Translations under genes and position numbers: made by a program
The notes under the pieces: generated by a model
Databases searched by the model: none
What the model saw: the letters and a program-made list of their open reading frames with translations, nothing else
Told to the model about the DNA's origin: nothing
From: an uncultured Methanosarcinaceae archaeon
GTDB lineage: Archaea > Halobacteriota > Methanosarcinia > Methanosarcinales > Methanosarcinaceae
Assembly: GCA_963847185.1 (NCBI GenBank)
Contig: CAWJYV010000010.1
Coordinates: forward strand, 672,001-736,000
Length of the DNA stretch: 64,000 nt
Reading direction: 5' to 3'
Part shown: positions 1 to 64,000 of the stretch, one piece after another
Numbering within the stretch: position 1 is the stretch's first letter
Layout of the letters: each line of letters opens with the position of its first letter

Positions 1-681
1 TATACTTTCAGGTTCGGAGTATCTTTCAATTTTGCAGGGTTTGGAATCAGGTAGGAAGAATATCACGACAAGAGCCCCTATAACTGAAATTACAAGGGCT
101 GCAGACACAGGGAGAAGTTCACCGTAAACAGTTGCCCCGAGGAGACCTGCAAGGGCAGGGCCGACTACATATCCAAGATTGGAGGCAACAGACATCCTTC
201 CATAGTTTTTGTTTCTATCCTCTTCGGATGTCAGGTCTGCAAGATACGCGTTTGCCACAGATATGTTTCCTCCTGTAGCCCCATCAAGAGCTCTGCCACA
301 GAAAAGCGCAAACAGAGGAAGGGTGACTGTAAATGTACCAAGAAATTCGGAGTTAACTTCTATTAAAGGGATTATCGGCAGGAAGAGCGCGGAAAGAAAG
401 ATTATCCATCCAATAACGGTCCCAATCTGGCTCAATAACAGAATTTTTTTCCTCCCATAAAGGTCAGACCAGCGCCCCAGAACAGGAGCTCCGATGAGCT
501 GGAAGAAAGGATAAGTGGAAGTCAGCAGGCCGTAGATAAGTGCATTTCCTTTGTAGTCAGTCACGAGAAATACGAGAAAAGTGAGGATAACCCCGAATCC
601 CAGGGTTCCTATGAATGTGATCGTATATAAGGGAAAAAGTGCCTTCCCTTCTACAGATGAGGATTCTGAATCCCGAATCAT
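1..681 (-). CDS. MFS transporter (TetA/DHA1-like), 3' end outside window
   Basis: Manual translation from ATG at 681: MIRDSESSSVEGKALFPLYTITFIGTLGFGVIL...GAPVLGRWSDLYGRKKILLLS; contains MFS motif A (GxxSDxxGRK). Absent from ORF track because it runs off the edge. Confidence 0.85.
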   Translation of the reverse strand, partial: MIRDSESSSVEGKALFPLYTITFIGTLGFGVILTFLVFLVTDYKGNALIYGLLTSTYPFFQLIGAPVLGRWSDLYGRKKILLLSQIGTVIGWIIFLSALFLPIIPLIEVNSEFLGTFTVTLPLFALFCGRALDGATGGNISVANAYLADLTSEEDRNKNYGRMSVASNLGYVVGPALAGLLGATVYGELLPVSAALVISVIGALVVIFFLPDSKPCKIERYSEPESI

Positions 682-1394
682 CCATAGATAGTATGTTTAC
701 TTCATGCCTTATAGTATTTCATATCTAAATTTTCGAGTTTCGATGTGGCTTCTTTCGGAGTAAATGAATGCTATTCTTTCATTTCTCTATGAAAAATACC
801 GCTAAACACAGGCCAAGAGTCACTTTCCCGGTGTTGTTTCCAGAATGCCTTTTTCTGGAAAGGTTCTAAACTCTTCTCATTTGTATCCCATGTCGAGACT
901 TAAACGTGAGGTCAAGCTAAGTCTTTAGACAATATCTAAAATCTGGACATTCTGTACTTAAGAACAGCTCATTAAGAGGTTTTTATGTTATTTGGGAGCT
1001 GTATGAGGAACTAATTAACGCCTGAAATGATTCTTTTTGCTTTATTCGCATTCTAGCCGCTTTCAGAGATTTTATAAAGAATAAAAAGATGAATAATACG
1101 TGAAAACTACCTTTTGCTTTTCTCGGAGACTTTTTAATTGATATAGGAGTTTATATACTGATTTATTTAAATTTGGAGTTTCCATCATCTATTATCAAGG
1201 TAAATAAAGTATTATCAAGTTTTAAACCCTTTACGCATAGCAATATTCAGGACTGTTATAAAAAGTATACTTATATTCTAATTTTACAATATGAGTTTAG
1301 TCCCAGGTTGCTTCCCTTGAAATAAAGCAAAAGTCGGGAGCAATATACGGGAAATTAAAAGATCTTTAAATTTGAAGGAATAAAGATCTCTCTA

Positions 1395-1780
1395 AAAAAT
1401 AAGAAGGAAACTTCGAAAAACGAGGAACAAACACGGAGAAAATTGAACACTAGTACGTTCAGTGTACGAAAGTTGCGATATCTGCTCTTTCAATTAAGTC
1501 TCTGTTCCTTCCGGAGATGCTGTGGCAGAAATCGCTACCAGATCCCGTGCAGGCAACCTGCATTATGCCTCTGAACAGGTACTGATTCAGAGTAGACGGT
1601 TGCACGACAACAGAAAGCACAGTTGTTGTATTTCTCTGTGATGAATAAAAACCCTGGATAAGCGGTAGAAAGGCGGTGTCTGATACTGAATGAATCGGGG
1701 TTACTACCTTACACAGAAGAATTTTTCAGGTAACACCTGAGGGCGGATCAGATGTTGCCTGAAAGATCTTTCTTATTTTT
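1395..1780 (+). ncRNA. Candidate large multibranched structured RNA
   Basis: No long ORF; ends can pair (AAAAATAAGAAGGA / TCTTTCTTATTTTT) and enclose several hairpins. Confidence 0.45.
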
Positions 1781-2045
1781 GGGTAGATATTTTCGAGATA
1801 GTTATTTCTAGCTTGCTATTTTCTGAATCTATTCTTTAATCATTAATGCTGTTTTTAGTCGTAATTTTATAAGTTGCTATTTGTGGCCGATTTTAAGTGT
1901 TATTCTCTGGGCCTTATTTTCAGTGTTACTTTGGAATTATTAATCTTCGAATCTTAATTCTTTAACTTCTTGTCCTTTACAGATGGATCTCGCAAAATAA
2001 AAGGCCTCGAAATATTCTTTATTCCAGAGTATTATTCGGTTATAT

Positions 2046-2717
2046 ATGTCAGTAATATATTGGAAGAATATTTCCGGAAAGAATATACCTTCAAGCCTGG
2101 ATTTATACCCTGTAATTTATCAGTATTTACAGGATGGATACAAAATTCTCGACATTGGATGCGGTTTTGGCAAGATTAGCCTGAAACTCGCTTCCCTCGG
2201 ATATTCTGTGACAGGGATAGACATTAATCATGAGGCAATAAGGCTTTCAAAAGTAGTTGCAGAGGAGGGAAGTACTTCAGGAAAGGCTGAATTTGCAGTC
2301 GGAAATGCTTCGGTACTTCCTTTTTCTGGAAAAAGTTTTGATCTTGCAGTCATGCAGGCTTTTCTGACCTCTGTACCTGACGCGCAGGAAAGAATAAAAA
2401 TCATAAAGGAAACCTTCAGGGTACTGAAACCCGGAGGCTGTCTCTATCTTGTAGAATTTGGACAGAACTGGCACCTTAAACTTTATAGGAACCGTTATCT
2501 CAGGGATTTCCCAGTTACAAAAGAAGAAGGATCTTTCCTTGCCCATAACCCTGAGACCGGAAAAGTAGAGTATATAGCACATCATTTCTCCGAAAAAGAA
2601 CTTGTACTTCTGATGGTAAATTGCGGGTTTGACATCGACTATTTCAGGATTGAAGAACTCAAAACCAGAACCGGAAATAAAATTAATGGTTTTGTTATCA
2701 TTGCTAAAAGACTTTGA
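2046..2717 (+). CDS. Class I SAM-dependent methyltransferase
   Basis: ILDIGCGFG motif I, GIDI, FDL, LKPGG. Confidence 0.9.
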   Translation: MSVIYWKNISGKNIPSSLDLYPVIYQYLQDGYKILDIGCGFGKISLKLASLGYSVTGIDINHEAIRLSKVVAEEGSTSGKAEFAVGNASVLPFSGKSFDLAVMQAFLTSVPDAQERIKIIKETFRVLKPGGCLYLVEFGQNWHLKLYRNRYLRDFPVTKEEGSFLAHNPETGKVEYIAHHFSEKELVLLMVNCGFDIDYFRIEELKTRTGNKINGFVIIAKRL

Positions 2718-2855
2718 AGTTCCGTGTTTCATCTTCACAGAGCTTATTTTAAGTGTTGGATCTGGGTAAATCTTCAGACTCACATCATTTTCTTCTTTAT
2801 CAGTATCTCCTCATCACTATCTTCCCATCACTATTTTTTCATCACTGTTTTCTCA

Positions 2856-3182
2856 TCAATTTATTCTGTCACTTAGATGAAGTCCAACTACGCCTGCCAC
2901 GACAAAGAATAGGGATGATATTTTAAGTGTGTTTACCGGTTCTTTAAAAAAGAAAATCCCAATAACAGTAATGAGAGCTGTCCCAAGCCCTGCCCATATT
3001 GCATATGCGATACTTACATCTATTCCCTTAAGGGAAAGGGTAAAAAAATAGAAACTGATGGCATAAAATACGAAAATTAAAATGGAAGGAAACAATCTTG
3101 AAAAACCCTCAGAAAGTTTCATGCATGTGGTTCCACAGACTTCAAAAACAATTGCCAGTAAGAGCAGGTAGTAATAATTCAT
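2856..3182 (-). CDS. SMR/DMT small multidrug efflux protein (EmrE/QacE family)
   Basis: 108 aa, 4 TM segments, conserved Glu in TM1 (AIVFEV), MKLSEGF, AYAIWAGLG. Confidence 0.9.
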   Translation of the reverse strand: MNYYYLLLLAIVFEVCGTTCMKLSEGFSRLFPSILIFVFYAISFYFFTLSLKGIDVSIAYAIWAGLGTALITVIGIFFFKEPVNTLKISSLFFVVAGVVGLHLSDRIN

Positions 3183-3404
3183 TAATCCACTGTTTATTTC
3201 TCCATCTATTAATTAGTTATTTTTTATTAAATTCTTCAACGATCTATTCTTGCAAAATTATATTTTTTTGATAATAGGCCAAAAAATGGTCACAATTAAA
3301 GTATCATACTTATTTTCTCCAGTTAAAACAGCCGCTGAAGCCTGTAAATTATTTTTTTCATTTTGTAATTTCTGTTCTTATGTATACTGCACATCCTAGA
3401 TACA

Positions 3405-3564
3405 TTTATATAGTATGAGAGCTTGGGTCATATTAGCAGTAAAAATAAAGAGCCATATAATCTGTTATTAAAAACCTCATTTTTGTTTTTAATAAAAGAG
3501 CGTATAGATCTTATTTTTATAGCAGCCTAAATGTATATCCGCTATAAGCGGAGGTGAAACAAAA
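3405..3564 (+). promoter_or_regulatory. TATA box plus conserved structured leader, copy 1
   Basis: TTTATATA at 3405; stem TTATTAAAAAC/GTTTTTAATAA; hairpin TCCGCT-ATA-AGCGGA overlapping SD GGAGGTGA. Confidence 0.7.
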
Positions 3565-3789
3565 GTGAGTTTTAGTGACAGAGGAGGGCATTCCTTCAGA
3601 GGAAGAGATAGCAATCGGGGAAGTAGAGACAACAACCGTGGTGGTTTCAGAGGCGGCAGCAGCGGACCCAAAGAAATGTACCCAGCGGTTTGTTCTGACT
3701 GTGGCGTTGAGACCCAGGTTCCATTCAAGCCAGCTGAAGGAAGACCTGTTTACTGCAGAGACTGTCTCCCAAAACACAGAAAATTCTAA
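3565..3789 (+). CDS. CxxC-x17-CxxC domain protein with RGG-rich N-terminus, copy 1
   Basis: CSDC...VPFKP..GRPVYCRDC; SD GGAGGTGA; GTG start. Confidence 0.92.
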   Translation: MSFSDRGGHSFRGRDSNRGSRDNNRGGFRGGSSGPKEMYPAVCSDCGVETQVPFKPAEGRPVYCRDCLPKHRKF

Positions 3790-3989
3790 TTCCATAAATT
3801 CTGCATCTTCTAAGTTTTAGTGTTATAAATGGAAATCTCTGGAAACAGAATTTCCAAATCCACTTTATTCTAATGCTTATTTAACTCAAACTCTACAATT
3901 GATTTCACCTATGCTCTAGAAGCTGATTTATTACAACAATCTCCCGATTTTGAGGAAGACGCTTTTATCCTTTTGGTTCTCTGGATTAG

Positions 3990-4139
3990 TTATATATAAC
4001 ATAAACAGATTTTTACAATTAGTAAAAATAATAAGACATAATCTGTTATTGAAAACTTCATTTTCGTTTTAAATAATAAATTATCTCTTATCATATTTTT
4101 ATAAATTATTTTATCCGCTATAAGCGGAGGTGAAACAAA
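3990..4139 (+). promoter_or_regulatory. TATA box plus conserved structured leader, copy 2
   Basis: TTATATAT at 3990; same ATAATCTGTTATT..AAAAC and ATCCGCTATAAGCGGAGGTGAAACAAA blocks. Confidence 0.7.
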
Positions 4140-4364
4140 ATGGGTTTTAATGACAGAGGAAACTCCTTCAGGGGAAGAGACAGCAGCCGGGGTGGCAGAG
4201 ACAGCGGCCGTAGTGGTGGTTTCAGAGGCGGTAACAGTGGCCCCAGAGAAATGCACAAGGTTACCTGTTCTGACTGCGGGGTTGAGACTGAAGTTCCGTT
4301 CAAACCAACCGAGGGACGGCCAGTGTACTGCAGAGAATGCCTTCCTAACCACAGAAAATTCTGA
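4140..4364 (+). CDS. CxxC-x17-CxxC domain protein, copy 2
   Basis: CSDC...EVPFKPTEGRPVYCREC; RG-rich N-terminus. Confidence 0.92.
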   Translation: MGFNDRGNSFRGRDSSRGGRDSGRSGGFRGGNSGPREMHKVTCSDCGVETEVPFKPTEGRPVYCRECLPNHRKF

Positions 4365-4568
4365 AATTTAATATCTCACTCGTAAGTGTTGATCTATAAA
4401 TTAATATATCAACACTTGTCCACTTTTATTCATGCTTTTTGTTAAACTTTTTTTCCCCTTCTTTCTACATCGGGCTTTAACCTCGTTTGCAAGAGTGGCA
4501 GCTTCATAACGAAGGTTACAGTAACTCAAGGTAAAAACATTTTTCACGGTATACTGATATGATAAAAC

Positions 4569-4720
4569 TTATATAATGTGATTGTATATGTAGCTCCAGT
4601 AAAATTAAGAGTCATATAATCTGTTATTAAAAACCTCATTTTTGGTTTTAATAAAAGAGCATATAGATCTTATTTTTATAGCGTATTAGGAAATCCGCTA
4701 TAAGCGGAGGTGAAACAAAA
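4569..4720 (+). promoter_or_regulatory. TATA box plus conserved structured leader, copy 3
   Basis: TTATATAA at 4569; 12-bp stem TTATTAAAAACC/GGTTTTTAATAA; SD hairpin. Confidence 0.7.
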
Positions 4721-4924
4721 ATGGGTTTTAATGACAGAGGAAATTCCTTCAGGGGAAGAGACAACAACCGCGGAGGTTTCGGAGGTCCTAAGGAAATGCA
4801 CACTGCAGTCTGCTCTGACTGCGGTGAAGAGACACAGGTACCTTTCAGGCCAGACCCTGACAGACCAGTCTATTGCAGAGAATGCCTTCCTAACCACAGG
4901 AAGCCTAGAGAGAACCGCTATTAA
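4721..4924 (+). CDS. CxxC-x17-CxxC domain protein, copy 3
   Basis: CSDC...QVPFRPDPDRPVYCREC. Confidence 0.92.
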   Translation: MGFNDRGNSFRGRDNNRGGFGGPKEMHTAVCSDCGEETQVPFRPDPDRPVYCRECLPNHRKPRENRY

Positions 4925-5064
4925 CTCTCCTAATTCATTCATAATTTTGCTTGACATATTATGTCCGTTTTGCTGCTTGGGCAGGTCAAACGGACCACTT
5001 CTTTTTATACACTTAATTAAATGCCTATCTCTATTCTATGTTGCTCTGTTTTTTCATGGTAATA

Positions 5065-5217
5065 TTTATATAATCAAACTACTATGTAGGTATAGCTAAA
5101 AATAAAGAGACGTATAATCTGTTATTAAAAACCAGTTTTTGTTTTTAATCAATAAATTATATACAATCTTGTTTTTACCTTTTATCTCTTATCCGCTATA
5201 AGCGGAGGTGAAACAAA
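5065..5217 (+). promoter_or_regulatory. TATA box plus conserved structured leader, copy 4
   Basis: TTTATATA at 5065; same conserved blocks. Confidence 0.7.
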
Positions 5218-5442
5218 ATGGGTTTTAATGACAGAGGAAATTCCTTTAGAGGAAGAGACAGCAGCAGGGGCGGCAGAGACAGCGGCCGTAGTGGCGGTTT
5301 CAGAGGTGGCAACAGTGGCCCCAGAGAAATGCACAAGGTTACCTGTTCTGACTGTGGGGTTGAGACTGAAGTTCCGTTCAAACCAACCGAAGGACGGCCA
5401 GTGTACTGCAGAGAATGCCTTCCTAACCACAGAAGCTTTTAA
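5218..5442 (+). CDS. CxxC-x17-CxxC domain protein, copy 4
   Basis: Identical to copy 2 protein except the penultimate residue (K/S). Confidence 0.92.
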   Translation: MGFNDRGNSFRGRDSSRGGRDSGRSGGFRGGNSGPREMHKVTCSDCGVETEVPFKPTEGRPVYCRECLPNHRSF

Positions 5443-5708
5443 ATATAATATATGATTTGAGTGTTAGTTTCATTTAATCTGGATTAACACTCTCTTCATT
5501 TCACTATTTGTTTTTTATTCCTTGTTTTTCATCTTTGTTTCTGTGAAAGCATTCCGTAGCCAGAACGTAATAAATTAACTCCATATGTTTGGAACAGTAA
5601 ATACGTTTAACGGCAATGATGAAAGAAAAACAATTGGAATGGAATAGAAAACATCTAAAACTAATATTGAGATTATTGAAATAAATTATCAGGATTGGAG
5701 GAATTAAT

Positions 5709-6059
5709 TTGGCTAATTACAGAAGCACTATTAGAAAGAAACAAGTAGGATCCAATAAACCGGTAGGCATGGGGGATACTCCTGAAGTAACGAGGGTGCG
5801 CACTCCTCGAAAGGACAGAAATGAAGTTCTGGCGACGGTCGGAAGCCTCTTAGGTTCAAAAAGAGTTACTCTCCAATGTATGGATGGAGTAGTCCGAATG
5901 GGCAGGATCCCCGGCTCCAAGAATAAGAAAATGTGGATTAGGGAAGGCGATATTGTGATTGCTAACCCGTGGGAAATTCAGGACTCAAAAGCTGATATTA
6001 CATGGAAATATACAAGACCTCAGATCGAATGGCTTGAAAGAAAAGGGTACCTTAATTAA
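5709..6059 (+). CDS. eif1A: Archaeal translation initiation factor aIF-1A
   Basis: RVRTP...LLG..RV...[22 protein letters not shown]...PW...KADI.W.Y; SD GGAGG before TTG. Confidence 0.93.
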
Positions 6060-6176
6060 GTATTTAAGTTAATTAAATAAATTAAGGTAATTAGTGATTA
6101 AATAATTTGATAATTTGATAACTGAATAATTAGATGGTTAAAATTAAGGTACTTAAGATTTCTTTTATTAAATAAG

Positions 6177-6345
6177 TTATAATAGCTTTTCAATTTTGAG
6201 CAGTCTATCAGCTTCTTCTTTGCTCAAAATTCCTTTCATTAATATAGCTTCTTTAACAGGTATTTTCTTCTTAAGCACTTCTTTCGCGATTTCTGTTGCT
6301 TTAAGGTGCCCTATTTTAGGAGCAAGGGTGGTTACCGAGCAGGAC
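6177..6345 (-). pseudogene. C-terminal remnant of class II fumarase/aspartate ammonia-lyase
   Basis: SVTTLAPKIGHLKATEIAKEVLKKKIPVKEAILMKGILSKEEADRLL matches the family C-terminal domain; rest of the gene is absent. Confidence 0.7.
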
Positions 6346-6949
6346 TTAGTTAATCCTGCATTCGGAAGGTTAACGCAGTTAGAGCCCACATTCCGCAGTA
6401 TTTTTTGAAAATCACTATTTTTTCCGATAGCGTTTTTGGAACATCTCAAAATAATCTAAAATCAAAATGAAACTCGATGAAAATTGAATGCTATCGTTTT
6501 TTGGCCTCTAATTCATACATACCCACCTTTAATTCCTGCACAAAAATCCAATAAATTTACGTTAAATTGAAAATCGATAGCATTAAACACTATTAAAATA
6601 TGAAATTTTACTGCGGAAAGTGGGTTAGAGATATATATTTTCACATAAAGCAGAGTACATGCTACCGCCAGCCAATTTCCAAACTTCACCTATCCCACTT
6701 AAAACCTTTGAGACTAATTATCAGAAACCAGAATCAAACCGATTGTAATCAGGTATGCGCTCATAGATTTGACTTAATTGCAAAGCAGTCATATTATTTC
6801 TTGAAATCAACCCATGTAAGAATTTTTTTAAAATTTAATTTTGGAGTTGCGAAAACAATCGCATAAACGAGTTAGATGCAAAAATAGCGCGCAAGAATGG
6901 AGGAAAAACTCTATCATATGTAACCCCGTAAAGTTTTCGAAACAATCCC

Positions 6950-7398
6950 TTGACATGTCAAACTTGTTGCAGTAGACTCAACCACGAAGATCCTGATATT
7001 ATATTGAAATCGCATAGTTACTCTACGGACAAGCAGACTTTTTTCATCTTGGAAGCTGTCACTCAATATCTAACAGTGAAAAGCATTAAGGCAACGTTTG
7101 ATTTTCTGGCTAAGGCTGCACCTGGTAGCCGTCTTGTTTTCACATATGTTCGCAAGGACTTTCTCGATGGTCGAGTCATGTATGGCTGGGAGAAGTTCTA
7201 CAAAAAGCACGTGGTAAAAGATAAGATCTGGCTTTTCGGGATGAATCCGGATAAGTTGCCTAGCTTTCTAAATGAGTACGGCTGACAGGCAATCGAGGAC
7301 GTGGGTTACGATGAACTGGCTAAGAATATATTAAACCTACTGGTCGGACATTTGCTTCAACACCAATAGAAAGAATGGTTTATGCGGAAAAACTATAA
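6950..7398 (+). pseudogene. 3' remnant of SAM-dependent (LCM-type) methyltransferase
   Basis: TFFILEAVTQYL...APGSRLVFTY; premature TGA at 7283-7285, coding-like sequence continues to about 7398; no N-terminal half. Confidence 0.6.
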
Positions 7399-7715
7399 GA
7401 GCTTTTTAAGGCAAAGATGATCAATATTTGTCTGGCTAGAAGACTGCGTTGAAAATTCTGTAAGTATCTTGTTTCAAAGAGCTTCCGGGCATAAATACAT
7501 CGCTTGCGAGAACTTTAATATAGTTTCAACCGTGTTATAGTAAGGGGGATCTCATTCTAAAACTCAATATTTGATTATTTGAATCTCATATTTTGAATGA
7601 CCAATCAGGTACTTTGAATGACCAATCAAGTTTCTGACCATGAAACAATCTGAAACTTATGGTTAGAATAAATGGGTTTAAGGAGATTCTAACATAAATA
7701 AAGGAGAAGTTAAAT

Positions 7716-7973
7716 ATGTGTCATGAAATGTCCTCGGAACACTCTGATGAGTGCTGTTGCTCTGAATACTCTGAAACGTGCTGTTGCTCTGAACAGGGAT
7801 TCTTAGAAAACCTGACTGACGACCAGAAAAAGAAAATTATGATAATGCAAATAGACATGAAAATCCACGGGATGGAGCAGAAAATAAAGCATATGGAAGG
7901 CGCAATTGAAGGAAAGAAAAAGATGATAGCCAACATGAGGCAGATACAGGAAATGCTTAAACAGAATAAATAA
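7716..7973 (+). CDS. Small Cys-rich/coiled-coil hypothetical protein
   Basis: SD AGGAG; two CCCSE repeats then Met/Lys-rich helix. Confidence 0.7.
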   Translation: MCHEMSSEHSDECCCSEYSETCCCSEQGFLENLTDDQKKKIMIMQIDMKIHGMEQKIKHMEGAIEGKKKMIANMRQIQEMLKQNK

Positions 7974-8207
7974 GTTACTCAGAAGCAATAGAATTGTCAC
8001 TATCCAAATATTCTCTACTTTTTATAAAAACGAAACTTACTTTTTCGAATAATTTTCTGGATCCCTGCTAATAAATTACAGTATATCGTTTTGGTCTTGT
8101 CAATGAGTTATGATCAATTCTAGAAAAGAAGGCACATCTGCCTTATGTATACCATAGATTAAATTTTGAATTAAAATAAGATGGACAAGTTTAGATCATC
8201 TACTAAA

Positions 8208-8279
8208 AACCGCGGAAAACGCAGAATAAAGAGAGCACGGGCACAGAGACCTTCCGCGCGTTCCGCGTTTTCTGCGGTT
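8208..8279. repeat. GC-rich inverted repeat between convergent genes
   Basis: AACCGCGGAAAACGC ... GCGTTTTCTGCGGTT. Confidence 0.5.
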
Positions 8280-8485
8280 ATAGAGTGTAGAGCAAGTTTT
8301 CCGTGCCCATATGTTCTCCTCTTACTCATAGAATCTCAAATATGTTCATTTGGATCCGGTTAACGAATTTTATGCACAACTTCGAATACCATCTATAGTG
8401 ATTTTCCAAAATAATTCCTTTAGATATTGCATAAAAAATAGCATTTTTGAGTTTTGTCTCTTGACCGATGACGAATGGAATACAA

Positions 8486-10051
8486 TTAAACATTCACTTT
8501 GGAATTTTCAGCGGCTGAAAGGTCAGATTTCGCTGTAACCTTTTCCCCTGCTTTTTCTACCGTTTTTTCCACCGTTTTTTCTTCAATCTTTAAAGCTGTT
8601 TCGCCTTTTTCCTCATATTTTCTTCCTAGCAACCTGTCCATGACCTTACAGGTTACTAGATCTCCTGCAACGTTTACTGCAGTCCTGCACATATCAAGAA
8701 TTCTATCAACTCCCATAATAAGAGCTATCCCGCTTGTAGGGATTCCAACACTATTGAGGATCATAGCAAGAACAATAATCCCTACACCAGGAATTGAGGG
8801 AGTTCCTATAGAAGCCCCAACTGCCATAACCATAACCATCAGAAGCTGAAAAGGTCCAAGGTGTACTCCAAATACTTCGGCCAGGAAAACAGTAGCTACT
8901 CCCTGATAGAGGGCAGTTCCGTTCATATTGACTGTTGCTCCAAGAGGAATTACGAATTGAGAAATAGAGGGCCTTACACCCAGGTTTTCCTGTGCTGTTT
9001 TGAGAGTAAGGGGCATAACTGCAGCAGAACTTGAGGTTGAAAAAGCAAGAAGCAGAACATCACGGATAGCCTTCAGGAAGTCAAAGGGATTGGATCTGGC
9101 AACAAAAAAAACGATAAGGAGATTCAGACCCATCATAAGAGCAAGACTTACAAGCACTGTGGCTACATATACAACCATTCCCATCAGGGCATCGACACCG
9201 AGTTTAATGGTAAATTTGGTAAGTAGTCCAAAAACTGCAACCGGGGCAAGTGACATGCTCCATTTGACTACAGTCATGCAGATAGACTGTACAGAATTCA
9301 GGAAGCTAACCATAGGAGTTGACTGTTCTTTATCCAGAGAAACAAGGGCAACACCTATAACCACTGCAAGAAAGACAACCTGCAGCATCTCTCCACTAAC
9401 CATAGCCCCAAAGGGATTGGAGGGAAAGATATTTCCCACTAGCAGAGAGGGAAAATCCAGAGCTGAAGGGTCGAAACTTAGAGCTGTAGTTACAGGCTGT
9501 GCCTTCACTCCAAGAGCGCTTTCAACAAGGTCCCCACTAATAAATCTCCCGGGATGAATATAGAGCGCCATCTTCAGCCCTATAGCAGTTGCAATTGCGG
9601 TCGTTATTAAAAAGTAAACTGCAGTAAAAAGCCCTGTCTTTTTAAGTTCATTCATGCTCTGTGAAGCAACCCCAAGAATAATTGAGGCAAAAACAAGAGG
9701 GACAACAATCATCTTCAAGAGCGCGAGAAAAATGTAACCAGGAAGAGCAATCCATTCTCCTATTATTTCTGCAGAAGCCGGGTTAACGTATCCTCCAAGA
9801 GGCCCTAGAAAAAGCCCTAGAACTATCCCAAGACCCATGCTTATCAGGATTTTCAGCCAGAGTTTCTTTTCAAGAAGGTCGTGTAGATTGCGACTCAAGT
9901 CTTTAAGATAATTATTGCGTCTTAAATCCAGAGGGGAATAGATTCGAGTAATTCCTTCTGAAATCTCATGACCAAGTACCTTCGTTTCCTCAGCGAGTTC
10001 ATGCGTGAATTTTTTGGGGTCAGGAATGAAATGGTTGTTTCGGGCTTTCAT
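8486..10051 (-). CDS. Dicarboxylate/amino acid:cation symporter (DAACS, GltP-like)
   Basis: LLKMIVVPLVF, AFSTSSSAA, PLGATVNMNGTA, GVDRILDMCRT. Confidence 0.95.
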   Translation of the reverse strand: MKARNNHFIPDPKKFTHELAEETKVLGHEISEGITRIYSPLDLRRNNYLKDLSRNLHDLLEKKLWLKILISMGLGIVLGLFLGPLGGYVNPASAEIIGEWIALPGYIFLALLKMIVVPLVFASIILGVASQSMNELKKTGLFTAVYFLITTAIATAIGLKMALYIHPGRFISGDLVESALGVKAQPVTTALSFDPSALDFPSLLVGNIFPSNPFGAMVSGEMLQVVFLAVVIGVALVSLDKEQSTPMVSFLNSVQSICMTVVKWSMSLAPVAVFGLLTKFTIKLGVDALMGMVVYVATVLVSLALMMGLNLLIVFFVARSNPFDFLKAIRDVLLLAFSTSSSAAVMPLTLKTAQENLGVRPSISQFVIPLGATVNMNGTALYQGVATVFLAEVFGVHLGPFQLLMVMVMAVGASIGTPSIPGVGIIVLAMILNSVGIPTSGIALIMGVDRILDMCRTAVNVAGDLVTCKVMDRLLGRKYEEKGETALKIEEKTVEKTVEKAGEKVTAKSDLSAAENSKVNV

Positions 10052-10690
10052 AGGGGATCACAGGGAAAATGTATGGGTTGGAAAGGGGATCGTTTTTAGG
10101 GGGTTTTGCTGAATTGGAAATTACATTCTCATTAGATTATATAAAAGCTTAGATAAACATATAACAATTTTTAAGCAATGGTTTTACAGGAAAAAGATTC
10201 ACTAAAACTTTTTGATTTGTACTTAAAAAACCTTGAGTAACTATAAAAAGATTCAATCTTTTGATTTAACGTTTATTAATTAATCCGAGAATAGAAAATG
10301 AATTTTTTTATTCAAGCAATCTTAACTTGTGTCAGTTGTTCCTTTTTATTCCTTTAAGTTTTCAGGGACCGTGGGAGTTAAGGTATTTTTGGTCTGAGTG
10401 TTGATTTCCTTATGGTATGTACTACAAACATTAAGTATAATATTACTAAATATTATGGAATTAAAGAAAAGTATTAAATATAAGTTAGTCGTACATATTT
10501 ATGCTAGATGAACAGACAAAAAACAGAAAAGCCTCCTAGATCTGTAAAGTGAGTTTACAACTCCTGAATTCCTCACCTGTATGTGCAGGCAGGTGAGGGG
10601 CTTCAGGTTTAAGGGATGGGCAAAAAATCATCAATATGGGAATTACTGGGACTGTTTTAACTGTTACACCTTTTAAGTATAATACTATCT

Positions 10691-10948
10691 TTGTTTAAAA
10701 TTGCAGAGCAGCAGCAGAAAGGTCTTATTCCATCTGAAGCGGACCCGCGTACCCTTGCAACTGCTATCGTGGCATTGTTCAACGGAATGAGAGTTCTTAT
10801 TCTCCTTGGCGTTGGTTGGAACGAAGTCCGTTCTCGCTGGATCGAAATACTCCGAAATCTATTTGGAATAACAGAAAAAGAGAAGAAAGCAGAATGCCCC
10901 AGGAATTGCAAAAGATTTGAAGATTGCAACACTTCACCAAAAGCATGA
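10691..10948 (+). pseudogene. Probable C-terminal fragment of a TetR-family regulator
   Basis: QQKGLIPSEADPRTLATAIVALFNG resembles TetR C-terminal helices; no HTH or clear start upstream. Confidence 0.5.
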
Positions 10949-11051
10949 GTGTGAACTCCAAAAAAATTTGATAATTTCCTTTTAAACCTCAAATAGAGGA
11001 AAAGGGGTGAATTAGAAGATAAGATAAGAAAATGAGAAGAAAAACTTCTAC

Positions 11052-12296
11052 TTACGTATAGTAGTCCCACTGGAAAAACCCATTGAAAGTATCGTAAATG
11101 TAATATCTTATTTGGTCAAAGAAGCTGTCTGAGGTATTTCCATACTCAACACTTTCTCCACTCTCAGGCTCAGTACCATTACCATTCTCAGATTCATTAT
11201 TTTTTCCATCTTCATACTGAGTACCTTCTTTATCACTCGCCAGCTTAACTAACCATGCATTCCCATTTTTGACGCCTGCAGCTATGTACCCGCTATCTGA
11301 AGTCTGTTGAATGGAATATAGCGTACAATTAGAGAATACTTTCATCCACTCCTGATTCCCTTTACTATCCGTTTTGAGTATGAAAGCAGAGCCATCAGTC
11401 CCATAGGAATAGGATTCGGTATACTTACCAACCAACACGTAACCGTTATCAGAAGTCACGGAAAGAGAATAAGCAGAATCATCTAGCGGCCCACCAAAAG
11501 TCTTGTTCCATTGCTCCTGACCATATTCATCTGTCTTGATAAGCCATATATCAGAATTAGTGTTTGTTTCATTGAGATTAATTGCGCTGGCAATTACATA
11601 TCCACCATCGTGTGCTTGCTTAATTAAACCTAAAGACGGATCTAGCGTTTCAGAACTATTATTTTGACCAAAAGTGTTATTCCATTGCTGATTACCGCTT
11701 AAGTCATATTTAGTTAATCTGATATCAGGATCAATCATAAGCAAATCGTCTTGGGCTCCAATTTCATACTCAATTATATCCCCAATTATATACCCGCCAT
11801 CAGACGTACGCTCAGCCCTATATTGAAGATAATCCTCATGGGTAATTTCATTACATCTTTTTTTCCACAGCTCGTTTCCATTCTTGTCAGTCTTTATCAG
11901 CCAGGGCTCAGCAGAAGGAAATGCATAATCAGAAGGAAATATAGAATCCGATAACACATAACCACCATCTGAGGTTTGTCGGGTAAAGTATCCCTCATCA
12001 AAATAAGTTCCCCCGTAGGTTCGATTCCACTGTATATTCCCAATATTATCAGCCTTGATAAGCCAGGCATCGTGATAGCCTTCCATTTCTTTTCCGTATG
12101 GAACTGTTGCACCTGCAATTACATACCCACTATCTGAAGTTTGTTGAACGCACCAGAAATTATCTTCGCCATCGCCGCCAAAAGACCTGTTCCATTGTTC
12201 TGCAGGTGCTTCGACAGCTGCCACACTTGATACCTGTGAAAACAGAATTAAAACAAGAAAAATTTGGAATATTCTATATTCAGTATTCTTAACCAT
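11052..12296 (-). CDS. Secreted protein with beta-propeller-type repeats
   Basis: Signal peptide; repeats of QTSDGGYV...WLIKTD..GN.QWN.TFGG. Confidence 0.8.
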   Translation of the reverse strand: MVKNTEYRIFQIFLVLILFSQVSSVAAVEAPAEQWNRSFGGDGEDNFWCVQQTSDSGYVIAGATVPYGKEMEGYHDAWLIKADNIGNIQWNRTYGGTYFDEGYFTRQTSDGGYVLSDSIFPSDYAFPSAEPWLIKTDKNGNELWKKRCNEITHEDYLQYRAERTSDGGYIIGDIIEYEIGAQDDLLMIDPDIRLTKYDLSGNQQWNNTFGQNNSSETLDPSLGLIKQAHDGGYVIASAINLNETNTNSDIWLIKTDEYGQEQWNKTFGGPLDDSAYSLSVTSDNGYVLVGKYTESYSYGTDGSAFILKTDSKGNQEWMKVFSNCTLYSIQQTSDSGYIAAGVKNGNAWLVKLASDKEGTQYEDGKNNESENGNGTEPESGESVEYGNTSDSFFDQIRYYIYDTFNGFFQWDYYT

Positions 12297-12691
12297 CCTG
12301 TCACCCTAAAAAATGGACTGCGATAAAGACGTCAAACTTTAGATAGAATATTTAGTGAGTCCCTCAAGGATATGAATATTACCAATCATAAATATAGTTA
12401 AGAAGCACAGCAAAAATAATGTCGTCCTTTTCAAGCCCATGAGTATTCTCTGATTGTTGATTGGAAGCATTGCGCGGAGAATTTATACGACTATACACAC
12501 CGCAGTATCATCCTATGATTATGAAAAAAGATTTATGACTTTACAGTCTTTTTGCCGGCATTCTGGTTATTCAATCTAAAAGCTAGAAGACTAATTCTCG
12601 AAACTCCTCATTTTGTTAAAAACATACCATGGAAAATATAATTGCTAATGGAAATCTAAATTTTAGACCTAAGTTTTATTTATAACTGAAT

Positions 12692-13270
12692 TTAAGAAAA
12701 TAAAGATGTTTCAATAGCAGGCTTCAAAAGTACTGCTCTGTCAAAGGAAAACTTAGGTTCAGAAACCCGTTCAAGACCCACGGATCGGGCAATTTCCAGA
12801 GTGCTGTCAAAATTGGATTTTGAGACATGGAATTTAGGCTCAACAATCAAAAACCTTCCATCAGGTTTAAGATGGGAAGCGACTTCGCTCAAAAAACTCT
12901 TTTTATCCGGGACCTCATGAACCATATAGAAAGCCAGGGCAAAATCCACCATCTCGGAGATGCCTAATTTTTCAGGTTGGGCTTTATGGAGAACGATACG
13001 AGAACTAAGCCCTTCACGCTCGCTTTTACTCTTTACTATCTGAAGCATTTCATCCTGAATATCCACTGAGATGACCCTTCCTTTTTCACCCACCAGCTTC
13101 GCCATTGCCAGGGAAAAGAAACCGGGCCCGCAACCCAAATCCATAACAACCTGCCCTTCTTTGATATATTTGCCAATAATTTTGTATGGGTTTTGTAAAA
13201 ATCTGCGAACCCAGTTGTCAAGGGTCCAGGCCATCTGATAGGGGCATACATCCGTAGATTTGCTCGTCAT
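12692..13270 (-). CDS. Class I SAM-dependent methyltransferase
   Basis: VMDLGCGPGFF, SVDIQ; likely start MTSKST after SD GGAGG. Confidence 0.88.
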   Translation of the reverse strand: MTSKSTDVCPYQMAWTLDNWVRRFLQNPYKIIGKYIKEGQVVMDLGCGPGFFSLAMAKLVGEKGRVISVDIQDEMLQIVKSKSEREGLSSRIVLHKAQPEKLGISEMVDFALAFYMVHEVPDKKSFLSEVASHLKPDGRFLIVEPKFHVSKSNFDSTLEIARSVGLERVSEPKFSFDRAVLLKPAIETSLFS

Positions 13271-13518
13271 TTTTCTTCCTCCTTTTAATTTTGGATTGTA
13301 TCTCAGTTCCGGAGAGAAAAAATCCAAAAAATTGATTACATATCTTTGAATTTGAATATATCTTTCTAATATGTTTTCGCATCTGGTTAAACCCTAAAGT
13401 TTTGGAAAATAGAAAAGTTATAGATATGCTTTTTTAGCACTAAATTTTTGTACACATAAGTACATCAAAGGACACATTAGCATCAGAAAAGCAGTTATTA
13501 TGGAATTTGGTGGATTAG

Positions 13519-14316
13519 ATGGATTACGTACACGGATATTCTAATAGGGAAAATTCTCGGCTTCAGGATCAGGCAAATACACTCACTGAGCTATTACATC
13601 ACGATACCATATATCCTCAGGGAAGCAGAGTTCTCGAGGCCGGCTGCGGTGTGGGTGCACAGACGGTCATACTGGGCAGAAACAGCCCTGATGCCAGTAT
13701 CACATCAATTGATATTTCAGCCGAATCAATTGAAAAAGCAAGACAGTTGGCTGAAAAAGAGGGTTTGGAGAATGTTGATTTTCAGGTGGCAAATATCTTC
13801 GATCTACCCTATGAAGACGAGACTTTTGATCATATTTTCATATGCTTTGTACTTGAACACCTTAAAAACCCACTTGACGCCTTATTGTCGGTGAAAAGGG
13901 TACTCAAAAAAGATGGCACGATAACTATCATAGAGGGAGATCACGGTTCAAGCTATTTTTACCCCAGGAGCGATGAAGCTATGCAGGCGATAAAGTGCCT
14001 GATAGATATCCAGGAGCTTTTGGGAGGTAACTCCCTCGTAGGTAGAGAAATCTATCCGCTATTGAATCGAGCTGGTTTTAAAAACGTGAGTGTCTCCCCC
14101 AGAATGGTATATGTTGATTCGAGTAAACCCGATCTGGTAGAGGGATTTACGAAAAATACTTTCACTGCAATGGTCGAAGGTGTCAGGAAGCAGGCACTGG
14201 AACTAAAGATGATCGACGAAAAAACGTGGGATAAAGGTATTAGCGACCTTTACCGGACGGCAGGGCAAGAAGGAACGTTTTGCTACACCTTTTTTAAAGG
14301 CACAGCCACTAAATAA
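13519..14316 (+). CDS. Class I SAM-dependent methyltransferase
   Basis: VLEAGCGVG, SIDIS, FDHIF..FVLEH. Confidence 0.9.
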   Translation: MDYVHGYSNRENSRLQDQANTLTELLHHDTIYPQGSRVLEAGCGVGAQTVILGRNSPDASITSIDISAESIEKARQLAEKEGLENVDFQVANIFDLPYEDETFDHIFICFVLEHLKNPLDALLSVKRVLKKDGTITIIEGDHGSSYFYPRSDEAMQAIKCLIDIQELLGGNSLVGREIYPLLNRAGFKNVSVSPRMVYVDSSKPDLVEGFTKNTFTAMVEGVRKQALELKMIDEKTWDKGISDLYRTAGQEGTFCYTFFKGTATK

Positions 14317-14487
14317 TTCCATCGTGTATTATTTCCTGGCTTTCCAAGTCAATTTGAAGTTGATCACTTGATGGGTTGTGCAAGGTTTTAACTGAGCAAA
14401 CTTATACTTATTTATTTAAAAGTTCTTAGTGTATTTAGAACGTATTAATCAAACCTCATTTTAATCCCATACGCCGGAGGCGGTACT

Positions 14488-15264
14488 ATGAGAAATATCA
14501 TAAAATATGGAATTTTTCTAGTTGGGACTCTTTCTTTGCTGACACTAAATGGTTTAGCGTTGTCCAATTCTTCAAATGATAGCATACAACTCTCAAATGA
14601 CAGTAATGAACCCGTAACTATTAGTGTCAGTGGATCACTCGTAGAACTCAACCATGAGGAATTAATTAGCAACTCCGATACGATTGTAATAGGTACAGTA
14701 AAGGAAATACTTCCAAGTAAATACGGAGACAGATTCAGTAAAGATACTGACTTCGGCCCAGATCATGTTATCTATACTGATATTATCATAAGTGTAGATG
14801 AATACCTCAAAAATCCATTATCATCAAATGAGGTTAGAGTGAGAGTAGCAGGTGGGACAATTGGAAGCGACAATATGTCAACAGATTATGAACCTAGTTT
14901 CAAAGCAGGTGAAAAAGTTTTACTTTATCTTGCCAAAGATACTAGCCATGCTACTCAGGATATTGGTCCTGAGCACTTTGTGGTTACAGGATGTCTACAG
15001 GGCAAGTACACATTAACTGATGATGGAAAAGCAATAAGACCCGATGAAAATACGACTCTGGATGAGTTGCTGAGTACAATTAATCAAACAGAGAATAAGA
15101 CAAACGATACCAAAATGTCAGAGAATACAGAAACGGCGAGAAAACAAGAAGAAAATTCCATTTCTACTCCAGAATCAAAAAATGCTCCTTTCATAAGCTC
15201 TTTCTGGACGTTTGCAGTACTGCTCGGAGTAGTTATGATTTTAAGAAGGCACAGGTGGAAATAA
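14488..15264 (+). CDS. Secreted/membrane-anchored hypothetical protein
   Basis: N-terminal signal; C-terminal NAPF-hydrophobic helix-RRHRWK tail resembling an archaeosortase-type sorting signal. Confidence 0.75.
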   Translation: MRNIIKYGIFLVGTLSLLTLNGLALSNSSNDSIQLSNDSNEPVTISVSGSLVELNHEELISNSDTIVIGTVKEILPSKYGDRFSKDTDFGPDHVIYTDIIISVDEYLKNPLSSNEVRVRVAGGTIGSDNMSTDYEPSFKAGEKVLLYLAKDTSHATQDIGPEHFVVTGCLQGKYTLTDDGKAIRPDENTTLDELLSTINQTENKTNDTKMSENTETARKQEENSISTPESKNAPFISSFWTFAVLLGVVMILRRHRWK

Positions 15265-15352
15265 GCTATTTGTAACTTTATTAGATGACTATTTTGCTTC
15301 ACTAGAAGATAGCACCTATGAATATTTATAAAGTTGGAAGACGAAAGCAGTT

Positions 15353-15889
15353 TTGAGAGGAAGTAAAAAAGTGAGTACTTATAGTGACGGCATTATTTTA
15401 TTCAGGTTCAGGAATAAGAAACTTGAAGTGATGCTAGTTCATCCAGGTGGGCCAATTTGGGCAAAAAAAGACTACGGAGTATGGTCAATGCCGAAAGGGC
15501 TACCCGAAGAGCATGAAAATCCTCTGGACACGGCTAAAAGAGAGTTTAAAGAAGAAACAGGTTTTGAAGTTGACGGCGAGTTTATTGATCTGGAAGAGTT
15601 AAATCAATCTGGCAACAAGATAGTACATATATGGGCTCTTGAAAAAGACCTGGATGTAACAAATATTGTAAGTAATACATTTAAACTTGAGTGGCCAAAA
15701 AACTCTAGGAAAGTACAGGAGTTTCCCGAGGTCGACAAAGCAGGCTGGTTCGATATTGAGCTAGCTAAGAAAAAAATACGAAAAGGACAGATAGGCTTTC
15801 TTGATAAACTCACAGGTATTCTTAATTACTCTGAAGAGAAAAAGCACTTAGATAAGGAAAAAAGGTACAGGCAAACCACACTATTTTAA
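15353..15889 (+). CDS. NUDIX hydrolase
   Basis: PKG...ENPLDTAKREFKEETG Nudix box; LVHPGGP.W. Confidence 0.88.
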   Translation: MRGSKKVSTYSDGIILFRFRNKKLEVMLVHPGGPIWAKKDYGVWSMPKGLPEEHENPLDTAKREFKEETGFEVDGEFIDLEELNQSGNKIVHIWALEKDLDVTNIVSNTFKLEWPKNSRKVQEFPEVDKAGWFDIELAKKKIRKGQIGFLDKLTGILNYSEEKKHLDKEKRYRQTTLF

Positions 15890-16076
15890 ACGCTGACCAA
15901 AAGTTGCGGGGATTAAATCTTTGCTGAAAGCCTGAATACAAGCTTTCAGTCTGAGATATTTACTATTTTTTACCGTGATTGATCAGATATAACCTTTGTG
16001 TTGCCACATTCTTTATTTTGACGGTTAGACTAATGTATTTTCGGTTTAATTTGATGCATTTTGAGGTTGTCTGCTG

Positions 16077-16391
16077 TTAATTGTTCAAAACTTTACTGTT
16101 AGTATAGCAACCTGCAGCTCTTTGGCCTCTGCCAAAACCAATGTCGTAGCCATCTGTGTAGCCATCAGTATAGTCGCTTGGACCTACTATTCTGTGTGAT
16201 GCTACACCATACACACGTATTGGGTTTTTGCACTTATCGAAACCGTCTGAATAGCCGTCTCTGATACCCTCTTTGTATCCTCTTTCGTAGTCTCTTTGAT
16301 TCGCGCTTACTGCTGTAGCTGTTATTGCCACAAGGAAACAAACTAACAGCAAAATAGCCAGTATCTTCCTTATTTTCAGTTCTCCCGTCAA
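16077..16391 (-). CDS. Small secreted hypothetical protein with GYxxGY repeats
   Basis: Signal peptide (..TAVSA); YERGYKEG..DGYSDGF, YTDGYTDGY; AAAGGGGG upstream. Confidence 0.7.
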   Translation of the reverse strand: MTGELKIRKILAILLLVCFLVAITATAVSANQRDYERGYKEGIRDGYSDGFDKCKNPIRVYGVASHRIVGPSDYTDGYTDGYDIGFGRGQRAAGCYTNSKVLNN

Positions 16392-16667
16392 TCTAAACCC
16401 CCTTTATTTTTCACTGTCTCTTAATGTGTTGTTATTGAAGGGAAAAGAGGCTTCGGTAGCTAGAATTCATTAAAAACCCCATGCTTACAATTCCCACCCT
16501 GTTTTTAACACATAAGAATTATACAATTAAGTCATATAATAATTTCCAGACCCTATAATCTTAATGTGTTTCTTATCAGTAAAGAAGTGAGGTGGATCTT
16601 GTAATAGAATTGTTTTTCCAGATAATCTAGGGAAAAATATTTACAAAATGTTCACAAACTTTGTGGC

Positions 16668-17298
16668 ATGAATTTCGGATTTTTGATTTTCCCAGGAATG
16701 GAAGAGTTGGATCTTGTCGGGCCGTGGGAAATAATATCACTCTGGAGCAAATTTGCTCAAGGGCCTGAGAAATGCCTCATGATTGCCGAGAATCCTGATC
16801 CCGTAATCTGTAACAAGGGAATGTCCATAAATCCTCATGTTACCTTTGCGGATTGCCCTCCACTTGGACTTTCTCCTTGTGCCGGGCGGCGAAGGCACGC
16901 ATAAAGAGGTAGATAATCAGTCTCTGATTCAATTCGTTGCCAGGCAGGCTGAACATTGTAAAGCTGTGCTTTCTGTCTGCACCGGAACATTCATCCTTCA
17001 CCGTGCCGGCTTGCTCACAAATAAACGAGCTACTACGCACTGGGCTTCACTCCAGAAGCTGCGAGAATTGGGTGACGTGGAGGTAGTGGAGGATCGAATT
17101 GTAAGAGATGGAAATATCTGGACCTCGGCAGGCATTTCTGCTGGCATCGATCTGGCGCTTGAATTTATTGAATACATGACAGATGAAAAGACGGCGGGCA
17201 AAATTCAGCTCGGTGCCGAGTACTATCCGTCTGGCAAGTCATATGGTATGATGCACAAAATTCCGCAGGCTCCTGAGTATATGAGAGAAAAGGACTGA
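16668..17298 (+). pseudogene. DJ-1/PfpI family protein with one frameshift
   Basis: N-half ELDLVGPWE and C-half DFLLVPGG..SVCTG..ATTHW..TSAGISAGID are in different frames; removing one base at about 16866 (CTTGGAC) joins them. Confidence 0.8.
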
Positions 17299-17348
17299 AA
17301 TCAAGGCTAAAAGCGGAATGCTGCAGTCCCTCCAAACCCTTCAAGAAC

Positions 17349-18167
17349 TTACTGCCATGTCACCTCAAGAGGTTTCCGGCGTGGGATTGCAGATATTTTG
17401 TACTGAGGGTTGCCAAACATCATTGCATAGGCACACTTTCTGTCTTCAGGCAGACCAAGCTCCTTCTGCAGGGGTTCATAGAAACTAGCAGCCGCATAAA
17501 CAAAACCAGCCCAGCAGGTTCCTATCCCGAATGCAGGAGCAGCAATATCAAAGTGGGTAAGGGCAATTATAGCATCGGTTGGTGCAATAGGGTTATCCTC
17601 AGGAATGTGGGCAAAAAGCAGGTGCGGAGCACCCCTGCAAATTACATCGTGCCCCTGTTCCCAGGCTGAAATAAGTATTGGCACATAGATGCTCATGGGA
17701 TGATTAGTGTTCTGAAGGCTTCTCATCCATTCGATAGTGAGCCCGGCAATCTTCCTGACTCTTTCTGGATCATGGATAACAAGCCACTGAACCGGCTGAC
17801 CGTTGCCTCCGGAAGCGGCGTAACGGGCAATATCAAGGACTTCAAGAATCTTTTCCTCTGGCACAGGCTCTTTGGTAAAATGTCGAACAGACCTGCGTTT
17901 TTTGAGATAGATTCCCAGATCTTCTGGAGAAATACTACCTGCACCTGCAGGAAGGGGAATTTTTTCTTCAGGATGTAAGTTCAGGATGAGAGCCTGCGTG
18001 GGGCAAAAAGCCTCGCAGTGTCCGCAGTAAAGGCAGCGGGAAGCATTCGTTTCCTGTACTTGCGGGAGATGAGATTCATCAACCGGATCGATAATACCTG
18101 AAGAGCAAACTTTTACACAAATGCCGCATTGTGTGCAACTATCCTGATTAACAATAATGTGAGTCAT
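17349..18167 (-). CDS. Nitroreductase with N-terminal 2x[4Fe-4S] domain
   Basis: CTQCGICVKVC, CLYCGHCEAFCP, RRSVRHF, GIGTCW. Confidence 0.92.
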   Translation of the reverse strand: MTHIIVNQDSCTQCGICVKVCSSGIIDPVDESHLPQVQETNASRCLYCGHCEAFCPTQALILNLHPEEKIPLPAGAGSISPEDLGIYLKKRRSVRHFTKEPVPEEKILEVLDIARYAASGGNGQPVQWLVIHDPERVRKIAGLTIEWMRSLQNTNHPMSIYVPILISAWEQGHDVICRGAPHLLFAHIPEDNPIAPTDAIIALTHFDIAAPAFGIGTCWAGFVYAAASFYEPLQKELGLPEDRKCAYAMMFGNPQYKISAIPRRKPLEVTWQ

Positions 18168-18454
18168 GGTATTGAGTCCTGCTAAAGTATAGTATCAAAA
18201 TATTCTGAGGACAGATATAAACAAACCAATATTTATTTACTTTTCTTTTTTTCTCTGCCTGTGAAACTCAACTCATTCTTCAACTCATTCTATTACTGCC
18301 TGGCCAAAGAATAAAAGGTGCATACGTGTCTTTACACCTACCTCAAAAACTTAAAATCTGTTTTCTAAGAAGAAAAACTAAGCAGACCTTGACATTCAAA
18401 TTCTTATGAAGGAGAAATGGAAGAGGGAGAAAAAAATGAATATGGGAAGAGAAA

Positions 18455-19027
18455 ATGAATATGGAGAGGGAGAAAGAATATGGAGGAAGGGAAATGAATA
18501 TGGATACTGAGGAGATTCGAGCGATCTTTAAATTTTCAGCCCGGGAAAAAAATATTATCTCCAGTTTTGGAATCCAGGGAGATATGTTTCTTCCTTTTCT
18601 GCTATCGCTAAAATCAGGAGGTTCCTGGAGTTATGCTTCAGAAGAAACAAAAAGCATTGCAGTAAAGGATGTGATCACTTATTACGATGAGGAGAGCAAG
18701 ACAGGTTATACTCTGGAAAAGATATATTTTTTTATCGATCCTGAAATCATAAAGCAAGAAGGAGTTATCCGCAGGCTGGAGAAATGCGGGACAAAAGAAG
18801 AAAGAGAACTGGTTGAAAGACCCTACAGCCTAACCCTTCAGGCTAAAAAAATTATACTTGCAGAGGTAAATCCAGGCCTCAGGGAGATAAGAGTCAAGGA
18901 GCTGGAGAAAAAAAGCATAATATTGAAAGGTACTCCGGCATACAGCGCAGCTCATGAGCTGGAACATCTTGAAAAAGGAGAAGTAAAAGGAGTTCCTATA
19001 TGGAACTTTGAATATGTTAAAGAATAG
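18455..19027 (+). CDS. Peptide-deformylase-like putative metalloprotein
   Basis: FIDPEI, LEKCG, VERP, AAHELEHL parallel the PDF motifs INPxI, EGC, VxR and HExxH; true start may be 18494 or 18500. Confidence 0.7.
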   Translation: MNMEREKEYGGREMNMDTEEIRAIFKFSAREKNIISSFGIQGDMFLPFLLSLKSGGSWSYASEETKSIAVKDVITYYDEESKTGYTLEKIYFFIDPEIIKQEGVIRRLEKCGTKEERELVERPYSLTLQAKKIILAEVNPGLREIRVKELEKKSIILKGTPAYSAAHELEHLEKGEVKGVPIWNFEYVKE

Positions 19028-19063
19028 GTAAAAATGAGCAGAGATACTCAGTAATTACAATAA

Positions 19064-19119
19064 AAAGTGAAGAATATAAAGTGAAGAATATAAAGTGAAG
19101 AATATAAAGTGAAGAATAT
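19064..19119. repeat. Tandem repeat 14 bp x4
   Basis: (AAAGTGAAGAATAT)4 between convergent genes. Confidence 0.9.
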
Positions 19120-19189
19120 AAATAGTGGAGAAAAGCAAAGTTTTCTCCTGATAATCATACCTTCTTCAAAAAAGAATTTTGTGACAAAA

Positions 19190-21403
19190 TTACTTTTGTC
19201 TGATAATATTCTTAACCCGTCTATCCCATTCTGTGGATTCGAAAAGTTCTCGAAGTTCTGGAGAGTCGTCAATAAAGCAGAATCCCCAGTAAACCGCAGG
19301 TAGAAACTCCCGCTTCCACTGCTCTTTTTTCTTTTTATCGAGGAACTGGTATGTTTCTGATGAAGAAAGACGGCTTACGAATCCGAGCACTTTTACAAGG
19401 TCCGGGATGTTCTTCTGGGCAGAGCCAAGTTTCAGGCATTTAAGTCTGTAATTGTCTATATTTCTGAAATCGGGATCGAAACCGAGAGTTTTTAAGATCC
19501 TGTTTTTCTCGGGATTTGAGAGACGCGTGCCTTCGTATTTAAGGGAATTTAGAGCCTGAAGTTTCAGAAGCCATTCGATTTCTCCAAAGACTTTAGGCTT
19601 ATGCTGCCTTGAAACGTCCCCTAACCTGCGGTCCTCATAGGCTTCCCGTTTTAGCTGATTTATCTTACCTGAGAGACCAGCCAGTTCTTCTGCATCCCCG
19701 GGTTCTCTAACCCTGAATCTCAGGGTAGCCCGCATAAGTTCACGTTTTTCCCGCTCAAAAGCTCCTATATCTTTTTCCTCGGTTAGAGCTAGCAGGCGTG
19801 AAAAATATTTTGCCCTTATTGCAGTTGGTGGAAGCCTTACAGGCACTTCTCTGATCTGAGCATCCTTTCCTTTACCTTTTCCGAATGTGCTGAAGTCCAC
19901 CTTATTGATCTCAATCTTTCCTTCTTTAATAGCACGGGCTGCATCTCCTTCGGAAAAGAGCTCTTCGAGACGGATTTCGGGCTGGAGCATCTGGACCTGA
20001 TCAACCTTTTCTCCGTTAAATACTCCTTCTCCAAAATGCTGGTAAAGAGAGTCAATACTGTCCGAAATCTCAAAAATATTGCCCTTCTTCTTTCCCGAAA
20101 CTGGAGAAAGCCTTGTTACCCTTCCGACCTGTTGCTCAAAAAGCCGCATGCTAAGGGTGGGCCGAAGAAGCACGAGAGCTTCAAGGCCGGGAAAGTCAAA
20201 ACCTTCAATTAGCATGCCTACAGTGCAGAGGACATAAGGAGGTTTCCCTATCTCTTTAAAAGCTGCAAGGAGGGCATTTTGTTCCTCTTTAGGCAATTCA
20301 GATGTAATAAAGGCTGCATCTTTAAACCCTCCTTTTGAGGTATAATTATCAAAATCAAGAGGAAGGACAGGATCAGGATCTTTTTCCAGCTTCTGAGCAG
20401 AGATTTCCCCATTGAAAATGGAAGCAGTAAGCTTTGCGTGGAAAGCGTTTATTTCTTCACCGCTCTCTTCTGCTCCATAAACACGTTTCCTGACAGGGGC
20501 ACAGAATACAAGAGTCTTTACGTCCCTGTGTTTTACCATAGAATCATACACATCATTTGCAAGCTGAGTTCTTCGGATTACTTTTTTCAGCTTATCTGCA
20601 GTGCTGCAGTCAAGGAAAAGGTCCTGTTTATCAAGCTCATCCAGCCCCTTTTCAAAATCAAAAATCTCAAAAATATCTTCGGAACTTTCTGCAATCGTAT
20701 ATTTAAGAGGAGCAAGCTCTTCGTCCAGGATACACTCTGGAAGCGTTTTTGCATAGATTTCCCTCATATCTCCTGCAATTTCATCCACGAACTTGACATT
20801 TCCGACAACACCCTGGAATGGAGTTGCAGTCATTCCAAGAATTTTAGTCCTTTCCCCTAATTCATTTAGAAAATCGTTCCCTTTGTTATTGATGAAATTG
20901 TGGATTTCATCTATAATTGCAAGATCAGTAAACTCAAGAATCAAATCTTTAATTTCAGACCCCTGTTTTCCAAGTACTGTTTGCAGAGATGCGAAAAGCA
21001 CAAAGCCTTTACCCGTTCCCTGCCCAATATTTTTTAAAGCTTCAGCAAGCTCTCTTCTGTCAATCTTATTTTCAGAAGAGAGGAGAGCACTGTTGGGAAA
21101 AAGAGGGTTTTCTTTCTTCCTGTCGTAATAGGTTTGACTAAGAAGAGGGTTGTTTTTTGAGACAAGGAAAAGCACAAGCTTTCCTTCGTCATAGTACTTT
21201 TTCATGATATGCTTCGAAAGAAAAGTCTTGCCCCAGCCCGTAGGAACCTTGATGTAGCCTCTTTGATAGGTTTCAAAGTATTGCAGAATATCCTCAAAAA
21301 TTTTCTTCTTATCTTCCTTCAAGGGCTCGAGCTCGACGGTTTCCATACCGACTGCTGCTTTATTTGAAATTGTCATTAATACGCTGTCCTTAAAACTTGT
21401 CAC
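19190..21403 (-). CDS. SF2 DEAD/DEAH helicase (ResIII-like)
   Basis: PTGWGKT, DEIH, TAT, EGFDFP, QQVGRVTR. Confidence 0.88.
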   Translation of the reverse strand: MTSFKDSVLMTISNKAAVGMETVELEPLKEDKKKIFEDILQYFETYQRGYIKVPTGWGKTFLSKHIMKKYYDEGKLVLFLVSKNNPLLSQTYYDRKKENPLFPNSALLSSENKIDRRELAEALKNIGQGTGKGFVLFASLQTVLGKQGSEIKDLILEFTDLAIIDEIHNFINNKGNDFLNELGERTKILGMTATPFQGVVGNVKFVDEIAGDMREIYAKTLPECILDEELAPLKYTIAESSEDIFEIFDFEKGLDELDKQDLFLDCSTADKLKKVIRRTQLANDVYDSMVKHRDVKTLVFCAPVRKRVYGAEESGEEINAFHAKLTASIFNGEISAQKLEKDPDPVLPLDFDNYTSKGGFKDAAFITSELPKEEQNALLAAFKEIGKPPYVLCTVGMLIEGFDFPGLEALVLLRPTLSMRLFEQQVGRVTRLSPVSGKKKGNIFEISDSIDSLYQHFGEGVFNGEKVDQVQMLQPEIRLEELFSEGDAARAIKEGKIEINKVDFSTFGKGKGKDAQIREVPVRLPPTAIRAKYFSRLLALTEEKDIGAFEREKRELMRATLRFRVREPGDAEELAGLSGKINQLKREAYEDRRLGDVSRQHKPKVFGEIEWLLKLQALNSLKYEGTRLSNPEKNRILKTLGFDPDFRNIDNYRLKCLKLGSAQKNIPDLVKVLGFVSRLSSSETYQFLDKKKKEQWKREFLPAVYWGFCFIDDSPELRELFESTEWDRRVKNIIRQK

Positions 21404-21774
21404 TTTATAATTTTTTTAATTAATTTTAAAAACCAGAAAGTACCTTTCAAAATGGTTTCTGGGAAAGTGGTATAGCCCATGCAACAGGAAAATATTGCAT
21501 GTAACTGTAAATCTTATAAGAAGTAACCCCGCAAATTACGATAACTTATAAATAGCTTATAAAAAATTTCAGTTCAGAAAACTTCAGCTAACTTCTTTCT
21601 GTCCAGAACCTGAAAAGAGTGATTCTGGAACTGCCTTTATTTAAAAGTAATCCCTTTTTAATAATAAGAACTACGTCAATATATATTTTATGGCAAAAAG
21701 TCAGAGGAAAAGGGCAAATAAAGAGTTTTTCAGGTTCTTTACTGCACCTTTCCCCACTAAATTTTTTGGAAAAC

Positions 21775-23682
21775 TTAAAAGAACTTTGGCCTTGCAGTAA
21801 GATACTTTGCAAGAGGCAGTTTTCTATACGGTTTACCTGTTATTTCGCCTCTGACCCTCTTATTGAGTTCTTCCGGAGTTATCTGCACTTTTGCAGGCTT
21901 ATTCTGCTCGGATTCGGCTCTGATGGTTACGTTAATAGTGCCTTCTTCAATTTCTTTATCTCCAATAACCACTACATAAGGAATCCATTCTCTACCTGCT
22001 TCCCTGATTTTCTTCCCTATGGACAGGTCGCGGTCGTCAATATCAACCCTGAAGTCAAGCTTGTTTGAAATTTCCTCGGCAAAAGCAATATGTTTCTCCG
22101 AAACCGGTACGATTCGGATCTGGGTAGGAGAAAGCCAGACCGGCAGCATAGGAACCTTTCCTTCTTCGGTTTCCATTGCAGCCTTTTCAAGGAGAGCGTA
22201 AATACAGCGTTCAATTGCCCCGCTGGGAGAACAGTGAAGGACAGTTGGCCTTTCGAGTTTACCGTCAGTACTCACATAAGAAATATCATACCTTTCGGCA
22301 TTTTCTACATCTATCTGGACTGTTGAGAGTGCGCTTGCCTTGGCAAGAGCATCTACAAAGTTGAACTCGAACTTGAGCACGAAATAGAAGAAACGGGTGT
22401 CCCACATCTCTATAAGCACGGGTTTGTTGACAGTCTTTGCCATACTTACTACAAGCTCTTTATTAGACTCGTAAAAGTCCCTGGTAAAGCGGATGGCAAC
22501 TTCATAATCGTTAATATGAATTCCCATATTCTCAAGCACATCGATGCAGAGGTCATACTGCTGCTTGAACTGGTCCACAGCCTGGCCCATATCTTCACAG
22601 AGCGTATGCATGTCAGGCATGGTAAAAGCTCGAAGCCTTCTTAAACCCACGAGCTCTCCCCGCTGTTCCTTTCTGAAACTGTAGCGGGTCATTTCGATCA
22701 TCCTGAGAGGCAGGTTCTTGTAGGAGATCGTCATGTCGTGGTTCATCAGGAATTGCCCGAAGCAGGCTGCAAAACGCAGGAACATCTGCCGCTTATCAGA
22801 CTCTATAGAATACTGTCTTGCAGGGAACCTGTCAAGGTATTTCTTAAGAGTCGGATGATTCATGTCGTACATGAGAGGAGTTTCAACTTCCATTGCCCCG
22901 AACTCGGTTGCGACATCAAGAACATAATTTTCAAGAAGGGATTTCACAAGCCTTCCTTTAGGATAATAGCGCATATTTCCAGAATCTGAACCTGGCTCAT
23001 AATCCGCAAGCTCAAGCCTCCGCATAAGCTCAACATGAGGAGGAGCTCTCTCAACAGCCCTGTTCTTGGAAATTTCATAGTTAACAAACTGCTGGAGTTT
23101 TGGATAAGGAGTAAGGTCAAAGCCTTCAACTTCATGAAGCTCTCCATCAGGAGTCAGGATGCGCCAGTAAGATCTTGCAGCTCCTTCAGCTTTCAGGGCT
23201 TCGGAAACAACCTCTTCTTTTTCACCTTCAACTTCGACTTTGTTTACTTTTTTTACAGCCCCCTCAGGACGGATGCTTCTGGAAAGTTCGGAAAGGGGAT
23301 GTCCTTTACAGCTTATAGTGAAAGCCTTATACCATCCGAAAGGAGCACGTTTAACCTCATATTTTCCCGAGAGAGCAGCTTCAATACCTTTTAAGACCTG
23401 AACTGCAATTTTCGGAGAGGAAAGGTTAGAGCTTAAGTGGGCGTAAGGATAGAGCATTATACGGTCTGTTTTGACCTGGGCTGCTACCTTTTCGATTTCA
23501 GAAACAGCCTTTTCTATAGCTTCTTCAGGATTTGCTTCATCTACGCTTTCCACAGCCGTGAAAACGGTAAGCGCTTCCTCAAGCCTTCCTGATTTCAGGG
23601 AATCTTCAATTTTTTCAGCAACTGGAGTTTGTTTTTTGGTTTCGTATTCGATATAATCAGAGTGAATGAGCAATAACTGCAT
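21775..23682 (-). CDS. thrS: Threonine--tRNA ligase (archaeal type)
   Basis: MQLLLIHSD editing domain, [42 protein letters not shown]. Confidence 0.97.
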
Positions 23683-23940
23683 TCGATCACCTGTCTGGTC
23701 AGTGAAATATGGTTCCGAATCACTTCGGTTCTGAATCAAATAATTGACTTATTTCAGGACTGTCTGCGGTCTGTACCCGTTGGCAGATCTTGATTAAAGT
23801 AATAAAGAAGAATATATGAAAGTCCTAACATCCTGCAATGATATAAAGCAATCCCTTTCGACTGATATTTATTAATTTAACCTGAAAAACTTTCTCACGT
23901 TTTCTGGATTTTTCAGCTTACTTTCCTTGATCTTTGGAAA

Positions 23941-25074
23941 TCATTTTTCAGATTCTGCCCTGCACCTTTTGGGGTTTGGAAGATACATGTTAGAATCTAT
24001 CAATTCCGGATGGATGTGTTCCTGATAAACTCTGTAAGCTGCAACCAGTGCTCCCAGGATGATAGGAGCCGCAAAAAAACCTGCAATTCCTCCAACGAAA
24101 GCTCCTCCAAGGAAGGCAAGCATTAAAGGCATGGGATGAATTTTGGATTTCATACCTGTAAGATAAGGCCTCATGATCAGTTCGGGAGGGCCATAAATTA
24201 CAAGAGAAGAAACCACCAGGAAAAGAACTGCACTTTCAAATCCCTGCTCAATATAGCGCATTAAAGCCAGGGGTACCAGTACCATATATCCTGCAAAAAG
24301 AGGGATTAGTGAGGCTATGAAGATCAGGGTTGCTAACGCCAATACATGAGGAAATCCAAAAAAATAGAAAACGAAAACCGAAGTAACGCTTACTATGAGG
24401 GCAGAATAAGCATTACCGATGAAAATTCCTCCAAGGATTAGATCCAGGTGACATGCGTAACGGTTTACCACTCTTTTATATTCTTTAGGAATAACTCCAA
24501 GAAAAGCACAATAAAGCCTGTCTCCGTCAGCAAGTATAAAATAGCAGAAAATGATCGAAACTATGAAATTAATGATAAAGAGACCGATGCTTTGAGCATA
24601 TGAGATTAGCCCTATACTGCCAACTGCGGGAAGCAAAGATTTGAAAAGATCCCAGATGGCATCATTGATACTTTGTAGAAGTTTTTCCGGGATTTGAAGA
24701 GCACTTATAAAATCAAAAATTGCGCCTATAACTGCATTTTGATTGTCAAGAATCCAGGATATCTGATTAAGGATTTCAACAATGCCTGCTCCTACAATGA
24801 ATACTATAGGGAAAAAAATACAAAGACTGGCAAAAAGAGCCCCAATTTTCTTGTGCTTTTTAAATTTTACACAAATAGGCCTTGCGATGTAAGCAAAGAC
24901 TAGGCCAAGTACAATTCCGTCTGCTAGAGGCAGTAGGATTATAATAGCAAAATATAAAAGCACCGCTACTGCCAGAGCCGCTCCAATTTTCCAGCGACTG
25001 GCGACTAATTTATCATAACCATCCAGAGATCTAATTCCGGTTCTTGGCTTATCCGAGCTTGCATCATGAGACAT
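23941..25074 (-). CDS. AI-2E family transporter
   Basis: Multi-TM; AYIARP, FLGGAFVGGIAGFFAAP; likely start MSHDASS. Confidence 0.85.
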   Translation of the reverse strand: MSHDASSDKPRTGIRSLDGYDKLVASRWKIGAALAVAVLLYFAIIILLPLADGIVLGLVFAYIARPICVKFKKHKKIGALFASLCIFFPIVFIVGAGIVEILNQISWILDNQNAVIGAIFDFISALQIPEKLLQSINDAIWDLFKSLLPAVGSIGLISYAQSIGLFIINFIVSIIFCYFILADGDRLYCAFLGVIPKEYKRVVNRYACHLDLILGGIFIGNAYSALIVSVTSVFVFYFFGFPHVLALATLIFIASLIPLFAGYMVLVPLALMRYIEQGFESAVLFLVVSSLVIYGPPELIMRPYLTGMKSKIHPMPLMLAFLGGAFVGGIAGFFAAPIILGALVAAYRVYQEHIHPELIDSNMYLPNPKRCRAESEK

Positions 25075-25544
25075 GCTGCAATAGTGTATGAAACAGTTTA
25101 TATAAATAATTAGCCTGTAATGATGAAAACGATGTCTGGAAACCAAAGCAAATAAAAAAGTAATTTTACCGCTAGTGTCGCGTCAATATCCACGACTCTG
25201 CGGTCTATTGGGAGTGATCTACATCACCTTCCTTGATTTTAATTTAAAATTTGATCTATAGTATACTTTGGAATCAATTCACTTGCAACAAAATTCGTTT
25301 TTATAGCTGACAAAAATCATTCATCCGATCTTAAAGTAAGTTGGGTCCCCTCTTAAAATTCATAGAAATGAACAAAAATCAGAACTGTCATTAATTCGAA
25401 TTACTTGTTGCTGTCAAAAAGGGAACCCTAAAACATATTTAACCTGCAGTTTATCCCATTTCGATTCTAAATTTCTGGCCATATACTTATATAAATATAT
25501 TAAATAAACAAACTTATTTATATTTAGACAGCTTTTATTATATT

Positions 25545-25810
25545 TGGCAGTAAGTTTTACCCTGTGCGCACCTAACCTGCAAAATAAGTGAACATCCAAT
25601 CGCATCACGTAAGCAGGGTAAAAAGTTTTGCTCCCACGGTCTTTCGTATAAGCAGGAGAAGGACCATGGGAGCTAATACCATCCCACCTCAAAAAGAGAA
25701 AGGAAGCTTTCTTAAGGTCTGCTTCCTTACCACTCCATGTTTGAACAACTTAAAGGATGACCATTTCTGATGCAACAGGAATGATCATCTTTTAAACGCA
25801 TCTTTCCACT
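25545..25810 (+). ncRNA. Candidate four-hairpin sRNA
   Basis: TTTATATT at about 25517, then four consecutive stems. Confidence 0.45.
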
Positions 25811-25819
25811 TTTCCAACA

Positions 25820-26158
25820 TTAAAGATATTTTTGAGATTTTACATTTCCCGGAATAATTCTGGCCCGTAAAAAATCAGGATGTATTTCATCAAGAAATTC
25901 ATCACCATATCCTTCAAAATCCAAAAAACTCTCTATCAGACTTTTGTGACTTGCCCTGCTGACGATGTTGTTGGTTATATAATCAAATTTAATCCATCCA
26001 TCGTCCAATTTCTTTGCTCTTCCTGCTTGAGCAAGAACTTCCAGGTGTCTCTTTGGAGTACTTCTGGCAACTCCTAATTCTTTAGCGATCTGAGATGCTG
26101 ATTTTGGTGTTTCTGCAAGAGTCTTGTATACTGTTTCCTGTGATATTTTTTGAGTCAT
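25820..26158 (-). CDS. Small winged-HTH DNA-binding protein
   Basis: PKSASQIAKELGVARSTPKRHLEVL; likely start MTQKIS. Confidence 0.7.
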   Translation of the reverse strand: MTQKISQETVYKTLAETPKSASQIAKELGVARSTPKRHLEVLAQAGRAKKLDDGWIKFDYITNNIVSRASHKSLIESFLDFEGYGDEFLDEIHPDFLRARIIPGNVKSQKYL

Positions 26159-28277
26159 CTTATACAGTAATACAGATTGAAAATATTTATACAATTTGTT
26201 ATTATGCAAGTATAGTTATAGTTTCTTTTTTAGAATAATCTATGTTTTATTACACTGTAAACCTAATAATGAATTCCGTCCCATTATCCCTTTTTAGTTC
26301 AAGTTCGCCTTCTAACTGGTCTATAAGAGTAGTTACCAGTTGCATGCCAAGACCGCCAGGATTTTCCAGATCAAAACTTTCAGGCACACCTACCCCATTA
26401 TCTGAGACGGTTAGAATAAATCTGGTGCCTTTCAAGTCCTCATTATTGTTTCCTGCTCTATTATCTTCACTCTTTCGGGATTCTTCTCCATAAAGTTTGA
26501 TTTGAATCTCCCCTTTATGTCTGTTGGCAAACGCATGTTTGAGAGCATTTGAAACAAGTTCGTTGGTGATTATGCCTAATGGAACTGCAGTATCCATGTC
26601 AAAGAAAATGTTTTCTTCCAGATCCATGTTTAAGCTAATATTAGCATTTCCAAATCTGTATGTCTGGAAAAGACTCTCAGTGAGTTCCTGAAGGTACGAC
26701 GAAAAGTCCAGTGTATCGACTCCTCCACCTTTGTACAGTTCCTCGTGAATAAGAGCCATAGATACTACTCTGTCTTGGCTTTCCCTGAATGCTCTAAGGA
26801 CTTCTGAATCCTCAATACATTCCCTATTGTTGAATTTTTCAGCCTGAAGGTCGAGAAGGGAGGAAATTACCTGCAGGTTGTTCTTGATCCTGTGATGGAT
26901 CTCCTTTTTACGGGCAGTTTCAATATTCGCAAGGAACTTTTCTGTCTCTTTCCTTTCGGTCACATCATAAATCGTACTCTGGTAGTATCCTGGCTTTCCA
27001 TTCTTTCCCTGGATTTTCTGGTAGATTTCATGCACCCACCTGATTTTTCCATCCTTGTGTATCAGGCGGAAATCAATTTCTCCGTAACCTGTAGATGGAG
27101 CATTCCGAACCTCTTCCTCTGCTTTGAGGACGAGTGACAGGTCATTGGGGTGAATGATATCTTCCCACCGCACTTGGGATATAAAATCTTCTTCAGTATA
27201 ACCGGTGATCTTTTCAACAGCTCCTTGCAGAAACACAGGAATGAAATTCTCATCCTCTTGAAAAACAATTCCCTGGAAATTCTGTATAATAGAGCGGTAC
27301 TTCATCTCACTTGTTTCGATCTTTTGTATGGCATATTTCCATTCCGTAATGTCTTTCAGTACCCCAATGGCTCTGTATACCTTACCTTCGTCATTTTTCA
27401 ACCAGACTCCCCGGATCTCCATATAGATGTAGTTTCCATCTTTTTTCCTGAACCTGAACTCTGCCTGAATTTCCCCTAATTTCCTGAAGAAATTCTTCAT
27501 ATTTTTGATCATCTTGGCCCTATCTTCAGGATGTATATGTTCTATCCAGACCGATTGATCTAAGTTCTTTAACTCTTCCGGACTGTACCCTGTTACTTCC
27601 TGTGTGGCTCCTGCCCACCTGGTTTCACGTGTTTCGAGATTGAAATCGAATACAACCTGCCCTGTCTGCTCTGTCGCTATTCGATATCTTTCCTCACTTT
27701 TCTGAAGCTGGATATCTGCAATCTTGGCACCTGTAATGTCTTTCAGTACTCCAAGAGCCCTGTAAGGCTGACCCTCATGATCCGTAAGCCAGATCCCTTT
27801 GTTTTCCACATAAATGTAAGTCCCATCTTTTCTTCTCAATTTTAATTCTTCCTTATACCGGCCTCCGGTCTTTCTCGTTTTCCTGGAATTTTCCATCTGT
27901 AGTATTCACATCTGCGAGCTGAATATTCTTAATCCAGACATTCTTGCCAAATTTCTGAAATTCTTCAAAACTATATCCTGTAACTTCTTCTATGGCACCT
28001 GCCCAGCTGCTCTTATCTGTTCTTAGATCATGATCGTACACGAGCTGTCCTGTCTGTTCTGTGACAATCCTGTATCTTTCCTCATTTTTCTGAAGTTTTT
28101 CTTCTACTTTTTTTCTTTTAGTTATATCTCTGGCAATAATTGAGATCGCGGTCAGCTTTTTAGAGACGTCAAAAATCGGAGAAAGAGTTAGTGAAACATT
28201 TAGTATAGTACCATCTTTTTTTAACTGTAAAGTCTCATAATTGTGAATTTTATCTCCCTGTTCAATCAGTTCAACTA

Positions 28278-29374
28278 TAGTCTTCAACGTAACTTATTAC
28301 ACGTATTAACACCTATCTACTTATATGGTGGGGAAAGAACACATTCCAATTGATCAAAAATTAGCTCTTGATGAAATCAACGTTTTAATCAAACATGAAA
28401 CCAATTCAAGAGTACTTAAAAGGCTCTATTTTGTAAAATTTAGATTTTAAGGGGATTCAGTAGAAGAAGCCGCTACTAAAGTTGGAGTTACTAAGAAAAC
28501 AGGATATTACTGGCAAGATGCCTGGAATAAAGGCGGCTATGCCGCCTTAATACCAAATTTTGGTGGGGGTAGAAAATCCAAGCTTACCGATGATCAAATA
28601 AAAGAGTTAAGAATCTTGCTGGAAAAAAAAGATCATTGGACTACAAGAGAAGCTTTGGAGTTAATAAAGGAAAAATATGGGGTAGAGTATTCACAGAAAC
28701 AAGTAGGAGTTATACTGCATAGTTTTAACATGTATCATTCAAAACCATATACTCTTGACTACAGAAGACCTAAAAATGCTGAGGAAATTTTAAAAAAAGT
28801 TAATAGAAGCAATTCCAGCATATATTGGTCCAGATTATCAATATCTTATAGGTTTTTTGGATGAATCCTCACCACAAACAAAAGCAAATACGCAACGATT
28901 ATGGTCATTTAAAAAGCCTTTGATAACAAAAAATACAGATTATATAAAAGCAAATGCGTTTGCATTCTATTCGATTAATGGTAGAAATCTCATCGATTTT
29001 ATGGAAAGTTCAAAAGCAGAAAATGTATGTGAATTCCTTGAGAAAATTGTGGAACAGAATTTAGGGAAAAGAATAATTCTTGTTCTGGATAATTCGAGGT
29101 CACATCATGCTGATAAAACGGTAAGGAAAGCAAGAGAATTAAATATAACACTTGTATTTCTTCCTCCTTATTCACCAGATCTAAATCCTGTAGAATTTGT
29201 ATGGAAAACGATTAAGAGAGAAGTATCTATTAGATTTATTCAATCAAAAGAACATTTAAAAACGATTATCAAAAATGAATTTATGAAAGTGGAAAACTCA
29301 TTATCATTTGCAAAGAAATGGATGGAAACATTCAATCCACAAATAAAAAGTGTAATTTGTTGAGTCAGGAACTA
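28278..29374 (+). mobile_element. IS630-family insertion sequence
   Basis: Imperfect 25-bp TIRs (TAGTCTTCAACGTAACTTATTACAC / TAGTTCCTGACTCAACAAATTACAC); TA duplication 28276-77 and 29375-76; removal restores kinase frame EIKEL-VELIEQ. Confidence 0.92.
28325..29363 (+). pseudogene. IS630 transposase with nonsense codon and A-run -1 frameshift site
   Basis: ATG 28325; in-frame TAA 28448-50; TTAAAAAAAG near 28790; DDE part LDES, LDNSRSH, LPPYSPDLNPVE.VW. Confidence 0.88.
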
Positions 29375-31199
29375 TAATTCTTTTATTTCCTCACTCACTA
29401 TGGGCGGTTCCAGGATAGATATGGGCTTTCCAAGAATTTCGTCAGCTGAATAACCGTAGATTTGCTCCGCACTTTTATTCCAGCTAGTAATAATGCCATC
29501 AAGGGACTCAGTTATAATGGCATCATTTGATGACTCCACAATACTTGCCAGGCTCCGGATTTTCTCTTCTGCTTTTTTGTTTTCGGTGATATCCCTAGTA
29601 ACAATAACTACTTCCCCATCAGAAAAAGGCAGAGCGGTTGCACTTACATCTGTCCAGATGATGCTTCCTTCTTCCTTGATTACGCCTATTTCTGAACTCT
29701 GAATCGACCCTTTCTCTTTCAAAGCCCTTACACTGGGTAATTCCTCAGCCGGCATCTCTGTGCCATCTTCCCTTAGATATTTTCGAGTTCCATACTTTCC
29801 TTTGAGCAAATCTGATCTGGAGAGTCCCAAGATATTTTCCAGGGCAAGATTTACATCCAGAATATTTCTTTCTTCATCAGTGACAGAAACTCCAACAGGC
29901 AGCAGATTAAAAAGAGCTTTCAATTTGCCCTCACTCTCTTTTCGCATCTCTTCTGCCTCTTTGCGCTCAGTAATATCCTGAATTGTTCCTCTCATTCGAA
30001 CAGGGATATTTTTCTCATCAAAAGCAACTTCACCTCGTGAATGGACTATGCGTTCTTTCCCATTAGCTAAGACTATTCTATAGTCAATGTCTGAGGGCTC
30101 TCCAGTTAAAAGCTTCTTTTAATGGCATTATCTACATTCTCTCGGTCTTCAGGATGTACATAATTCAAAAATTCATCGTAAATTGCGCCAGATTCTTGAG
30201 GATTACGTCCAAAAATACGATAAAGTTCTTCAGACCAGTATACTTCACCTGTTATGAGATCCCAATCCCAATTCCCAATATGAGCCATTTTTTGAGCTTC
30301 AGCAAGACCCTTTTCGCTTTCTTTCAAAGAATTGTAAGCCTTCTCAAGTTCTGCCGTACGTTCTTTAACTAGTTCCTCTAAATTGTCAAGTGTTTCTTTC
30401 AATTTAGCTTCTGCTTCTTTTCGGATGGTGATATCAGTGAGCATGCTGATGGAACCTGTAAACTCGCCATCTTTATCGAAAACAGACTTAGCATTTATAA
30501 GTGTCCATAAAGGCGAGCCATCCTTACGTATTAATTTGGATTCGTGACTTTCATCAATACCCTTCAGACTCTTTTTCATATTCAGTTTGATAATAACCTT
30601 ACCTTCTTCATCGACAAAGTCACACGCAGATTTACCAATCATTTCACCTTGAGTGTATCCTAACATCTCTGCCATTCTCTTATTTACGTAAGTAGTCATG
30701 GCTTCAGCGTCAACTATCCACACACCTTCATTGGTCGTCTCTATGATATTGCGGTACTTTTCCTCGCTCTCTCGAAGTTTTTCTTCAAGCTCTTTTTGCT
30801 CGCTTATATCAAACCCGTAAATGTTTACACACTCTTCTTCGGGTAAGGGATGAAAAGCGACCAGATATATTTTATTTCCAACTTTAACTTCTATTTTTTC
30901 CGGGTTATTCCGTGAAATTACCCTTTGCACAAAATCTACAATATAGGAAGGCAGTTTTTCCCCCACTCGTATGCCCCATTCATGCAATAAGGGCTCACCT
31001 GCTCCATTAGAGTAAAGAACCGTCCCATTCTTTTCCACACTGAGCACAGGATTCGGGTTCTTTGCCGGAAATTGCTCCATTTTTTTCATTTCTCTTCCCC
31101 AGGATCTTCTTCTTTGATGGCAATGTGCCCATCTTCAATGAGCAGAATAAATAGATATTTTTAACTATTACGACTCTTTTCATTCCTTCTGTTCTTATG

Positions 31200-34196
31200 T
31201 TAGGATTTGATCTCTCTCTCCGTGGTCGCAATGGCATACATCTCATCGGCTTCATTCACGAGTGAAGTGGCAGTCAGCCATATATTTATCAGCCTGCCGT
31301 CTTTGGTAAGCCGCTGGGTGCGATAAGATTCCAGGACTTCAGCCCGGCCAAGCTTCTTCAATGCGGCCAACTCTTCTTCTCTCCGATTCTCAGGAACCAG
31401 GCTGCTAACATTCATCTTCAGTGCCTCGGCTTCGCTCCAGCCATAAATTTTCTCAGCTTTTGGATTCCAGGCCAGGATGTTACCCTTCACATCCTGCAAT
31501 ATTACGGCATCGCTCGAATCATTAGTCAATGCAATAAGGCGACGCATTGTTTCGGATTCTTTAAGCTTCGACTTTTTCGTCTCGGTAATATCCGTAAAGG
31601 TAATTACCGCTCCTTCGATATTGTTATCAAGGGTGCGATAGGGCCGAATTCGCATCAGGTACCAAGCATTCTCCTTGGTCTGGACTTCAATCTCTTTGGG
31701 TGTCAGATTGTCCAGTACTTCTTTTATGTCCTCTACCAGGCGATCGTAGCCTAGAAGATTGGAGACAATGTGCCCAACAGGCCTTCCCACGTCTGAAGGA
31801 ATCAGATTAATCAACTGTGTAGCTGGAGGAGTGAAGCGCATGATGCGCAGCTCATAGTCTACAAAGATGGTGCCTATGCCAGTGCCGGCTAGTAGGTTAT
31901 TCATATCGTTATTGGCTTGAGACAGATCGACCACTTTGTTTTGCAGTTCAGTATTGACGGTGCCCAATTCCTCATTGACTGATTGCAGTTCCTCCCTGGA
32001 AGTCTCCAGTTCCTCGTTGGTAGATTGCAGCTCCTCATTTACTGACTGCATCTCTTCGTTGGCAGATTTGAGTTCTTCATTGGAAGTCGCCAGTTCCTCA
32101 TTGGAAGCTTTGAGACTTTCTTCTTTGGCCTGCAATTCCTGCTTCAACTTCAAGATTTGCACATCAACTCCCATTTCACTTTTGCAGGGGTTTTCACCGG
32201 CATCTATAGCAGCGGTCCTCCCGGTTTCGATTTTCTTTGACTCCGTCAGTTCCTCAAAGGTGACCAGGAATAAGTTTGGCCAGGCAACTTCATGACCTGA
32301 TTCCGCAGGTCGTACCGCCAGATTAACTATAGTGAAACCGCCATTGGTTTTGACCCGCACCCTGGGATAGAACACCGACTCTTTATTTACGGCGGCTCTG
32401 TGCAGGGCCGTGGTTAACTCAGACCTCAATCCTTCTCTAGCCATGTTAAGGATGTTCAGACCAGCTTCACCCTGAGCCAGCTCTAAGTACAGGCTGGTAT
32501 GGCCATGAACATAGAGGATATCGCCATGTTCGTCGACCAGAACACTGACAGGGGCATAATAATTCATTACTGCTCTCTCGGTCAGCTCGCGCAGTTGAGG
32601 TCTGATTTCAGCAGGAGCGTTGCTGGAAGGTGATGAGGCCACGCTTTTCAGTTGTTGTAGGGGAAATTTCGCTATGGAAAGGAAATATTCACTGCCAACG
32701 CCCTCTTTTCTTACATATAATTTTGACTTGCGATCCAGCGTATCAAAAAGATTCGTGAAATCTCCTATGGATTCGGAGGGGCCAAGAAAAAGAAATCCCC
32801 CAGAATTCAATGCATAATGGAAGAGGGGAATTAGCTTCTTTTGCAGTTCCCTGTCCATATAGATCAGTAAGTTTCGACAACTGAGCAGGTCAAGTTTAGA
32901 AAACGGTGGATCCTTGATAATGTCCTGCTCGGAAAAAATAACCATTTCACGGATACTGTGCTGAATAAGGTAATTGCTATCTGAATCCGGGGTGAAGAAA
33001 CGTTTAAGCCTCTTTGGAGAGATATCACTGGAAATACTGACTGGATAGAGGCCGCTACGGGCCTTTTCGATGGCTCGACTGTCAATATCAGTGGCGAAAA
33101 TCTGTACCTTAAAAGTTTGATTCAACTTTTCCATCTGCTCCTGTATCAGAATGGCTATGGAATATGCCTCCTCACCTGTAGAACAGCCGGGTACCCAGAC
33201 GCGTATTACTGAGTTAGGGTGCCTGCCGACAAAGAGGCGTGGGATAACTTTCTCCTGGAACGCTTCAAAAGTCTCAGGATTACGGAAGAAACTGGTGACG
33301 CCGATTAAGAAGTCACGAAAGAGAGATTCCACTTCAGCAGGCTTTTTCTCTAAATAACGAACATATTCATCTACATTTTCGATATTCTGGACGGCCATAC
33401 GCCGCTCGATGCGCCGGTTGATGGTATTTTGCTTGTAATGGGAGAAGTCATGACCGGTCTTGATGTATAGCAGATTGAATATCTGTTTCATTGAATCTTT
33501 TGCCCTGAGAGCTTCATGGGGCCTTTTTCCAAAAGCCTTGGCAACATAAGAAATAAGCTGAGCTGGCATTTCTTCCGGCTTCAGGACGTAATCTACCAGA
33601 CCTGTGGCAATGGCACTGAGCGGCATATTGTTGTACTCGCTGGACTCAGGAGCCTGTGCTATCACCATTCCTCCCTCAGCCTTGATCACCCGCAATCCTT
33701 CCGTGCCATCGCTGCCAGTACCCGAGAGCACAATACCGATAGATCTCTCTTGCTTTTCCTGAGCTAAGGAACGAAAGAACAAATCAATCGGCAGACGTTG
33801 GCCGCGCGGCTCAGCAGGCTTCGTCAATTGTAATGCTCCATCCTGCAGAACCATACTGCGATTAGGCGGGATGATGTAGACGCAGTCAGGCTTAACAGCC
33901 ATCTCGTCCGTGACTTCGTAAACCGGCATCTGCGTATAGCGCTCGATCAGTTCAGTAAGGATGCTCTTATGGTTTGGGTCTAAGTGTTGTATCAGGACAA
34001 AAGCTATTCCAGTCTTAGAATTGGCGGGTATGGCTGAAAAAAAAGCTTCGAATGCCGCTAGGCCACCAGCCGATGCACCGATGCCCACGATGGGAAAGTC
34101 CTCTTTTGGAAACTCATCAGAGGCTGCATCCAGAGGAGGATTTTCTTTATTAAAAGAGGTTTCCTCTAAAGAACGTGGCTGTTCTTCTTCTGACAT
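31200..34196 (-). CDS. CheB/CheR fusion protein with coiled-coil and PAS domains
   Basis: GIGASAGG, QHLDP, LSGTGSDG (CheB); VTSFFRN, WVPGCSTGEEAYS, ATDID, CRNLLIY (CheR); EELQSTNEEL heptads; likely start MSEEEQ. Confidence 0.93.
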   Translation of the reverse strand: MSEEEQPRSLEETSFNKENPPLDAASDEFPKEDFPIVGIGASAGGLAAFEAFFSAIPANSKTGIAFVLIQHLDPNHKSILTELIERYTQMPVYEVTDEMAVKPDCVYIIPPNRSMVLQDGALQLTKPAEPRGQRLPIDLFFRSLAQEKQERSIGIVLSGTGSDGTEGLRVIKAEGGMVIAQAPESSEYNNMPLSAIATGLVDYVLKPEEMPAQLISYVAKAFGKRPHEALRAKDSMKQIFNLLYIKTGHDFSHYKQNTINRRIERRMAVQNIENVDEYVRYLEKKPAEVESLFRDFLIGVTSFFRNPETFEAFQEKVIPRLFVGRHPNSVIRVWVPGCSTGEEAYSIAILIQEQMEKLNQTFKVQIFATDIDSRAIEKARSGLYPVSISSDISPKRLKRFFTPDSDSNYLIQHSIREMVIFSEQDIIKDPPFSKLDLLSCRNLLIYMDRELQKKLIPLFHYALNSGGFLFLGPSESIGDFTNLFDTLDRKSKLYVRKEGVGSEYFLSIAKFPLQQLKSVASSPSSNAPAEIRPQLRELTERAVMNYYAPVSVLVDEHGDILYVHGHTSLYLELAQGEAGLNILNMAREGLRSELTTALHRAAVNKESVFYPRVRVKTNGGFTIVNLAVRPAESGHEVAWPNLFLVTFEELTESKKIETGRTAAIDAGENPCKSEMGVDVQILKLKQELQAKEESLKASNEELATSNEELKSANEEMQSVNEELQSTNEELETSREELQSVNEELGTVNTELQNKVVDLSQANNDMNNLLAGTGIGTIFVDYELRIMRFTPPATQLINLIPSDVGRPVGHIVSNLLGYDRLVEDIKEVLDNLTPKEIEVQTKENAWYLMRIRPYRTLDNNIEGAVITFTDITETKKSKLKESETMRRLIALTNDSSDAVILQDVKGNILAWNPKAEKIYGWSEAEALKMNVSSLVPENRREEELAALKKLGRAEVLESYRTQRLTKDGRLINIWLTATSLVNEADEMYAIATTEREIKS

Positions 34197-34254
34197 TTGT
34201 GTTTTCCCTTTTCCTGTATTTTCCTTTTTCTGGATAATATTATCGCATCCTTTA

Positions 34255-34619
34255 AAACCCGTCATAACCTCTTGTGAGAGCCTTATTGAGCTTTTCAATC
34301 TAGCCGTTTAAGGCTTTTTCCGAGTCAAAAATACCCTCTTTTAAAAACCAATCAGCATACGAAATAAACTCTATTTGCTTCTTTTCCAGGTAAGCGTCAA
34401 AAGAAGGAATAGCTTTTCTCAATGCGTTTTTCGCCTTCTCTACTTCAAAGGGCTGTGACGTTGACCACACACAGAATTCATTATTCTCCAGACCTGCTCT
34501 GAAGTATGGGACAATTATGTCCGCTAAGTATTATTTTGTCTGGTAGAATGGCAGAAATGTGTTTCCCAGGGCATATCTCCAATAATCTCAGTTCCAGAGA
34601 TTCTACTATTGTCTCTCAT
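34255..34619 (-). pseudogene. Degraded N-terminal MEDS domain
   Basis: MRDNSRISGTEIIGDMPWETHFC..VPYFRAGLENNEFCVW..RGYDG, homologous to the gene at 62125; frameshift and stops present. Confidence 0.8.
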
Positions 34620-34760
34620 CTCTCTCCGAAATAGGATTCGAAGTCAAAAGAGTGTTACGTTAGTGTTTTCACTTTACATATAACTGAAATTTCTTTTTAT
34701 TTAGCTTTTTATGTATGCATTTTATCTTACTTAATGAGATTTGTAAAAGTAATTATTATA

Positions 34761-34889
34761 GAGCTCATCTCAAAACCAATTTTATTCTCAAATCAGAAAG
34801 TTTTAGAATCATTTTTCACGATCAGAAACTAGATTGATTATTTAGAATAAGGGACTTAGAAAAGCAAGTTTGAGTTTTGGGATCAGTTC
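34761..34889. mobile_element. MITE-like element
   Basis: Imperfect TIR GAGCTCATCTCAAAAC / GTTTTGGGATCAGTTC; ATA on both flanks. Confidence 0.55.
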
Positions 34890-35163
34890 ATAATTAAAAA
34901 CCCATATAAAATACCTTATGACAAAAACACCGTAAGTACCTATATATTTGATTATTGACAGGGGTCAGAAATTGAATTTCTTATATATCTGATAGCTTTT
35001 GTCAAAGAATAGTTGGTAAGAATAGGTTTAATTATTGCAAAAAATTTCTGGACTTGTAAGCAAGTAGTAAGAATTGGTAGTCTCAACAGACATATATCAA
35101 ACACAAAAATTGAAAAAAGGTAAAAAGCAGATAGTATTTATAGAGCTCTCGATTCCCTCTCTA

Positions 35164-35334
35164 TTATAACGGAGCTACGCTGAGTATATCCCATCCGTAA
35201 TGTTTGATGTAGATATTGAAAAATTTCTCTGCTGAAAGCTTACTTCCACTGGAAAGAGAGTGAATGCTGTTCCACTGCTCACAGAGCTTCCAGCACGTCT
35301 CTTTTTCAGAATCCGTAAGATCGTTGTAACTCAT
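35164..35334 (-). CDS. Possible small protein (56 aa)
   Basis: MSYNDLTDSEKETCWKLCEQWNSIH...; protein-like composition, no clear SD. Confidence 0.3.
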   Translation of the reverse strand: MSYNDLTDSEKETCWKLCEQWNSIHSLSSGSKLSAEKFFNIYIKHYGWDILSVAPL

Positions 35335-35559
35335 ATTTCTTAGACGGTTTGACTTGTATCTCAATTAGATATTCTCCTGATTTTTATTCCAGTCTCAATA
35401 TATCCAGGAACGGTATTGACTAAGGTTGTCTGTTCCAATGCATAGTGAAGCCGATACGTAGAGTCTAAAGGCATACTTAAGAAGGCATACTTAAGGTAAT
35501 TTGGTGGAAAACATAAGGAAAAAGAGTATTTACTAACAGAATCTCCACCGTAAGTATGT

Positions 35560-35720
35560 AAGAAGAAGCCCAAGACCACTGCATCCTTTCACTGTATCCC
35601 CCAACACAGTCTCTTCGACTATTATGCTCCCCCAAGCATTTAGTTCGAAGAAGGTTCAGTGATCCCAGGCGATTCTTTATTTGATAGATGATACCCCAAT
35701 TCTACTTCCCAACTCCAGGA
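35560..35720 (-). ncRNA. Candidate G-loop structured RNA, copy A
   Basis: Homologous to 61156-61318; TTTAAATA box upstream; hairpins with TTGGGGG loops. Confidence 0.55.
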
Positions 35721-36066
35721 TATACTAATAAGATAAAATATTTAAAATAAATTATATCAAAAATTGTTTTTAAGCAAAAAATAGTTGTAGTCATTTTATT
35801 TTAATGCAATTAAAATTTTTAAAATTGAGCCTATCTCAAAACTCAAGATCGCTTGAAAGGCTCCTTGACGAATTGTACAATTTCGCAGGTTTATTTATGG
35901 GAGTAGATGTGTCCTTATAGCTCAGGAATTTGGAGCTAATAACATCAGGCTTGTATTTTTTGTATTAAATATCCCGATGGTAACCTGATCAAGAAAAAAA
36001 GATTAAAGAGAAAAAATAAATTTATGCAGATTCAAGCCTTTTTAAGGTTAAATAATAAAAAATAAA

Positions 36067-37596
36067 GTAACTATTCAGGGTATATTTAACGGCGCTCCCC
36101 TGAGCGCCGCTATAATACTCTCTAAAACAGGCAACCCATTCTTCCTGATTGTAGAAATGTACGCTCTATTTCTGCAGAAAGCTTGCGCTCCCTGTGCTGT
36201 TCTGAAAGTTCCTGATATTTTCTGCTGTAGTTTCATCATCCTGATATCTCTTTCTGCTTGATTGTTCTCAAACGGAACTTTCAAATCTGTCAGGAATCTC
36301 ATGATCTTTTCTTTGTGTTCTATAAACCTATCCAGCAGATTCCTTGCTTTGGTTTTTGGATTCTTTCCACGTTTTCCTTTCTTTTCAGGATTTAGAAACT
36401 GTGGATTTTCTTCAATTCCTTTCATGATAATAGCATCGAACCTTTCTTCTAATGATTTAATTTGCTCAAAATCCAGTTCTTTGACTTGCTCTTTGCATTC
36501 GTCAGTATACTTTTTCATCTCAGTGAACAATTCATTCATTCCTTTAGTCCACTGCTGTTTATAGTTCTCTTCAATTCCAGTAAGTTCTCTCTGTAAATGA
36601 GCATTACAGAGAGCATGATCACAGTCATAAATGTTGTAAGGTTTCCATCCGTCGTGAACTGCTACTCCCTCAAACTCAGGAAGAATACCCATAGCATTTA
36701 TTGCCTCTGATCCTCTTTTTGAGTGAGGAAAATAACAGGTGTATTTATCATTAGAAGCTACATGAAGCCAGTGTCTTTTTCCTTCGATCTTCATACCAGT
36801 TTCATCAAAATGAACAACAGGAGAATTCATTAATTTCTTTCGAATAATGTTTTCAAAACACTCTAAATTCTGGGAACATTTTTTTTCTGCTCTAATTATC
36901 GTAGCAGGACAGATTTTTATTCCCATAATATCTTCAAAAAACTCAGAAATTCGTTCATAGGGGATAAAATGATGATTTTTACAGTAAACAGCTGAAGCTA
37001 AAATATTTAGACCATACTGAACTGGATATTTTACTGATTCAGGAAAAACAGCTTTATTTATTTTTCCACAGTAAGGACAGGTCTTAATCTGACTTTTGTG
37101 TTCTGTAACAATCAGATTCACAGGAGGAATATCAAAGACCTGTCTTTTCTTATAAGCTTCAACTTCAACATTCTCAAGAGTATGGCCACATTCTTTGCAG
37201 CAACTCAAAGAAAGTTCTATTACCTAATCAGGATCATCAACCATTTCAAGAGTTGTTCCTAGATGACCCTCTTGACCTCCAGGTTTCTTACCGCTCTTTT
37301 TACGGAGACTCTTGGGATTAGGTTTCTCCTTGACAAATAAATCAGTAGAAGGAGGTCTACTACTGTTTCTGCTATTTTGATTTAAGCGAGATTCTAAGGC
37401 TATTAATCTTTCAGTGAGTTCTTTTATTTGAGATTCTAAGCTCTCAGTGTAAGTTACAATAAATTCAGGATTTGAAGTACACAGTGATAGAATCTCTTCA
37501 CGCTTCATAATACAAAATAAGAAGTCATTTTAGATCCAATTTTTCCTCGGAAAGAGGAAAAATTGTGGAACCTTAAAAAGACTCCTGAATAGTTAC
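36067..37596 (-). mobile_element. IS66-family insertion sequence (single-transposase type)
   Basis: Perfect TIR GTAACTATTCAGG at both ends; 8-bp target duplication AAAATAAA. Confidence 0.93.
36075..37508 (-). CDS. IS66 transposase with in-frame TAG at 37224-37226 (possible pyrrolysine readthrough)
   Basis: Both ORF-track pieces share one frame; NSRNSSRPPSTD, GGQEGH, CxxC pairs, HFDETG, VHDG, LCNAH, NNQAERDIR. Confidence 0.8.
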
Positions 37597-38265
37597 AAAA
37601 TAAATTGATAATAGTTAATTAATTGTCAGATGATCACACTTTTATTCTGTTACCCAATTTAAAAGCTTGTCCTGTTTTATATTCACCCTTTATAAGTATA
37701 TTTTGATTTTGAAAAGAAAGGGCTAGAGTGGTGAAGCTCAAAAATGAAAGAAGTTATTCAATTTTTTTAACTAAATAAAATCATCTTAAGGCTTCAAAGT
37801 TAATTTAATTGGAAATAAGAGCTTACATATATTATCTAGATTATTTTTTTGGTTAAATAGTTAATTCCAGATTATTATTCATGATTTTAGTGCGATATTT
37901 TAAAAATCATAATTTGAAATTAAATAAAAGACTGAGCTTACTGTCTTAGCATCTGGTTTACTCAATTTTTCAAAAACTATTAATATTCAGAAGAAGTTAT
38001 TCTAGCGAATTTATATAATTCGTATTTATATTTCTAATTGTACTTACTGGCAATTGAAGTTAAACTGTTCTTCTCTAAATGAAAGCGTAACAAAGAAAGT
38101 AGCTTCTTAACACAACTGCCAGGAGTAAATTTAGGCTTGGGGAGATAATAAAACAATTAGGTTAGAATATTGAATTATGATCTTAGAAAGATCACTCTCC
38201 ACATGCAAAATGAGTATTAAATACTACGAATTACAGGCTATATTTAAACTATGGAGGTAAATATA

Positions 38266-38412
38266 ATGGTATGGAATTATGGTTGGAGAGATTGGGATAG
38301 GCGTAGAGGCTGGGGCTGGGCCGGATGTGGCGGCTGGGGCTGCGACGGCTGGGGCGGTCGTAGAGGTAGGTTCTGGCGTCATCGTGTAAACCGCTGGTGG
38401 GACTGGGACTGA
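38266..38412 (+). CDS. 48-aa Trp/Gly/Arg-rich small protein
   Basis: SD GGAGGT upstream; MVWNYGWRDWDRRRGWGWAGCGGWGCDGWGGRRGRFWRHRVNRWWDWD; GC-rich island in AT-rich flanks. Confidence 0.7.
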   Translation: MVWNYGWRDWDRRRGWGWAGCGGWGCDGWGGRRGRFWRHRVNRWWDWD

Positions 38413-38565
38413 GACTGTAAATAACCGTTGAACCTGTAGAATTAATTGGTATTAAAGGAAAAACATTGCAGTCATCTTTTCAATACATCGAAAAAGTCTG
38501 ACGATTGTCTTGAATCGATGGCTATTCATTTCCTATATTTTACCACTACTTCTCTTTTTTACAAT

Positions 38566-38669
38566 GGGCCTATCCCAAAACTTCATGTAATCTAATTATT
38601 GCTGCTAACATTACAATTCCCAAAAAGTAAATTTATAATTTAAATATAATATTATTTTTGAGATAGCTC
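38566..38669. mobile_element. MITE-like element
   Basis: GGGCCTATCCCAAAA ... TTTTGAGATAGCTC; AAT on both flanks; ends resemble 34761-34889. Confidence 0.5.
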
Positions 38670-38935
38670 AATATAATTTTTCAATTATATTGAAATTTCA
38701 AATTAGGCCAAATCTTTCATATCGGTTATAATATATATGGCCTTGTTAATATAAATTCACAGAAGATTAAGAGTAGTAGGGTTTCCTCTTAATCTATGGT
38801 TGGATCTCAGGCAGGGTTTGAGAATAGGGACTCAAAACTCTACCATTTACTTCAACTAAGCTTTTGAATCATTGGAAAATGTTGAAAGAATTGATTGTGG
38901 AAAATAAAGAAAGATGATACTGGGAAGTTACTAAC

Positions 38936-39046
38936 ATGAAAGAAGAGGTATATCTTACGTTTGATGATCATGAGGATTTCCGAAGGTCTCTTGAAGAAGT
39001 ACTGCAAGATAGAAAGGAATCACCTACAATGCCTACAAAAACTTGA
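38936..39046 (+). CDS. Possible 36-aa small protein
   Basis: MKEEVYLTFDDHEDFRRSLEEVLQDRKESPTMPTKT; downstream of TATA-like box and two hairpins. Confidence 0.35.
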   Translation: MKEEVYLTFDDHEDFRRSLEEVLQDRKESPTMPTKT

Positions 39047-39656
39047 AATTCTTGCAAAAACTTGAATTATGTTTTTCTGGCGGATGGCGTGAGCCTGCAG
39101 TTGTTTCAATTTCTCAGAGATCTCGGTTTGCGTTTTATTGCTTCTATAATATTCTTATTCAAGTCATAGACAAATCGGATCTTATCACAAAGATGACCAG
39201 AATAAGAAAATAGGTTGATGAAATAATAAGATCAGGTAACTAAATTGTAAAAAATATAATACCGTTTCATTTCTACTGAAGAGTTCCTACAGTGCTGGAT
39301 TTACAAAAAAGATATATTTCGAGTCAAGACTTTACTGAAGTAACTGATAAAAAGAGAAGAAGATAGTGTCCGACGATACCCGACAGGGCACAACTCTTTC
39401 TATTCATTTGTAAAAATTCACAGCCTGGCATAAAAGCAAAAGAGACCATTATCAAATAAGAATAACACCAATCTTTTACCATATGCCTTGTTTCATCGAT
39501 TGCCGTTACTCCTTCTAAAAACCAATATTGCGATGATTCATCCATCTGCAAGTCATTCTTTATCTTGAAACTTTGCTGTTTTATGCTCGCTTCTGATGGT
39601 TCTTCTATTGCCTCTTCATTTGATGCTCCGCCAGTTACTAATTTAGATGATTCCGT

Positions 39657-40619
39657 TTATACATCATTTTGAGTCTCGCCCTGCTCGAAAAAAAGACATC
39701 CCAGGTTAGACACATCTGCTCCATGATTGATTTCCTTGAGTGTGTAATTTCCAAATCTGTCACCAGTCTTGAATGTCCCAGCATTTGCATAGTCAATAAG
39801 CCAGAGACCATCTATCTGAGCAATGTCATCGGCTGCAACGAAGTAGATCTGGTTTATGTGAACTCTGAAAACAATAGTATCATCTTCTCCCTGTATGTTA
39901 TCGAGTTCAATTTTCCATGTGCTGCCACTACTATTAGAAGCAGAAATGATTTCGTCGTCGACATATTTTCCATTATGCCTGAATTCGAGCCAGACCTTCT
40001 GATCGTCGACATTTACCTGCCTGGCTTTGAGAGTGTAGCCTCCACCGAGGTCAAGAGTCTCGTCGGTTCTAATAGTATAGTTGTCGCAGTTATTAAGAAC
40101 TAATTTGGCAAGCTTGTTTACGTGGTTATTCCAGATCTTTTCACTATTCTCAAGCAAAGGAACATAGATCTCGCCAAATAATTCAATTGCCGGATACTGC
40201 TCATTAGACCAACTGCTACATCTATAATAGCCTCTGTCAACGTTAGAAGTGTAGAGTTTGCGCTCTAAAATAGTCGCTGTCTGTGTTCCTATTGATTCAG
40301 AAGATGCCGCAATTGCCTCATTGCCACTACCTGCTGCTGGGGTTACATGCGGTACTGCGGCGAATGCTGCTACTATTGAACAAAAAACAACAAAAAATTT
40401 TACACTTGTAGACAGTGAAAAATTTAGTCTTTTTTCCACATAGTCTATTGTTTGCTTCATTGTTACAATTGCTGCTAAAATAAAAAAAAGTCCAGAGATA
40501 TAATTTGTTACCAAAATTTCAGCTACACCAAAGAGTAAACAAATAGCTCCAATAACATAACGATCAATGATATTCAATGTAATTTTCCTCTGTTTCTTCA
40601 TTGTTCCATCCACATACAA
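39657..40619 (-). CDS. Membrane-anchored Methanosarcinales S-layer domain protein
   Basis: N-terminal TMs; LFGE.YVPL, KLAKLVL, ETLDLGGGYTLKARQV..D.QKVWLEF..NG.YVDDEII. Confidence 0.8.
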   Translation of the reverse strand: MYVDGTMKKQRKITLNIIDRYVIGAICLLFGVAEILVTNYISGLFFILAAIVTMKQTIDYVEKRLNFSLSTSVKFFVVFCSIVAAFAAVPHVTPAAGSGNEAIAASSESIGTQTATILERKLYTSNVDRGYYRCSSWSNEQYPAIELFGEIYVPLLENSEKIWNNHVNKLAKLVLNNCDNYTIRTDETLDLGGGYTLKARQVNVDDQKVWLEFRHNGKYVDDEIISASNSSGSTWKIELDNIQGEDDTIVFRVHINQIYFVAADDIAQIDGLWLIDYANAGTFKTGDRFGNYTLKEINHGADVSNLGCLFFEQGETQNDV

Positions 40620-40998
40620 CCCTCAATAAAAAATATATTTTTTCTTTTTATTACCAAGATTGTACATATATATTAATCGCTCGAATTTCGCATTAGTAAT
40701 TTTAAACTCAAAAAAGATGTATTCGACTAAAAATAGTCAGGCAATTGGATTCTGGCACCAGGGAATAATGGGAGTAAAGCTACGAATGATCTTGTTTTAT
40801 ACTCGAAAGTCCCCAAACTGTCTTCAGAATTATTCTTTAAATTCATTGAAAATTAACAAGATAGCTATCTTGCATTTATATCTGCCAGCATTCATTCAAA
40901 CATGTTTACAGTTGCCTTTTTTTGATTAGATAACGATTCTAATATATATTGGCAAACTATACTATTTATCGCACAAGATGTGCTCAGTTCAATTTCGT

Positions 40999-41075
40999 AA
41001 ACCCAAACCCAAACCCAAACCCAAACCCAAAACCCAACACAAACTCAAACCCAGGCATACCCCCTTGCCTGGGTT
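40999..41075 (+). repeat. (AAACCC)5 microsatellite followed by 10-bp hairpin
   Basis: Direct reading; stem AACCCAGGCA/TGCCTGGGTT with loop TACCCCCT. Confidence 0.8.
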
Positions 41076-41130
41076 AAATTAAACTTTATATAGAATCTTG
41101 AATCATAGACCCTTTGAGATTTCTGCATTC

Positions 41131-41565
41131 TTTTTTGGGACTTTTCAACTTCCTTTAGAGAAGTGAGCTTTTTTGAACCGGAGCAACGTAATTATCATCT
41201 TAAATGGAGCTTTTCCCGAACGCAGTGAGGCTATACCTTAAAGAATAAATTAAAAAAGCAATTTAAGTGTTCTATTTCCAAAAAAATGAAAAATTCGTTG
41301 GATTTTTCTTTCAAAAAGCCCTTTATTTTGCTTTTTCGCTTTTTCGGGCTGTCCCAAGCATTCACTCGGTGAAAACAAGGTTTTAAATGCCGACTAGTGT
41401 TTTTTGGGCAAGATCCATAACTTTATTTTTATTTTTGGGGGCAGCTCCATTAAATATTCCTCTAACAATCGTTTCCATAAGGTTCTCGCTCTCTTCCCTC
41501 CTTTTTCTTAGTTTTAATTCGAGTTCATCAGACAACCTCTGAGTTGCTCAACTTTTTCAGCGATG
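41131..41565. repeat. About 430-bp direct repeat, copy A (includes degraded hsdS 3' end)
   Basis: Aligns by eye with 42482-42914. Confidence 0.85.
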
Positions 41566-41716
41566 TTGTTTTATCACGCCTAAACGCGATTCGGGAGTAT
41601 GCTATTCTTTTCTGAAGTTTAACTTATTACTTCTAGGGTATAGCAGAGTCCTAATTACAGTAATTTTCCTCACTGGTGAAAACGTTCATATCTTATAGCA
41701 TCCTATAGGTTACTAT

Positions 41717-41953
41717 ATGGTAGCTTCGACAACAATTTGTCTTGACCCCAAAGTAAAAGAGATGCTCACAAGCCTAAAAACACATCCCCAGGAGTCTTAC
41801 AATTCAGTGGTAGAGAGGCTTATTAACATGGCAGTTGATTCTGAACCCCTGAGTGAAGAAACGATAAAAAGGATTGAAGAGGGACTTGAAGATATCAAAA
41901 AAGGAAGGTACTACACAGAAGAAGAAATTGCGGCCGAATTGAGGCTTGAGTAA
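41717..41953 (+). CDS. Antitoxin of RelE-type TA pair
   Basis: Small acidic protein, ESYNSVVERL, EEGLEDIKKGR; TAATG coupling to toxin. Confidence 0.8.
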   Translation: MVASTTICLDPKVKEMLTSLKTHPQESYNSVVERLINMAVDSEPLSEETIKRIEEGLEDIKKGRYYTEEEIAAELRLE

Positions 41954-42216
41954 TGTACTCTGTAATTTATACACAGGCGGCCCTTAAAGATCTACAAAAA
42001 CTTCCTCATGAAGTAGCTCAGAAGATTTACAACGCTGTTAAACGAATAAAAGATGACCCTTATTCTCATGTAAAAAAATTAAAAGCTTCACCTACAATTC
42101 CTTTTTATTCATTGAGGGTTGGCGAATACCGTGTTGTCATGACAATTGAAAGCCAGCAATTAGTTATTTTTATCATCGAAGTTGGACACAGAAGCAAGAT
42201 TTACAGGAAATATTGA
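41953..42216 (+). CDS. RelE/ParE family toxin
   Basis: A.KDLQKL, KKLK, YSLRVGEYRVV, VGHRSKIY. Confidence 0.9.
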   Translation: MYSVIYTQAALKDLQKLPHEVAQKIYNAVKRIKDDPYSHVKKLKASPTIPFYSLRVGEYRVVMTIESQQLVIFIIEVGHRSKIYRKY

Positions 42217-42481
42217 ATTTCCGAGTTCCGCCTCTTCCGAGTTCCGCTTCCCGAGTTCCGCTTCGGGAGCACGGGGTCTGTTTCCCTCGCTTCGCTCGCT
42301 CAAGCAGACTAACTTATTGCTTAGGATCCTGCCTAACTTTCTGAATTGCGCCTCGGGATCACAGGAAATCGGAGATTTTCTGGGAGTTGCGATGTAATCG
42401 TAACAGTACGCGGTACTTTTCCCTCGCTTCGCTCGCTCAAGAGGACGAATTTTTGGCGAAGAGTCATAACTTGAATTTTAT

Positions 42482-42914
42482 TTTTTTGGGGCAGCAACTT
42501 CCTTTAGAGAAGTGAGCTTTTTTGAACCGGAACAACGTTATTAGCGTCTTAAACGGAGCCTGTTCCGAACGTAGTGAGGCTATACCATAATAAATAAATT
42601 AAAAAAGCAATTTAAGAGTTCTATTTTCCAAAAAAATGGAAAATTCGTTGAATATGACATTCAAAATGCCTTTCATTTTGTTTTGTGCTTATTAGGACTG
42701 GCCCGAGCGTTCGCTCGGTGGAAAACAGATTCTAAACGCCGACTACTGTTTTTCGGGCGGGATCCATAACTTTATTTTTATTTTTGGGGGCAGCTCCATT
42801 AAATAATCCTCTAACAATCGTTTCCATAAGTACCTGACTGTTTTCTCTCTTTTCTTATTTTTAATTCGAGTTCATCACACAAATCCATGAACTTCTCAAC
42901 TTTTTCAACGATGC
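42482..42914. repeat. About 430-bp direct repeat, copy B
   Basis: Aligns by eye with 41131-41565. Confidence 0.85.
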
Positions 42915-42996
42915 GTTTCTGTTCTGCGAGGGATGGAAGAGGAATTGCAAATTTTGAGATATTGCCCATACTCAAATTAACTCTTGCATTGTCCAC
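42811..42996 (-). pseudogene. hsdS: 3' fragment of type I restriction specificity subunit
   Basis: NLSMGNISKFAIPLPSLAEQKRIVEKVEKFMDLCDELE, the conserved HsdS segment. Confidence 0.8.
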
Positions 42997-43319
42997 TTGT
43001 TTATCGAATTCTTAAATACTTAAATAGTGAAGTGTGCTCCATATTTTTAGGCTTAAAAATGAATTTCCAATAATCTTGATTAATAATTTACTTTTACAAA
43101 AAAGAAAAAAATATATTTACCTTTTCCGGACTTATACATAAAAAATCCATTCTGTGAGAATATGGCTTGGAGCTCAGCCGGCTCTTAAAATACCATTATA
43201 TCAATGATATATAGATTAAATCAATGAGCTAATTATTAGAATAATGCGTTAATCGATATATGAATGGAATAATATTATGTGTTAAAAATATTATATATAA
43301 TGAGTGTATAGTATGAATT

Positions 43320-43492
43320 GCGTTCTCATCCCTTGAACACCCCATTAGTAAACACCTACTCCAAAAAGATCTACCGCAATAAGGGATCAAAATAAGAACT
43401 CTCAACCCCGAGATGCCTAACCTCTTTCCAGACTAAGAAACTGAGCATTCTATAATGTCATTAGAACTTCCAGGCTTTTTGGATGAGAACGC
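43320..43492 (+). ncRNA. Candidate sRNA with 12-bp terminal stem
   Basis: TTATATATAA at 43291; GCGTTCTCATCC / GGATGAGAACGC. Confidence 0.5.
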
Positions 43493-43544
43493 TAATCCTC
43501 TTCTAAATAAAAACAATACCCTGTTTTAAACTTCATCTATCTTT

Positions 43545-43637
43545 CCTTTGTTTTTGTCATTCCTTTGTTTTTGTCATTCCTTTGTTTTTGTCATTCCTTT
43601 GTCTTTTGTCATTCCTTTGTTTTTGTCATTCCTTTGT
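43545..43637. repeat. Tandem repeat 17 bp, about 5 copies
   Basis: CCTTTGTTTTTGTCATT units, one 18-bp variant. Confidence 0.9.
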
Positions 43638-43724
43638 CTTTCTTTTATTACTTTTGTCCTTTTTTCTTTTATCCCTTTCTCCTTCAATGTCCTTTTTTTT
43701 ACTTTTTTCCCCTTCACTCCTTTA

Positions 43725-45182
43725 TTATTCCTTCTTTGCCTCTTTCTTTGCCTCATCTTTCATAATTATTCCTTCAGCTGCCATGATTCCTGTTGCAGCT
43801 GCGTTTACTATGTCCCTTGAAAGTCCTGCCCCGTCTCCTGCTGCAAAGAGATTTTTAATGCTGGTTTCCATTTGTCTGTTCACTTTAAGGTGCATTGCAT
43901 AGAACTTGACTTCAGGAGCGTACAGCAGGGTTGAGTCTGAAGTAACGCCGGGTATGATCTCGTTTAGGGTCTCCAGGCCTTCGATTATGTCCATAACTAT
44001 CCTGTGGGGGAGCGCCATTGAGATGTCTCCTGGAGTTATGTCTTTGAGCGTATTTACAACAATGTTTCTGGCAATTCGTTCTTTTGTGGAGCGGCGACCG
44101 CGCCTCAGGTCTCCCATGCGCTGCAGGACAGGCTTGCCTCCTCCTATCGTGGTTGCCAGCTTTGCAATTGAACGGGCGTATTTTGTAGTGTTTTCCATGG
44201 GCTCCGTAAGCTCAACTCGGACAAGGAAGGCGAAATTGGTGTTTTCGGACTCTTTGTTGGCCATAGAGTGGCCATTAGTTGCGATAAAATCTTCATATTC
44301 TTCCTTTACGACAAATCCGCGCATATTTGTGCAGAATGTCCGGACGAAGTCATCGTAACGGCGGCTCTGGATATGGAACTTGGGGTCGCGGTTGATTTTC
44401 GTTACAGGATCCATAACGATTGCAGGGACTTCTACTCTCACCCCGATATCAATTCCACCGTATCTGGCTTCTATTCCGTGCTTCTCAATCATCTCAGAGA
44501 TCCAGTTGAATCCTCTTCTTCCCGGAGACAGAAGTACATAGATGGCATGGATTATTCTCCCGTCTGAAAGTACGATCCCTTTGCAGATGCCTTCCTCGAC
44601 CAGCAGGTCTTCCACCTCGCTCTCAAGCAGGAAATCCACGTCTTTGTCAACAAGGTCCTGTTTAAAGTGCCCTATTACAGCAGGAGCGTTGTCCGAACCT
44701 ATGTGCCTCTGCTTGATCTCGATAAACCGGGCTCCGACAGAAGCAGCTCTGCGCTTCAGCTCTTCTATCTCCGGGCCTTCTGTCAAAAGAGCTTCATGTG
44801 GCGCTCCAAACTTCAGAAAAACCTTATCCACTCTTTCTACAAGCTCCCAGGCTTCTGTCTGATCCCCTGTCAGAGCTGCCAGATCCCCTCCCACATCAGG
44901 CCTCAGGTTTAAGGTCCCATCCGAGTAAGTTCCGCAGCCCCCTACCCCGCACATGATATCGCAGGGAGTACAGTGCATACAGTAAGTCTGGGTTTTCATG
45001 GGGCACAGGCGTTTGTCTATATCGCTGCCCATATCTACAATAAGGACTTTCAGATGTTTTACCTCTGCAAGCTCGTAAGCTGCAAACATCCCGGCAGGCC
45101 CTGCTCCTATAATCAGGACGTCGTACTTCGAATTTATCTCCTCTTCTTTAAAAAATCCATCTTCTTTCTCCATGCATAGCAC
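43725..45182 (-). CDS. NAD(P)/FAD-dependent oxidoreductase
   Basis: IIGAGPAG, GVGG.GTYSDG, DIGVRVE, RTFC, LYAPEVKFY, AAGDGAG. Confidence 0.9.
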   Translation of the reverse strand: MLCMEKEDGFFKEEEINSKYDVLIIGAGPAGMFAAYELAEVKHLKVLIVDMGSDIDKRLCPMKTQTYCMHCTPCDIMCGVGGCGTYSDGTLNLRPDVGGDLAALTGDQTEAWELVERVDKVFLKFGAPHEALLTEGPEIEELKRRAASVGARFIEIKQRHIGSDNAPAVIGHFKQDLVDKDVDFLLESEVEDLLVEEGICKGIVLSDGRIIHAIYVLLSPGRRGFNWISEMIEKHGIEARYGGIDIGVRVEVPAIVMDPVTKINRDPKFHIQSRRYDDFVRTFCTNMRGFVVKEEYEDFIATNGHSMANKESENTNFAFLVRVELTEPMENTTKYARSIAKLATTIGGGKPVLQRMGDLRRGRRSTKERIARNIVVNTLKDITPGDISMALPHRIVMDIIEGLETLNEIIPGVTSDSTLLYAPEVKFYAMHLKVNRQMETSIKNLFAAGDGAGLSRDIVNAAATGIMAAEGIIMKDEAKKEAKKE

Positions 45183-45803
45183 CCTTTAAAATTATGTGAA
45201 TTTTTGAAGCATTAAGTGGTCAGAAACTCCTAACCTCAACTTTTTATCCGGAATTTTTCCGAAAATCTGAAATAAATTGTTTAGATTTCCCCATATACTC
45301 AATTGAGCCCTGTTCTCTATTGAGAAATAACGTAATCTGGTTTTTGTCCGCCGTTATTGTGCATAGAAGTACTCTAGAAACATTATCAGTTCCTCTATGT
45401 ATGGAAATTTTCCTGCATAGATAAATGTACTGATAAAAGGAAATAGAAAAATGAAAGCTACAAAAAGTGCTCAACCGCTGGTCATAGATGCTCCTCAAAA
45501 ATGATTTCTCCCTTCCCCCTAAATAGGTATGAAATCGTCAGTATAAAAAAGTTTCATTCATGTTTGAAATGCATAAATGATTTTTTGGAATGAATACAAA
45601 AAATAATGAATAAAGATCATTAAAACTCAAAACTATGATCTTTAACCAGTTAAACGCAAAATAACTTCCCAACATGCTGTACTTTCCTTGAACAGAAGAT
45701 CAGGATTATATCAAGTCCCTGAAATAAGGTCTATTAACTCTTAAATAGCTAAATTTTTAGTGCTTTATAATTTGATATTTCTGATTTAAAGGGGGAGTAA
45801 CAG

Positions 45804-48800
45804 ATGTGGGTAAGTAAATTAACCGTTCTTTTAGCGGTTGCTATCTTCCTTTTGACTGCTACCAACAGCCCTGCATCTGCCAGGGAGATTATAGTGGATG
45901 ATAAAGGTTCGAATGCAGGTTTCAGATCTATTCAGGAGGCAGTGGATAGTTCCTCTTCAGGAGATATAATTCTTGTTTATCCGGGCCTCTATAATGAGAG
46001 CGTGAATGTAAGTAAAGACAACTTGAGCATTCTTTCTGAGTCTGAAGAGCCTGAAGATACTCTTGTTAGGGATTTTAATGTAAGCGCGAATAATATTATT
46101 GTAAAAGGATTTACCATACAAGAAAATTTAGCTTTACAGGGTCTTAAGGGTGATCTCTGGTATGCTAAAATTGAAAACTGTACTGTTAAAAATAACATTT
46201 TGGAATCAGGTATTTATGCTGATGAATGTTACAATTCCACTATTGGGAAAAATGTAATTTTAAACTCAGGTATCTTTGTATCGGGGCCTGAAGCAGATTC
46301 TAATTTAACAATTTCTGATAATTTAATTGTTAACGGAGATATTGGAGTTCATCACGGTTCATATAATTGTGTCTTGCTTAATAATACACTTCTGAATGGA
46401 GGCATAGGAGTAGGTGAAGGTCCTGGCTGCAAAATTCTCGGCAATTATATTTCAAATGGGATAGATGACGGTTACGGAATTGTCTTTTCTGAATCTTCTT
46501 CTAGTGGGATAGAAAACAATACGATTGTAAATTGCACTAATGGTATCTTTTTAGTCCGGCTCACGGGGCCTAACACAGTTTATAATAATACTCTGATGTC
46601 AAATAATCGGGGGATTTATATTGGAGACTCAGGAGGAAACTCGCTTCTAAATAACACTATCTCAAAAAACAATATTGGGATACTATTAAACGGCATGACC
46701 ACGGATCAGGCGGGAGCTAATTCGCTTGTTAATAACACCATTTCAAACAACAATATAGGAATATTATTCGAAGGCGATTCTTCTGGTAATCTGGTAACCA
46801 ATAACAAAGTGGAGCTAAACAAGCAATATGGAGTATATATCAAACAGGTTAGCTATGAGATACCATATAATGGAACTGCACCATATAATGGAACTAACTG
46901 GTTCTACAATAATAGATTCAATAATACTGTTAACTTCTTTAATGATACAAGCAACTATACAAACGACCATTATACTGCAAGGGAAATAAATAATAGAAAT
47001 AATAGCACTGGAATAATTTCTGTTGCTTTGAACACTTCAAAAACTGCAGGCACTAACATCATAGGTGGGTCCTACCTTGGTGGAAATTTTTGGGCAAAGC
47101 CTGATGGCGCTGGTTTTTCCCAGATATGCGCGGACTCGGAGGGGGATGGAATTGGAGATTTACCCTATTATATAACCGGTAATGATATTGATTATCTTCC
47201 TCTTGTATCTGTATCCAGATCACAAGAAACAATAATTCCATTTGCAAACTTCAGCACCAACATCACACAGAATCTTGCCCCACTCGCTGTCCAGTTTACA
47301 GATCTTTCGCAGAATGCAGTTGCATGGAACTGGGATTTTGACAATAACGGAATATCCGATTCTGCAAGCCAAAATCCGGTTTATGTGTACATAGTCCCTG
47401 GAACCTACATTGTCAATTTAACAGCTAGCAACGGAAAAGAAACATCCTCAAAAACTCAGATAATAATTATGCAGGAAGCAACAGTTCCTCCCGTAGCAGA
47501 CTTCAGTTCCAATGTTACAGGCGGTCAGGTTCCTCTTTCAGTCCGGTTCATGGATATTTCCCAAAATGCAACATCAAGAGAATGGGATTTTAACAATGAC
47601 GGAAACTTTGACTCTACAGAAAGAACCCCGGTTTATGTATATACTTACCCTGGAAACCATACTGTCAACCTGACAGTAAGCAATACAAAAGGTACTGTTT
47701 CAAAATCATTTCCAATAACAGTATATCCTGCACAGCGTTTGGAGGGTGAACTCATCTTAACGGAATCTCAGATTACCACGAATGACTCGAATCAGGAGTA
47801 TCCTGCTATCTGCGGGGACAGAATAGTATGGCAGGATAGTCGTGATGGAAACTATACTTTATATCTATACGATATATCCACTTCTTCGGAAACTCCCATT
47901 GTCAGCGGCTATCCTCAATTTGACCCCGTTATCTATGAAGACAAGATTGTGTGGCAATCTGGAAATATATACCTATATAACCTCTCAACTTTTTCAAAAG
48001 ATCAGATCACTAATCAATCCGGAAGATATCCTGCTATTTACGATAATAAGATTGTCTGGGAGAGCTCTCATATCTACATGTACGATCTCTTGACTCTCAA
48101 AGAAACTCAAATTACTAACAACAATAACACATCATATCAAGAGTATCCAGCTATCTTTAGTAACAGGATTGTGTGGGGAGACTGGCGCAATAGAAACTGG
48201 GATATTTATATGTATGATCTCTCCACCCAAAAGGAATTACAGATAACTGCCAATGAATCAGATCAGGTAAGACCTGCTATATACGGAGACAGAATAGTAT
48301 GGGTAGATTCCCGTAATGGATATCCAAATATCTACATGTATAACCTCTCCAGTTCCAGAGAAACTCGGATAACCAGCAATAAATCAGGTCAATATTTGCC
48401 TGCTATTTACGGAGACAGAATTGTATGGGAAGATGGTCGCAGTGGCAATGGATCTGATATTTACATGTACGACTTCTCTACCTCCAAGGAAATCCAGATC
48501 ACTGCCAGTGGATCAGCATCCAATCCTGCTATCTACGATAACAGGATAGTATGGCAGGATCATCGGAATGGAAACTCGGATATCTACATGTGCACTATTT
48601 CAAGAGATGGACATAATTTGAAAACACCTGTTTCTGACTTCTTTGCGAATATAACATCAGGAAATGCACCCTTAAAAATATTATTCACTGACAACAGCAC
48701 TGGTGCACCGATTTTCTGGTTCTGGGATTTCGGAGATGGTATTAATTCAAAACACGCTTTAAACGCAACTCACACATTTACTGAACCTGGAAAGTATGAT

Positions 48801-48881
48801 ATAAGTCTTACAGTAACAAATGAAAACGGTAGCAATACAAGGATTATGCCTGATTATATTACAGTCTCCGAAAGTAAATGA
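45804..48881 (+). CDS. Cell-surface protein: NosD/beta-helix, PKD domains, beta-propeller repeats
   Basis: Signal peptide; GGNFWAKPDG; WDFDNNG PKD; repeated PAIYGDRIVW.D.RNG..DIYMYD. Confidence 0.92.
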   Translation: MWVSKLTVLLAVAIFLLTATNSPASAREIIVDDKGSNAGFRSIQEAVDSSSSGDIILVYPGLYNESVNVSKDNLSILSESEEPEDTLVRDFNVSANNIIVKGFTIQENLALQGLKGDLWYAKIENCTVKNNILESGIYADECYNSTIGKNVILNSGIFVSGPEADSNLTISDNLIVNGDIGVHHGSYNCVLLNNTLLNGGIGVGEGPGCKILGNYISNGIDDGYGIVFSESSSSGIENNTIVNCTNGIFLVRLTGPNTVYNNTLMSNNRGIYIGDSGGNSLLNNTISKNNIGILLNGMTTDQAGANSLVNNTISNNNIGILFEGDSSGNLVTNNKVELNKQYGVYIKQVSYEIPYNGTAPYNGTNWFYNNRFNNTVNFFNDTSNYTNDHYTAREINNRNNSTGIISVALNTSKTAGTNIIGGSYLGGNFWAKPDGAGFSQICADSEGDGIGDLPYYITGNDIDYLPLVSVSRSQETIIPFANFSTNITQNLAPLAVQFTDLSQNAVAWNWDFDNNGISDSASQNPVYVYIVPGTYIVNLTASNGKETSSKTQIIIMQEATVPPVADFSSNVTGGQVPLSVRFMDISQNATSREWDFNNDGNFDSTERTPVYVYTYPGNHTVNLTVSNTKGTVSKSFPITVYPAQRLEGELILTESQITTNDSNQEYPAICGDRIVWQDSRDGNYTLYLYDISTSSETPIVSGYPQFDPVIYEDKIVWQSGNIYLYNLSTFSKDQITNQSGRYPAIYDNKIVWESSHIYMYDLLTLKETQITNNNNTSYQEYPAIFSNRIVWGDWRNRNWDIYMYDLSTQKELQITANESDQVRPAIYGDRIVWVDSRNGYPNIYMYNLSSSRETRITSNKSGQYLPAIYGDRIVWEDGRSGNGSDIYMYDFSTSKEIQITASGSASNPAIYDNRIVWQDHRNGNSDIYMCTISRDGHNLKTPVSDFFANITSGNAPLKILFTDNSTGAPIFWFWDFGDGINSKHALNATHTFTEPGKYDISLTVTNENGSNTRIMPDYITVSESK

Positions 48882-49122
48882 ATATCTTATTGAAAAATCA
48901 GTGAAAAACCAGTGAAAAACCAAAAGATAAGTGATAAGCCGGAAAATCAGTGTAAAATCGAAAGATCCGAAAGAGCCAAGGATAAGGGTCAAATCAGGAG
49001 CAATTGATTAATCTGTAAAGCAAAAACTTCTGATACACCAATCCCTTAGCCTCTCTGGCAAATATGAGAACTTTTGAGAACCATTATCAGGCTTAATATT
49101 TTTCAGTTTATTTTTTTGATTT

Positions 49123-51864
49123 TCAGTTAATTTTTCTGATAATCAGTCTCTTCAATACTTTCTTCCCATCTCTTTCATTATCTGCTTCATTTTCTTGGCT
49201 TTCGGGTATTTCAATCCAGATCATGAAGCAATAGTCACTGCCTGCCCCGAGATCTTTGATGCGGATTTCAAGAGGATTATCCTTTGCAGGTTCTGTTTTC
49301 CCTCTTAACTTCTGGTGAAATATTTTTGCTACAGCTTTTTCGGGGGCAGGGGCAGAGATTACTCCTATCATTCCTCCTTTTTCGTCAGTGGCTATGAAGG
49401 TTTTTTCCTTTTTTTCCTGCGCTGCCGAAACTTCCTGTTTTATGGTTTCCCGCCTGAGCTGACGTCTGACTCTGCTCAAAGCATCTTCTGTGCTTCTTTT
49501 TTCAGGAGCTGGTCTCGATGAAGCTTTGAGTTCTGAAAGGTGCTTTTCTTTTTTCTCAGGCGGAATATAAGGCTCTTTTCCAAGGAGTTCGTGAAGGAGC
49601 ATGATTGCAGCATGCTTGTCCAGCGGCTCATTATTATTTCCACATTTAGGTGACTGGATGCAGCTCGGACAGCCGCTCTCACAGGGACAGCTCTCGATTG
49701 CTTTCAGGGTGCCGTCAAGTACCTCTTCTATCAGGTCATAACCTTTTTCGGCATATCCTACTCCTCCCCTGTGCCCGTCATAAATGAATATCCCGCTTTT
49801 GCTTCCAAGGTCAGGATGAGATGGAGTGGAAACCCCGCCCACATCGCTTCTGTCCACAAGCAGATGAAGAGGATACATAGAAATCATTGCATGCTCGACT
49901 GCGTGAATACCGCCTGCAAAATCCAGCTTATGTTCTCCTACAAGCTCTTGCAGCCGATTTGGAAGCTTCAGCCAGAGAGCCATTGTCTGGAGCGTTACAG
50001 GAGGCATTTCAAGATTATGAGCACTCATGATATCATTGCTGTGGGTCTGGATTTTTCTGTATCCTATTACCCTGTCTGTTACCTCTACTTCTCCAAGCCC
50101 TACTTCAACGTCAGAAACATGCAGAAGAGGTTTTATTGAATAGGTCTCCTGCACCTGGACTGAAGAGTCGATCATGGGTTTCGTATGATAATTGTCATGT
50201 GTTTTTACAGCATGTATCTCCTTTTTCTCATGGTCGATCCTGTTTATGTAGTAGGTTTCTCCTCTGTGCATATAGACCGCACCAGGGTGACACTCACGAA
50301 AAGCCAGAGTCTCTTCGATATCTTTTTCTATTGGGAAGCTTTTTTCCCCTTCGAAAGCAAGGAGAGAGTAGGTATTATTGTCTATTCCCCTCAGGGAGAC
50401 ATGCTTGTACGGGAACGGATCAGTTGAATATTTGAGGTGGTCTCCTGCAAGCAGGCCTTCGGCCTCCAGAAGTTCAACGACTCTGGAATACCCTTTACCG
50501 AAATACTTTTCATCGGATTCTTTCAAAGGGATTTCTTTTGCGGCACAGAGCAGGTGTCCTGCAAGGATGTAAGGGTTTTTGGGGTTAAGGACTGCATTTT
50601 CACTGCTTCTTTCAAAAAAGTCGGCAGGGTTTCTCATATAATACTGGTCAAGGGCATTTGTGCCCGCTACAAGCACAACAAGGCTTTCATTTCCGCTTCT
50701 GCCTGCCCTTCCTGCCTGCTGCCTGGCACTCATCACGGTTCCGGGATAACCGTCCAGAATACAGGCATCAAGCCCCCCGATATCTATCCCGAGTTCGAGG
50801 GCATTTGTGGAAATTACACCCCGTAGCTCCCCTGAATTCATTTTTTTTTCGATTTCTTCCCTTTCCCTGTCAAAATATCCGCTCCTGTACGAGCAAATAG
50901 CATAGGAGAGATTTCTGTCTCTCAAAAGCTCTCTGCAGTTTCTGTACATCCTTTCAACTCCCTGTCTGGAGCGGGTAAAGACCAGAGTTTGAAGCCCTGC
51001 CTGGACAGCCCTTGTAAAAATGGAAGAAGCCTCTGAAAAGCTGCTTCTCCTGAGGGTACAGCCCCTGTTATTCATATAGAGAGGCGGATTCCAGAATACG
51101 AATTTTTGAGGCCCGTTTGACGAACCGTTGTTCTCGACTACTTCTGGCTCCCTTCCGATCAGAGTTTCAGTATGCTCTTTTGGGTTTCCGATGGTTGCAG
51201 AACAGCAAATGAACTGAGGGATCGCTCCGTAATATTCAGCCACGCGCAAAAGCCGTCGGAGCAGGTTTGCCATATTGCTTCCAATAACCCCCCTGTAGTA
51301 GTGGCTTTCGTCAACAACTATGAATTTCAGGTTTGAGAAAAAACGCCTCCAGAGATGGTGCCAGGCAAGAAAACTCATATGGACCATTTCAGGGTTTGTG
51401 AAAACAATATTGGTCTTCCCTTCCCTTACTTTTCTTTTCTGGGCTTCACTGAGGGCTCCGGTATAACGGGCTATCCCTGCTCCTGACTGCAGACTTTCTT
51501 CGAATCCCATAAAAGCCTTTAGCTGGTCGTTTACCAGCGCATTTAAAGGAGAAATATAAAGGGCAGTAGCTTCAGGATTTTCCAGGATTGTTTCAAAAAT
51601 AGGAACCATATAAGTAAGGGTCTTTCCGCTTGCCGTGGTCGTGCAGAGCACAAGATCTTTTCCGTTCCTAATTTTTTCTATAGCTTCAGCCTGATGGGAG
51701 TAAAGAGCCTCAATTCCTGCTGCTAGAAGGGAATTTTTTACCTGTATTTTCAATTCAAGGGGAGTATAAAGGGCTTCCTTTGCAGGAATCTCTTCTATGT
51801 GAACTATCTGGTTTTCATAGCGGCTGGAAGCTTTTATCTCTTTCAGCAGGAGGGAAATATCCAT
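49123..51864 (-). CDS. Hrq1/YprA-type DEAD/DEAH helicase with DUF1998 domain
   Basis: TASGKT, DESH, SAT, TNALELGIDIG, QQAGRAGR, CPCESGCPSC; likely start MDISLL. Confidence 0.92.
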   Translation of the reverse strand: MDISLLLKEIKASSRYENQIVHIEEIPAKEALYTPLELKIQVKNSLLAAGIEALYSHQAEAIEKIRNGKDLVLCTTTASGKTLTYMVPIFETILENPEATALYISPLNALVNDQLKAFMGFEESLQSGAGIARYTGALSEAQKRKVREGKTNIVFTNPEMVHMSFLAWHHLWRRFFSNLKFIVVDESHYYRGVIGSNMANLLRRLLRVAEYYGAIPQFICCSATIGNPKEHTETLIGREPEVVENNGSSNGPQKFVFWNPPLYMNNRGCTLRRSSFSEASSIFTRAVQAGLQTLVFTRSRQGVERMYRNCRELLRDRNLSYAICSYRSGYFDREREEIEKKMNSGELRGVISTNALELGIDIGGLDACILDGYPGTVMSARQQAGRAGRSGNESLVVLVAGTNALDQYYMRNPADFFERSSENAVLNPKNPYILAGHLLCAAKEIPLKESDEKYFGKGYSRVVELLEAEGLLAGDHLKYSTDPFPYKHVSLRGIDNNTYSLLAFEGEKSFPIEKDIEETLAFRECHPGAVYMHRGETYYINRIDHEKKEIHAVKTHDNYHTKPMIDSSVQVQETYSIKPLLHVSDVEVGLGEVEVTDRVIGYRKIQTHSNDIMSAHNLEMPPVTLQTMALWLKLPNRLQELVGEHKLDFAGGIHAVEHAMISMYPLHLLVDRSDVGGVSTPSHPDLGSKSGIFIYDGHRGGVGYAEKGYDLIEEVLDGTLKAIESCPCESGCPSCIQSPKCGNNNEPLDKHAAIMLLHELLGKEPYIPPEKKEKHLSELKASSRPAPEKRSTEDALSRVRRQLRRETIKQEVSAAQEKKEKTFIATDEKGGMIGVISAPAPEKAVAKIFHQKLRGKTEPAKDNPLEIRIKDLGAGSDYCFMIWIEIPESQENEADNERDGKKVLKRLIIRKIN

Positions 51865-52283
51865 TTTTCGGCACCATTTTATTTTATTTCTTACTTTATA
51901 TTTTGGTCTTCCCATTGCAAGTGGTGGTATTTTAATCTATTTTTTAATTTATTTCTTCATCCTTTCTTAATTTTTTAACCTCTTTTTAATCTTTTATTTT
52001 AAAGTCTCTAAATTTAATTTGCTTCTTTATCGAGACACATAGCCAAAGCCTTTTAGGTTTGCAGAAAAGAAATTATACGAAAAAAACAGGTAAATAAGGA
52101 GTATATAAAAGGAGTAGTAGATAAAGGAATAATTGTTGCAGATAAACAAACAACTAAAGTGAGCAAATAGCGCAGTAAATAACATGAGTAAGTGGATAAA
52201 ACGAATAACGAGTAAATGAAATGAATAAATGAAACGAGTAAAAATAAGTAATAAAATGGGAGTTATCTGAATCAGAAGCTGAA

Positions 52284-52844
52284 TCAGAACTCAACTTTTG
52301 GAACTTCCCTTTCGGCTTGCGTGGCTTCAAATAAGTCTTTTTTCTGGAATCCCAGCAAAGAAGCGACAATGTTTTTCGGAATTGTCTGGATACTGATATT
52401 GTATTTCATGACTGTATCATTATAAAATTGCCTTGCATAAGCAATTTTGTTTTCAGTCTCCATCAGGTCTTTCTGGAGCTGGATAAAGTTCTGGTTGGCT
52501 TTCAGGTCGGGATAATTTTCTGCAACTGCGAAAAGGGATTTCAGCGTAGAGGACAGGTAATTTGAAGCTTCTGCGGTTTCATTCACATTAGTTGCAGACA
52601 TTACTGCTGCCCTGGCTTTTGTAATGTTTTCGAAAAGAGTTTTTTCGTGTTTTGCATACCCTTTCACCGTTTCTATCAGATTGGGAATAAGATCATAACG
52701 CCTTTTCAGCTGGACTTCTATTTGAGCCCAGGCATTTTCTACTCTATTTCTTTGCTTTATTAGGTCATTATAAATTAGAACGAAGATAAAACCCAGAATT
52801 ATTACTGCTATTATCAAAATTTCTACTATCAAATACACCACCAT
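52284..52844 (-). CDS. lemA: LemA family protein
   Basis: [40 protein letters not shown]. Confidence 0.93.
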
Positions 52845-52950
52845 CCTTTTTTCAAGCCTTCTCAAACCTTTCTCAAATTTTTTTCTCAAACGTTTTTCAA
52901 ACGTTTCTCAAGCCTTTTCCAAATTTTTCCCAAATTTTCTCTAAATTACT

Positions 52951-54831
52951 TTACCTGGCACCGCCTCCGCCTCCACCGGCGCCTCCACCTACGCCGCCTA
53001 CTCCCCCGCCTCCGCTTCCTGAAGGGGCTGATGATGCATAGGCACTCCCAAAGCCGGATCCAAATTGAGCAAAACTATGGTGTATGAGATAGAAATTACT
53101 TCCCTGGAGCTGTTCAGCAGGCACGACAAGAGACATATTATGAAGGACTTCTTTTGCGACCCCCAGAGAAGTTGCATACACCAGATAAAAATCCCAGATC
53201 TTTATCGATTCAGGAGGGTGCTCTTCAAGAGCAGAAAAGTCTGTGAGATATTTTTTGAAATTGTCCCAGCGTTTGTAGTAAAGTCTTCCTTCAGGAGTCC
53301 AGCGCCCAAGTATCTTGTCGAAGATTCCTGAGAATACCAGCATAAATATCCCATACCCTAAGAAATAAGTGATTAAGATACTCATTTTTGAAGCCAGAAG
53401 GAGCTCGTCTGAAGGGAAATATGATGTGAATACAAATAAATAAACAAATGACACCAGTATTATTGTTAAAGAAAATATACCCATGTATGTATTTCCTGTG
53501 GATCTGAAGAGTTTCTCGAATGCGGCATGTGATTTGACTTTCTTATTCCATGCAGTGATAAATTCGTAGAAATCAGTACCTTTTCCAAGCTCTTTTTTCA
53601 GCTCATCCCAGGAGATTTTATCTTCGAAAGCATGTTTTTTTAATAAATTAAATACATCTTTTTCGAAATCATTCAGTTCGCGTATTTTTTCCATTTCTAT
53701 CGAAGAAGTTTTAGGGTCCTTAATTTCAATTATAATATCTTCAGATTCGGATTTTATAAGGCCTAATACACTGCTTTCTTCGGACTTTACAGTACGAAGA
53801 GAAATATAACCAAGATTAGCAAGGTCCATAACTGTTGCTGTAAAACCTTCTATTGTAGGGATACCTCCTTTTCCCCGCATGATAGCATTGACAACGGCAG
53901 GTCTGGAATCTGTAGGAGGTTCTCTCTCATATATTGCTTCATAATTTATTTTTGGCTCTCTTCCGTATTTGAAGTAAATAAAGAAGGGAAATGCCAGAGC
54001 TACTAGAGCAAACAATAATGTCAGATTATAAAGGCTCTTTAAGATGGAACCCTTCTTTTGATATTCATCTTCAATCGACTTTATCTGCTCAAGTCCCTCT
54101 TCATTATCTACCTGAACAATACTTGAATTGGGAGATTCTATTCTTGGAAAAACCGCTCGAATTTCGTACCATTGATTAGAGGGAATCTCGTTTGTCTCTA
54201 AACTGATAACACTCTTTTCTATATTCACCTGTTTTGTATAGCCAGTAGGGTGGAGCCAGTACTGAATTTCATTTTCGTTTTCTACTGGAAGGGTAATGTT
54301 TCCTTTTAAGCCTCCCAGGGGTTTTTCCCATTCTTCTCCCCAGAGTTTATAGTGAAATTCGGAAACATCCTTGTGGACTTTAACTGCGCCATAATGATCG
54401 TAAGAAACAAAAAAAGTCACTTTTTCAGGGGCAGGAGTTGGAAGCCCTCCTATTAACTCGTATCCTTCAGAAGTCGGTTTAACACTGAAGGTACATCCTT
54501 CTTCTGAACAATGTCCCTGGATATTCCGGATAGATTCCCCGGGAGCCACATTAAGTTTTCTGAAAACCTCGTGATAATCTCCGTCAAATGCATATGAAAT
54601 TGATTCCTCAACGTGAACTAACCCGCTGGGACTAATAATGATATTCGTTGTTGCTCCTTCCATCGCGTAGTCTTTTGCACTGGCTAAAGGTACCAGGCAG
54701 AGAAGAATAAGCAAAATAAGAGCTGTTTTCAAAACTTTAGAGCTAATCAAACCCGTAGAATTAATCAAATCCAGAGAACTAATATTTACTTCTCTGGCAG
54801 GTTCAGAAGAACCCTCTGAAAGCTTCAACAA
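52951..54831 (-). CDS. DUF2207 membrane protein
   Basis: EREPP...PAVV, ATVMDLA, W..FKKYL, WDFYLVYATSLGV, Gly-rich tail; adjacent to lemA. Confidence 0.88.
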   Translation of the reverse strand: MLKLSEGSSEPAREVNISSLDLINSTGLISSKVLKTALILLILLCLVPLASAKDYAMEGATTNIIISPSGLVHVEESISYAFDGDYHEVFRKLNVAPGESIRNIQGHCSEEGCTFSVKPTSEGYELIGGLPTPAPEKVTFFVSYDHYGAVKVHKDVSEFHYKLWGEEWEKPLGGLKGNITLPVENENEIQYWLHPTGYTKQVNIEKSVISLETNEIPSNQWYEIRAVFPRIESPNSSIVQVDNEEGLEQIKSIEDEYQKKGSILKSLYNLTLLFALVALAFPFFIYFKYGREPKINYEAIYEREPPTDSRPAVVNAIMRGKGGIPTIEGFTATVMDLANLGYISLRTVKSEESSVLGLIKSESEDIIIEIKDPKTSSIEMEKIRELNDFEKDVFNLLKKHAFEDKISWDELKKELGKGTDFYEFITAWNKKVKSHAAFEKLFRSTGNTYMGIFSLTIILVSFVYLFVFTSYFPSDELLLASKMSILITYFLGYGIFMLVFSGIFDKILGRWTPEGRLYYKRWDNFKKYLTDFSALEEHPPESIKIWDFYLVYATSLGVAKEVLHNMSLVVPAEQLQGSNFYLIHHSFAQFGSGFGSAYASSAPSGSGGGGVGGVGGGAGGGGGGAR

Positions 54832-55096
54832 AATTCCTCCAACTCTTAATTATTCTCTGAATATTAATATTTTGCCAGAGTTTACCTGGTTAATATGAAA
54901 AAACAAAAAAAGTGGAGAAAAAAGGAATTTCTTACAAGCTCTATTTAATGCTGCTCTTAAGGAAAAGATCCGTTTTAAGTAGTCTATTTCCGGACGTGTA
55001 AGTTATGTCAGCCTAGAAATCTTTCAAGCCCTTTTGGCTGCTGATTTTTTGCATTTTGGTTCCGGTTTTTTCCGGAAGCTAAAACTATTTATTTGC

Positions 55097-57001
55097 TTAA
55101 TCGGTGTCTCCTCCACTCCCCCTTCCGCCTCCATCATCTATGCTGCCTGCTCCATCTTCATGAACGGGTGAAGAATAGACACCCTCAAAATCATAGTCAG
55201 CATAGTTATAATTATAAATTATAGAAAATAAATGGATCTCTTTTAACTGTTCAGGCGGAACAATCGCAGACATGTTCTCAAGGACTTTTTTTACAACTCC
55301 CAGAGAAGTTGCATAAACCAGATAAGAATTCCAGTTCTTTACTGATTCAGGAGGTTGATCTTTAAGAGCAGAGAGATCAGTTAGATATTTTTTGAAATTA
55401 TCCCATCTTTTATAGTAAATACTTCCTTCAGGGGTCCAGTGTCCGAATATCGTTATGATCATTCCCGAGTACTCCATCATAACGAACCCGAAAATCCCGA
55501 TTAAAGCAGTCAGTACATTAACCCTCGACGCTAGAGGAAACTCGGTTGGAGGGAAATATTTAGTAATCGCAATATAATAGATAATTGCAGCTACTAATAT
55601 GAACCTGGAAAACCAATTCATATACGTGATCCCTATTGATTGAAAGAGTTTACCAATCTCAATATGGGATTTAACTTTCTTATTCCAGGAAGTAATAAAT
55701 TGATAAAAATCGGTTCCTGTCCCGAGCTCTTTTTTAAACTTGCTCCAGGAAATCTCTTTATTTTCAGAAGCATGTTCTTTCAATAAATAGAGCGCGTCTT
55801 TTTCGAAATCTTCCAGTTCTGATAAGCTTCCTTCAGATTTAGAGTATATCTCATTGTTTATAAGTTGTATTGCAAAGTCCCTGGACTCGGATTTTGGAAT
55901 ACTTGAGGTGAATTTTTGGATGCATAACGAAGATTTCGGAATGCTTGATGAATTTCCTTCTTCGGGTATTAAATTGCTCAGAGAAATATAGCCGCGGTTA
56001 GCAAGATCCATAACTGTTGCGAAAAATCCTTCTATCTGAGGAATACCCATCCTTCCTTTCATAATAGCGTTGACTACGGCAGGTTTGGAATCTGTGGGAG
56101 GCTTTCTTTCATATATTTCTTCGTAACTTCCGAATGTTTCTTGATAATCTATTTTTGGCTCTCTTCCGTAAAGCAGGTATATGACGAAAGGAAAAGCCAG
56201 GATAAGAAGTAAAAAGTAAACCGTAAATCTGTAAATATTTTTTAAATACAAATCTTTCTGCTGATATTCTTTCTCAATAGCTAATATTTCCTCAAGACCC
56301 TCTTTATCATCCACTTGAACAAAACTGGAATTGGGATACATGATTCTTGGAAAAATCACTCTTATTTTATACCATTGAGATGAGGGAATTTTTTTTGCCT
56401 TAAAGTTGATAACATTATTTTCAATATTGAACTCCTGTGTATACACAGGAGGGTGAATCCAATACCGAATTTCATTTTCATTGTTCACAGGAAAAGCAAT
56501 CCTTCCGCTTAAGTTTTCCACAGGCTTTTCCCATTCTCCACCCCACAGCTTGTAGTGGAATTCAGAGGTATCGCTGTAGACCTTGACCGCACCATGAAGA
56601 TCGTAAGAAGTAAAAAGCGTCAATTTTTTAGGGCTGGGCTTTGGAAGTTCACCTACTAACCTGTATCCTTCAGGAGTCCGTTCGACTCTAAATTCACAGG
56701 CTTCGTCCGAACAATGTCCCTTGATGTTATAAATGGATTGTCCGGGCAGCGCCTTGAGTTCTCTATGAACGTCAATGTACTCTCCGTCAAATGCATATAA
56801 GATTGCCTCCTTAATATGAACTACACCATTAGGGTCAACAGTTATATTTGTTGTAGCTCCCTCCAGTGAGTACCTCGCACTGGCTGAAGGCACAGAATAA
56901 AGAACAAGCAAAATAAGCAGAATAAGAATAACTGTTTTCAATATCATTGAATCGATACTTGCTTCTCCTACAGGCTCAGGAGAACCATTTGAGAACCTCA
57001 A
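55097..57001 (-). CDS. DUF2207 membrane protein (tandem paralog)
   Basis: Same motifs; SD GGGAGG before TTG start. Confidence 0.88.
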   Translation of the reverse strand: MRFSNGSPEPVGEASIDSMILKTVILILLILLVLYSVPSASARYSLEGATTNITVDPNGVVHIKEAILYAFDGEYIDVHRELKALPGQSIYNIKGHCSDEACEFRVERTPEGYRLVGELPKPSPKKLTLFTSYDLHGAVKVYSDTSEFHYKLWGGEWEKPVENLSGRIAFPVNNENEIRYWIHPPVYTQEFNIENNVINFKAKKIPSSQWYKIRVIFPRIMYPNSSFVQVDDKEGLEEILAIEKEYQQKDLYLKNIYRFTVYFLLLILAFPFVIYLLYGREPKIDYQETFGSYEEIYERKPPTDSKPAVVNAIMKGRMGIPQIEGFFATVMDLANRGYISLSNLIPEEGNSSSIPKSSLCIQKFTSSIPKSESRDFAIQLINNEIYSKSEGSLSELEDFEKDALYLLKEHASENKEISWSKFKKELGTGTDFYQFITSWNKKVKSHIEIGKLFQSIGITYMNWFSRFILVAAIIYYIAITKYFPPTEFPLASRVNVLTALIGIFGFVMMEYSGMIITIFGHWTPEGSIYYKRWDNFKKYLTDLSALKDQPPESVKNWNSYLVYATSLGVVKKVLENMSAIVPPEQLKEIHLFSIIYNYNYADYDFEGVYSSPVHEDGAGSIDDGGGRGSGGDTD

Positions 57002-57023
57002 TCAAGTTTCCTCCCACTCCATA

Positions 57024-57295
57024 TATTTCTGAATACGAGTATCCAGATTTTTCGTCCCTGTACTAGTTCTAAATACGAGTATCCAGGATTCCCTTCCCTG
57101 AACTATTTATGAATACGAGTATCCAGAATTCACTTCCCTGAACTATTTCTGGTACTGGTATCCAGAATTCTCTTCCCTGAACTATTTCTGGTACTGGTAT
57201 CCAGAATTCTCTTCCCTGAACTATTTCTGGATACTGTGTATCCAGAATTCTCCTCCCCACACTATTTCCGAATACTATATTCTCCAGAATCCACT
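57024..57295. repeat. Tandem array of about 7 palindromic 39-41 bp units
   Basis: Unit consensus TATTTCTG(G/A)ATAC-N2-3-GTATCCAGAATTCNCTTCCCTGAAC. Confidence 0.88.
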
Positions 57296-57490
57296 TAATA
57301 CTTTGTTCCAACTGGCTTGCAGACGCTTATTTATTTTAAATTTGGCAATTGCTTTTGATCCGGGGCTGTTTTACCTGCATTTTGAGGCATTTATCTATAA
57401 ATATGCAAATATATTGAGCATGCTGAAGCATCTGTCTAAAAATCGAGAACAATCGAAAAGAAGTTAAAGAGAAGATCTGATAGTTAATTA

Positions 57491-59698
57491 ATGCAAATAG
57501 AAAAACATATTTTTGGGGTTTTTTTTGTGTGGCAAGTAAATAAGACCGAAATAATGTTATTTTCATTATTATCTGCATTTTTTGTATTAATGGCAGGGTC
57601 CGGAATAAGTGCTGCAGCCGAGTTTATCGTACATGACGGTGAATCGATACAGTTAGTTGTGGATAATGCGACGTCAGATGATACAATAATCGTAGAACCT
57701 GGTACGTATAATGAGAGTGTTACTGTCCAGTCACCGATTACAATAATGTCTGAATCTGGAAATCCGAAGGATACGATAATTCAGGGTTCCGGCTTCAGCC
57801 TTTACGCAGGCAACGTAGCTATTAAAGGCTTCACCTTAAAAGGTGACGGTGAGTCGACTGGAGTCTTTCTATCTGATTCGACTATTAGTTGCATAATTGA
57901 AAACAACAATATACTGGATTACGATACCGGTATTAGCACATCAATATATTGTTCAGGTACTGCAGTTAACAATAATGAAATTTCAAATTGTGGCAAAGGC
58001 GTAGAAATAGGGGAATCCTGGGATAACCTTGTTAGTAATAATGAAATCTCAAATTGTGATATCGGCGTTATCATTAATGATCTGGCATCAGTTGACATTA
58101 ATAGTAATACGATTACTGATAATGGTGTCGGAGTCTCTATTACAGGTGACTGTAATGTGTCCATTGTAGGCAATATTATAAGTTTCAATAGTGAATGCGG
58201 TCTTTATAATAACGCATACGGTAGTAACACAATCTACAACAACCTTTTCAACAATACAAAAAACGTGGTTTTTGATGAGTTTCACCAGGCGCCTGATAAC
58301 TGGAATACGACAAAAAACAAAGATATGAACATTATCGGCGGGCCCTACATTGCAGGGAACTACTGGGCAGAGCCTGAAGGTGTGGGTTTTAGTCAGCTTA
58401 ATTATGATACTAATAGTGATGGTGTAGCCAATGAGCCTTATACTATCGATGGAGAAGATACCGACTTCACGCCTCTGGTAACCCTGGAGAAACAAGCAGA
58501 ACCCGTACTTCCTGTTGCAAACTTCAAGGCAAATACGAGTCAGGGACCTGCTCCTCTTTCAGTTTCATTCACTGATCTTTCCAAAAATGCAGTTTCATGG
58601 AGCTGGGACTTTGAAAACGATGGAAAAATTGACTCTACAGCCAAAAACGGAGTTCACGTGTATACAGCTCCTGGATCTTATAAAGTCAACCATACTGTAA
58701 AAAGCGAAGCTGGAACAGTCTCAAAACTGATTACGATAAATGTTACGGAAGCTGTTAATAATAAGTCAGGAAATAATGGGACTTCAAGCACCGGGATTAC
58801 TAAAAATAATGGGAATAGCTGGGATAATGCAACCGACGGTGGAAACAATAGTATAGATAATGGAAATAACAGTATAAATGATGTAAACAGTAGCGTAGGC
58901 AATGGAAATAGCAGTATAAGTAATGGAAATGGCAGCGTAGACAGTAGCATTAATGGAGATAATGGAAACTCTGGCGAGAGTGGAAGCAGCGGAAGTGATG
59001 GCGGAAGCAGTGGTGGAGGTGCAGGTGGTTCTCCTGAACCTGCAGAAAATATAGAAGTAAAAGAACTTTCACAGGCGTTTATCACAAACGGAGAAGAGAC
59101 CAAGTTTGATTTCTCACAAAATGCGACCTGCGTTGTATATGTCAGTTTTGATGCAAAGAAGACTTTGGGAAAAATAACAACCACTGCCGAGATGCTGAAA
59201 GGAAAATCAGCTCTGGTTTCGGAACTGCCTGAAGGTGAGGTCTACAAGTCCTTTAATGTCTGGGTTGGAAACGGAGGAATTGCGACCTCTAGTAATATGG
59301 AAAACCTGACAATGTGCTTCAAGGTTGAGAAGTCCTGGCTGCAGGATAAAAGTATAGATCCGATATCAATCACCCTTAACTGGTATAATGGGAAAAAATG
59401 GGAACAGTTCCCGGTTACTATAACAGAGGAAGATGCAAATTATCTGTACTTCACAGCCAATGTCTCTGGGTACTCTTCCTTTGCAATAACAGGCTCAATA
59501 GCAGGTTCAGCAACAGATTCAGTAACTGGAAAGGTAAAAAGCTATCTTGAGCAACAAGAATCTTCTGAAGAGGAAAACAGCTTGCTGAGCACCAGGTCGG
59601 CAAGACTAACCAGTGAAACTGACAAGAGTGCTCCAGGTTTTGAAATAATTTTCGGAATTGTCTGTCTGCTCGGTAATTTCATTTACAGGAGAAAATAA
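57491..59698 (+). CDS. Cell-surface protein: NosD, PKD, PGF-pre-PGF domain, PGF-CTERM
   Basis: GGAGGSPEPA.N.EVKELSQ, KKTLGK.TTT.EMLK, SSFAITG, APGF-TM-RRK; true start may be 57553. Confidence 0.92.
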   Translation: MQIEKHIFGVFFVWQVNKTEIMLFSLLSAFFVLMAGSGISAAAEFIVHDGESIQLVVDNATSDDTIIVEPGTYNESVTVQSPITIMSESGNPKDTIIQGSGFSLYAGNVAIKGFTLKGDGESTGVFLSDSTISCIIENNNILDYDTGISTSIYCSGTAVNNNEISNCGKGVEIGESWDNLVSNNEISNCDIGVIINDLASVDINSNTITDNGVGVSITGDCNVSIVGNIISFNSECGLYNNAYGSNTIYNNLFNNTKNVVFDEFHQAPDNWNTTKNKDMNIIGGPYIAGNYWAEPEGVGFSQLNYDTNSDGVANEPYTIDGEDTDFTPLVTLEKQAEPVLPVANFKANTSQGPAPLSVSFTDLSKNAVSWSWDFENDGKIDSTAKNGVHVYTAPGSYKVNHTVKSEAGTVSKLITINVTEAVNNKSGNNGTSSTGITKNNGNSWDNATDGGNNSIDNGNNSINDVNSSVGNGNSSISNGNGSVDSSINGDNGNSGESGSSGSDGGSSGGGAGGSPEPAENIEVKELSQAFITNGEETKFDFSQNATCVVYVSFDAKKTLGKITTTAEMLKGKSALVSELPEGEVYKSFNVWVGNGGIATSSNMENLTMCFKVEKSWLQDKSIDPISITLNWYNGKKWEQFPVTITEEDANYLYFTANVSGYSSFAITGSIAGSATDSVTGKVKSYLEQQESSEEENSLLSTRSARLTSETDKSAPGFEIIFGIVCLLGNFIYRRK

Positions 59699-59798
59699 TG
59701 AGGTGAAGGAATCCTCCTTCATCTTTAACTTTTTTAAGTAAAAAAGGAAAAATTAATATTTCTGCTGTTATTCCCTAATTGATCGGAAGATTACCCTC

Positions 59799-60938
59799 TC
59801 AATTCACAGGCTTTTTGAGACGAGCCATGAAACCTTCGGAATCTGTATTGTGATATTTCTTTTTTCCCAGCAGGAAGGGAAAATAATTATTGATCAGGAA
59901 AATCACAGGTATCAGGCAGAGAAGGTTCAGTACCGTTAGGCTCAGAGCAAAACCAGTATTATAATAGAAGTATTCAGTATCTACACCTAAAACGATAACT
60001 ACAAGCTTTGTAAAGACATCTTTTAGAGGGAAATGAAGTGCAAGTATAGTCAGACTGTTTCTTCCATAATACTCAAGCACCTTTGAACTTCCTATTTTCT
60101 TGGAAAGGTAGACAAAACTAAATATTCCTGCGAAAGCCAACAGGTAAAAAGAAAAGAAGCCTCCATATTGCAAAACGTTCATGTTAACTTTGTTATCTGT
60201 TGGAAATTTCAGCAGGTATCCGAGATACAGCAGGCTCAAAAGAATTGCAATAGCAGTTAAATACTTCTCAACTCTGGAGAACTTCTCTATAAATCCTGAA
60301 TTAAATTTCAGACTAAAACGTGCTCCTAACTCTTTTTCTGGTTCTATGGCTTTTCTAAATAGATTTCCAGCTCCATAAAAGACTATTGCAGCCAGAGCAA
60401 CATCTACATTCCAGGGTATTCTGAAAGGCACATAAACCGAATAAAGGTATCCTATCACTCCGGCTATAGCAAGCCAGAATACAAGTTTTTTCGGCTCTCT
60501 ATAGTACTTCTTTATAAGTCCATAAAAGAGAAGTTCTGTCACAAAAAGACACGTCAAGAACCAGAGAGGTGGATTATAAGAAACTGCAGGACCAAATGCG
60601 ACAAGAATATGAGAAGTTCCATGAAGTATGCTGTTTTCAAAAAACTCAATATTTATGACTCCTGGCTGGAATGCCGTATCCAGCAAAAAGTAAAACAAGC
60701 CAGTGATTACTGCAAAACAGAAATAAGGAACTATAAGAGACCTGAATCTTCCCTTTACAAAATTTGCAGATGATTCTGCGTACTTCCCGAAATCGAACAG
60801 AAATCCTGAAATAAAAAAGAATAGCGGCATGTGAAACGAAAAGATGTAAGTGTCAAGCGCTACAGGTAAGCTATGGTGTGCAAACACCACAAGCATGATC
60901 CCAATCCCTTTTAAGGCATCAATCCATTGAAGTCTCAT
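59799..60938 (-). CDS. Acyltransferase family 3 membrane protein
   Basis: WIDALKGIGI.LVV..H, FHMPLFFFISG, LWFLTCLF. Confidence 0.92.
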   Translation of the reverse strand: MRLQWIDALKGIGIMLVVFAHHSLPVALDTYIFSFHMPLFFFISGFLFDFGKYAESSANFVKGRFRSLIVPYFCFAVITGLFYFLLDTAFQPGVINIEFFENSILHGTSHILVAFGPAVSYNPPLWFLTCLFVTELLFYGLIKKYYREPKKLVFWLAIAGVIGYLYSVYVPFRIPWNVDVALAAIVFYGAGNLFRKAIEPEKELGARFSLKFNSGFIEKFSRVEKYLTAIAILLSLLYLGYLLKFPTDNKVNMNVLQYGGFFSFYLLAFAGIFSFVYLSKKIGSSKVLEYYGRNSLTILALHFPLKDVFTKLVVIVLGVDTEYFYYNTGFALSLTVLNLLCLIPVIFLINNYFPFLLGKKKYHNTDSEGFMARLKKPVN

Positions 60939-61155
60939 ATTAACCTAAAAGATTAACAGTGTTTATATAATAAAAATGTTTGTTTGCTATTTTGGGTTTA
61001 TGACATTCTTTTAGATTTGCATAAATATGACTCCAAATTAAACTTGCATAAATATGACTCTATGTTTGATTTGAAATTTTTAATTTGAAAATATTATTTG
61101 TTTGAAAACAATTTTTTGTATAATTAATTTAAAATAATTTATCTTATTAGTATAG

Positions 61156-61318
61156 TCCGGAGTTGGGAAGTAGAATTGGGGGTATCGTCTACCACAAAAA
61201 GAATCGCCTGGAAGCCACAAATCCTTTTTCGAACAATTACGCTTGGGGGAGCATAAATTCGAAGAGGCTGTATTGGGGGATACAGTGAACGGATGAAGTG
61301 CTTCTGGGCTTCTTCTTA
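61156..61318 (+). ncRNA. Candidate G-loop structured RNA, copy B
   Basis: Homologous to reverse complement of 35560-35720; TTTAAAATA upstream. Confidence 0.55.
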
Positions 61319-61408
61319 TTCTTCTTATTCTTCTTATTCTTCTTATTCTTCTTATTCTTCTTATTCTTCTTATTCTTCTTATTCTCCTTATTCTTCTTAT
61401 TCTCCTTA
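61310..61408. repeat. Tandem repeat 9 bp x11
   Basis: TTCTTCTTA units, two TTCTCCTTA variants. Confidence 0.92.
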
Positions 61409-62124
61409 TACTATTCTTTTTGCTGCATTTAACTCTCTAATTATGGTTTTCTAGATGTTCTTTTATCTTAATCCGATTTACTAATTATTTTTTTGATCCT
61501 TATCGCATCAAGAACTCTTATATTTCAATATACAGATTGATTAAATGTATAATTCTTTCAATCGATTTTCACTTATTTGGCGTGAAAGTTCTTTCAACTA
61601 CTTTCATGTTTTTGTGCATGTTATTCAAAGAATATCATATCCGTTTTCTGAATAAATCAGCTGTTTCGTCTTCTGATCCTATTAATAACTTCTTGGATAT
61701 GCAAAAATATAGTTTTATCTTCGGATCGAGCAAATTATTATAAATATATACATATAATTATTTACAGATCATTTTTGTGGCATAGAAAACATTTACAAGT
61801 TTTTGTCACATTGGATCAAACCGTAATTTTATCGAATAAAAACTAGGTTTTTGCAGCAGTATAAATATGCAAAATTACTTCACAAAATCAAGGAATTAAT
61901 TCCAGGAGAATTACCAAAATTCTGCAATCGATTGCTGATTTGACTTACAAAGGATTTTCAACACACATTTTCATTAAGGCTATCGGTCTGATTTAATAAT
62001 AATGTCAGTTATCTGTAGAAGTGAATCAGATAAGTATTGAAATTTTAAGGCAGTTTGGTACATAGATTGACATCTCAAATCAATGCATTTTTTGACTTTA
62101 TCCATTAAAATCGGAGAAAAGTAG

Positions 62125-64000
62125 ATGAGAAATGATATTAGGAATTCTGGAATTGATACTATTGGAAATGTGCCCTGGGGAACACATTTCTGTCAATTTT
62201 ACCAGACAAAAGAAGATTTGATGGATACATTTGTTCCTTATTTGAAAGCAGGACTGGAAAATAACGAGCTTTGCATATGGATTATACCAGAGTTTCTAAG
62301 TGTGGAAGAAGCAAAAAAGTTCCTGAGAAAGACTATTTCTGATATTGATATCTATCTGAAGAAGGGGCAAATTGAGATTACTTCTTCTGACAATTGGCAT
62401 ATAAAAGATGGTGTTTTCGACTTACACAGACCATTAGCCAGCTTGCTTTGCAAAGTAAATCAATCATTAAGCAGTGGTTATGATGGTTTGAGATTGACCG
62501 AGGACATTTTCTGGCTGGGAAGAAAAAACCGGAACGATTTAATTGATTATGAGAGAAGAATGGATTCTGCTACGGATAAATACCCGATAATATCTCTATG
62601 TACTTATTCACTTGAAATGTGCAGTGCAACCGATATAATGGATATTGTTGCAAATCATCAATTTTTTTTGGTTAGGAAAGAAGGAAAGTGGGAGCAGATA
62701 GGCAACTCAGGCAGGAAAAGTACTGCCGAGTGCAAGTTAACTGAGCAGGAGTTGCAGGAGAGTGAAGAGCGTTACAGGATGCTTTTCACAAACATGACCG
62801 ATGGCTTCGGTCTTTTAGAGATTATCTATAACACTGATGGTAAGCCTTGTGACTATCGTTACCTTGAGGTAAACCCTGCTTTTGAGCTCAGTCTGGGTGT
62901 AAAAAGGGAACAGATATTAGGCAGGACTATGCTGGATGTATTCCCAAATGTGAGCCCTATAGCGATTGCAAAGTACGAAGACGTTGCACTCTCAGGAAAG
63001 TCAATTCACTTTGAGATATTTAGCCAAATAACGCACAAATATTTAGACATTTATGCATTCAATCCTGAGAAAGGAAAGCTAGCGCTGATTCTTAGAGATA
63101 TCACAGAACGTAAACTAATAGAGAAAGAGCTGCAAGAAAGTGAGAGAAAATACCGCAATATCATAGAAACAGCCAGCGAAGGTATATGGATAGGTGATTC
63201 AGAATCCAGGACGACATATGTTAATAAAAGAATAGCTGAGGTGTCAGGATATACTCAGGATGAGATGATTGGCAGATATCCATGGGATTTTACTGATGAA
63301 GGAAGTAAGCCAGTTATTAAAAAGAATATTGAAAAAAGACGACAGGGTGTCGATGAAAGCTATGAGTTTAAATTCCTGCGTAAAGACGGCTCTCCAATAT
63401 GGGCAATTGTAAATTCTAAGTCCCTCTTTGACAGCAATGGCAAATTTATCGGCTCCATGAGTATGCTCACAGACATTACCAGGCGAAAAGAAGTAGAGGC
63501 TAAATTGAAAGATACATTAGACAATTTAGAAAACTCAGTCAAAGAACGTACAGCCGAGCTTGAGAAGGCTTACAATTCATTGAAAGAAAGCGAAAAGAGT
63601 CTTGCTGAAGCTCAAAAAATGGCTCATATTGGAAGCTGGGAGTGGGATATTAGAGCTGATAAAGCATACTGGTCTGATGAACTATATCGCATTTTCGGGC
63701 GTGATCCTCAAGAATTAGCACCACCTTATAACGAATATTTAAGTTACATACATCCCGATGATCAAGCTTATTTTGATAATGCTACTAAGAAAGCTGTAAA
63801 TGGAAAACCTTACAGCATTGATTACAGGATTATCCGGGTTGATGGGGAAGAACGCACCATACATATGCAATCATACGTTATTTTTGATGAGGAAAATATC
63901 CCTATTCGAGTAAAAGGAACAATTCAGGATATTACCGAGCGCAAGCAAATGGAGGAAGCACTGCGTCAGAATAAGGTGCTACTTTCTGCTTTTCTCGAAC
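62125..64000 (+). CDS. MEDS-domain multi-PAS sensor protein (probable histidine kinase), 3' end outside window
   Basis: Manual translation MRNDIRNSGIDTIGNVPWGTHFCQFYQTKEDL..AGLENNE..GYDGLRL..LCTYSL, then PAS/PAC and KERTAELEKAY. Confidence 0.9.
   Translation, partial: MRNDIRNSGIDTIGNVPWGTHFCQFYQTKEDLMDTFVPYLKAGLENNELCIWIIPEFLSVEEAKKFLRKTISDIDIYLKKGQIEITSSDNWHIKDGVFDLHRPLASLLCKVNQSLSSGYDGLRLTEDIFWLGRKNRNDLIDYERRMDSATDKYPIISLCTYSLEMCSATDIMDIVANHQFFLVRKEGKWEQIGNSGRKSTAECKLTEQELQESEERYRMLFTNMTDGFGLLEIIYNTDGKPCDYRYLEVNPAFELSLGVKREQILGRTMLDVFPNVSPIAIAKYEDVALSGKSIHFEIFSQITHKYLDIYAFNPEKGKLALILRDITERKLIEKELQESERKYRNIIETASEGIWIGDSESRTTYVNKRIAEVSGYTQDEMIGRYPWDFTDEGSKPVIKKNIEKRRQGVDESYEFKFLRKDGSPIWAIVNSKSLFDSNGKFIGSMSMLTDITRRKEVEAKLKDTLDNLENSVKERTAELEKAYNSLKESEKSLAEAQKMAHIGSWEWDIRADKAYWSDELYRIFGRDPQELAPPYNEYLSYIHPDDQAYFDNATKKAVNGKPYSIDYRIIRVDGEERTIHMQSYVIFDEENIPIRVKGTIQDITERKQMEEALRQNKVLLSAFLE

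Follow-up and report, generated by a model that had tools for sequence, protein, structure and literature searches.

A probable genus-specific, stand-alone gene for a large structured non-coding RNA in Methanosarcina

Several lines of evidence support the view that positions ~1299-1780 on the + strand of the window (the whole stretch of DNA that was analysed, 64,000 nucleotides) are a stand-alone gene, confined to the genus Methanosarcina, whose product is a large structured non-coding RNA; we put the probability of this reading at roughly 0.78. Within it, the existence of a real structured RNA gene at ~1299-1780 (+) is very probable, and the independence of that RNA from the methyltransferase gene that follows it in the window is quite likely. 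Compensatory changes preserve its multi-branched fold, which has a 5' hairpin, a second hairpin that consists of palindromic AAAGAUCUUU repeats, three arms enclosed by a long-range helix, and a long terminal hairpin; homologs measure 475-655 nt among 34 aligned sequences and have multi-way junctions and long-range helices. The RNA is new: it matches no catalogued family. A sequence-only reading of this DNA had proposed an uncharacterised large non-coding RNA of ~390 nt at 1395-1780. That proposal is supported by an invariant BRE/TATA block that would be the gene's own promoter, an end of conservation at a U-run, the null result against Rfam, covariation and the lack of a conserved open reading frame. 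As to extent, the proposed segment does belong to the gene, but its 5' end had been set ~100 nt too late, the predicted start lying near 1299 and the size being ~480 nt.

Boundaries, transcription and distribution of the RNA

The gene and its upstream elements are as follows.

1191 to 1219, + strand: direct repeat of ATTATCAAG, two copies (1191-1199 and 1211-1219), ~80-110 nt upstream of the predicted start
1261 to 1277, + strand: putative promoter, A-rich BRE plus TATA box (AAAAGTATACTTATATT), in a block (1260-1287) that is invariant or nearly so in 28 aligned loci
1299 to 1780, + strand: RNA gene, predicted transcript of ~482 nt from A1299 to the U-run; folding z of -7.00, covariation and RNA-library contigs on 1316-1748

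The BRE/TATA block at 1261-1277 is invariant in the homologs and, going by the general architecture of archaeal promoters, would be a promoter. Its 16-mer is the sole exact copy in the genome (24 others have 1-2 mismatches), and it is similar to a block, AAAAG-ATATATATT, that precedes the genome's RNase P RNA gene. Judging by the distance from the TATA box and a conserved T-A step, transcription would start near A1299, so that the two 5' hairpins (1300-1390) are included in the RNA. Further upstream, the ATTATCAAG pair is the only exact instance in the genome at a spacing of 10-16 nt; homologs show almost no change in the second copy and its flank ATAAAGTATTATCAAG and retain the first in the form TTTATCAAGG or TTTATAAAGG. 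The repeat may be a site for a regulator or else another TATA-like element. No regulon could be deduced, the genome holding no second exact promoter 16-mer or ATTATCAAG pair.

Conservation spans from about 1080/1187 to 1778-1780 and in nearly all loci ends there, at the U-run (1770-1780). Archaeal transcription terminates at oligo-T tracts, and by this general rule the U-run would be the terminator. In four RNA libraries (three studies), eleven contig pieces fall on 1316-1748; these are assembled contigs from libraries of a kind in which DNA can occur, and four of the contigs lie there full length. Over window positions 900-2400 no such contig falls in 900-1315 or 1749-2400, and these uncovered parts say nothing about the transcript ends.

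The RNA matches once in its own genome. BLAST detected it in 27 of 36 other Methanosarcina genomes and in none of 24 genomes of other genera. A covariance model, R1, takes its structure from an RNAalifold consensus of the 3' domain that has only 23 pairs; it served for searching, not for claims about structure. At family level R1 matched 28 of 34 further genomes within the genus, against 1 of 116 genomes of 15 other genera; at order level the counts were 11 of 12 and 0 of 138 (22 other genera). Each genome with a match gave one on the sense strand, second matches being a hairpin read on the opposite strand. The single match outside the genus (G085, 27.7 bits, E = 0.002, genome 65% complete) covers only a terminator-like hairpin, UUUUUCAGGC...GCCUGAAAAA, and was taken as chance. 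Among 31 public contigs with the promoter motif, 29 also have the 3' domain; by their titles 19 are Methanosarcina, 10 are uncultured Methanosarcinales or Methanosarcinaceae and 2 are other.

The RNA is syntenic, occupying one place between MFS and SMR transporter genes. A mobile or repeated intergenic element was rejected on the grounds of a single copy per genome and shared flanking genes. R1 found no match in 6 of the 34 genomes of the genus, 4 of which are 99% complete, indicating that the RNA is dispensable. In one genome the MFS ortholog (78% identity) persists, yet the RNA is missing within 1.5 kb, and one RNA copy (L059) looks decayed.

Both strands of window positions 1-5000 were searched against Rfam 15 (4227 models) using cmscan with permissive filters, which returned no match at E<=10. 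The set covers RNase P, SRP, group I and II introns and riboswitches, in agreement with the sequence-only reading, which had noted the lack of RNase P, SRP and group II intron hallmarks; it covers OLE, ROOL, GOLLD and raiA only if they are included there. ARAGORN predicted no tRNA or tmRNA gene in window positions 1000-2100. Archaeal RNase P RNA (RF00373) is similar to our RNA in size, multi-branched and stable, with a BRE/TATA promoter of similar form, but its model has no match in the element, and the candidate was rejected; the genome's own copy is on another contig (G000:C8:115498-115854, 198.6 bits against a cut-off of 84, full RF00373 model). A full-text literature search found no account of this RNA, the M. 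mazei list of Jaeger et al. 2009, which reportedly holds 199 intergenic sRNA candidates, lying outside the comparison. The RNA may be one of the unnamed intergenic candidates on that list.

Folding, covariation and structural parts

The + strand of 1395-1780 folds to -130.1 kcal/mol, against a shuffle mean of -93.1 (sd 5.9; z = -6.30), and the longer segment 1299-1780 to -154.9 (z = -7.00); for neither was any of 100 shuffles as stable. A clade-B homolog behaves likewise (z = -7.95, 0 of 100 shuffles), and the minus strand of 1395-1780 gives -105.9 (z = -3.48). The earlier remark that G-U pairs favour the + strand proved real: the consensus structure of 34 sequences has 418 G.U cells versus 182 A.C cells, so that 86.1% of cells pair when read on + and 80.0% if read on the minus strand.

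Promoter-plus-terminator motifs among the collected loci gave 38 distinct sequences. The alignment A3 has 34 rows and omits L010, L027, L028 and L057 (shorter, 347-401 nt), L059 and L060 (divergent) and exact duplicates; its sequences are kin in two main clades, A and B, clade B having 16 rows. Over these 34 sequences, 86.1% of cells pair in the clade-A-derived structure, compared with 40.4-49.6% when partners are slid, and 85.5% in the clade-B-derived structure, compared with 37.5-46.6%, each structure having been derived from half of the rows on which it was later counted. The homologs carry compensatory changes: 49 pairs changed on both sides in the clade-A-derived structure (27-32 slid; 146 cells versus 40-59) and 56 in the clade-B-derived one (26-36 slid; 215 cells versus 55-89), counts that ignore kinship, so that many of the changes are single events counted repeatedly. 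None of 500 shuffles reached any of five measures for the clade-A-derived structure, and with neither structure was the covariation score equalled by any of 500. Across clades, the clade-B-only structure pairs 74.6% of cells in clade-A rows (slid 36-47%) and the clade-A-only structure 79.5% of cells in clade-B rows (slid 39-49%).

The structural parts are listed below; percentages are paired cells.

1301 to 1352, + strand: 5' hairpin H1, UCCC/GGGA closing the inner helix UUGCUUCCC/GGGAGCAA (MFE and covariation)
1358 to 1390, + strand: hairpin H2 of two palindromic motif copies, AAAGAUCUUU (1358-1367) and AAAGAUCUC (1382-1390); helix 91.7% paired
1395 to 1408, + strand: 5' strand of the closing helix, A-rich tract AAAAAUAAGAAGGA, pairing with 1767-1780; 87.9% paired, UA:18 versus CG:8
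1473 to 1537, + strand: arm 1, helix 1473-1489/1521-1537, the best-supported helix
1500 to 1516, + strand: hairpin CUCUG-UUCCUUC-CGGAG carried by arm 1; stem 97.8% paired
1569 to 1642, + strand: clade-A-specific insertion, with hairpins 1569-1592 and 1604-1629 and a strand UUUCUCUGUGAU (1631-1642) pairing with 1707-1719
1650 to 1702, + strand: arm 3, with outer helix AACCCUG/UCGGGGU, an inner helix and the mini-hairpin GGC-GGU-GUC (1672-1680)
1721 to 1767, + strand: terminal hairpin, loop motif GGGCGG (1741-1746); 95.0% paired
1767 to 1780, + strand: 3' tail UCUUUCUUAUUUUU, putative U-run terminator and 3' strand of the closing helix, where conservation stops

The two hairpins noticed earlier at ~1300-1390 are real, covary and are part of the same RNA. 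Inner pairs of H1 alternate (columns 24/58, UA:15 versus CG:13; columns 31/51, GC:13 versus AU:12), and one pair of H2 is U-G in 18 rows and U-A in 16, a wobble that could not pair if read on the other strand. A third copy of the palindromic motif lies at 1762-1771. Relatives have 2 to ~6 copies, and L017 has a 24-nt tandem array of 4.7-5.9 copies. The motif AAAGRTCTY is not enriched in the 64-kb window (8 matches versus 7.17 expected; 39 of 100 shuffles reach 8); 5 of the 8 matches, at three sites, are inside the RNA.

Arm 1 has 11 of 13 pairs changed on both sides in the clade-A-derived structure (91.3% paired) and 14 of 16 in the clade-B-derived one. The insertion, missing from all 16 clade-B rows of A3, has three helices: the first is 82.4% paired with 2 pairs changed on both sides, the second 81.4% with 3 and the third 90.4% with 4. 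Two arm 3 helices are 72.5% and 85.1% paired with 4 such pairs each, and another helix there is 100% paired. In the terminal hairpin 6 of 19 pairs (clade-B-derived) or 7 of 18 (clade-A-derived) changed on both sides. Closing-helix pairing holds in 99% of cells in clade A and 75% in clade B. The 3' tail has an alternative partner: 1769-1774 pairs with 1714-1719, extending the terminal hairpin (90.6% paired; UA:16 versus GC:15). The two pairings are mutually exclusive, with one covarying pair each.

Certain loop letters are strongly conserved: each letter of the pyrimidine loop UUCCUUC (1505-1511) is either invariant in A3 or conserved there in 90% or more of the rows, GGCGGUG of the arm 3 mini-hairpin (1672-1678) is invariant, and the GGGCGG loop is invariant in 34 of 34 rows. 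A scan for conserved complementary windows matched the loop's UUCCUU to AAGGAA and its CCUUC to GAGGG in the terminal loop, and also gave several combinations of the AGAUCU type. Because the loop and tertiary-contact candidates are invariant, covariation cannot test their partners.

A script located all eleven stem pairs of the sequence-only reading where they had been placed, and these were scored in the 33 other aligned sequences; three are not conserved pairings. The terminal pairing 1395-1408/1767-1780 holds in 88% of 448 cells and the final long hairpin in 92% of 328 and 92% of 131. Conservation is confined to clade A for ACGACAAC/GTTGTTGT (80% of 132) and TCTGTG/CACAGA (76% of 98). Intermediate scores were obtained for GTGCAGG/CCTGCAT (69% of 177, with 23 doubly changed cells) and CTCTGAA/TTCAGAG (66% of 112); AACCCTGGAT/ATCGGGGTT reached 58% in the register scored and 72.5% as the clade-B-derived arm 3 helix. 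The pairings that fell away are GAGGAACA/TGTTCCTT (62%, 1 doubly changed cell), AATTGAA/TTCAATT (48%) and GTGGC/GCTAC (57%), the last of which conflicts with the best-covarying helix of the molecule.

A rival reading is a coding or dual-function transcript that makes a small protein from an AUG near window positions 1444-1449. The region had been called free of open reading frames and is more exactly poor in them: only frames of 31-53 aa overlap it, none conserved. A frame opening with AUG, GUG or UUG does begin at columns 303-311 in many sequences, runs for 17-84 codons and has short peptide stretches in common; it meets a stop at codon 8 in 5 of 16 clade-B rows, however, several clade-A rows have early stops or shifted frames, and start codons differ. 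Minimum substitutions at codon positions 1/2/3 number 21/18/11 and 34/33/30, so that the third position changes least or equally rather than most, and the columns of the frame also form the best-covarying helix. Given the stops, the frameshifts and the lack of a third-position excess in the recurrent frame, this very improbable explanation was rejected.

The conservation could also belong to the DNA itself, as a regulatory region or as what is left of a mobile element or palindromic repeat. Three places hold palindromic AAAGATCTTT motifs, AGATCTTT also occurs upstream of the promoter in clade B, and tandem 24-nt units are expanded in some species, traces that such a feature might leave. Yet the element is single copy and syntenic, its compensatory changes reach over up to 370 nt, and RNA-library contigs cover it. 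Moreover, the excess of G.U over A.C cells (418 versus 182) and the U-G/U-A alternation in the palindrome hairpin fit RNA and not DNA. We regard a DNA-level feature as barely credible.

Neighbouring genes and the downstream methyltransferase

Three protein-coding genes flank the RNA in the window.

1 to 681, - strand, running off the window: divergent MFS transporter gene (Pfam MFS_1, E = 1.1e-29)
2046 to 2717, + strand: class I SAM-dependent methyltransferase (Pfam Methyltransf_11, E = 8.7e-20), not a constant neighbour
2856 to 3182, - strand: convergent SMR-family transporter gene (Pfam Multi_Drug_Res, E = 6.2e-29), the most constant right-hand neighbour

Of 38 loci, 14 have an MFS ortholog (77-86% identity) upstream and another 4 have weaker MFS matches (48-60%); the flanks of the other loci yielded no MFS match, possibly being too short. 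Downstream, 20 of 38 loci have a full-length methyltransferase and 1 has a degenerate one; the other 17 have none (one of these with only 132 nt of flank). In loci lacking it, the SMR stop codon is 13-307 nt from the RNA 3' end.

This arrangement bears on the second suggestion of the sequence-only reading, a long regulatory leader of the methyltransferase: a cis-acting element, akin to a riboswitch or attenuator, whose exclusive 3'-tail pairings would choose between termination and read-through. Like riboswitches and long 5' leaders, the RNA lies directly upstream of a gene on its own strand in about half of the loci (20 of 38), and its 3' tail has two exclusive, conserved partners beside the U-run, as in expression platforms. 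In clade B the methyltransferase is present in 15 of 16 loci and degenerate in the sixteenth, and the U-run is split into short tracts and weak (TCTTTATTGATTT); a broken U-run with the gene following in all 16 loci makes read-through possible there.

In contrast to such leaders, however, the RNA is kept without the gene in 17 of 38 loci, among them L047, the third-closest relative of the window's copy (82% identical), and an unconserved spacer of anything between 88 and 634 nt separates the RNA end from the start codon. No Rfam riboswitch family matches, and the RNA, at 480-650 nt, is far above the size of known aptamers with their platforms. Since the methyltransferase is absent in 17 of 38 loci and degenerate in one further, and the spacer is variable and unconserved, the leader explanation is disfavoured, and we consider it quite improbable.

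Possible modes of action and relation to known RNAs

A stand-alone RNA of this kind most likely works in trans, on its own or within a ribonucleoprotein. Its A-rich 5' tract is predicted to pair with the U-rich 3' tail; this would close the body and might protect the 3' end. The molecule would act in trans, as a protein-bound scaffold or a regulator, through the invariant loop letters UUCCUUC (1505-1511), GGCGGUG (1672-1678) and GGGCGG (1741-1746). The protein-scaffold version of this mechanism is possible but less likely than not.

The UUCCUUC loop is a candidate interaction site. It might bind the purine-rich ribosome-binding regions of mRNAs in the manner of the anti-RBS loops of M. mazei, the body serving only stability and display. 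Such a base-pairing regulator is a version of the trans-acting reading and not a true rival to it. The conservation of the loop at 1505-1511 (invariant or at least 90%) on a stem that is 97.8% paired is in keeping with this idea, and there is a precedent in the genus: in its treatment of sRNA154, a review describes a loop 2 with an anti-RBS sequence and high conservation in Methanosarcina (PMC5867862). Against it, the loop can pair internally with either of two stretches, AAGGAA (columns 252-257) and, in the terminal loop, GAGGG, each of which is conserved in at least 85% of rows, and the display of a seed needs no 480-nt multi-junction body. The usual Shine-Dalgarno motif is of the GGAGG type, from which the complement, GGAAGGA, differs. 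On balance we find base pairing with mRNAs unlikely.

The M. mazei small RNAs sRNA154, sRNA162 and sRNA41 are roughly 100-250 nt in size. Our RNA resembles them (PMC5867862 for sRNA154; PMC3510493) in coming from the same genus, in being intergenic with a putative promoter of its own, in its conservation across Methanosarcina and in having conserved hairpin loops that could pair with mRNAs. They are, however, described as two-loop or two-domain small RNAs, whereas this RNA is 475-655 nt with multi-way junctions.

There is also a likeness in build to OLE, ROOL, GOLLD and raiA, the orphan large structured non-coding RNAs of bacteria: these too are several hundred nucleotides long and non-coding, with many covarying helices and a narrow range, and their promoter and terminator have putative counterparts in our RNA. 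Our RNA differs in being archaeal, confined to one genus and without a match in Rfam 15 at E<=10, and it adjoins transporter genes rather than the known partners of OLE. Since all Rfam 15 models lack a match at that threshold, homology of the RNA to the orphan large RNAs is not detectable. A bolder and, in our judgement, rather unlikely proposal is that it is the first archaeal giant orphan RNA: a folded machine, not a simple base-pairing RNA, with a ribonucleoprotein core or capable of self-assembly, in a Methanosarcina-specific role. On this proposal the AAAGAUCUUU repeats (2 to ~6) would let one molecule pair with another, while an active or binding surface would be made up of the invariant loops GGCGG and UUCCUUC.

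We know of hardly any large, intricately folded conserved RNAs described in archaea besides rRNA, RNase P RNA and SRP RNA, and each of the bacterial orphan large RNAs has been a long-running research problem. The present candidate is tractable, with clear boundaries of conservation, strong covariation and several dozen natural variants that include modular insertions and deletions. It belongs to a genus with genetic tools in which an in-cell structure-probing protocol is established, for M. acetivorans rRNA (PMC10578495). Owing to this combination, the function of the RNA is directly testable by deletion, pull-down and probing. The RNA also gives a covariance-model seed with which to annotate an unannotated gene in Methanosarcina genomes and metatranscriptomes.

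Boundaries, probable promoter, and neighbors of the RNA

No long ORF occurs at positions 690 to 2045 of the window (1,356 nt), and within this stretch pairwise and multiple alignments with relatives reveal conservation that sets in at about 1080/1187 and breaks off sharply at 1778-1780. The surrounding features are as follows.

1-681, − strand: MFS transporter gene, divergent, left of the ORF-poor stretch
1191-1199 and 1211-1219: two copies of the direct repeat ATTATCAAG, ~40 to 70 nt upstream of the promoter block
2046-2717, + strand: SAM-dependent methyltransferase gene, right of the ORF-poor stretch
2856-3182, − strand: SMR-family transporter gene, convergent with the RNA

An essentially invariant block at 1261-1287, AAAAGTATACTTATATT(C/T)TAAT(T/C)TT(A/G)C, is built like an archaeal BRE/TATA promoter and is similar to the block that precedes the RNase P RNA gene of the same genome. 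The 4.04-Mb genome has no other exact pair like the arrangement ATTATCAAG-N11-ATTATCAAG upstream of the TATA box. In clade B, one of two main homolog groups (the window's copy belongs to the other, clade A), a further AGATCTTT precedes the first repeat copy. Judging by the TATA position together with a conserved T-A step, transcription probably starts at A1299; since the first helix starts at 1301 and covaries, the start must lie upstream of 1301. At the 3′ end, similarity ceases past a U-run, UCUUUCUUAUUUUU, at 1767-1780. The sequence-only reading had placed a large noncoding RNA at 1395-1780; the RNA itself stands, but that interval is only its body. The two 5′ hairpins that the reading had noted at 1300-1390 belong to it as well, giving a full length of ~482 nt, and the proposed fold had to be corrected. 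The ~400 nt that separate the MFS start from the conserved upstream region (690-1080) contain no long ORF, and relatives share no conservation there except for 52 nt adjoining the MFS start at a single locus, L003.

The other reading offered was a long regulatory leader of the methyltransferase gene. In clade B, every locus carries that gene (a degenerate copy in one) and the U-run is weaker, and read-through from the RNA is possible there. Of 38 distinct loci, however, 20 have a full-length methyltransferase downstream, 1 has a degenerate one, and 17 have none (one of these with just 132 nt of flank), and where the gene is present, the spacer from RNA end to start codon varies from 88 to 634 nt and is not conserved in sequence. 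We conclude that the RNA is not a dedicated leader of the methyltransferase. Its most constant right-hand neighbor is the SMR transporter gene, which in methyltransferase-less loci ends 13 to 307 nt from the RNA 3′ end, so that the two transcripts could overlap tail to tail.

Fold, covariation, and coding potential

All stems quoted in the sequence-only reading were found in the window where it had placed them, and against shuffles its 1395-1780 interval folds with a z-score of −6.30 on the + strand.

Folding energies (MFE) compared with 100 shuffles
1395-1780, + strand: −130.1 kcal/mol; z −6.30; 0/100 as good
1395-1780, − strand: −105.9 kcal/mol; z −3.48; 0/100 as good
1299-1780, + strand: −154.9 kcal/mol; z −7.00; 0/100 as good
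Clade-B homolog (64% identical), sense: −156.7 kcal/mol; z −7.95; 0/100 as good

Among the loci collected, promoter-plus-terminator motifs turned up 38 distinct copies, some full and some partial. The alignment (A3) holds 34 copies, leaving out four shorter (L010, L027, L028, and L057) and two divergent (L059 and L060) ones; 18 rows, including the window, are clade A and 16 are clade B, with 53 to 65% identity between clades. Each clade's predicted structure was scored against controls with displaced pairing partners (slid).

Support for the two structures in A3 (slid controls in parentheses)
Pairs in structure: clade A, 138; clade B, 130
Cells paired: clade A, 86.1% (40.4-49.6%); clade B, 85.5% (37.5-46.6%)
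Pairs changed on both sides: clade A, 49 (27-32); clade B, 56 (26-36)
Cells changed on both sides: clade A, 146 (40-59); clade B, 215 (55-89)
Covariation score: clade A, 0.145 (0.052-0.066); clade B, 0.196 (0.059-0.074)
Shuffles reaching observed: clade A, 0/500 on all five measures; clade B, 0/500 on four and 1/500 on one

Because half of the counted rows had served to derive each structure, a cross-clade test was added. The clade-B-only fold paired 74.6% of cells in clade-A rows (slid, 36 to 47%) and the clade-A-only fold paired 79.5% in clade-B rows (slid, 39 to 49%); 48 pairs were identical between the two predictions. The consensus structure contains 418 G.U versus 182 A.C cells and thus fits the + strand (86.1% of cells) better than the − strand (80.0%), bearing out the earlier impression that G-U pairs favor + transcription. 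This strand is also favored by the energy z-scores, the U-run, and the direction of the promoter. The main helices and loops are listed below.

1473-1489 with 1521-1537: arm 1; 11/13 or 14/16 pairs changed on both sides
1721-1767: terminal hairpin; 6 to 7 pairs changed on both sides, 93 to 95% paired
5′ hairpin: UA:15 versus CG:13 at one pair, GC:13 versus AU:12 at another
Long-range helix UUAAGGG/CCCUUAA: 86.6% paired, GC:16 versus UA:10 at one pair
Arm 2 base UCCCGUG/...GCGGGA: 94.1% paired
1500-1516: 5-bp hairpin with invariant loop UUCCUUC
1672-1680: mini-hairpin with invariant loop GGCGGUG
1741-1746: invariant loop GGGCGG at the tip of the terminal hairpin

For the 3′ tail, two conserved and mutually exclusive partners are predicted, and either or both pairings may form. 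One is the A-rich tract at 1395-1408 (87.9% paired across both clades; clade A, 99%; clade B, 75%; one pair UA:18 versus CG:8); the other, at 1714-1719, extends the terminal hairpin (90.6% paired; one pair UA:16 versus GC:15).

Other parts vary as modules. Palindromic AAAGAUCUU units number 2 to about 6 within the A-rich 5′ region, and four relatives (L016, L017, L025, and L042), with RNAs of 576 to 655 nt, carry tandem copies of a 24-nt unit that enlarge the 5′ region from the first AAAGAUCU motif to the last (in L017, positions 1014-1166, 4.7 to 5.9 copies of AAAAACAAAAAGGAAAAGGATCTT). An inserted sub-domain (window 1569-1642) is present in clade A and absent from clade B. A further ~45-nt sub-domain, CCUGCAGGUCAGAC...GGAUCNGCUGCGGGA (A3 columns about 556 to 600), is missing from the window's copy (at ~1643-1650) and its closest relative, L002, kept in the other 16 clade-A rows, and present in shorter form in 16/16 clade-B rows; with its loss, the window's copy lacks the 3′ strand of the arm 2 base helix. 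The four shorter copies left out of A3 span only 347 to 401 nt, with large internal or 5′ deletions that spare the promoter and terminal hairpin, and represent natural modular deletions or else gaps in the assemblies.

A coding function was considered for the one recurrent frame, which has an AUG/GUG/UUG start at A3 columns 303 to 311. It was rejected: a stop falls at codon 8 in 5/16 clade-B rows, several clade-A rows have early stops or shifted frames, changes at codon positions 1/2/3 number 21/18/11 and 34/33/30 (the third least or equal), and the columns are those of the best-covarying helix. The element is shown to be a discrete, conserved, and noncoding unit that is highly structured and carries signals of a promoter and a terminator.

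Distribution within Methanosarcina

Its own genome contains one copy of the element. BLAST found it in 27/36 other genomes of the genus and in 0/24 genomes from 12 other genera of the order. A covariance model of its 3′ domain (R1) matched 28/34 genomes of the genus and 1/116 from 15 other genera of the family, that sole match (27.7 bits) being discounted as merely a terminator-like hairpin; an order-level draw gave 11/12 in the genus and 0/138 in 22 other genera. These draws overlap, and kin among the genomes are nonindependent. The exact 25-nt promoter motif occurs on 31 public contigs (19 titled Methanosarcina, 10 uncultured Methanosarcinales/Methanosarcinaceae, and 2 otherwise), 29 of which carry the 3′ domain. 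In each of two MAGs the motif lies on two separate contigs (L071 and L084; L079 and L090), and one genome with 7% contamination (G022) gave duplicate BLAST matches; the probable cause is a mixture of strains within one bin, not true second copies.

R1 found no match in 6/34 genomes of the genus, four of them 99% complete. In one of the six (L093 in G165), the MFS ortholog persists (78% identity), and no trace of the RNA is seen within 1.5 kb. In L059, the copy of a further genome (G180), the terminal hairpin is broken and no longer pairs, and this copy looks decayed. From these observations and the tallies inside and outside the genus, we conclude that the RNA is genus-specific and not indispensable.

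Expression, known families, and possible function

Parts of the stretch were found in 15 RNA-labeled runs of 10 studies. For window 900-2400, four RNA libraries (three studies) yielded eleven contig pieces, all on 1316-1748; four RNA-library contigs lie within the element over their whole length. Such contigs attest presence only, not start, end, strand, or level, and may reflect DNA carry-over. Loose ends of some match relatives' versions, e.g., the sub-domain missing from the window's copy.

Permissive searches of window 1-5000 with Rfam 15 gave no matches at an E value of ≤10, so no homology is seen to any catalogued family, and ARAGORN found no tRNA or tmRNA. The genome's archaeal RNase P RNA lies on another contig (198.6 bits over the full model), in agreement with the earlier remark that the element lacks RNase P hallmarks; nor did the Rfam search remove its novelty. 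Literature searches found no description of the RNA; it may have been sighted before as an unnamed intergenic sRNA candidate in the primary M. mazei catalogue or its supplement. Like the M. mazei sRNAs, the element belongs to this genus and has their style of promoter, but its size is several times theirs and its architecture is different. It resembles bacterial orphan large structured RNAs in size, complexity, autonomy, and narrow range.

We infer that an RNA of ~0.5 kb would be made and act in trans. Invariant loop letters on a covarying scaffold, together with variable repeat number, would best fit a scaffold for one or more proteins or another fixed partner; the next option is a base-pairing regulator with the pyrimidine loop as a putative anti-RBS seed. 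If the A tract pairs with the U tail, the molecule would be closed, and its 3′ end could be protected. In this element, Methanosarcina has a real structured RNA gene with clear bounds and no previous catalogue entry.

Follow-up and report, generated by a model that had tools for sequence, protein, structure and literature searches.

Four tandem RGG zinc-knuckle genes with conserved leaders precede a type-B aIF-1A gene in a Methanosarcinaceae archaeon

Small zinc proteins of the TIGR04272/PF23477 family have been reported from Methanosarcina mazei, where mass spectrometry revealed eight members, readily detectable in cultures at 37 C; two of these, purified with the use of heparin, were shown by ICP-MS to bind zinc (Herdering et al., 2025; PMC12704099). 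The portion of this report consulted by us takes the cysteine spacing in common with TFIIB-family ribbons as grounds for proposing that the proteins act in transcription, and makes no mention of RGG tails or of nucleic-acid binding by the group; the growth conditions given there were standard growth, salt, virus, heat (42 C) and starvation. The M. mazei proteins (A00184, A01980 and six paralogues) resemble those of the locus described here in family, size and multi-copy state, and both sets have an MxFNDR N-terminus and a PRENR(R)Y or HRKF C-terminus. The sORF_06 protein, which has four cysteines and is highly translated according to the consulted part of its description (PMC11456600), could be another member of the family. 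The article text of the related Ribo-seq paper does not contain the term "initiation factor."

Several groups of RNA chaperones are comparable to these proteins. The archaeal TRAM proteins are cold-induced, complement E. coli BX04 and bind RNA, as stated in the consulted part of their description (Zhang et al., 2017; PMC5572242). Like the array proteins, stand-alone TRAM proteins are of ~60–80 aa, multi-copy, often tandem, found in the same methanogen family and proposed to act as general RNA chaperones. In contrast to the array proteins, they possess an unrelated beta-barrel fold with neither zinc nor RGG tail, and their cold induction, BX04 complementation and RNA binding are experimental. 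The CspA family likewise pools multi-copy small proteins with long leaders that bind nucleic acids, as the array proteins probably do, and for both cspA mRNA and the array alternative structures of the leader and start region have been proposed as a means of translation control. Yet, the array proteins have no cold-shock domain, their leader is unrelated in sequence and has no Rfam match, and, unlike that of the cspA mRNA thermosensor, its temperature dependence is predicted, and the prediction is fragile. Plant glycine-rich zinc-finger RNA chaperones (cold-shock domain with CCHC knuckles, RZ-1 type) melt nucleic acids and, like the array proteins, combine Gly/Arg-rich low complexity with zinc knuckles; they differ in being eukaryotic, in carrying a CCHC retroviral-type instead of a Cys4 treble-clef-like knuckle, and in having an extra RRM or cold-shock domain.

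The window analyzed here is a 64,000-nt stretch of the genome of an uncultured Methanosarcinaceae archaeon. We found that an array of four ORFs occupies positions 3565–5442 on the + strand and is followed downstream by an aIF-1A gene:

3565..3789, + strand: gene 1, 74 aa, GTG start, RG/RGG tail and CxxC-x17-CxxC zinc knuckle (ORF, HMMs, alignment)
4140..4364, + strand: gene 2, 74 aa family member (ORF, HMMs, alignment, AlphaFold2 model)
4721..4924, + strand: gene 3, 67 aa, shorter tail, PRENRY C-terminus (ORF, HMMs, alignment)
5218..5442, + strand: gene 4, 74 aa, almost the same as gene 2 (ORF, HMMs, alignment)
5697..5701, + strand: Shine-Dalgarno GGAGG of aIF-1A, 7 nt ahead of the TTG start (sequence)
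5709..6059, + strand: aIF-1A, "type B" paralogue, N-terminus LANYRS..., TTG start (ORF, HMMs)

The earlier note had described four tandem genes of 67–74 aa with an RG/RGG tail and a CxxC-x17-CxxC finger, and this description is borne out by the ORFs, HMMs and alignment. It had also named the gene after the array as aIF-1A, rightly so, since its scores lie above the curated cut-offs: 167.2 bits for NF003085 (cut-off 92), 122.9 for TIGR00523 (102.9) and 66 for PF01176 (30.2). By their profile scores, the array proteins belong to an already catalogued family, with 72–74 bits for TIGR04272 (NCBIfam, cut-off 36) and 68–70 bits for PF23477 (Pfam, zf_Tbcl_2, cut-off 27) in all four genes. The family is thus known; what is new here is the leader, the pairing with aIF-1A and the domain fusions. 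Its "dosage" character, proposed from the array alone, is substantiated by 11 copies in the own genome and 3–13 per same-genus genome, and tandem arrays are also seen in another family. In total, 2683 clusters (40–130 aa) match the family at E up to 0.001, and 600 of 603 candidate stretches from one-genome-per-species contigs were confirmed as members. The family extends over methanogens, Thermoplasmata, Bathyarchaeia, Nitrososphaerota, DPANN and Asgard archaea, and it is present in 80 of the 151 genomes of the own phylum.

In the four-protein alignment, C43, C46, C64 and C67 are invariant, with the CxxC pairs 17 residues apart, and strong conservation near the zinc site extends to the non-cysteine residues P35, E37, M38, V52, P53, F54, P56 and R60–Y63. 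The N-terminal tails consist of 46–51% Arg+Gly, with 1–3 RGG and 4–7 RG/GR dipeptides per tail, so that the array proteins (pI 8.5–9.6) carry clustered RGG/RG repeats in a disordered region; across genera, the family tails are RG/GGS-rich and vary in length. The AlphaFold2 model of gene 2 assigns low confidence to residues 1–35 (tail pLDDT ~50) and predicts a beta-hairpin and a short helix for residues 38–72 (pLDDT block means 79–88), the four cysteines being situated in the knuckle and at the helix start. The array genes are under purifying selection: dN/dS is 0.04–0.14 in the five computable pairs (dS of the gene 1–gene 3 pair is saturated), and genes 4 and 2 are separated by 2.0 non-synonymous and 11.0 synonymous differences.

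The same knuckle occurs fused to other domains. Among 98 longer homologues, eight contain the full DEAD and Helicase_C domains together with PF23477, one more combines PF23477 with Helicase_C only, and ten join PF23477 to the OB fold PF21473. In the helicase fusions the knuckle is located at the extreme C-terminus, and many forms of 100–116 aa consist of two knuckles with an RG-rich linker between them. Separate DEAD-box genes lie within 3 kb of the family gene at 6 of 78 loci. The neighbors in 30 diverse archaeal loci (L101–L130) are mostly unrelated to RNA; Pfam covered 150 of 367 listed neighbor ORFs, in these 30 loci only, and the other 217 were searched solely with our profiles for aIF-1A and DEAD-box proteins plus a short motif of the cold-shock domain. 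The nucleic-acid-binding reading put forward in the earlier note agrees with the RGG tails and with the DEAD-box helicase and OB-fold fusions, which suggest that the array proteins bind RNA. Heparin binding and RGG tails are compatible with DNA binding too.

It is quite unlikely, in our estimate, that these are transcription or DNA factors such as RNA polymerase subunits, zinc ribbons like that of TFIIB, chromatin proteins or ssDNA-binding proteins. Such a function would fit the proposal of the M. mazei authors, the label "DNA-directed RNA polymerase" that several sources give to homologues, the fusions to an Ssb-like OB fold and, in single cases, to methyladenine glycosylase and SET domains, and a weak resemblance to the MCM zinc finger (sequence E 0.3, fold E 1.1–1.2). 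However, the commonest fusions are with DEAD-box RNA helicases, and the structural matches are all non-significant: a sequence search of solved structures returned nothing below E 0.29, and Foldseek against the PDB gave a best E of 0.47, with PHD and MCM zinc fingers in the top rows. The RpoP/Rpo12 zinc ribbon (PF03604), from which the polymerase names originate, shares its small size, its Cys4 type and a similar spacing of the cysteines with the array proteins, but it has no RG-rich tail; PF03604 matches none of the four array proteins at E up to 0.1, and its sole match in the genome is a separate RpoP gene (C10:435438–435536). Very improbable is a zinc buffer or store, in which a small, abundant Cys4 protein made from many genes would mainly hold the metal. 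Zinc binding by the homologues (consulted part of PMC12704099) and the high copy number and detectability of the family would agree with such a store, but there is a single zinc site per 67–74 residues, the non-cysteine residues around it are strongly conserved, the RG-rich tails are conserved as well, the domain is fused to RNA helicases, and metal-related neighbors do not recur (one ZIP transporter, in L110, among the Pfam-covered ORFs of L101–L130).

Each array gene is preceded by a long leader, the main elements of which are:

3442..3518, + strand: leader of gene 1, a long and imperfect inverted repeat predicted to fold into a 5' stem-loop (arms of 34 nt, 76% complementary; consensus structure)
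3461..3475, + strand: gene 1 leader core TCTGTTATTAAAAAC, 5' arm of a local hairpin (motif search)
4042..4056, + strand: gene 2 leader core with one mismatch, TCTGTTATTGAAAAC (motif search)
4600..4678, + strand: leader of gene 3, a long and imperfect inverted repeat predicted to fold into a 5' stem-loop (arms of 33 nt, 79% complementary)
5118..5149, + strand: gene 4 leader core and local 9-bp AU hairpin (motif search, repeat scan)

The promoter-like box and long leader that had been noticed for each gene hold up in the alignment, in sequence identity and in the consensus structure. Conservation begins 115–123 nt before the four start codons, and the ~120-nt leader, a length deduced from the TATA position, is common to 10 of the 11 family copies in the own genome. 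Leader identity among paralogues amounts to 73–89%, as opposed to 26–56% upstream of the TATA box, and the leader is better kept than the synonymous sites of the ORF, which are near saturation (dS about 1.2). The consensus structure, a stem-loop with 24 pairs, holds in 98.0% of 1530 cells, with 17 double-change cells and none of 500 shuffles attaining the observed score; because the 64 leaders are close kin, such shuffle counts, like the Mann-Whitney p-values, overstate the support, and relatedness alone can beat all shuffles in a covariation test. In leaders of other genera we detected an 11-pair stem with no compensatory change. Rfam gave no matches at E up to 1 in positions 2800–6800 and none at the gathering score in the loci of 12 relatives.

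The gene 1 core TCTGTTATTAAAAAC is also complementary to codons 2–6 of its own ORF; elsewhere in the own genome the leader motif is absent, and the sequence matching its reverse complement, with up to 2 mismatches allowed, is the start of the ORF. A long-range leader:ORF helix formed in this way is hypothetical: its covariation is not significant (one double-change pair, 48 of 500 shuffles attaining the score), and the complementarity is not seen in other genera (z −1.4 to +1.8). Predicted accessibility of the start region at 37 C is below 0.15 in 66% of the 64 leaders vs. 1% of 80 control genes. As the M. mazei homologues are detected at 37 C, a strong translational block at this temperature cannot apply to every one of the copies. 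The leader structure, and any switch in it, stay at the level of prediction, and the predicted fold of gene 1 shifts when the assumed transcript start is moved by 4 nt.

The elements flanking the leaders and ORFs suggest separate transcription units:

3406..3413, + strand: TATA-like box, gene 1, putative promoter (position, invariant TATATA columns)
3990..3997, + strand: TATA-like box, gene 2 (position, four-way alignment)
4569..4576, + strand: TATA-like box, gene 3 (position, four-way alignment)
5066..5073, + strand: TATA-like box, gene 4 (position, four-way alignment)
3539..3557, + strand: CCGCT-ATA-AGCGG hairpin overlapping the Shine-Dalgarno GGAGGTGA, gene 1 (invariant in four genes)
4115..4133, + strand: pre-start hairpin and Shine-Dalgarno, gene 2 (sequence, alignment)
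4695..4713, + strand: pre-start hairpin and Shine-Dalgarno, gene 3 (sequence, alignment)
5193..5211, + strand: pre-start hairpin and Shine-Dalgarno, gene 4 (sequence, alignment)
4384..4417, + strand: inverted repeat 3' of gene 2, then T-rich run, putatively terminator-like (repeat scan)
4963..4995, + strand: inverted repeat 3' of gene 3, then T-rich run, putatively terminator-like (repeat scan, sequence)
5452..5499, + strand: inverted repeat 3' of gene 4, then T-rich runs, putatively terminator-like (repeat scan)

The TATA-like boxes lie 150–159 nt upstream of the start codons and are invariant across the four genes; the CCGCT-ATA-AGCGG hairpin is found in 6 of the 10 conserved leaders of the own genome, and the arrangement of repeat and T-run of the gene 4 type recurs 3' of the zinc gene in the other zinc gene–aIF-1A pairs. 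Judged from position and conservation, these elements probably serve as promoters and terminators. A terminator scan with a bacterial model, applied here to an archaeal host, found 0 sites, and a sigma-70 scan, not meaningful for an archaeon, found 9 promoters vs. 9.7 expected, i.e., background. Contigs from four RNA-library runs span the ORFs, the leaders and the spacer between gene 4 and aIF-1A; neither starts, ends, strand nor level can be read from them, and DNA may be present.

The folding models bear on the question of cold shock. In the strict version, which we consider unlikely, the array would supply cold-induced RNA chaperones replacing CspA, and the leader would be a cold-ON switch like that of cspA mRNA. 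The own genome has 0 cold-shock-domain matches at 99.8% completeness, the family genes are multi-copy with long conserved leaders, and the knuckle is fused to helicases of the DEAD-box class, which includes cold-shock helicases. In the models, the start region opens at 10 C relative to 45 C (by >0.2) in 15 of 64 leaders and 0 of 80 controls, the opposite trend occurring in one leader only; yet the remaining 49 of 64 show no cold-open trend, and the outcome is sensitive to the assumed transcript ends. Three tandem small TRAM genes are present in the own genome (C7:86859–87569), and an ORF resembling a cold-shock domain lies near a family gene at only 1 of 78 loci. Cold is absent from the conditions in the consulted part of the M. 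mazei study (PMC12704099), the main text of a paper on M. psychrophilus transcription start sites does not mention zinc, initiation factor or helicase, and in the literature consulted we found no low-temperature expression data. The cold-shock-like chaperone locus envisaged in the earlier note is retained in part: multiple copies, leader and linkage with aIF-1A stand, while the array proteins match neither the cold-shock domain (PF00313, E up to 0.1) nor TRAM (PF01938).

Linkage with aIF-1A, for which synteny had been suggested as the check, is conserved in the same genus and recurs in two sister genera as well as one Methanocellaceae genome. In the own genome, three of four aIF-1A matches lie 277–327 nt downstream of a family-gene domain match, and in six same-genus genomes 16 of 23 follow a family gene, as read from the coordinates. 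Four g13 genomes have one such pair apiece, as does one g2 genome out of two, and the same order occurs in one Methanocellaceae record (L101). The linked aIF-1A copies are all of type B, an amplified paralogue, which starts with CTG/TTG in 34 of 35 cases; in three g13 genomes aIF-1A itself bears the family leader, with TATA box, core motif and hairpin. Among loci L101–L171, almost all outside Methanosarcinaceae, adjacency was observed in 1 of 71, and it may have arisen by accident in a particular lineage and spread there through segmental duplication.

That the amplification results from selection on the pair itself seems improbable to us. The order and spacing of the two genes do recur in dispersed copies in three genera and the Methanocellaceae record, the family-type leader precedes aIF-1A in the three g13 genomes, and the conserved CTG/TTG start is unusual, which suggests special translational control; moreover, the knuckle is fused elsewhere to an OB fold, and aIF-1A is an OB-fold protein too. 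Against this, the two genes are not adjacent in 13 of 16 genera of Methanosarcinaceae, 7 of the 11 family copies in the own genome have no adjoining aIF-1A, and a terminator-like element separates the zinc gene from aIF-1A. Complex prediction for aIF-1A-B and the zinc protein scored 0.00 and 0.00 against a mark of 0.32, which speaks neither for nor against binding. Decidedly unlikely is the more far-reaching idea that the RGG zinc-knuckle protein and type-B aIF-1A constitute an alternative translation-initiation module, amplified by methanogens as a unit. The zinc protein would then load or melt mRNA at the 30S subunit with aIF-1A-B, and one leader family would govern both genes, toggling between the 5' stem-loop and a start-sequestering helix. 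The non-AUG (CTG/TTG) start of aIF-1A-B would add a control point, and the whole would form a condition-dependent (e.g., cold-ON) or autoregulated switch in translation initiation.

The established family membership, copy number, purifying selection, leader conservation, aIF-1A synteny and domain fusions are best explained, in a reading to which we give about an even chance, by an array that encodes a small, pan-archaeal zinc protein four times, each copy being monocistronic; the protein would be abundant, would bind RNA in general or aid translation, and would be controlled post-transcriptionally through its leader. It would comprise a basic, disordered tail of the RG/RGG type and a zinc knuckle that is Cys4 and treble-clef-like, and it would assist RNA or translation as an RNA chaperone, an annealer or an accessory of the initiation machinery. 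Each copy would form a transcription unit with its own TATA box, a terminator-like element and a ~120-nt leader, the AU-rich 5' stem-loop of which may pair alternatively, through its core, with codons 2–6 of the ORF. In this way the leader could control how stable the mRNA is or how well it is translated, perhaps in an autoregulatory or temperature-responsive manner. The zinc gene would travel with the amplified type-B aIF-1A as a duplicated two-gene module, which suggests, by gene context, that it is functionally tied to translation initiation.

Members of this family rank with those small proteins of M. mazei that are easiest to detect. The helicase and OB-fold fusions, the co-amplification with aIF-1A and the private structured leader offer three independent clues that point to RNA and translation, and from this context follow a few bench tests of the zinc protein in the genetically tractable Methanosarcina.

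The four array genes and the gene that follows them are arranged in the window as follows.

3565-3789, + strand: g1, 74 aa, GTG start
4140-4364, + strand: g2, 74 aa, ATG start
4721-4924, + strand: g3, 67 aa, ATG start
5218-5442, + strand: g4, 74 aa, ATG start
5709-6059: aIF-1A, the next gene after g4

In the protein alignment, all four products follow a common pattern: M-x-F-x-D-R, an RG-rich tail, G-P-[RK]-E-M, C-S-D-C, 17 residues and C-R-x-C. They score 72-74 bits with NCBIfam TIGR04272 (curated cut-off 36) and 68-70 bits with Pfam PF23477 (curated cut-off 27); Arg and Gly make up 46-51% of their tails, and the proteins are basic (pI 8.5-9.6). The dN/dS values among the array genes (0.04-0.14) show purifying selection. 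Most pairs are old duplicates (dS ~1.2), only g2 and g4 being recent (dS 0.28). The earlier note, which had described a four-gene RGG/zinc array beside aIF-1A, was right in each particular visible from sequence alone (ORFs, tails, knuckle, boxes and leaders), and g1-g4 are unremarkable members of an already catalogued family.

Homologues are named in databases either "CxxC-x17-CxxC domain-containing protein" or "DNA-directed RNA polymerase". The latter name looks like a misannotation, because g1-g4 give no match to the RpoP model and the genome carries a separate rpoP. Our full-text literature search found no mention of TIGR04272 or PF23477, and nothing relevant tying together RGG, archaeal zinc finger, DEAD-box and small protein. 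Eight CxxC-x17-CxxC small proteins are described in M. mazei, two of which were purified on heparin and bind zinc by ICP-MS; the authors suggest a role in transcription and give no function, and cold is absent from the growth conditions (Herdering et al., 2025; PMC12704099).

The own genome of the array holds 11 family copies: four in the array, one 14 kb upstream of the window, five scattered across 16 kb of contig C4 and a divergent one on contig C8. On C4 the repeated unit is short, a few hundred bases (300-nt aligned copies that overlap to cover ~470 nt), and sits among unrelated genes (methyltransferases, a dehydrogenase, a TrmB regulator, an IS-like gene and Fic). Within the window's taxonomic family, members were found in 39 of 61 genomes, covering 11 of 16 genera, and phylum-wide in 80 of 151 genomes. 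They also occur in methanogens, Thermoplasmata, Bathyarchaeia, Nitrososphaerota, DPANN, Asgard archaea and a few bacteria. In f10, another family of the phylum, 3-4 copies stand in tight tandem arrays with ~200-bp spacing, so that amplification of the gene is recurrent; examples, among others, are the following.

G078, C1:582095-582607: f10 tandem array
G115, C74:8243-8966: f10 tandem array
G131, C29:234841-235325: f10 tandem array

All statements on structure, of protein and leader alike, are predictions. The AlphaFold2 model gives low confidence to the tail (residues 1-35) and a compact knuckle for residues 38-72, in which a β-hairpin carries the first CxxC and a short helix follows the second; sequence and structure searches found no significant similarity to any solved structure. 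Among 98 longer homologues, eight are DEAD-box helicases of ~420 aa with the knuckle at the extreme C-terminus, and ten combine an Ssb-like OB fold, an RG linker and the knuckle. Many homologues of 100-116 aa carry two knuckles separated by an RG-rich linker, and tails in other genera contain longer GGS/RGG repeats. Judged by these architectures, the family would be a module that binds nucleic acids and is joined most often to RNA enzymes.

Two old types of aIF-1A, A and B, were distinguished by sequence comparison in the window's taxonomic family, with one of each in most genera. Type B (N-terminus LANYRS...), to which the window copy belongs, is the amplified type linked to the zinc-knuckle genes and reaches 3-4 copies in genera g1, g13 and g2. 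The own genome gives four aIF-1A matches, three of which lie 277-327 nt after a family domain match.

C7:730557-730862, - strand: aIF-1A copy
C4:191025-191321: aIF-1A copy
C10:658540-658833: aIF-1A copy
Window 5709-6059: aIF-1A copy, type B

Linkage was counted by reading two coordinate tables by eye. By this count, 16 of 23 aIF-1A matches in six same-genus genomes lie downstream of a family gene, and the pair occurs once in each of four genomes of genus g13, in one of two genomes of genus g2 and in none of the other 13 genera. A search of 78 loci of named genomes with the aIF-1A profile showed adjacency in Methanosarcina-like records and one Methanocellaceae record (L101), and in no further lineages. 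The adjacency to aIF-1A seen in the earlier note thus recurs in three genera and the Methanocellaceae locus and does not extend to the 13 other genera; the link is real and repeated, yet phylogenetically narrow. The pair could be a cassette spread by segmental duplication.

Three g13 genomes (loci L056, L062 and L064) show the TATA box, core motif and CCGCT hairpin typical of the family directly 5' of the linked aIF-1A itself, with no zinc-knuckle ORF behind; this leader looks like one captured from, or a remnant of, a lost family gene. A long GTTT microsatellite lies just 5' of it in L056 and L064. Type-B aIF-1A genes of several genera start with a Leu codon 6-7 nt 3' of a GAGG Shine-Dalgarno sequence (CTG in 30, TTG in 4 and ATG in 1 of 35); the window copy uses TTG (5709-5711). 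Another initiation factor gene, infC, likewise has a conserved start codon other than AUG. Our literature search found nothing on a non-AUG or CUG start of aIF1A.

Other neighbours are mostly unrelated in 30 diverse loci, as judged by a Pfam scan of 150 of the 367 listed neighbour ORFs. Translation genes are scattered among them (ProRS, Tyr/TrpRS, NAC, TrmO, a ribosome-binding GTPase and deformylase/Fmt). In 6 of 78 loci the family gene has a DEAD-box helicase no more than 3 kb away, one being a fusion, and a cold-shock-domain-like ORF lies near it in 1 of 78. In two Methanocorpusculum records (L108 and L109), genes for peptide deformylase and a formyltransferase come after the family gene, a combination unusual in archaea. 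Genes for class I SAM methyltransferases neighbour family members in the window, the C4 cluster and two distant archaea.

Window 2046-2717, + strand: class I SAM methyltransferase
L092:2763-3350, - strand: class I SAM methyltransferase
L092:9777-10340, - strand: class I SAM methyltransferase
L118:871-1599: class I SAM methyltransferase
L119:666-2654: class I SAM methyltransferase

This proximity could be chance; that the neighbouring enzymes might methylate arginines of the RGG tails is a thought only. Two short ORFs just 3' of the array are likely gene remnants, since their matches are confined to the C-terminal end of fumarase C or to part of a leucine carboxyl methyltransferase domain; another ORF lacks a Pfam match.

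Window 6177-6449, - strand: likely gene remnant
Window 6950-7285, + strand: likely gene remnant
Window 7716-7973, + strand: 85 aa ORF, N-terminus rich in Cys (CCC and CCCS runs), tail rich in Lys and Met

Each array gene has a TATA-like box 150-159 nt 5' of the start codon, a conserved block starting 115-123 nt 5' of it, and a CCGCT-ATA-AGCGG hairpin overlapping the Shine-Dalgarno sequence GGAGGTGA; an inverted repeat and then a T-rich run follow g2, g3 and g4 each. From these signals we infer four monocistronic units with leaders of ~120 nt. Contigs of four RNA libraries from four studies cover ORFs and leaders, one spanning 5405-6050 from the end of g4 through aIF-1A; as they show neither ends nor strand, their agreement with the proposed units is weak consistency.

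The leader is common to 10 of the 11 own-genome copies and to copies in genera g13 and g2. It is 73-89% identical between paralogues whose synonymous sites are near-saturated, with 26-56% identity in the DNA 5' of the TATA box, which argues for constraint rather than recent copying. For 64 distinct leaders, RNAalifold predicts a long 5' stem-loop whose three helices total 24 pairs and are paired in 98.0% of 1530 cells, with both-side changes in 17 cells at 2 pairs. None of 500 shuffles reached the observed values and slid controls pair in 40-53% of cells; because the sequences are kin, support for the predicted stem-loop is moderate and falls short of proof. Codons 2-6 (GxTTTTAATGACAGA) are complementary to the leader core, TCTGTTATTAAAAAC. 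In the genome the core is unique to leaders; allowing 2 mismatches, its reverse complement marks exactly the ORF starts. For g1, g3 and g4 the resulting long-range helix is the fold of minimum free energy; it is mutually exclusive with the 5' stem-loop and pairs in 94.2% of cells, with no significant covariation (48 of 500 shuffles reach its score). This complementarity has no counterpart in other genera, which possess different leaders of 159-304 nt, likewise conserved. In L012-L038 (genera g3, g4, g10 and g16), a conserved block, CAGTTAGCTTA..., starts ~30 nt past the TATA box; compensatory changes are absent from the 11-pair stem predicted there.

In partition-function models of the 64 leaders, mean accessibility of the start region (AUG to +18) is 0.26, 0.22, 0.20 and 0.18 at 10, 25, 37 and 45 °C, against 0.41, 0.46 and 0.49 at 10, 37 and 45 °C for 80 control genes taken from the same genome. 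Values below 0.15 at 37 °C occur in 66% of leaders vs. 1% of controls, and the start region is predicted to be unusually closed. Opening in the cold is predicted for 15 of 64 leaders and 0 of 80 controls. Of the array genes, g1 and g3 come out closed in the models and g2 and g4 open; a 4-nt shift of the assumed 5' end flips the g1 prediction. The modelled trend with temperature is a reason to test, not evidence of a thermosensor. A strict cold-shock module, in which the array genes themselves act as cold-shock genes, is unsupported, as is the cold-shock-like label of the earlier note: our literature search found no cold expression data on the family, and the same genome encodes three tandem stand-alone TRAM-domain genes (74-79 aa frames) arranged much like the studied array. 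TRAM is the experimentally established family of archaeal cold-shock chaperones (PMC5572242). No cold-shock-domain gene was found in the genome.

G000, C7:86859-87569, + strand: three small tandem TRAM genes

A role in RNA or translation is the best available reading of the family, at about even chances, and it is backed by the helicase and OB fusions, the module with type-B aIF-1A and the private structured leader, which by its predicted folds is also able to base-pair to the start region of its own gene. As far as our searches reach, these three context clues are new to print. The family itself was catalogued already; the fusions, the module and the leader add clues from context to its function.

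Follow-up and report, generated by a model that had tools for sequence, protein, structure and literature searches.

Zinc-ribbon genes and their shared leader

Within the window, by which we mean the whole 64,000-nucleotide stretch of DNA analysed here, four tandem Methanosarcina genes encode small CxxC-x17-CxxC zinc-ribbon proteins, assigned by profile matches to PF23477 and TIGR04272. Copy 1 (3565..3789, + strand; 74 aa, PF23477 E 3.2e-19) combines the CxxC-x17-CxxC zinc ribbon with an RGG-rich N-terminus and is followed on the same strand by copy 2 (4140..4364; 74 aa, PF23477 E 1e-19, TIGR04272 E 5.1e-21), copy 3 (4721..4924; 67 aa, PF23477 E 5e-19), and copy 4 (5218..5442; 74 aa, PF23477 E 1.1e-19). 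In the profile search, the proteins scored 68-70 bits for PF23477 zf_Tbcl_2 (cut-off 27) and 72-74 bits for TIGR04272 CxxC-x17-CxxC (cut-off 36). A sequence search of the Protein Data Bank with the zinc-ribbon protein returned no relative (best E-value 0.16), and a protein atlas search returned nothing beyond the same zinc-ribbon family. For M. mazei, the zinc-ribbon proteins are reported to belong to the small proteins detected with the greatest confidence (PMC12704099).

Common to all four genes is a conserved mRNA leader of ~120-125 nt, and each gene would have its own TATA-box promoter and a 5' UTR of that length. The TATA box of copy 1, TTTATATA, was read from the sequence at 3405..3412 (+), with equivalent boxes for copies 2, 3, and 4 at 3990-3998, 4568-4575, and 5065-5072 (+). 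The order of a (T/C)TTATATA box, ~23 nt, and then (G/A)AAAATAAAGAG has a fixed spacing in nearly all homologous leaders, and the 5' end is predicted at (G/A)AAAAUAAAGAG, about 23-24 nt past the TATA box. For copy 1, this predicts a 5' UTR of ~124 nt (3441..3564, +) with its start placed at 3438-3441 by the TATA spacing. The predicted 5' UTRs of copies 2 (4024..4139, +), 3 (4601..4720, +), and 4 (5098..5217, +) carry a conserved motif, here called the anti-start motif, at 4038-4056, 4616-4634, and 5114-5132 and a 28-mer at 4113-4140, 4693-4720, and 5191-5218, respectively.

Several features listed in a first-pass annotation of this DNA were recovered. A motif search of the window found ATAATCTGTTATT(A/G)AAAAC in every one of the four leaders, and ATAATCTGTTATTRAAAAC matched with 0 mismatches at 3457, 4038, 4616, and 5114 on the + strand (chance expectation 0.09). 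The supposedly invariant 28-mer ATCCGCTATAAGCGGAGGTGAAACAAAA was exact at 3537, 4113, 4693, and 5191 (chance expectation 0.00), and its final A is the A of ATG in copies 2 and 4. The long AU stem is real, with TTATTAAAAAC / GTTTTTAATAA fully matched in copy 1 but not in copies 2-4, and the flanks do diverge, identity among the four copies being 15-58% in the linker and 21-42% in the TATA-to-start spacer. A fifth match to ATAATCTGTTATTRAAAAC, with 3 mismatches, lies at 4066-4084 on the minus strand.

The leader is present in RNA-library contigs, which are assembled metatranscriptomes of related organisms in which RNA ends are not resolvable and DNA inclusion is possible. Such contigs cover copy 1 at 3455-3773, 3470-3620, and 3472-3741, unbroken into the coding sequence, as well as copy 3 at 4622-4746 and 4631-4743 and copy 4 at 5113-5243. 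The first ~14 nt of the predicted UTR are uncovered save by one low-depth contig (4401-4660), which stretches over a whole intergenic region, and three contig ends with adapter beside them (5113, ~5117, and 4640) may correspond to the ends of fragments. We infer both the exact transcription start and the effect on translation set out below.

A covariance model was built from homologous leaders, as the first-pass annotation had advised, and it matched in 42/151 genomes of the family, with 33/34, 2/2, and 6/6 genomes positive in three genera but none of 109 positive in the 13 others. Roughly 270 or more leaders were recovered in this way; the source genome holds 10 matches, up to 12 leader copies occur per genome, and all paralogs within a genome share the leader. 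A linked-motif pattern gave a similar picture (41/151 genomes positive, control matches zero). In a scan against Rfam 15, no family reached its gathering threshold; the six matches (E 3.8-9.8, all on the minus strand) scored 15-21 bits versus gathering thresholds of 38-100 bits.

Across 80 leaders, mean pairwise identity was 86% in the 5' domain and 94% in codons 1-6. Third codon positions of the zinc ribbon reached 55%, and the TATA-to-start spacer 44%. It is hardly credible that the leader lacks function and owes its similarity to gene conversion and tandem duplication in the recent past. Copies 2 and 4 did indeed duplicate recently (94% identical at zinc-ribbon third positions), and the four window copies share one and the same 28-mer, which varies between species; this suggests that the segment has been locally homogenised. 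However, identity between the remaining copy pairs is 36-55% at third positions but 77-95% in the 5' domain, and the leader is kept over three genera in up to 12 copies per genome. Conservation purely through recent duplication, the outcome that the first-pass annotation had set against its own interpretation, is thus contradicted by the identity contrasts and the spread over three genera.

Competing helices at the translation start

The conserved CUGUUAUUAAAAAC motif and the loop following it are complementary to the spacer, the start codon, and codons 2-6. In copy 1, this anti-start strand (3461..3489, +) consists of UCUGUUAUUAAAAACC plus UCAUUUUUGUUUU and spans the 5' arm of a local helix (P3, below), its loop, and the beginning of its 3' arm. 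The start region (3557..3582, +), made up of the spacer AAACAAAA, GTG at 3565-3567, and codons 2-6 (AGT TTT AGT GAC AGA), supplies the long-range helix with its 3' strand, and in the minimum-energy fold of copy 1, 3461..3489 pairs with 3555-3582. The first-pass annotation had left ATAATCTGTTATTAAAAAC without a role although it is the most conserved motif; it pairs with the start codon region. The anti-start and start strands form duplexes of -28.7, -20.8, -25.0, and -24.1 kcal/mol in copies 1 to 4.

In the 80 leaders, the 24 extended pairs of this helix were 95.9% paired (slid controls 41-60%) and the 13 core pairs 98.7% (slid controls 31-56%). Pair 32-150 occurs as AU in 60 leaders, GU in 14, GC in 5, and another combination in 1, and pair 50-135 as UA in 30, UG in 24, and CG in 7, counts that overstate the number of independent events because the 80 leaders, as paralogs and orthologs, are related to one another and most helix positions are invariant. 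The GC state of pair 32-150 joins an A>G change in the motif with a synonymous AAT>AAC change, a T>C 115 nt away; this AAC/G32 covariation amounts to about two events, with one counter-example (L048). Pair 29-153 shows GC>GU, and codon 2 is tracked by the loop sequence, the spacer GAAAAGAAA occurring with the loop TTTCTG in 7/7 cases. In a shuffle control, changes on both sides were seen in 2/24 pairs, no more than shuffles give.

The pairing is further reflected in the coding sequence, where synonymous sites at codons 2-6 of 80 genes follow the long-range helix when compared with the rest of the same genes. Phe3 is TTT in 80/80 genes versus 32/266 (12%) elsewhere, and within codons 2-6, Asn is AAT in 73/80 versus 128/336, Arg is AGA in 80/80 versus 326/644, and Asp is GAC in 75/78 versus 153/221 elsewhere. 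Some of this bias could also come from a preference for A/T-rich codons at the beginning of genes. The leader offers a clean case of RNA structure limiting synonymous codon choice.

The same anti-start strand takes part in a local structure. The 5' domain of copy 1 (3441..3519, +), which folds alone at -16.0 kcal/mol, is in the open state a long irregular hairpin with three helices, namely P1 (AAAAUAAAGA/UCUUAUUUU), P2 (around UAUA/UAUA), and P3 (UUAUUAAAAAC/GUUUUUAAUAA). RNAalifold predicted zero pairs from the 80-leader alignment, and the helices were for this reason named and counted by hand, giving 96.5% paired cells for P1, 95.7% for P2, and 94.4% for P3 over 80 leaders. P1 takes up the first ~10 nt of the predicted transcript, and pair 7-83 changes from TA to TG in 15 leaders. 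The local helix covaries too, the P3 pair 32-61 being AU in 51 leaders, GC in 6, and GU in 4. Compared with a riboswitch, the competing helices resemble an expression platform, and the 5' domain consists of one irregular hairpin whose internal loops are conserved; neither ligand nor junction is evident. An upstream ORF opening at a TTG in the P3 loop (64/80 leaders, often 12-16 codons open) was rejected: the conserved nucleotides are frame-shifted between copies (LFLIKERIDLIF versus LFLIKELYTILFL), the TTG is missing in 16/80 leaders, and the ORF is without an SD.

Fold energies were compared for the two states. The duplex of each anti-start strand with its own start region averaged -22.7 kcal/mol versus -6.9 kcal/mol with shuffled start regions, and was better than all 50 shuffles in 80/80 leaders. 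Own partners also fitted better than those of other paralogs (-22.7 versus -21.3 kcal/mol; 0/10000 permutations as low). In one common test, z fell below -3 in 73/80 leaders and in 0/18 non-Methanosarcina homologs; in these 18, drawn from Bathyarchaeia, Thermoplasmatales, Methanolobus, Methanomassiliicoccales, and others, z for a comparable upstream/start complementarity lay between -0.9 and +1.3 throughout. The closed fold, with the start region masked, was favoured over the open fold in 72/80 leaders at 37 C and the open fold in 8/80; the computed median advantage of the closed fold was 6.4 kcal/mol at 37 C, 5.7 at 25 C, and 5.25 at 15 C, under energy models that are approximate for long AU-rich helices closing ~70-100 nt loops. 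The loop complementarity is absent in one leader (L015:1360). For the four window leaders, fold z-scores against shuffles ranged from -3.0 to -4.3, and the minimum-energy fold of copy 2 is the open form.

The Shine-Dalgarno hairpin

A second, smaller element is the SD hairpin UCCGCU-AUA-AGCGGA (copy 1, 3538..3552, +), with 6 bp and -8.0 kcal/mol at 37 C (-11.4 kcal/mol at 15 C), which recurs at 4114-4128, 4694-4708, and 5192-5206 (+) in copies 2, 3, and 4. In copy 1, the Shine-Dalgarno sequence GGAGGTGA was read at 3550..3557 (+), and TCCGCT/AGCGGA buries its first three bases as the first-pass annotation had described (G3550, G3551, and A3552, or 3/8 of GGAGGTGA). The GGTGA left free is the entire SD of hairpin-less paralogs (AAGGTGAAAC) and is present in almost all of the 80 leaders.

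The first-pass annotation inferred a thermosensor or autoregulatory cis-element. On this reading, the hairpin would be the regulatory core, a thermosensor or protein-controlled clamp on the ribosome binding site that an upstream TTATAGC could open, and we consider this quite unlikely. The hairpin is stable at both temperatures, its stem is kept under a loop that varies among homologs (TATAA, TGGAA, TGAAA, TAAA, TAGA, AAA, and others), and three of five counted pairs have changed on both sides, e.g., CCGT/ACGG and CCTT/GAGG. TTATAGC is complementary to GCTATAA in copies 1 and 3, as claimed (copy 1: 3517-3523 / 3541-3547), and the helix enters the minimum-energy fold of copy 3. However, the hairpin forms in only about 51-54/80 leaders (68% of cells paired) and is missing in ~26-29 in which the rest of the leader is kept; it covers 3/8 of the SD bases with GGTGA free; and an exact TTATAGC/GCTATAA helix occurs in only 7/51 hairpin-bearing leaders, which are one orthologous group and window copy 3. 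The hairpin also leaves the invariant 5' motif and the constraint on codons 2-6 unexplained.

Like ROSE and fourU RNA thermometers, the leader has a hairpin overlapping the SD; unlike them, it has no Rfam match, and its hairpin, which hides three SD bases, can be dispensed with in a third of leaders, whereas the ROSE/fourU type calls for one in all members. The computed energies do not point to a plain heat-melting thermometer; in them, the start-masking fold is favoured at 15, 25, and 37 C. Two points of the earlier RNA-switch interpretation endure: the paralogs share a cis element in their long 5' UTRs that is conserved and structured, and its mutually exclusive pairings affect the translation start. 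The SD hairpin as its core is not supported.

A proposed translational switch and its alternatives

We propose, with a probability of roughly 0.55, that the leader is a cis-acting translational switch composed of an anti-start strand, a decoy, and the start region, under kinetic control. The anti-start strand would be the invariant UCUGUUAUUAAAAAC(C) with the U-rich loop behind it, the local decoy would be the P3 3' arm GUUUUUAAUCAAAGAG, which is similar to the first codons GGUUUUAAUGACAGAG, and the third element would be the true start region of spacer, start codon, and codons 2-6. In the open state, the anti-start strand would sit on the decoy within the ~78 nt 5' hairpin domain (P1-P3), leaving the start codon free, and the small SD hairpin, where present, would cover only GGA of the SD. 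In the closed state, the anti-start strand would form ~24 bp with the spacer, start codon, and codons 2-6, which should block initiation, and the first ~20 nt of the mRNA would additionally be released. Kinetic control is suggested because the 5' hairpin would form first in transcription and the closed fold is computed to be more stable, so that fresh or actively translated mRNA would be open and idle mRNA would close. Output may then be tuned by a factor setting the refolding rate, with cold, an RNA chaperone or helicase, and the RGG/zinc-ribbon protein itself as candidates. Since the M. mazei proteins are reported as confidently detected (PMC12704099), the closed fold would not be a silencer under standard growth.

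This proposed switch has partial counterparts in bacterial systems. Escherichia coli rpoS mRNA has an upstream inhibitory strand that is opened by small RNAs; in both cases, an upstream antisense strand of the same mRNA blocks, or here would block, the start and an anti-antisense sequence relieves it, with the difference that the rpoS opener is a trans-acting small RNA with Hfq and the putative opener here is the P3 3' arm within the same leader. In the leader of the phage MS2 maturation (A-protein) gene, an upstream complement binds the start region, with a kinetic delay in folding. Similarly, a 5' UTR strand here pairs over a long range with the translation start, the closed fold is the one computed to prevail at equilibrium, and a local fold formed first in synthesis would provide a time window for ribosome entry. 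MS2 is a phage RNA genome in bacteria in which the pairing reaches the SD region, whereas the present leader belongs to a cellular archaeal mRNA family, pairs with the spacer, start codon, and codons 2-6, leaves the SD outside, and is unrelated in sequence.

The E. coli cspA-family cold-shock mRNAs carry a long conserved 5' UTR that acts as a thermosensor. As in that family, paralogs for small abundant proteins, likely nucleic-acid binders, share a long and highly conserved 5' UTR whose alternative folds expose or hide the start region. The two differ in domain of life, protein fold, and RNA sequence, and the computed energies here favour the closed form alike at 15-37 C. A tentative, on balance improbable extension holds that the leader is an autoregulatory or chaperone-sensing switch and the RGG/zinc-ribbon proteins are the functional Methanosarcina counterpart of bacterial cold-shock proteins. 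These would be abundant RNA binders whose own mRNAs share a cold-box-like leader, and the protein or cold would set the speed at which the open co-transcriptional fold passes into the start-masking duplex. Cold induction of this zinc-ribbon family is not reported in the literature found; were the extension true, it would give archaea their first described circuit of this type.

To our knowledge, very few cis-regulatory leader RNAs in archaea have a worked-out logic. The present leader, absent from Rfam and not described in the literature found, looks like an undescribed switch for translation; it combines considerable length and high conservation with up to 12 copies per genome. It could form a new RNA family entry. 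The three-part design (anti-start strand, built-in decoy, start region) is cheaply testable in a genetically tractable methanogen, and the regulatory signal, once found, would hint at the role of the zinc-ribbon proteins.

Rather than controlling initiation, P1 or the UTR-to-coding helix might guard the mRNA against 5'-end-dependent decay, a role in mRNA life span that we regard as unlikely and that is compatible with the switch, not exclusive of it. In cold-adapted methanogens, other mRNAs are reported to be stabilised by long 5' UTRs. The first ~10 nt lie in P1 (96.5% of cells paired), 5'-end pairing differs between the two states, and a stabilising leader fits the high abundance of the proteins (PMC12704099). 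A study of a related methanogen ties long 5' UTRs to cold adaptation at the post-transcriptional level (PMC5378194). For a stabiliser, however, 24 bp over the start codon and a decoy arm mimicking the first codons would be superfluous.

Two further explanations, both very unlikely in our judgement, place the conserved signals in DNA or in a shortened transcript. Lying just downstream of the promoter, the palindrome TTATTAAAAAC-N9-GTTTTTAATAA and the direct repeat AAAGAG..TATA..AATCT could serve as operators through which a transcription factor would co-regulate all paralogs; in keeping with this, the conserved block starts at the predicted start site, inverted and direct repeats are present, and the block is common to all paralogs of a genome. 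However, the changes preserve pairing rather than a half-site (A-T to G-C in P3), a motif A>G is coupled to a synonymous T>C 115 nt off in the coding sequence, G-U-type changes affect one strand only (7-83 TA>TG in 15 leaders; 29-153 GC>GU), the constraint extends to synonymous sites in codons 2-6, and the region is found in RNA-library contigs. Oligo-T tracts are the archaeal intrinsic terminator signal, and the tracts TTTTTGTTTTT and TTATTTTTA might end some transcripts early, in which case a short product with the anti-start strand might target the mRNAs of every paralog in trans. T5-G-T5 and a second T5 hardly vary among the 80 leaders, and the start regions of other paralogs fit nearly as well as a leader's own (-21.3 versus -22.7 kcal/mol). 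The T tracts, however, already have an explanation, since they complement the A-rich spacer and make up the P3 and P1 arms, and RNA-library contigs cross both of them into the coding sequence.

Leaders and genes of the zinc-ribbon array

The four tandem genes on the plus strand (3565-5442 of the window) encode products of 67-74 aa that combine an RGG-rich N-terminus with a zinc ribbon of the CxxC-x17-CxxC type and score 68-70 bits against PF23477 and 72-74 bits against TIGR04272. Every gene has a plus-strand TATA box of its own, namely TTTATATA at 3405-3412 for copy 1 and its equivalents at 3990-3998, 4568-4575, and 5065-5072. According to a study of M. mazei small proteins, eight CxxC-x17-CxxC proteins are among those very confidently detected, and two have been shown to bind zinc (PMC12704099); the word UTR does not appear in that paper. 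Directly 3' of the array lies the gene for the translation initiation factor aIF-1A (PF01176, 5709-6059, plus strand), and aIF-1A likewise comes next after the homologous zinc-ribbon gene at the related locus L011, in the translated upstream sequence of a later ORF, which suggests a conserved linkage of zinc-ribbon genes with a translation factor. The upstream flank is ordinary-looking, with a small multidrug resistance family gene (PF00893, 2856-3182, minus strand) and a class I SAM methyltransferase gene (2046-2717, plus strand).

The first-pass annotation had described a motif common to all four leaders, an invariant 28-mer, and a hairpin burying part of the Shine-Dalgarno (SD) sequence, and these observations were confirmed. 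The motif ATAATCTGTTATTRAAAAC occurs exactly at 3457, 4038, 4616, and 5114 (chance expectation 0.09), with one further window match on the minus strand at 3 mismatches. The 28-mer is exact at 3537, 4113, 4693, and 5191 (chance expectation 0.00), and its 20-mer core, allowing up to 3 mismatches, is found only at these four sites in the whole 4.04-Mb genome. At 37 C the SD hairpin UCCGCU-AUA-AGCGGA has a folding energy of −8.0 kcal/mol; three bases of the SD GGAGGTGA lie within it. TTATAGC is complementary to GCTATAA in copies 1 and 3, as had been noted.

The 28-mer (3537-3564, 4113-4140, 4693-4720, 5191-5218) is the same in all four copies and different between species, while the third codon positions of the zinc ribbon are 36-55% identical in most pairs of window copies, a combination that suggests local gene conversion among the array's copies. 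Each leader also carries a direct repeat, whose units in copy 1 are AAAGAG-NN-GTATAATCTGTTATTAAAAAC (3447-3476) and AAAGAG-NNN-TATACAATCTTATTTTTAAAC (3495-3524). The 3' arm of hairpin helix P3 moreover resembles the gene's first codons, and a partly duplicated start region of the same gene may be the source of the leader.

Conservation and competing helices

A sequence search yielded 79 related loci, and together with the window 80 distinct Methanosarcina-type leaders were aligned, leaving out non-Methanosarcina homologs, a few motif-less rows such as L039, L024 (alternative start), and L079:1873 (insertion). In pairwise comparison, the leaders average 86% identity in the 5' domain, 94% in codons 1-6, 61% in the linker, 89% at zinc-ribbon codon positions 1 and 2, and 55% at zinc-ribbon third positions. 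By this comparison and by its presence in three genera, the leader is no duplication relic. In nearly all leaders a (T/C)TTATATA box precedes (G/A)AAAATAAAGAG at a fixed spacing of about 23 nt, and the 24 nt from the box to the predicted start are 44% identical. Conservation thus begins at the predicted transcription start, which is placed by this spacing and gives a UTR of about 120-125 nt. Contigs from four RNA libraries, metatranscriptomes with close relatives in which RNA ends are not shown and DNA carry-over is possible, cover 3455-3773, 3470-3620, 3472-3741, 4622-4746, 4631-4743, and 5113-5243. They extend from the motif across the leader into coding sequence, which argues against a transcription start downstream of the stems. 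Contigs of metatranscriptome run X4 end at 5113, about 5117, and 4640, adjoining adapter letters, and they may be recurrent fragment ends of the RNA, sites of processing within the leader, or artefacts of the library.

Two fold types emerged when each window leader was folded together with 16 nt of its coding sequence, at z of −3.0 to −4.3 relative to shuffled sequences. One, the open fold of copies 2 and 4, is a hairpin domain of about 78 nt (P1 AAAAUAAAGA/UCUUAUUUU, P2 GUAUA/UAUAC, P3 UUAUUAAAAAC/GUUUUUAAU) plus the SD hairpin. In the other, the closed fold of copies 1 and 3, the conserved motif is paired with the beginning of the coding sequence instead. Over the 80 leaders, P1, P2, and P3 are 96.5%, 95.7%, and 94.4% paired, respectively. 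The core long-range helix, CUGUUAUUAAAA.C with G.UUUUAAUGACAG in codons 2-6, has 13 pairs and is 98.7% paired (31-56% when the partners are slid by 1-3 columns); once the P3 loop and the 3' arm are added opposite the spacer and start codon, it grows to 24 pairs, 95.9% paired (slid controls, 41-60%). The 5' arm of P3 can pair with a local decoy, GUUUUUAAUCAAAGAG, or with the real start region, the decoy matching the true first codons GGUUUUAAUGACAGAG at 13/16 positions. The long-range helix is crossed by P1 and P2, and an mRNA can therefore adopt the closed fold or the entire 5' hairpin domain, but not both at once.

Several changes at individual pairs are informative. Pair 32-150 is AU in 60 leaders, GU in 14, GC in 5, and other in 1, the five GC cases combining a motif A>G change with synonymous AAT>AAC; the same five leaders carry C opposite G32 in the local helix too (P3 pair 32-61: AU 51, GC 6, GU 4, other 18). 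Pair 50-135 is UA 30, UG 24, and CG 7, and three GAC>GAT changes retain a G-U pair. The loop tracks codon 2 (CCAAT-type with ATGGCT, CUC/UUC-type with ATGGGT or AGT), and spacer GAAAAGAAA accompanies loop TTTCTG in 7/7 cases. Weighing against the helix, most of its pairs are invariant, the aligned rows are kin, and changes on both sides occur in 2/24 long-range pairs, no more than in shuffles. Codon choice in codons 2-6 favors the helix-keeping codon at each of four residues relative to the rest of these same 80 genes, a comparison to which a general A/T preference of first codons may contribute: Phe TTT (80/80 versus 32/266), Asn AAT (73/80 versus 128/336), Asp GAC (75/78 versus 153/221), and Arg AGA (80/80 versus 326/644).

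A candidate anti-start/decoy switch

Duplex energies were calculated between the anti-start strand (the motif and the U-rich loop after it) and the start region. The mean is −22.7 kcal/mol with the leader's own start versus −6.9 with shuffled start regions, the own duplex beating all 50 shuffles in 80/80 leaders; partners from other paralogs give −21.3, and 0/10000 permutations were as low as the own pairing. In a uniform test that set 126 upstream nt against the 32 nt surrounding the start, z was below −3 in 73/80 leaders (median −5.3) and between −0.9 and +1.3 in 18 homologs from other lineages. When either fold is forced at 37 C, 72/80 leaders are more stable in the closed form, with a median margin of 6.4 kcal/mol; at 25 C the margin shrinks to 5.7, and at 15 C to 5.25. 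In the window itself, the four duplexes range from −20.8 to −28.7 kcal/mol, compared with −14.6 to −17.5 for the isolated 5' domains.

The first-pass annotation had placed the core of an RNA switch in the SD hairpin, with TTATAGC pairing as the alternative that frees the SD. The hairpin does fold, yet over the 80 leaders it is only 68% paired, and the TTATAGC helix, although present in copies 1 and 3, is found in just 7/51 hairpin-bearing leaders. On this alignment, only part of the leader family has the hairpin, as an accessory, and the helix is an accessory of a single orthologous group plus window copy 3. The proposed interpretation is partly supported. We consider a cis-acting anti-start/decoy switch under kinetic control the best mechanism, at a probability slightly above even (about 0.55). 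The 5' hairpin domain is transcribed about 100 nt ahead of the start region, and since it is made first while the closed fold is more stable, we infer kinetic control. New or ribosome-occupied mRNA would be open; idle mRNA would close, hiding the start codon and freeing the 5' end. The refolding rate could be set by cold, by an RNA chaperone or helicase, or by the encoded RGG/zinc-ribbon protein. The design has parallels in known systems: the leader of the phage MS2 maturation gene, that of rpoS, and the 5' UTR common to cspA-family mRNAs all work by a similar logic. A full-text literature search found no description of the Methanosarcina leader, and the supplements of PMC12704099, PMC11456600, and preprint 10.1101/2025.10.28.685009 may hold start sites for these loci.

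Distribution of the leader

The leader belongs to no Rfam family; comparison with Rfam gave only six hits at E 3.8-9.8, all far under threshold and on the opposite strand. It would represent a new archaeal leader RNA family of anti-start/decoy design. When the motif was searched for exactly, linked over 70-100 nt to TTTAAYGAYAGA, the pattern was found in 41/151 family genomes (33/34 in the genus of the window, 6/6 in a second genus, 1/2 in a third, and 0/109 in 13 others), and reversed controls gave no matches. A covariance model built from the homologous leaders, as the first-pass annotation had suggested, matched 42/151 (33/34, 2/2, and 6/6 in three genera and 0/109 in the 13 others), with 1-12 matches per matching genome. 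The genomes are samples of their groups, and not found does not equal absent.

The window's own genome holds 11 family members by tblastn, with the leader on ten and on no other gene. Six leader-bearing paralogs lie outside the window, five on contig C4 (188083-204680, over 16 kb) and one on C10 (657984); 4/5 of those on C4 are without the SD hairpin and have AACCAAGGTGAAAC in its place. The eleventh member (G000 contig C8, 1077991-1078197, minus strand, MERKGFQSKDQGFSRGRDS...) is divergent and leaderless, with an unrelated upstream region. In Bathyarchaeia homologs (L050, L051, L054, L056, L062-L064, L073, L074), a different conserved leader, GTATATTGGRARCCT..GGTxxCCGTxTAC..AAGGAGTGAAT, lies about 60 nt 5' of the start codons; it is unrelated to the Methanosarcina leader and has no complementarity to the start region in the same upstream/start test. 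A 2.6-kb contig binned as 'Candidatus Cloacimonadota bacterium' (L032) bears a typical Methanosarcina leader and gene and is probably mis-binned.

Follow-up and report, generated by a model that had tools for sequence, protein, structure and literature searches.

A multi-copy structured small RNA family with paired G-rich loops in Methanosarcina and its tentative reading as a Shine-Dalgarno mimic

A window of 64,000 nucleotides (the whole stretch of DNA analysed) from an uncultured Methanosarcinaceae archaeon carries two dispersed copies of a sequence with the same G-rich hairpin loops, each lying upstream of a MEDS-kinase sequence. This raises the question of whether the copies are leaders of their neighbours, remnants of mobile elements, messengers of small proteins or genes of a regulatory RNA, and of what the loops might do. 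To our knowledge, a mechanism has been worked out for very few archaeal regulatory RNAs, and no multi-copy sibling sRNA family in methanogens is described in the literature searched.

Copy A (35560-35750, minus strand) and copy B (61128-61318, plus strand) share 84% identity across all 191 nt (E 3.8e-51), and the homology runs from the AT-rich promoter to GGGCTTCTTCTTA. The parts of the two transcription units are as follows.

35558..35726, minus strand: copy A, G-loop sRNA (covariance-model score 184.6 bits)
61149..61319, plus strand: copy B, G-loop sRNA (covariance-model score 168.6 bits)
35727..35825, minus strand: promoter and upstream region of copy A (promoter profile E 1.2e-10)
61060..61148, plus strand: promoter and upstream region of copy B (promoter profile E 2.8e-13)
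61128-61136, plus strand: TATA-like TTTAAAATA of copy B, about 24 nt ahead of the predicted start
35635-35628, minus strand (A), and 61243-61250, plus strand (B): hairpin 1 loop TTGGGGGA
35604-35597, minus strand (A), and 61273-61280, plus strand (B): hairpin 2 loop TTGGGGGA
35523-35519, minus strand: likely terminator of copy A, a T5 run in the sequence
61310..61409, plus strand: tandem repeat, (TTCTTCTTA) x11.1, lengthening copy B at its 3' tail

Both copies contain 5' GGAGTTGGGAAGTAGAATTGGGG(G)TATC, and both are predicted to fold into a three-way junction with two UUGGGGGA hairpin loops. Hairpin 1 is GCTTGGGGGAGC and hairpin 2 is CTGT(G/A)TTGGGGGATACAG in each copy. A TCGA-containing stem encloses hairpin 1, and the closing stem GCCUGG.../...GGGC, which ends at 61318 in copy B, differs in its letters between A and B while its pairing is kept. 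The homology from the TATA-like box onward, the loop common to two hairpins and the structure-preserving differences in the stems, all proposed in a preliminary description of the window, are thus upheld. Folding of the single sequences gave z-scores of -3.61 for A and only -1.68 for B, which is less telling than the family alignment. The predicted 5' end lies near 35719 in copy A and near 61156 in copy B, 3 nt ahead of GGAG at 61159; the latter position follows the mapped start of the M. mazei spRNA12, which is listed as an sRNA beginning TGT-GGAGTTGGG (PMC11456600). Copy B may exceed its relatives in length because its first T5 run is found only at about 61417.

The preliminary description counted two copies, which holds within the window. 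Genome-wide, however, the covariance model gives 13 matches, nine strong (112-187 bits) and four weak. Of 58 other Methanosarcina species, 55 have matches, with 1-21 copies each. In a sample of the host's family, 18 of 19 genomes of its own genus and all six of a sister genus were positive, and none of 95 genomes from 14 other genera had a match; the same was true of 77 genomes from five other families of the order. Tandem arrays are frequent and reach six or seven members. At both window loci, no Rfam family reached its gathering score, and the E-value mode returned only chance-level hits (mir-483, 18 bits; CrcZ, 14.9 bits). Six further copies also gave no Rfam match.

An alignment of 82 copies supports the fold. 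In this alignment, 92.6% of cells are paired, compared with 40-51% when the partners are slid, and compensatory changes occur in 31 of the 38 base pairs; none of 500 shuffles attained the observed values. The loops are conserved whereas the stems vary. The exact UUGGGGGA is found in loop 1 of 49 copies and loop 2 of 51, and GGGG is present in 65 and 76, respectively. The 5' end of the RNA is also conserved and single-stranded, and it holds two G-runs, GGAGUUGGGAA and UGGGG.

Multiple copies could also be left by a MITE-like mobile or repeat element without a function of its own. Some copies do lie near IS elements, and degenerate or truncated ones occur (C10:298330-298477 and C6:48529-48622). 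On the other hand, no inverted pair of at least 11 nt brackets either window copy, the borders of the unit coincide with promoter and terminator, and the flanking genes recur across species (polyprenyl synthetase in five, LysE and TPR in three each). With strong compensatory changes and conserved loops as well, MITE behaviour, which had been named as a possible refutation, is highly improbable.

Instead, the copies look like transcription units. About 95 bp upstream of the RNA are conserved across species in the 81 copies with full flanks, including TTTAA(A/T)ATA, which precedes the spRNA12-based start by about 24-27 nt. In 48 of the 82 copies, a T5 run stands at -10 to +19 nt relative to the 3' end. 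For copy A itself, contigs from three RNA studies cover only 35559-35698 and are derived from relatives 85-95% alike, which is a weak hint. Absence of transcription had likewise been considered as a refutation; the M. mazei relatives, discussed below, are transcribed. The proposal of a multi-copy structured sRNA family is borne out by the genome-wide model run, the covarying pairs and the family's own promoter. Copies A and B are very probably genes of a non-coding, independently transcribed, multi-copy sRNA of about 165 nt that is confined to Methanosarcina and one sister genus.

The surroundings of the two copies contain the following features.

62125..63999, plus strand: MEDS-PAS sensor kinase gene that runs off the window end (Pfam MEDS, E 2.6e-41, and PAS domains)
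34255..34619, minus strand: broken MEDS frame that follows copy A, a MEDS match with one TAG and one TAA inside
31200-34298: CheB/CheR/PAS ORF after the broken MEDS frame (Pfam)
38760..38856, plus strand: copy of an 'X' sRNA (like M. mazei sRNA145, sRNA146 and spRNA41), divergent partner of copy A
36075..37508, minus strand: IS66-family transposase, two ORFs across an in-frame TAG (Pfam DDE_Tnp_IS66, E 3.8e-67)
37127-37226: PYLIS element in the IS66-family transposase (Rfam PYLIS_5, 118 bits)

Each copy had been placed 0.8-0.95 kb upstream of a MEDS start. The distances and orientation stand, with 806 nt from the end of copy B at 61319 to the co-oriented intact ORF at 62125 and 939 nt from the end of copy A at 35558 to the ATG at 34619, but the frame after copy A is broken. 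Such placement could mean that the RNA is a cis-acting leader or a neighbour-linked regulator, whether of the MEDS kinase, of a 46-aa zinc-ribbon protein or of MtaA/MtbA-like methyltransferases. In this genome, four of the nine strong copies lie within 4.5 kb of four of the eight MEDS matches, and in two relatives a copy likewise precedes a co-oriented MEDS gene by about 1 kb. A conserved zinc-ribbon ORF of 46 aa follows 10 of 82 copies after 50-90 nt, with no T5 run before it in six of the 10, and arrays in the sister genus stand upstream of URO-D family genes. Overall, however, the neighbours are diverse. Enrichment of MEDS neighbours, suggested as a check, is not family-wide: five complete relatives have a MEDS gene near five of 49 copies (about 1.1 expected), and MEDS occurs at one of the 29 best loci of other species. 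A T-run directly follows the fold in the 48 copies noted above, and not every member of an array of up to six or seven copies can be a leader. The 0.8-0.9 kb between the window copies and the MEDS starts contain T-runs and TATA-like boxes; from those between copy B and the gene at 62125, the kinase is probably a separate transcript. A leader or neighbour-linked role is therefore unlikely.

A narrower candidate, a cis-leader of the MEDS genes, was rejected because the position upstream of MEDS is inconstant across this genome, the relatives and the other species. We read the MEDS kinase genes as neighbours and not the target; their link to the family is weak and not general.

The X family has 10 matches in this genome, and the M. 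mazei annotation lists its relatives as sRNAs on the corresponding strand. Of 81 G-loop copies, 13 have an X gene within 450 nt upstream on the other strand. In intact pairs, 117-224 nt separate the X gene from the G-loop gene. The distance is about 3 kb at copy A, where an IS66-family element has inserted between the promoter and the X gene, splitting the pair.

The names of the spRNA entries in M. mazei are said to go back to Jager et al. 2009. In supplements on M. mazei Gö1, probable members of the family appear as separate entries, spRNA12, spRNA13, MM_RS05485 and sORF_294; three of them stand in tandem at 1.2309-1.2323 Mb, an arrangement also seen in other species (PMC11456600). By-eye comparison of the printed sequences shows that the entries share 5' GGAGTTGGGAAGTGAGA, ATGCTTGGGGGAGCAT, TTCGAAGAGACTGTATTGGGGGATACAG and CTCTGGGCTTCTTCTT. 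The catalogued members are abundant and about 4-fold higher under nitrogen limitation; the RNA rpkm of spRNA12 is 22323/19364 in one condition and 3829/9254 in the other, with a log2FC of 2.02 (PMC11456600). Comparison with the M. mazei catalogue, suggested as a check, located probable members, but a characterisation of spRNA12 or spRNA13 was not found in the literature searched. A match to an already characterised family, the third refutation proposed, is therefore only half realised.

The labels 'spRNA12/13' and 'sORF_294' imply a small-protein mRNA or a dual-function RNA. In line with this, the Ribo-seq curation marked M. mazei members 'yes', DeepRibo predicted sORFs on spRNA12, and 27 of 82 copies keep open a frame of the ..YAWGS..LGD.. 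type. A 26-aa ORF of spRNA12 is marked as detected by proteomics (PMC11456600), which leaves room for translation of at least one copy. Against this, the translation efficiency of spRNA12 is 0.18/0.17, with means of 4.49 for CDS and 0.19 for tRNAs, and the authors' own remarks on two of the entries read 'wrong annotation' or 'would fit an sRNA' (PMC11456600). No conserved reading frame was found in the 82 copies: the longest ORFs begin at many columns and in many frames, and start, frame and length all vary. The loop-to-loop distance modulo 3 is 0, 1 or 2 in 29, 37 and 16 copies, so that the two loops are mutually out of frame in 53. Substitutions preserve base pairs, not codons. With compensatory changes and without a conserved frame, the G-loop family is a structured non-coding RNA and not an mRNA, and a role as small-protein mRNA or dual-function RNA is quite improbable.

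What the G-rich loops of this non-coding RNA might do is suggested by the ribosome-binding sites of the same genome. On a gene map from a crude ORF call, the stretch from -20 to -1 of predicted starts contains GGGGG 111 times, GGAGG 211 times and CCCCC six times. GGGGG peaks at -15 to -9, as does GGAGG. GGGGG is a genuine and common Shine-Dalgarno variant in this genome. Furthermore, TTGGGGG stands in this region before the starts of 17 genes, several of which have TTGGGGGAT(A), the same as loop 2, and the G5 run is followed by A at 64% of GGGGG sites before starts compared with a 47% background. The preliminary description had pointed to GGGGG ahead of the starts at 45804 and 16391, where it is indeed present, and its idea of Shine-Dalgarno mimicry fits these data. 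Pairing of the loops with the 3' end of the genome's 16S rRNA (GGAUCACCUCCU) is predicted at -8.4 kcal/mol, while bare GGAGG reaches -10.0.

Since GGGGG is a Shine-Dalgarno variant in use, we prefer, tentatively and at somewhat less than even confidence, to read the G-loop sRNA as a trans-acting decoy that mimics this site. The G-runs would imitate the variant, and each RNA would offer up to four look-alikes of a ribosome-binding site to whatever reads such sites. Candidate readers are a site-binding protein, a CCUCC-type small RNA and the 3' end of 16S rRNA, and the outcome would be a tuning of translation initiation. Because the copies share one type of promoter, a common regulator would set their dose. 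A more specific version, which we regard as doubtful, would bring the CsrB/RsmZ principle to an archaeon without CsrA: 4-21 co-regulated genes per genome would display GGGGG sites, titrate the 30S anti-SD tail or a regulator that binds ribosome-binding sites, and, for instance when nitrogen is limiting, shift translation between GGGGG- and GGAGG-type mRNAs. The zinc-ribbon protein and the divergent G-rich X sRNA could belong to the same decoy system.

Several observations speak against a decoy role. The tRNA-like translation efficiency of spRNA12 (0.18) gives no sign of a strong association with translating ribosomes; binding to the 30S subunit only would escape data of this type. The 5-bp match of the G-runs is short, and their likeness to a ribosome site could be a coincidence. 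The predicted folds also allow U-A and U-G pairs between the outer residues of the loop, which would leave a GGGG tetraloop and hinder pairing by the loop. Complementarity of the anti-SD-type sRNA41 to the G-loop RNA was no better than that of shuffles (z +0.17 and +0.77; 163 and 227 of 300 shuffles did at least as well).

The features of the family also suit sibling sRNAs whose G-rich loops and 5' arm act as seeds on C/U-rich stretches of specific mRNAs or other RNAs. The motifs are conserved, repeated and exposed, the 5' end is conserved and single-stranded, the genes are multi-copy and arranged in tandem arrays, and G-U wobble would broaden the targets. The target counts argue against this: in a count of exact matches around the starts of a crude ORF call, TCCCCCAA is absent from -20 to -1 and appears five times between -200 and +30, and the reverse word occurs 11 and 25 times in those intervals. 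The 5' motif has six exact complements, five of which are antisense strands of the family's own genes. We consider pairing through seeds possible, at roughly one chance in four.

The decoy reading offers a testable idea, namely that mimicry of ribosome-binding sites controls translation in archaea without CsrA or Hfq-type systems. The family is abundant in a model species, and its fold and loops are conserved across a genus of major methane producers. Its members are now filed as unrelated small-protein RNAs or mis-called ORFs, an annotation that the one-family view corrects, and the family is a new entry for Rfam-style models. GGGGG as a common ribosome-site variant also matters for gene calling in this genome.

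Known regulatory RNAs offer partial parallels. CsrB and RsmZ carry repeated, short, G-rich mimics of ribosome sites, A(N)GGA, with up to about 20 sites and often in several copies. The G-loop RNA shares with them the repetition of G-rich motifs in loops or single strands of abundant multi-copy RNAs. However, CsrB/RsmZ are bacterial, whereas the G-loop RNA has the motif GGGGG(A), four sites and an archaeal host. GGA is contained in GGGGGA, yet each RNA has only two loop sites and two single-stranded G-runs. A CsrA gene (PF02599) is absent from the 99.8%-complete genome, although control genomes gave matches. The preliminary description's CsrB-like sponge is not supported in the literal sense, and membership in CsrB/RsmZ was rejected because of the missing Rfam match, the missing CsrA gene and the few loop motifs. 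The sibling sRNAs LhrC1-5, RsaE and sX13 bind the ribosome sites of mRNAs by C/U-rich loops resembling the anti-SD. They resemble the G-loop family in their near-identical, partly tandem genes, in a repeated loop motif and in one presumed regulator, but the polarity is reversed, since the G-loop family carries SD-like G-rich loops. Another comparison comes from the window itself.

10502-10616: sRNA41 (Rfam RF02905), single-copy, with CCUCC-type motifs

According to Buddeweg et al. 2018, sRNA41 of Methanosarcina reportedly acts at ribosome-binding sites. Both are genus-restricted archaeal sRNAs; unlike sRNA41, which is single-copy here and of the CCUCC type, the G-loop RNA is multi-copy and belongs to a different fold family. 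Finally, where the M. mazei catalogue lists small-protein RNAs and a mis-annotated ORF, the present analysis sees one structured non-coding family.

The two copies of the G-loop RNA in the window, a structured RNA of about 165 nt with two hairpins carrying G-rich loops, lie on opposite strands:

Window 35558-35726, minus strand: copy A
Window 61149-61319, plus strand: copy B

DNA search and alignment of 35560-35750 (-) with 61128-61318 (+) gave 84% identity over 191 nt (E 3.8e-51), bearing out the homologous stretches, the two hairpins, the TCGA stem, and the paired closing stem of the preliminary description. Both copies share the 5' words GGAGTTGGGAAGTAGAATTGGGG(G)TATC, hairpin 1 (GCTTGGGGGAGC), which is surrounded by the TCGA stem, and hairpin 2 (CTGT(G/A)TTGGGGGATACAG). 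The closing stem differs in sequence between them, with its pairing maintained in the predicted folds. The z score of single-sequence folding was -3.61 for copy A (0 of 200 shuffles equally good) and -1.68 for copy B (15 of 200). By itself, such folding is only moderately convincing.

Searched at the DNA level, the window's own genome yielded 10 places. The covariance model R1 was built on nine own-genome copies (MAFFT alignment A2), in which compensatory changes are already seen in 11 of 38 predicted pairs. The model has 13 matches in this genome, nine at 112.6-187.2 bits and four at 40.8-43.9 bits, so the family is multi-copy, as had been proposed. Three consecutive copies lie at 298330-299499 of contig C10, and two copies are decayed:

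Contig C6, 48529-48622, minus strand: internal deletion that fuses the promoter to the terminal part of the closing stem
Contig C10, 298330-298477, minus strand: 3' half of a copy, without promoter

Matches are found in 55 of 58 other species genomes of the genus (1-21 per genome), and hits in the genus number roughly 450; the three genomes without a model match are 92-99% complete. Among 121 sampled genomes of the host's family, the RNA is present in 18 of 19 from the own genus and in all 6 from one sister genus, and there were no matches in 95 genomes of 14 other genera of this family or in 77 sampled genomes from five other families of the order. Tandem arrays with a spacing of about 450-600 nt are frequent, reaching 5-7 copies per array in the sister genus.

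The structure was examined in 82 matches (E <=1e-5) from 48 sources (296,463 bases) aligned to the model. Standard pairs occupy 92.6% of the cells versus 40-51% after a shift of the 3' partners by 1-3 columns, both sides have changed in 31 of 38 pairs, and none of 500 column shuffles matched any observed measure. This alignment is fitted to the model, yet the MAFFT alignment of nine copies gives the same fold de novo. The fold has four parts:

5' arm: single-stranded
Long closing stem: AAGAA..GCCUGG... paired with ...GGGCUUCUU
Inner stem CUUCGA/UCGAAG: encloses hairpin 1
Hairpin 2: immediately after the inner stem and hairpin 1

The loops are kept and the stems are variable. The exact word UUGGGGGA is present in loop 1 of 49 and loop 2 of 51 of the 82 copies, GGGG in 65 and 76, respectively, and AGUUGGG within the 5' arm of 42. 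Whether the four G-runs of the RNA form a G-quadruplex is uncertain because the spacers between them are long. With high confidence, the G-loop RNA represents a genuine family of structured sRNAs that is multi-copy and spans the genus; its identity is firm.

The roughly 95 bp ahead of the RNA show conservation across species and contain a TATA-like TTTAA(A/T)ATA. On the own genome, a profile of this promoter finds 13 places preceding model matches or a degenerate copy, and one further place ahead of a different gene. A run of at least five T lies at -10 to +19 nt of the model 3' end in 48 of 82 copies and is absent within 100 nt in 14, copy B among them. A 9-nt tandem repeat (TTCTTCTTA, 11.1 units, 96% matches) at window 61310-61409 (+) arises from the conserved CUUCUUCUUA tail of copy B and moves its first T5 run about 100 nt downstream. 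A bacterial promoter and terminator scan, uninformative for an archaeon, gave 7 promoter-like sites (7.3 expected) and 0 terminators. Of 10 matching public sequencing runs, four were compared, three of RNA (X1-X3) and one of unstated kind (X7). Their assembled contigs are 85-95% like copy A and are therefore from relatives. They span window 35559-35698 without the promoter or the IS element, and X7 alone extends past the RNA body. Over copy A, these contigs, in which starts, ends, and strand are not readable, are a weak hint of expression and carry no information on habitat.

Rfam 15, to which the preliminary description had pointed, holds no family for the G-loop RNA. In M. mazei, sRNA154 is induced by nitrogen limitation. 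Because its RNA is high in condition A of a Ribo-seq study (55314/85982 versus 2421/500 in condition B; PMC11456600), we take condition A to be nitrogen limitation. Family members turned up in a string search of this study's supplements. One is spRNA12 (1230920-1231028, minus strand), whose listed sequence begins TGT-GGAGTTGGGAAGTGAGA and includes ATGCTTGGGGGAGCAT; it is adjoined by spRNA13 and MM_RS05485, which the authors call mis-annotated, with coverage that "would fit an sRNA" (PMC11456600). Another, sORF_294 (3977401-3977559), is labelled "wrong annotation" there (PMC11456600) and is a canonical G-loop copy. spRNA12 reaches 22323 and 19364 rpkm of RNA in condition A versus 3829 and 9254 in condition B (log2FC 2.02, adjusted p ~1e-3), and its translation efficiency is 0.18 and 0.17, where the means are 4.49 for CDS, 1.13 for sRNAs, and 0.19 for tRNAs (PMC11456600). 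From these supplementary values, the M. mazei relatives are therefore transcribed, abundant, regulated, and poorly translated. The searched M. mazei supplements thus list members, uncharacterised. Word and sequence-string searches of the literature found no account of the family, and the papers listed in a search for spRNA12 or spRNA13 contain neither name; earlier M. mazei studies may list more members or measured 5' ends. A preprint on spRNAs (10.1101/2025.10.28.685009) deals with others. The family is known until now only via scattered catalogue entries.

One 26-aa ORF of spRNA12 is marked in the supplements as seen in proteomics (PMC11456600), an entry that speaks against a purely non-coding view. 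Across the 82 copies, the longest ORFs (14-66 codons) begin at many different columns with varied start codons, the loop-to-loop distance modulo 3 is 0, 1, or 2 in 29, 37, and 16 copies, and an ORF in the frame of the M. mazei sORF covers both loops in only 27. The G-loop RNA is not coding as a family.

The preliminary description placed both window copies upstream of genes for MEDS sensor kinases. Copy B has an intact MEDS-PAS kinase gene 806 nt downstream, and copy A a broken MEDS frame at 939 nt. The latter, with TAG and TAA stops, lies directly upstream of a 1032-aa CheB-CheR-PAS ORF, and the two together (window 31200-34619, minus strand) look like a decayed MEDS fusion protein. The own genome has eight MEDS matches, and four of them have a strong copy no more than 4.5 kb away (four of the nine strong copies), which is above chance here. 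Five complete relatives have 49 copies, of which only 5 have a MEDS match no further than 5 kb away (about 1.1 expected), and three of the five genomes have no such copy. At the best loci of other species (29, viewed with 1.5 kb on either side), MEDS occurs once, polyprenyl synthetase five times, and LysE and TPR proteins three times each. In the sister genus, the arrays (loci L047-L050) are followed downstream by one or two genes of the URO-D family (MtaA/MtbA-like) and by a gene for a CitMHS transporter, and the own-genome copy at C8:251341-251510 (locus L016) likewise precedes a CitMHS gene. We conclude that the proximity to MEDS genes is a loose neighbourhood, inherited in part, and is not the function of the RNA. 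The family is very unlikely to be a mobile element (MITE): no inverted repeats of at least 11 nt bracket the window copies, the duplicated unit begins and ends at the transcript borders, and G-loop loci are syntenic between species.

Several elements accompany the family:

Window 38760-38856, plus strand: X, a second multi-copy sRNA family (about 97 nt) with hairpins of its own and the GGG motifs UAGGGUUU, GGGUUGGAU, GGUAGGGA, and AUAGGGAC
Contigs C1:182271-182456 and C10:298902-299070, plus 7 more: further X copies
Window 36075-37508, minus strand: transposase gene of the IS66 family that contains an in-frame TAG and a PYLIS_5 element (Rfam, 118 bits)
Contig C10:298421-298558 (L012:7422-7559), minus strand: zinc-ribbon ORF of 46 aa with four cysteines (MKHLKICPKC...YCNICRYWTK.GTARLDSIMIYG)
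Contigs C10:83285-83416, C8:746278-746409, and C7:394851-394973: zinc-ribbon paralogs

Relatives of X in M. mazei are sRNA145, sRNA146, and spRNA41. For 13 of 81 G-loop genes, an X gene on the other strand is found no more than 450 nt upstream, with gaps of 117-224 nt (a single gap of 425 nt arises from a second count of one X gene for a neighbouring partial copy); the two genes form a divergent sRNA gene pair, and X is also found without a G-loop partner. The IS66 element lies between the copy A promoter and its X partner, splitting the pair. Given the PYLIS_5 element, the in-frame TAG of the transposase gene is probably read with pyrrolysine. The conserved zinc-ribbon ORF belongs to no Pfam or NCBIfam family. 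It is found 50-90 nt behind 10 of the 82 G-loop copies, six of them without an intervening T5 run, and one paralog follows a family-type promoter without the RNA. The ORF could share a transcript with the G-loop RNA or be linked to it in function.

The G-rich loops resemble Shine-Dalgarno sites. On a crude gene map (3149 ORFs, 72% of the genome covered), the stretch from -20 to -1 before predicted starts contains 111 occurrences of GGGGG, 211 of GGAGG, 6 of CCCCC, and 12 of CCTCC. GGGGG peaks at -15 to -9, as does GGAGG; an example is the GGGGG at window 45789-45793 ahead of the ATG at 45804. In the region before the start, 17 genes have TTGGGGG, several of them in the form TTGGGGGAT(A), which is precisely the word of loop 2, and an A follows the five G in 64% of 70 start-proximal sites versus 47% genome-wide. 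The 16S rRNA gene 3' ends read GGAUCACCUCCU, with which the loops pair at -8.4 kcal/mol, bare GGAGG at -10.0, and the full 10-nt complement at -19.1. GGGGG thus serves as a Shine-Dalgarno variant in the own genome, about half as frequent as GGAGG, and is of use for start-codon calling in the genus. The loops therefore reproduce a variant of the ribosome-binding site that the organism actually uses.

On this basis, our best guess, a tentative one, is that the RNA may act in trans as a decoy mimicking Shine-Dalgarno sites. The main rival, in which the RNA pairs with mRNAs through a seed, appears rather unlikely: exact complements of the loops or of the 5' motif are not enriched as mRNA targets in the own genome, and complementary C-rich sites near starts are few. 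A partner RNA was also considered:

Window 10502-10616, plus strand: sRNA41 (full-length Rfam match, 70.2 bits), with CCUCC, CUCCU, and CCUCA words

Its full-length duplex energies with copies B and A, a crude measure that ignores internal structure, were not beyond those of 300 dinucleotide shuffles, and it was rejected. Of the two readings offered in the preliminary description, membership in the CsrB type of sponge RNA is not supported, as its partner CsrA was not found in the own genome, and Shine-Dalgarno mimicry was retained for its sequence basis, GGGGG being used before starts in words identical to that of loop 2, with the decoy action itself conjectural.
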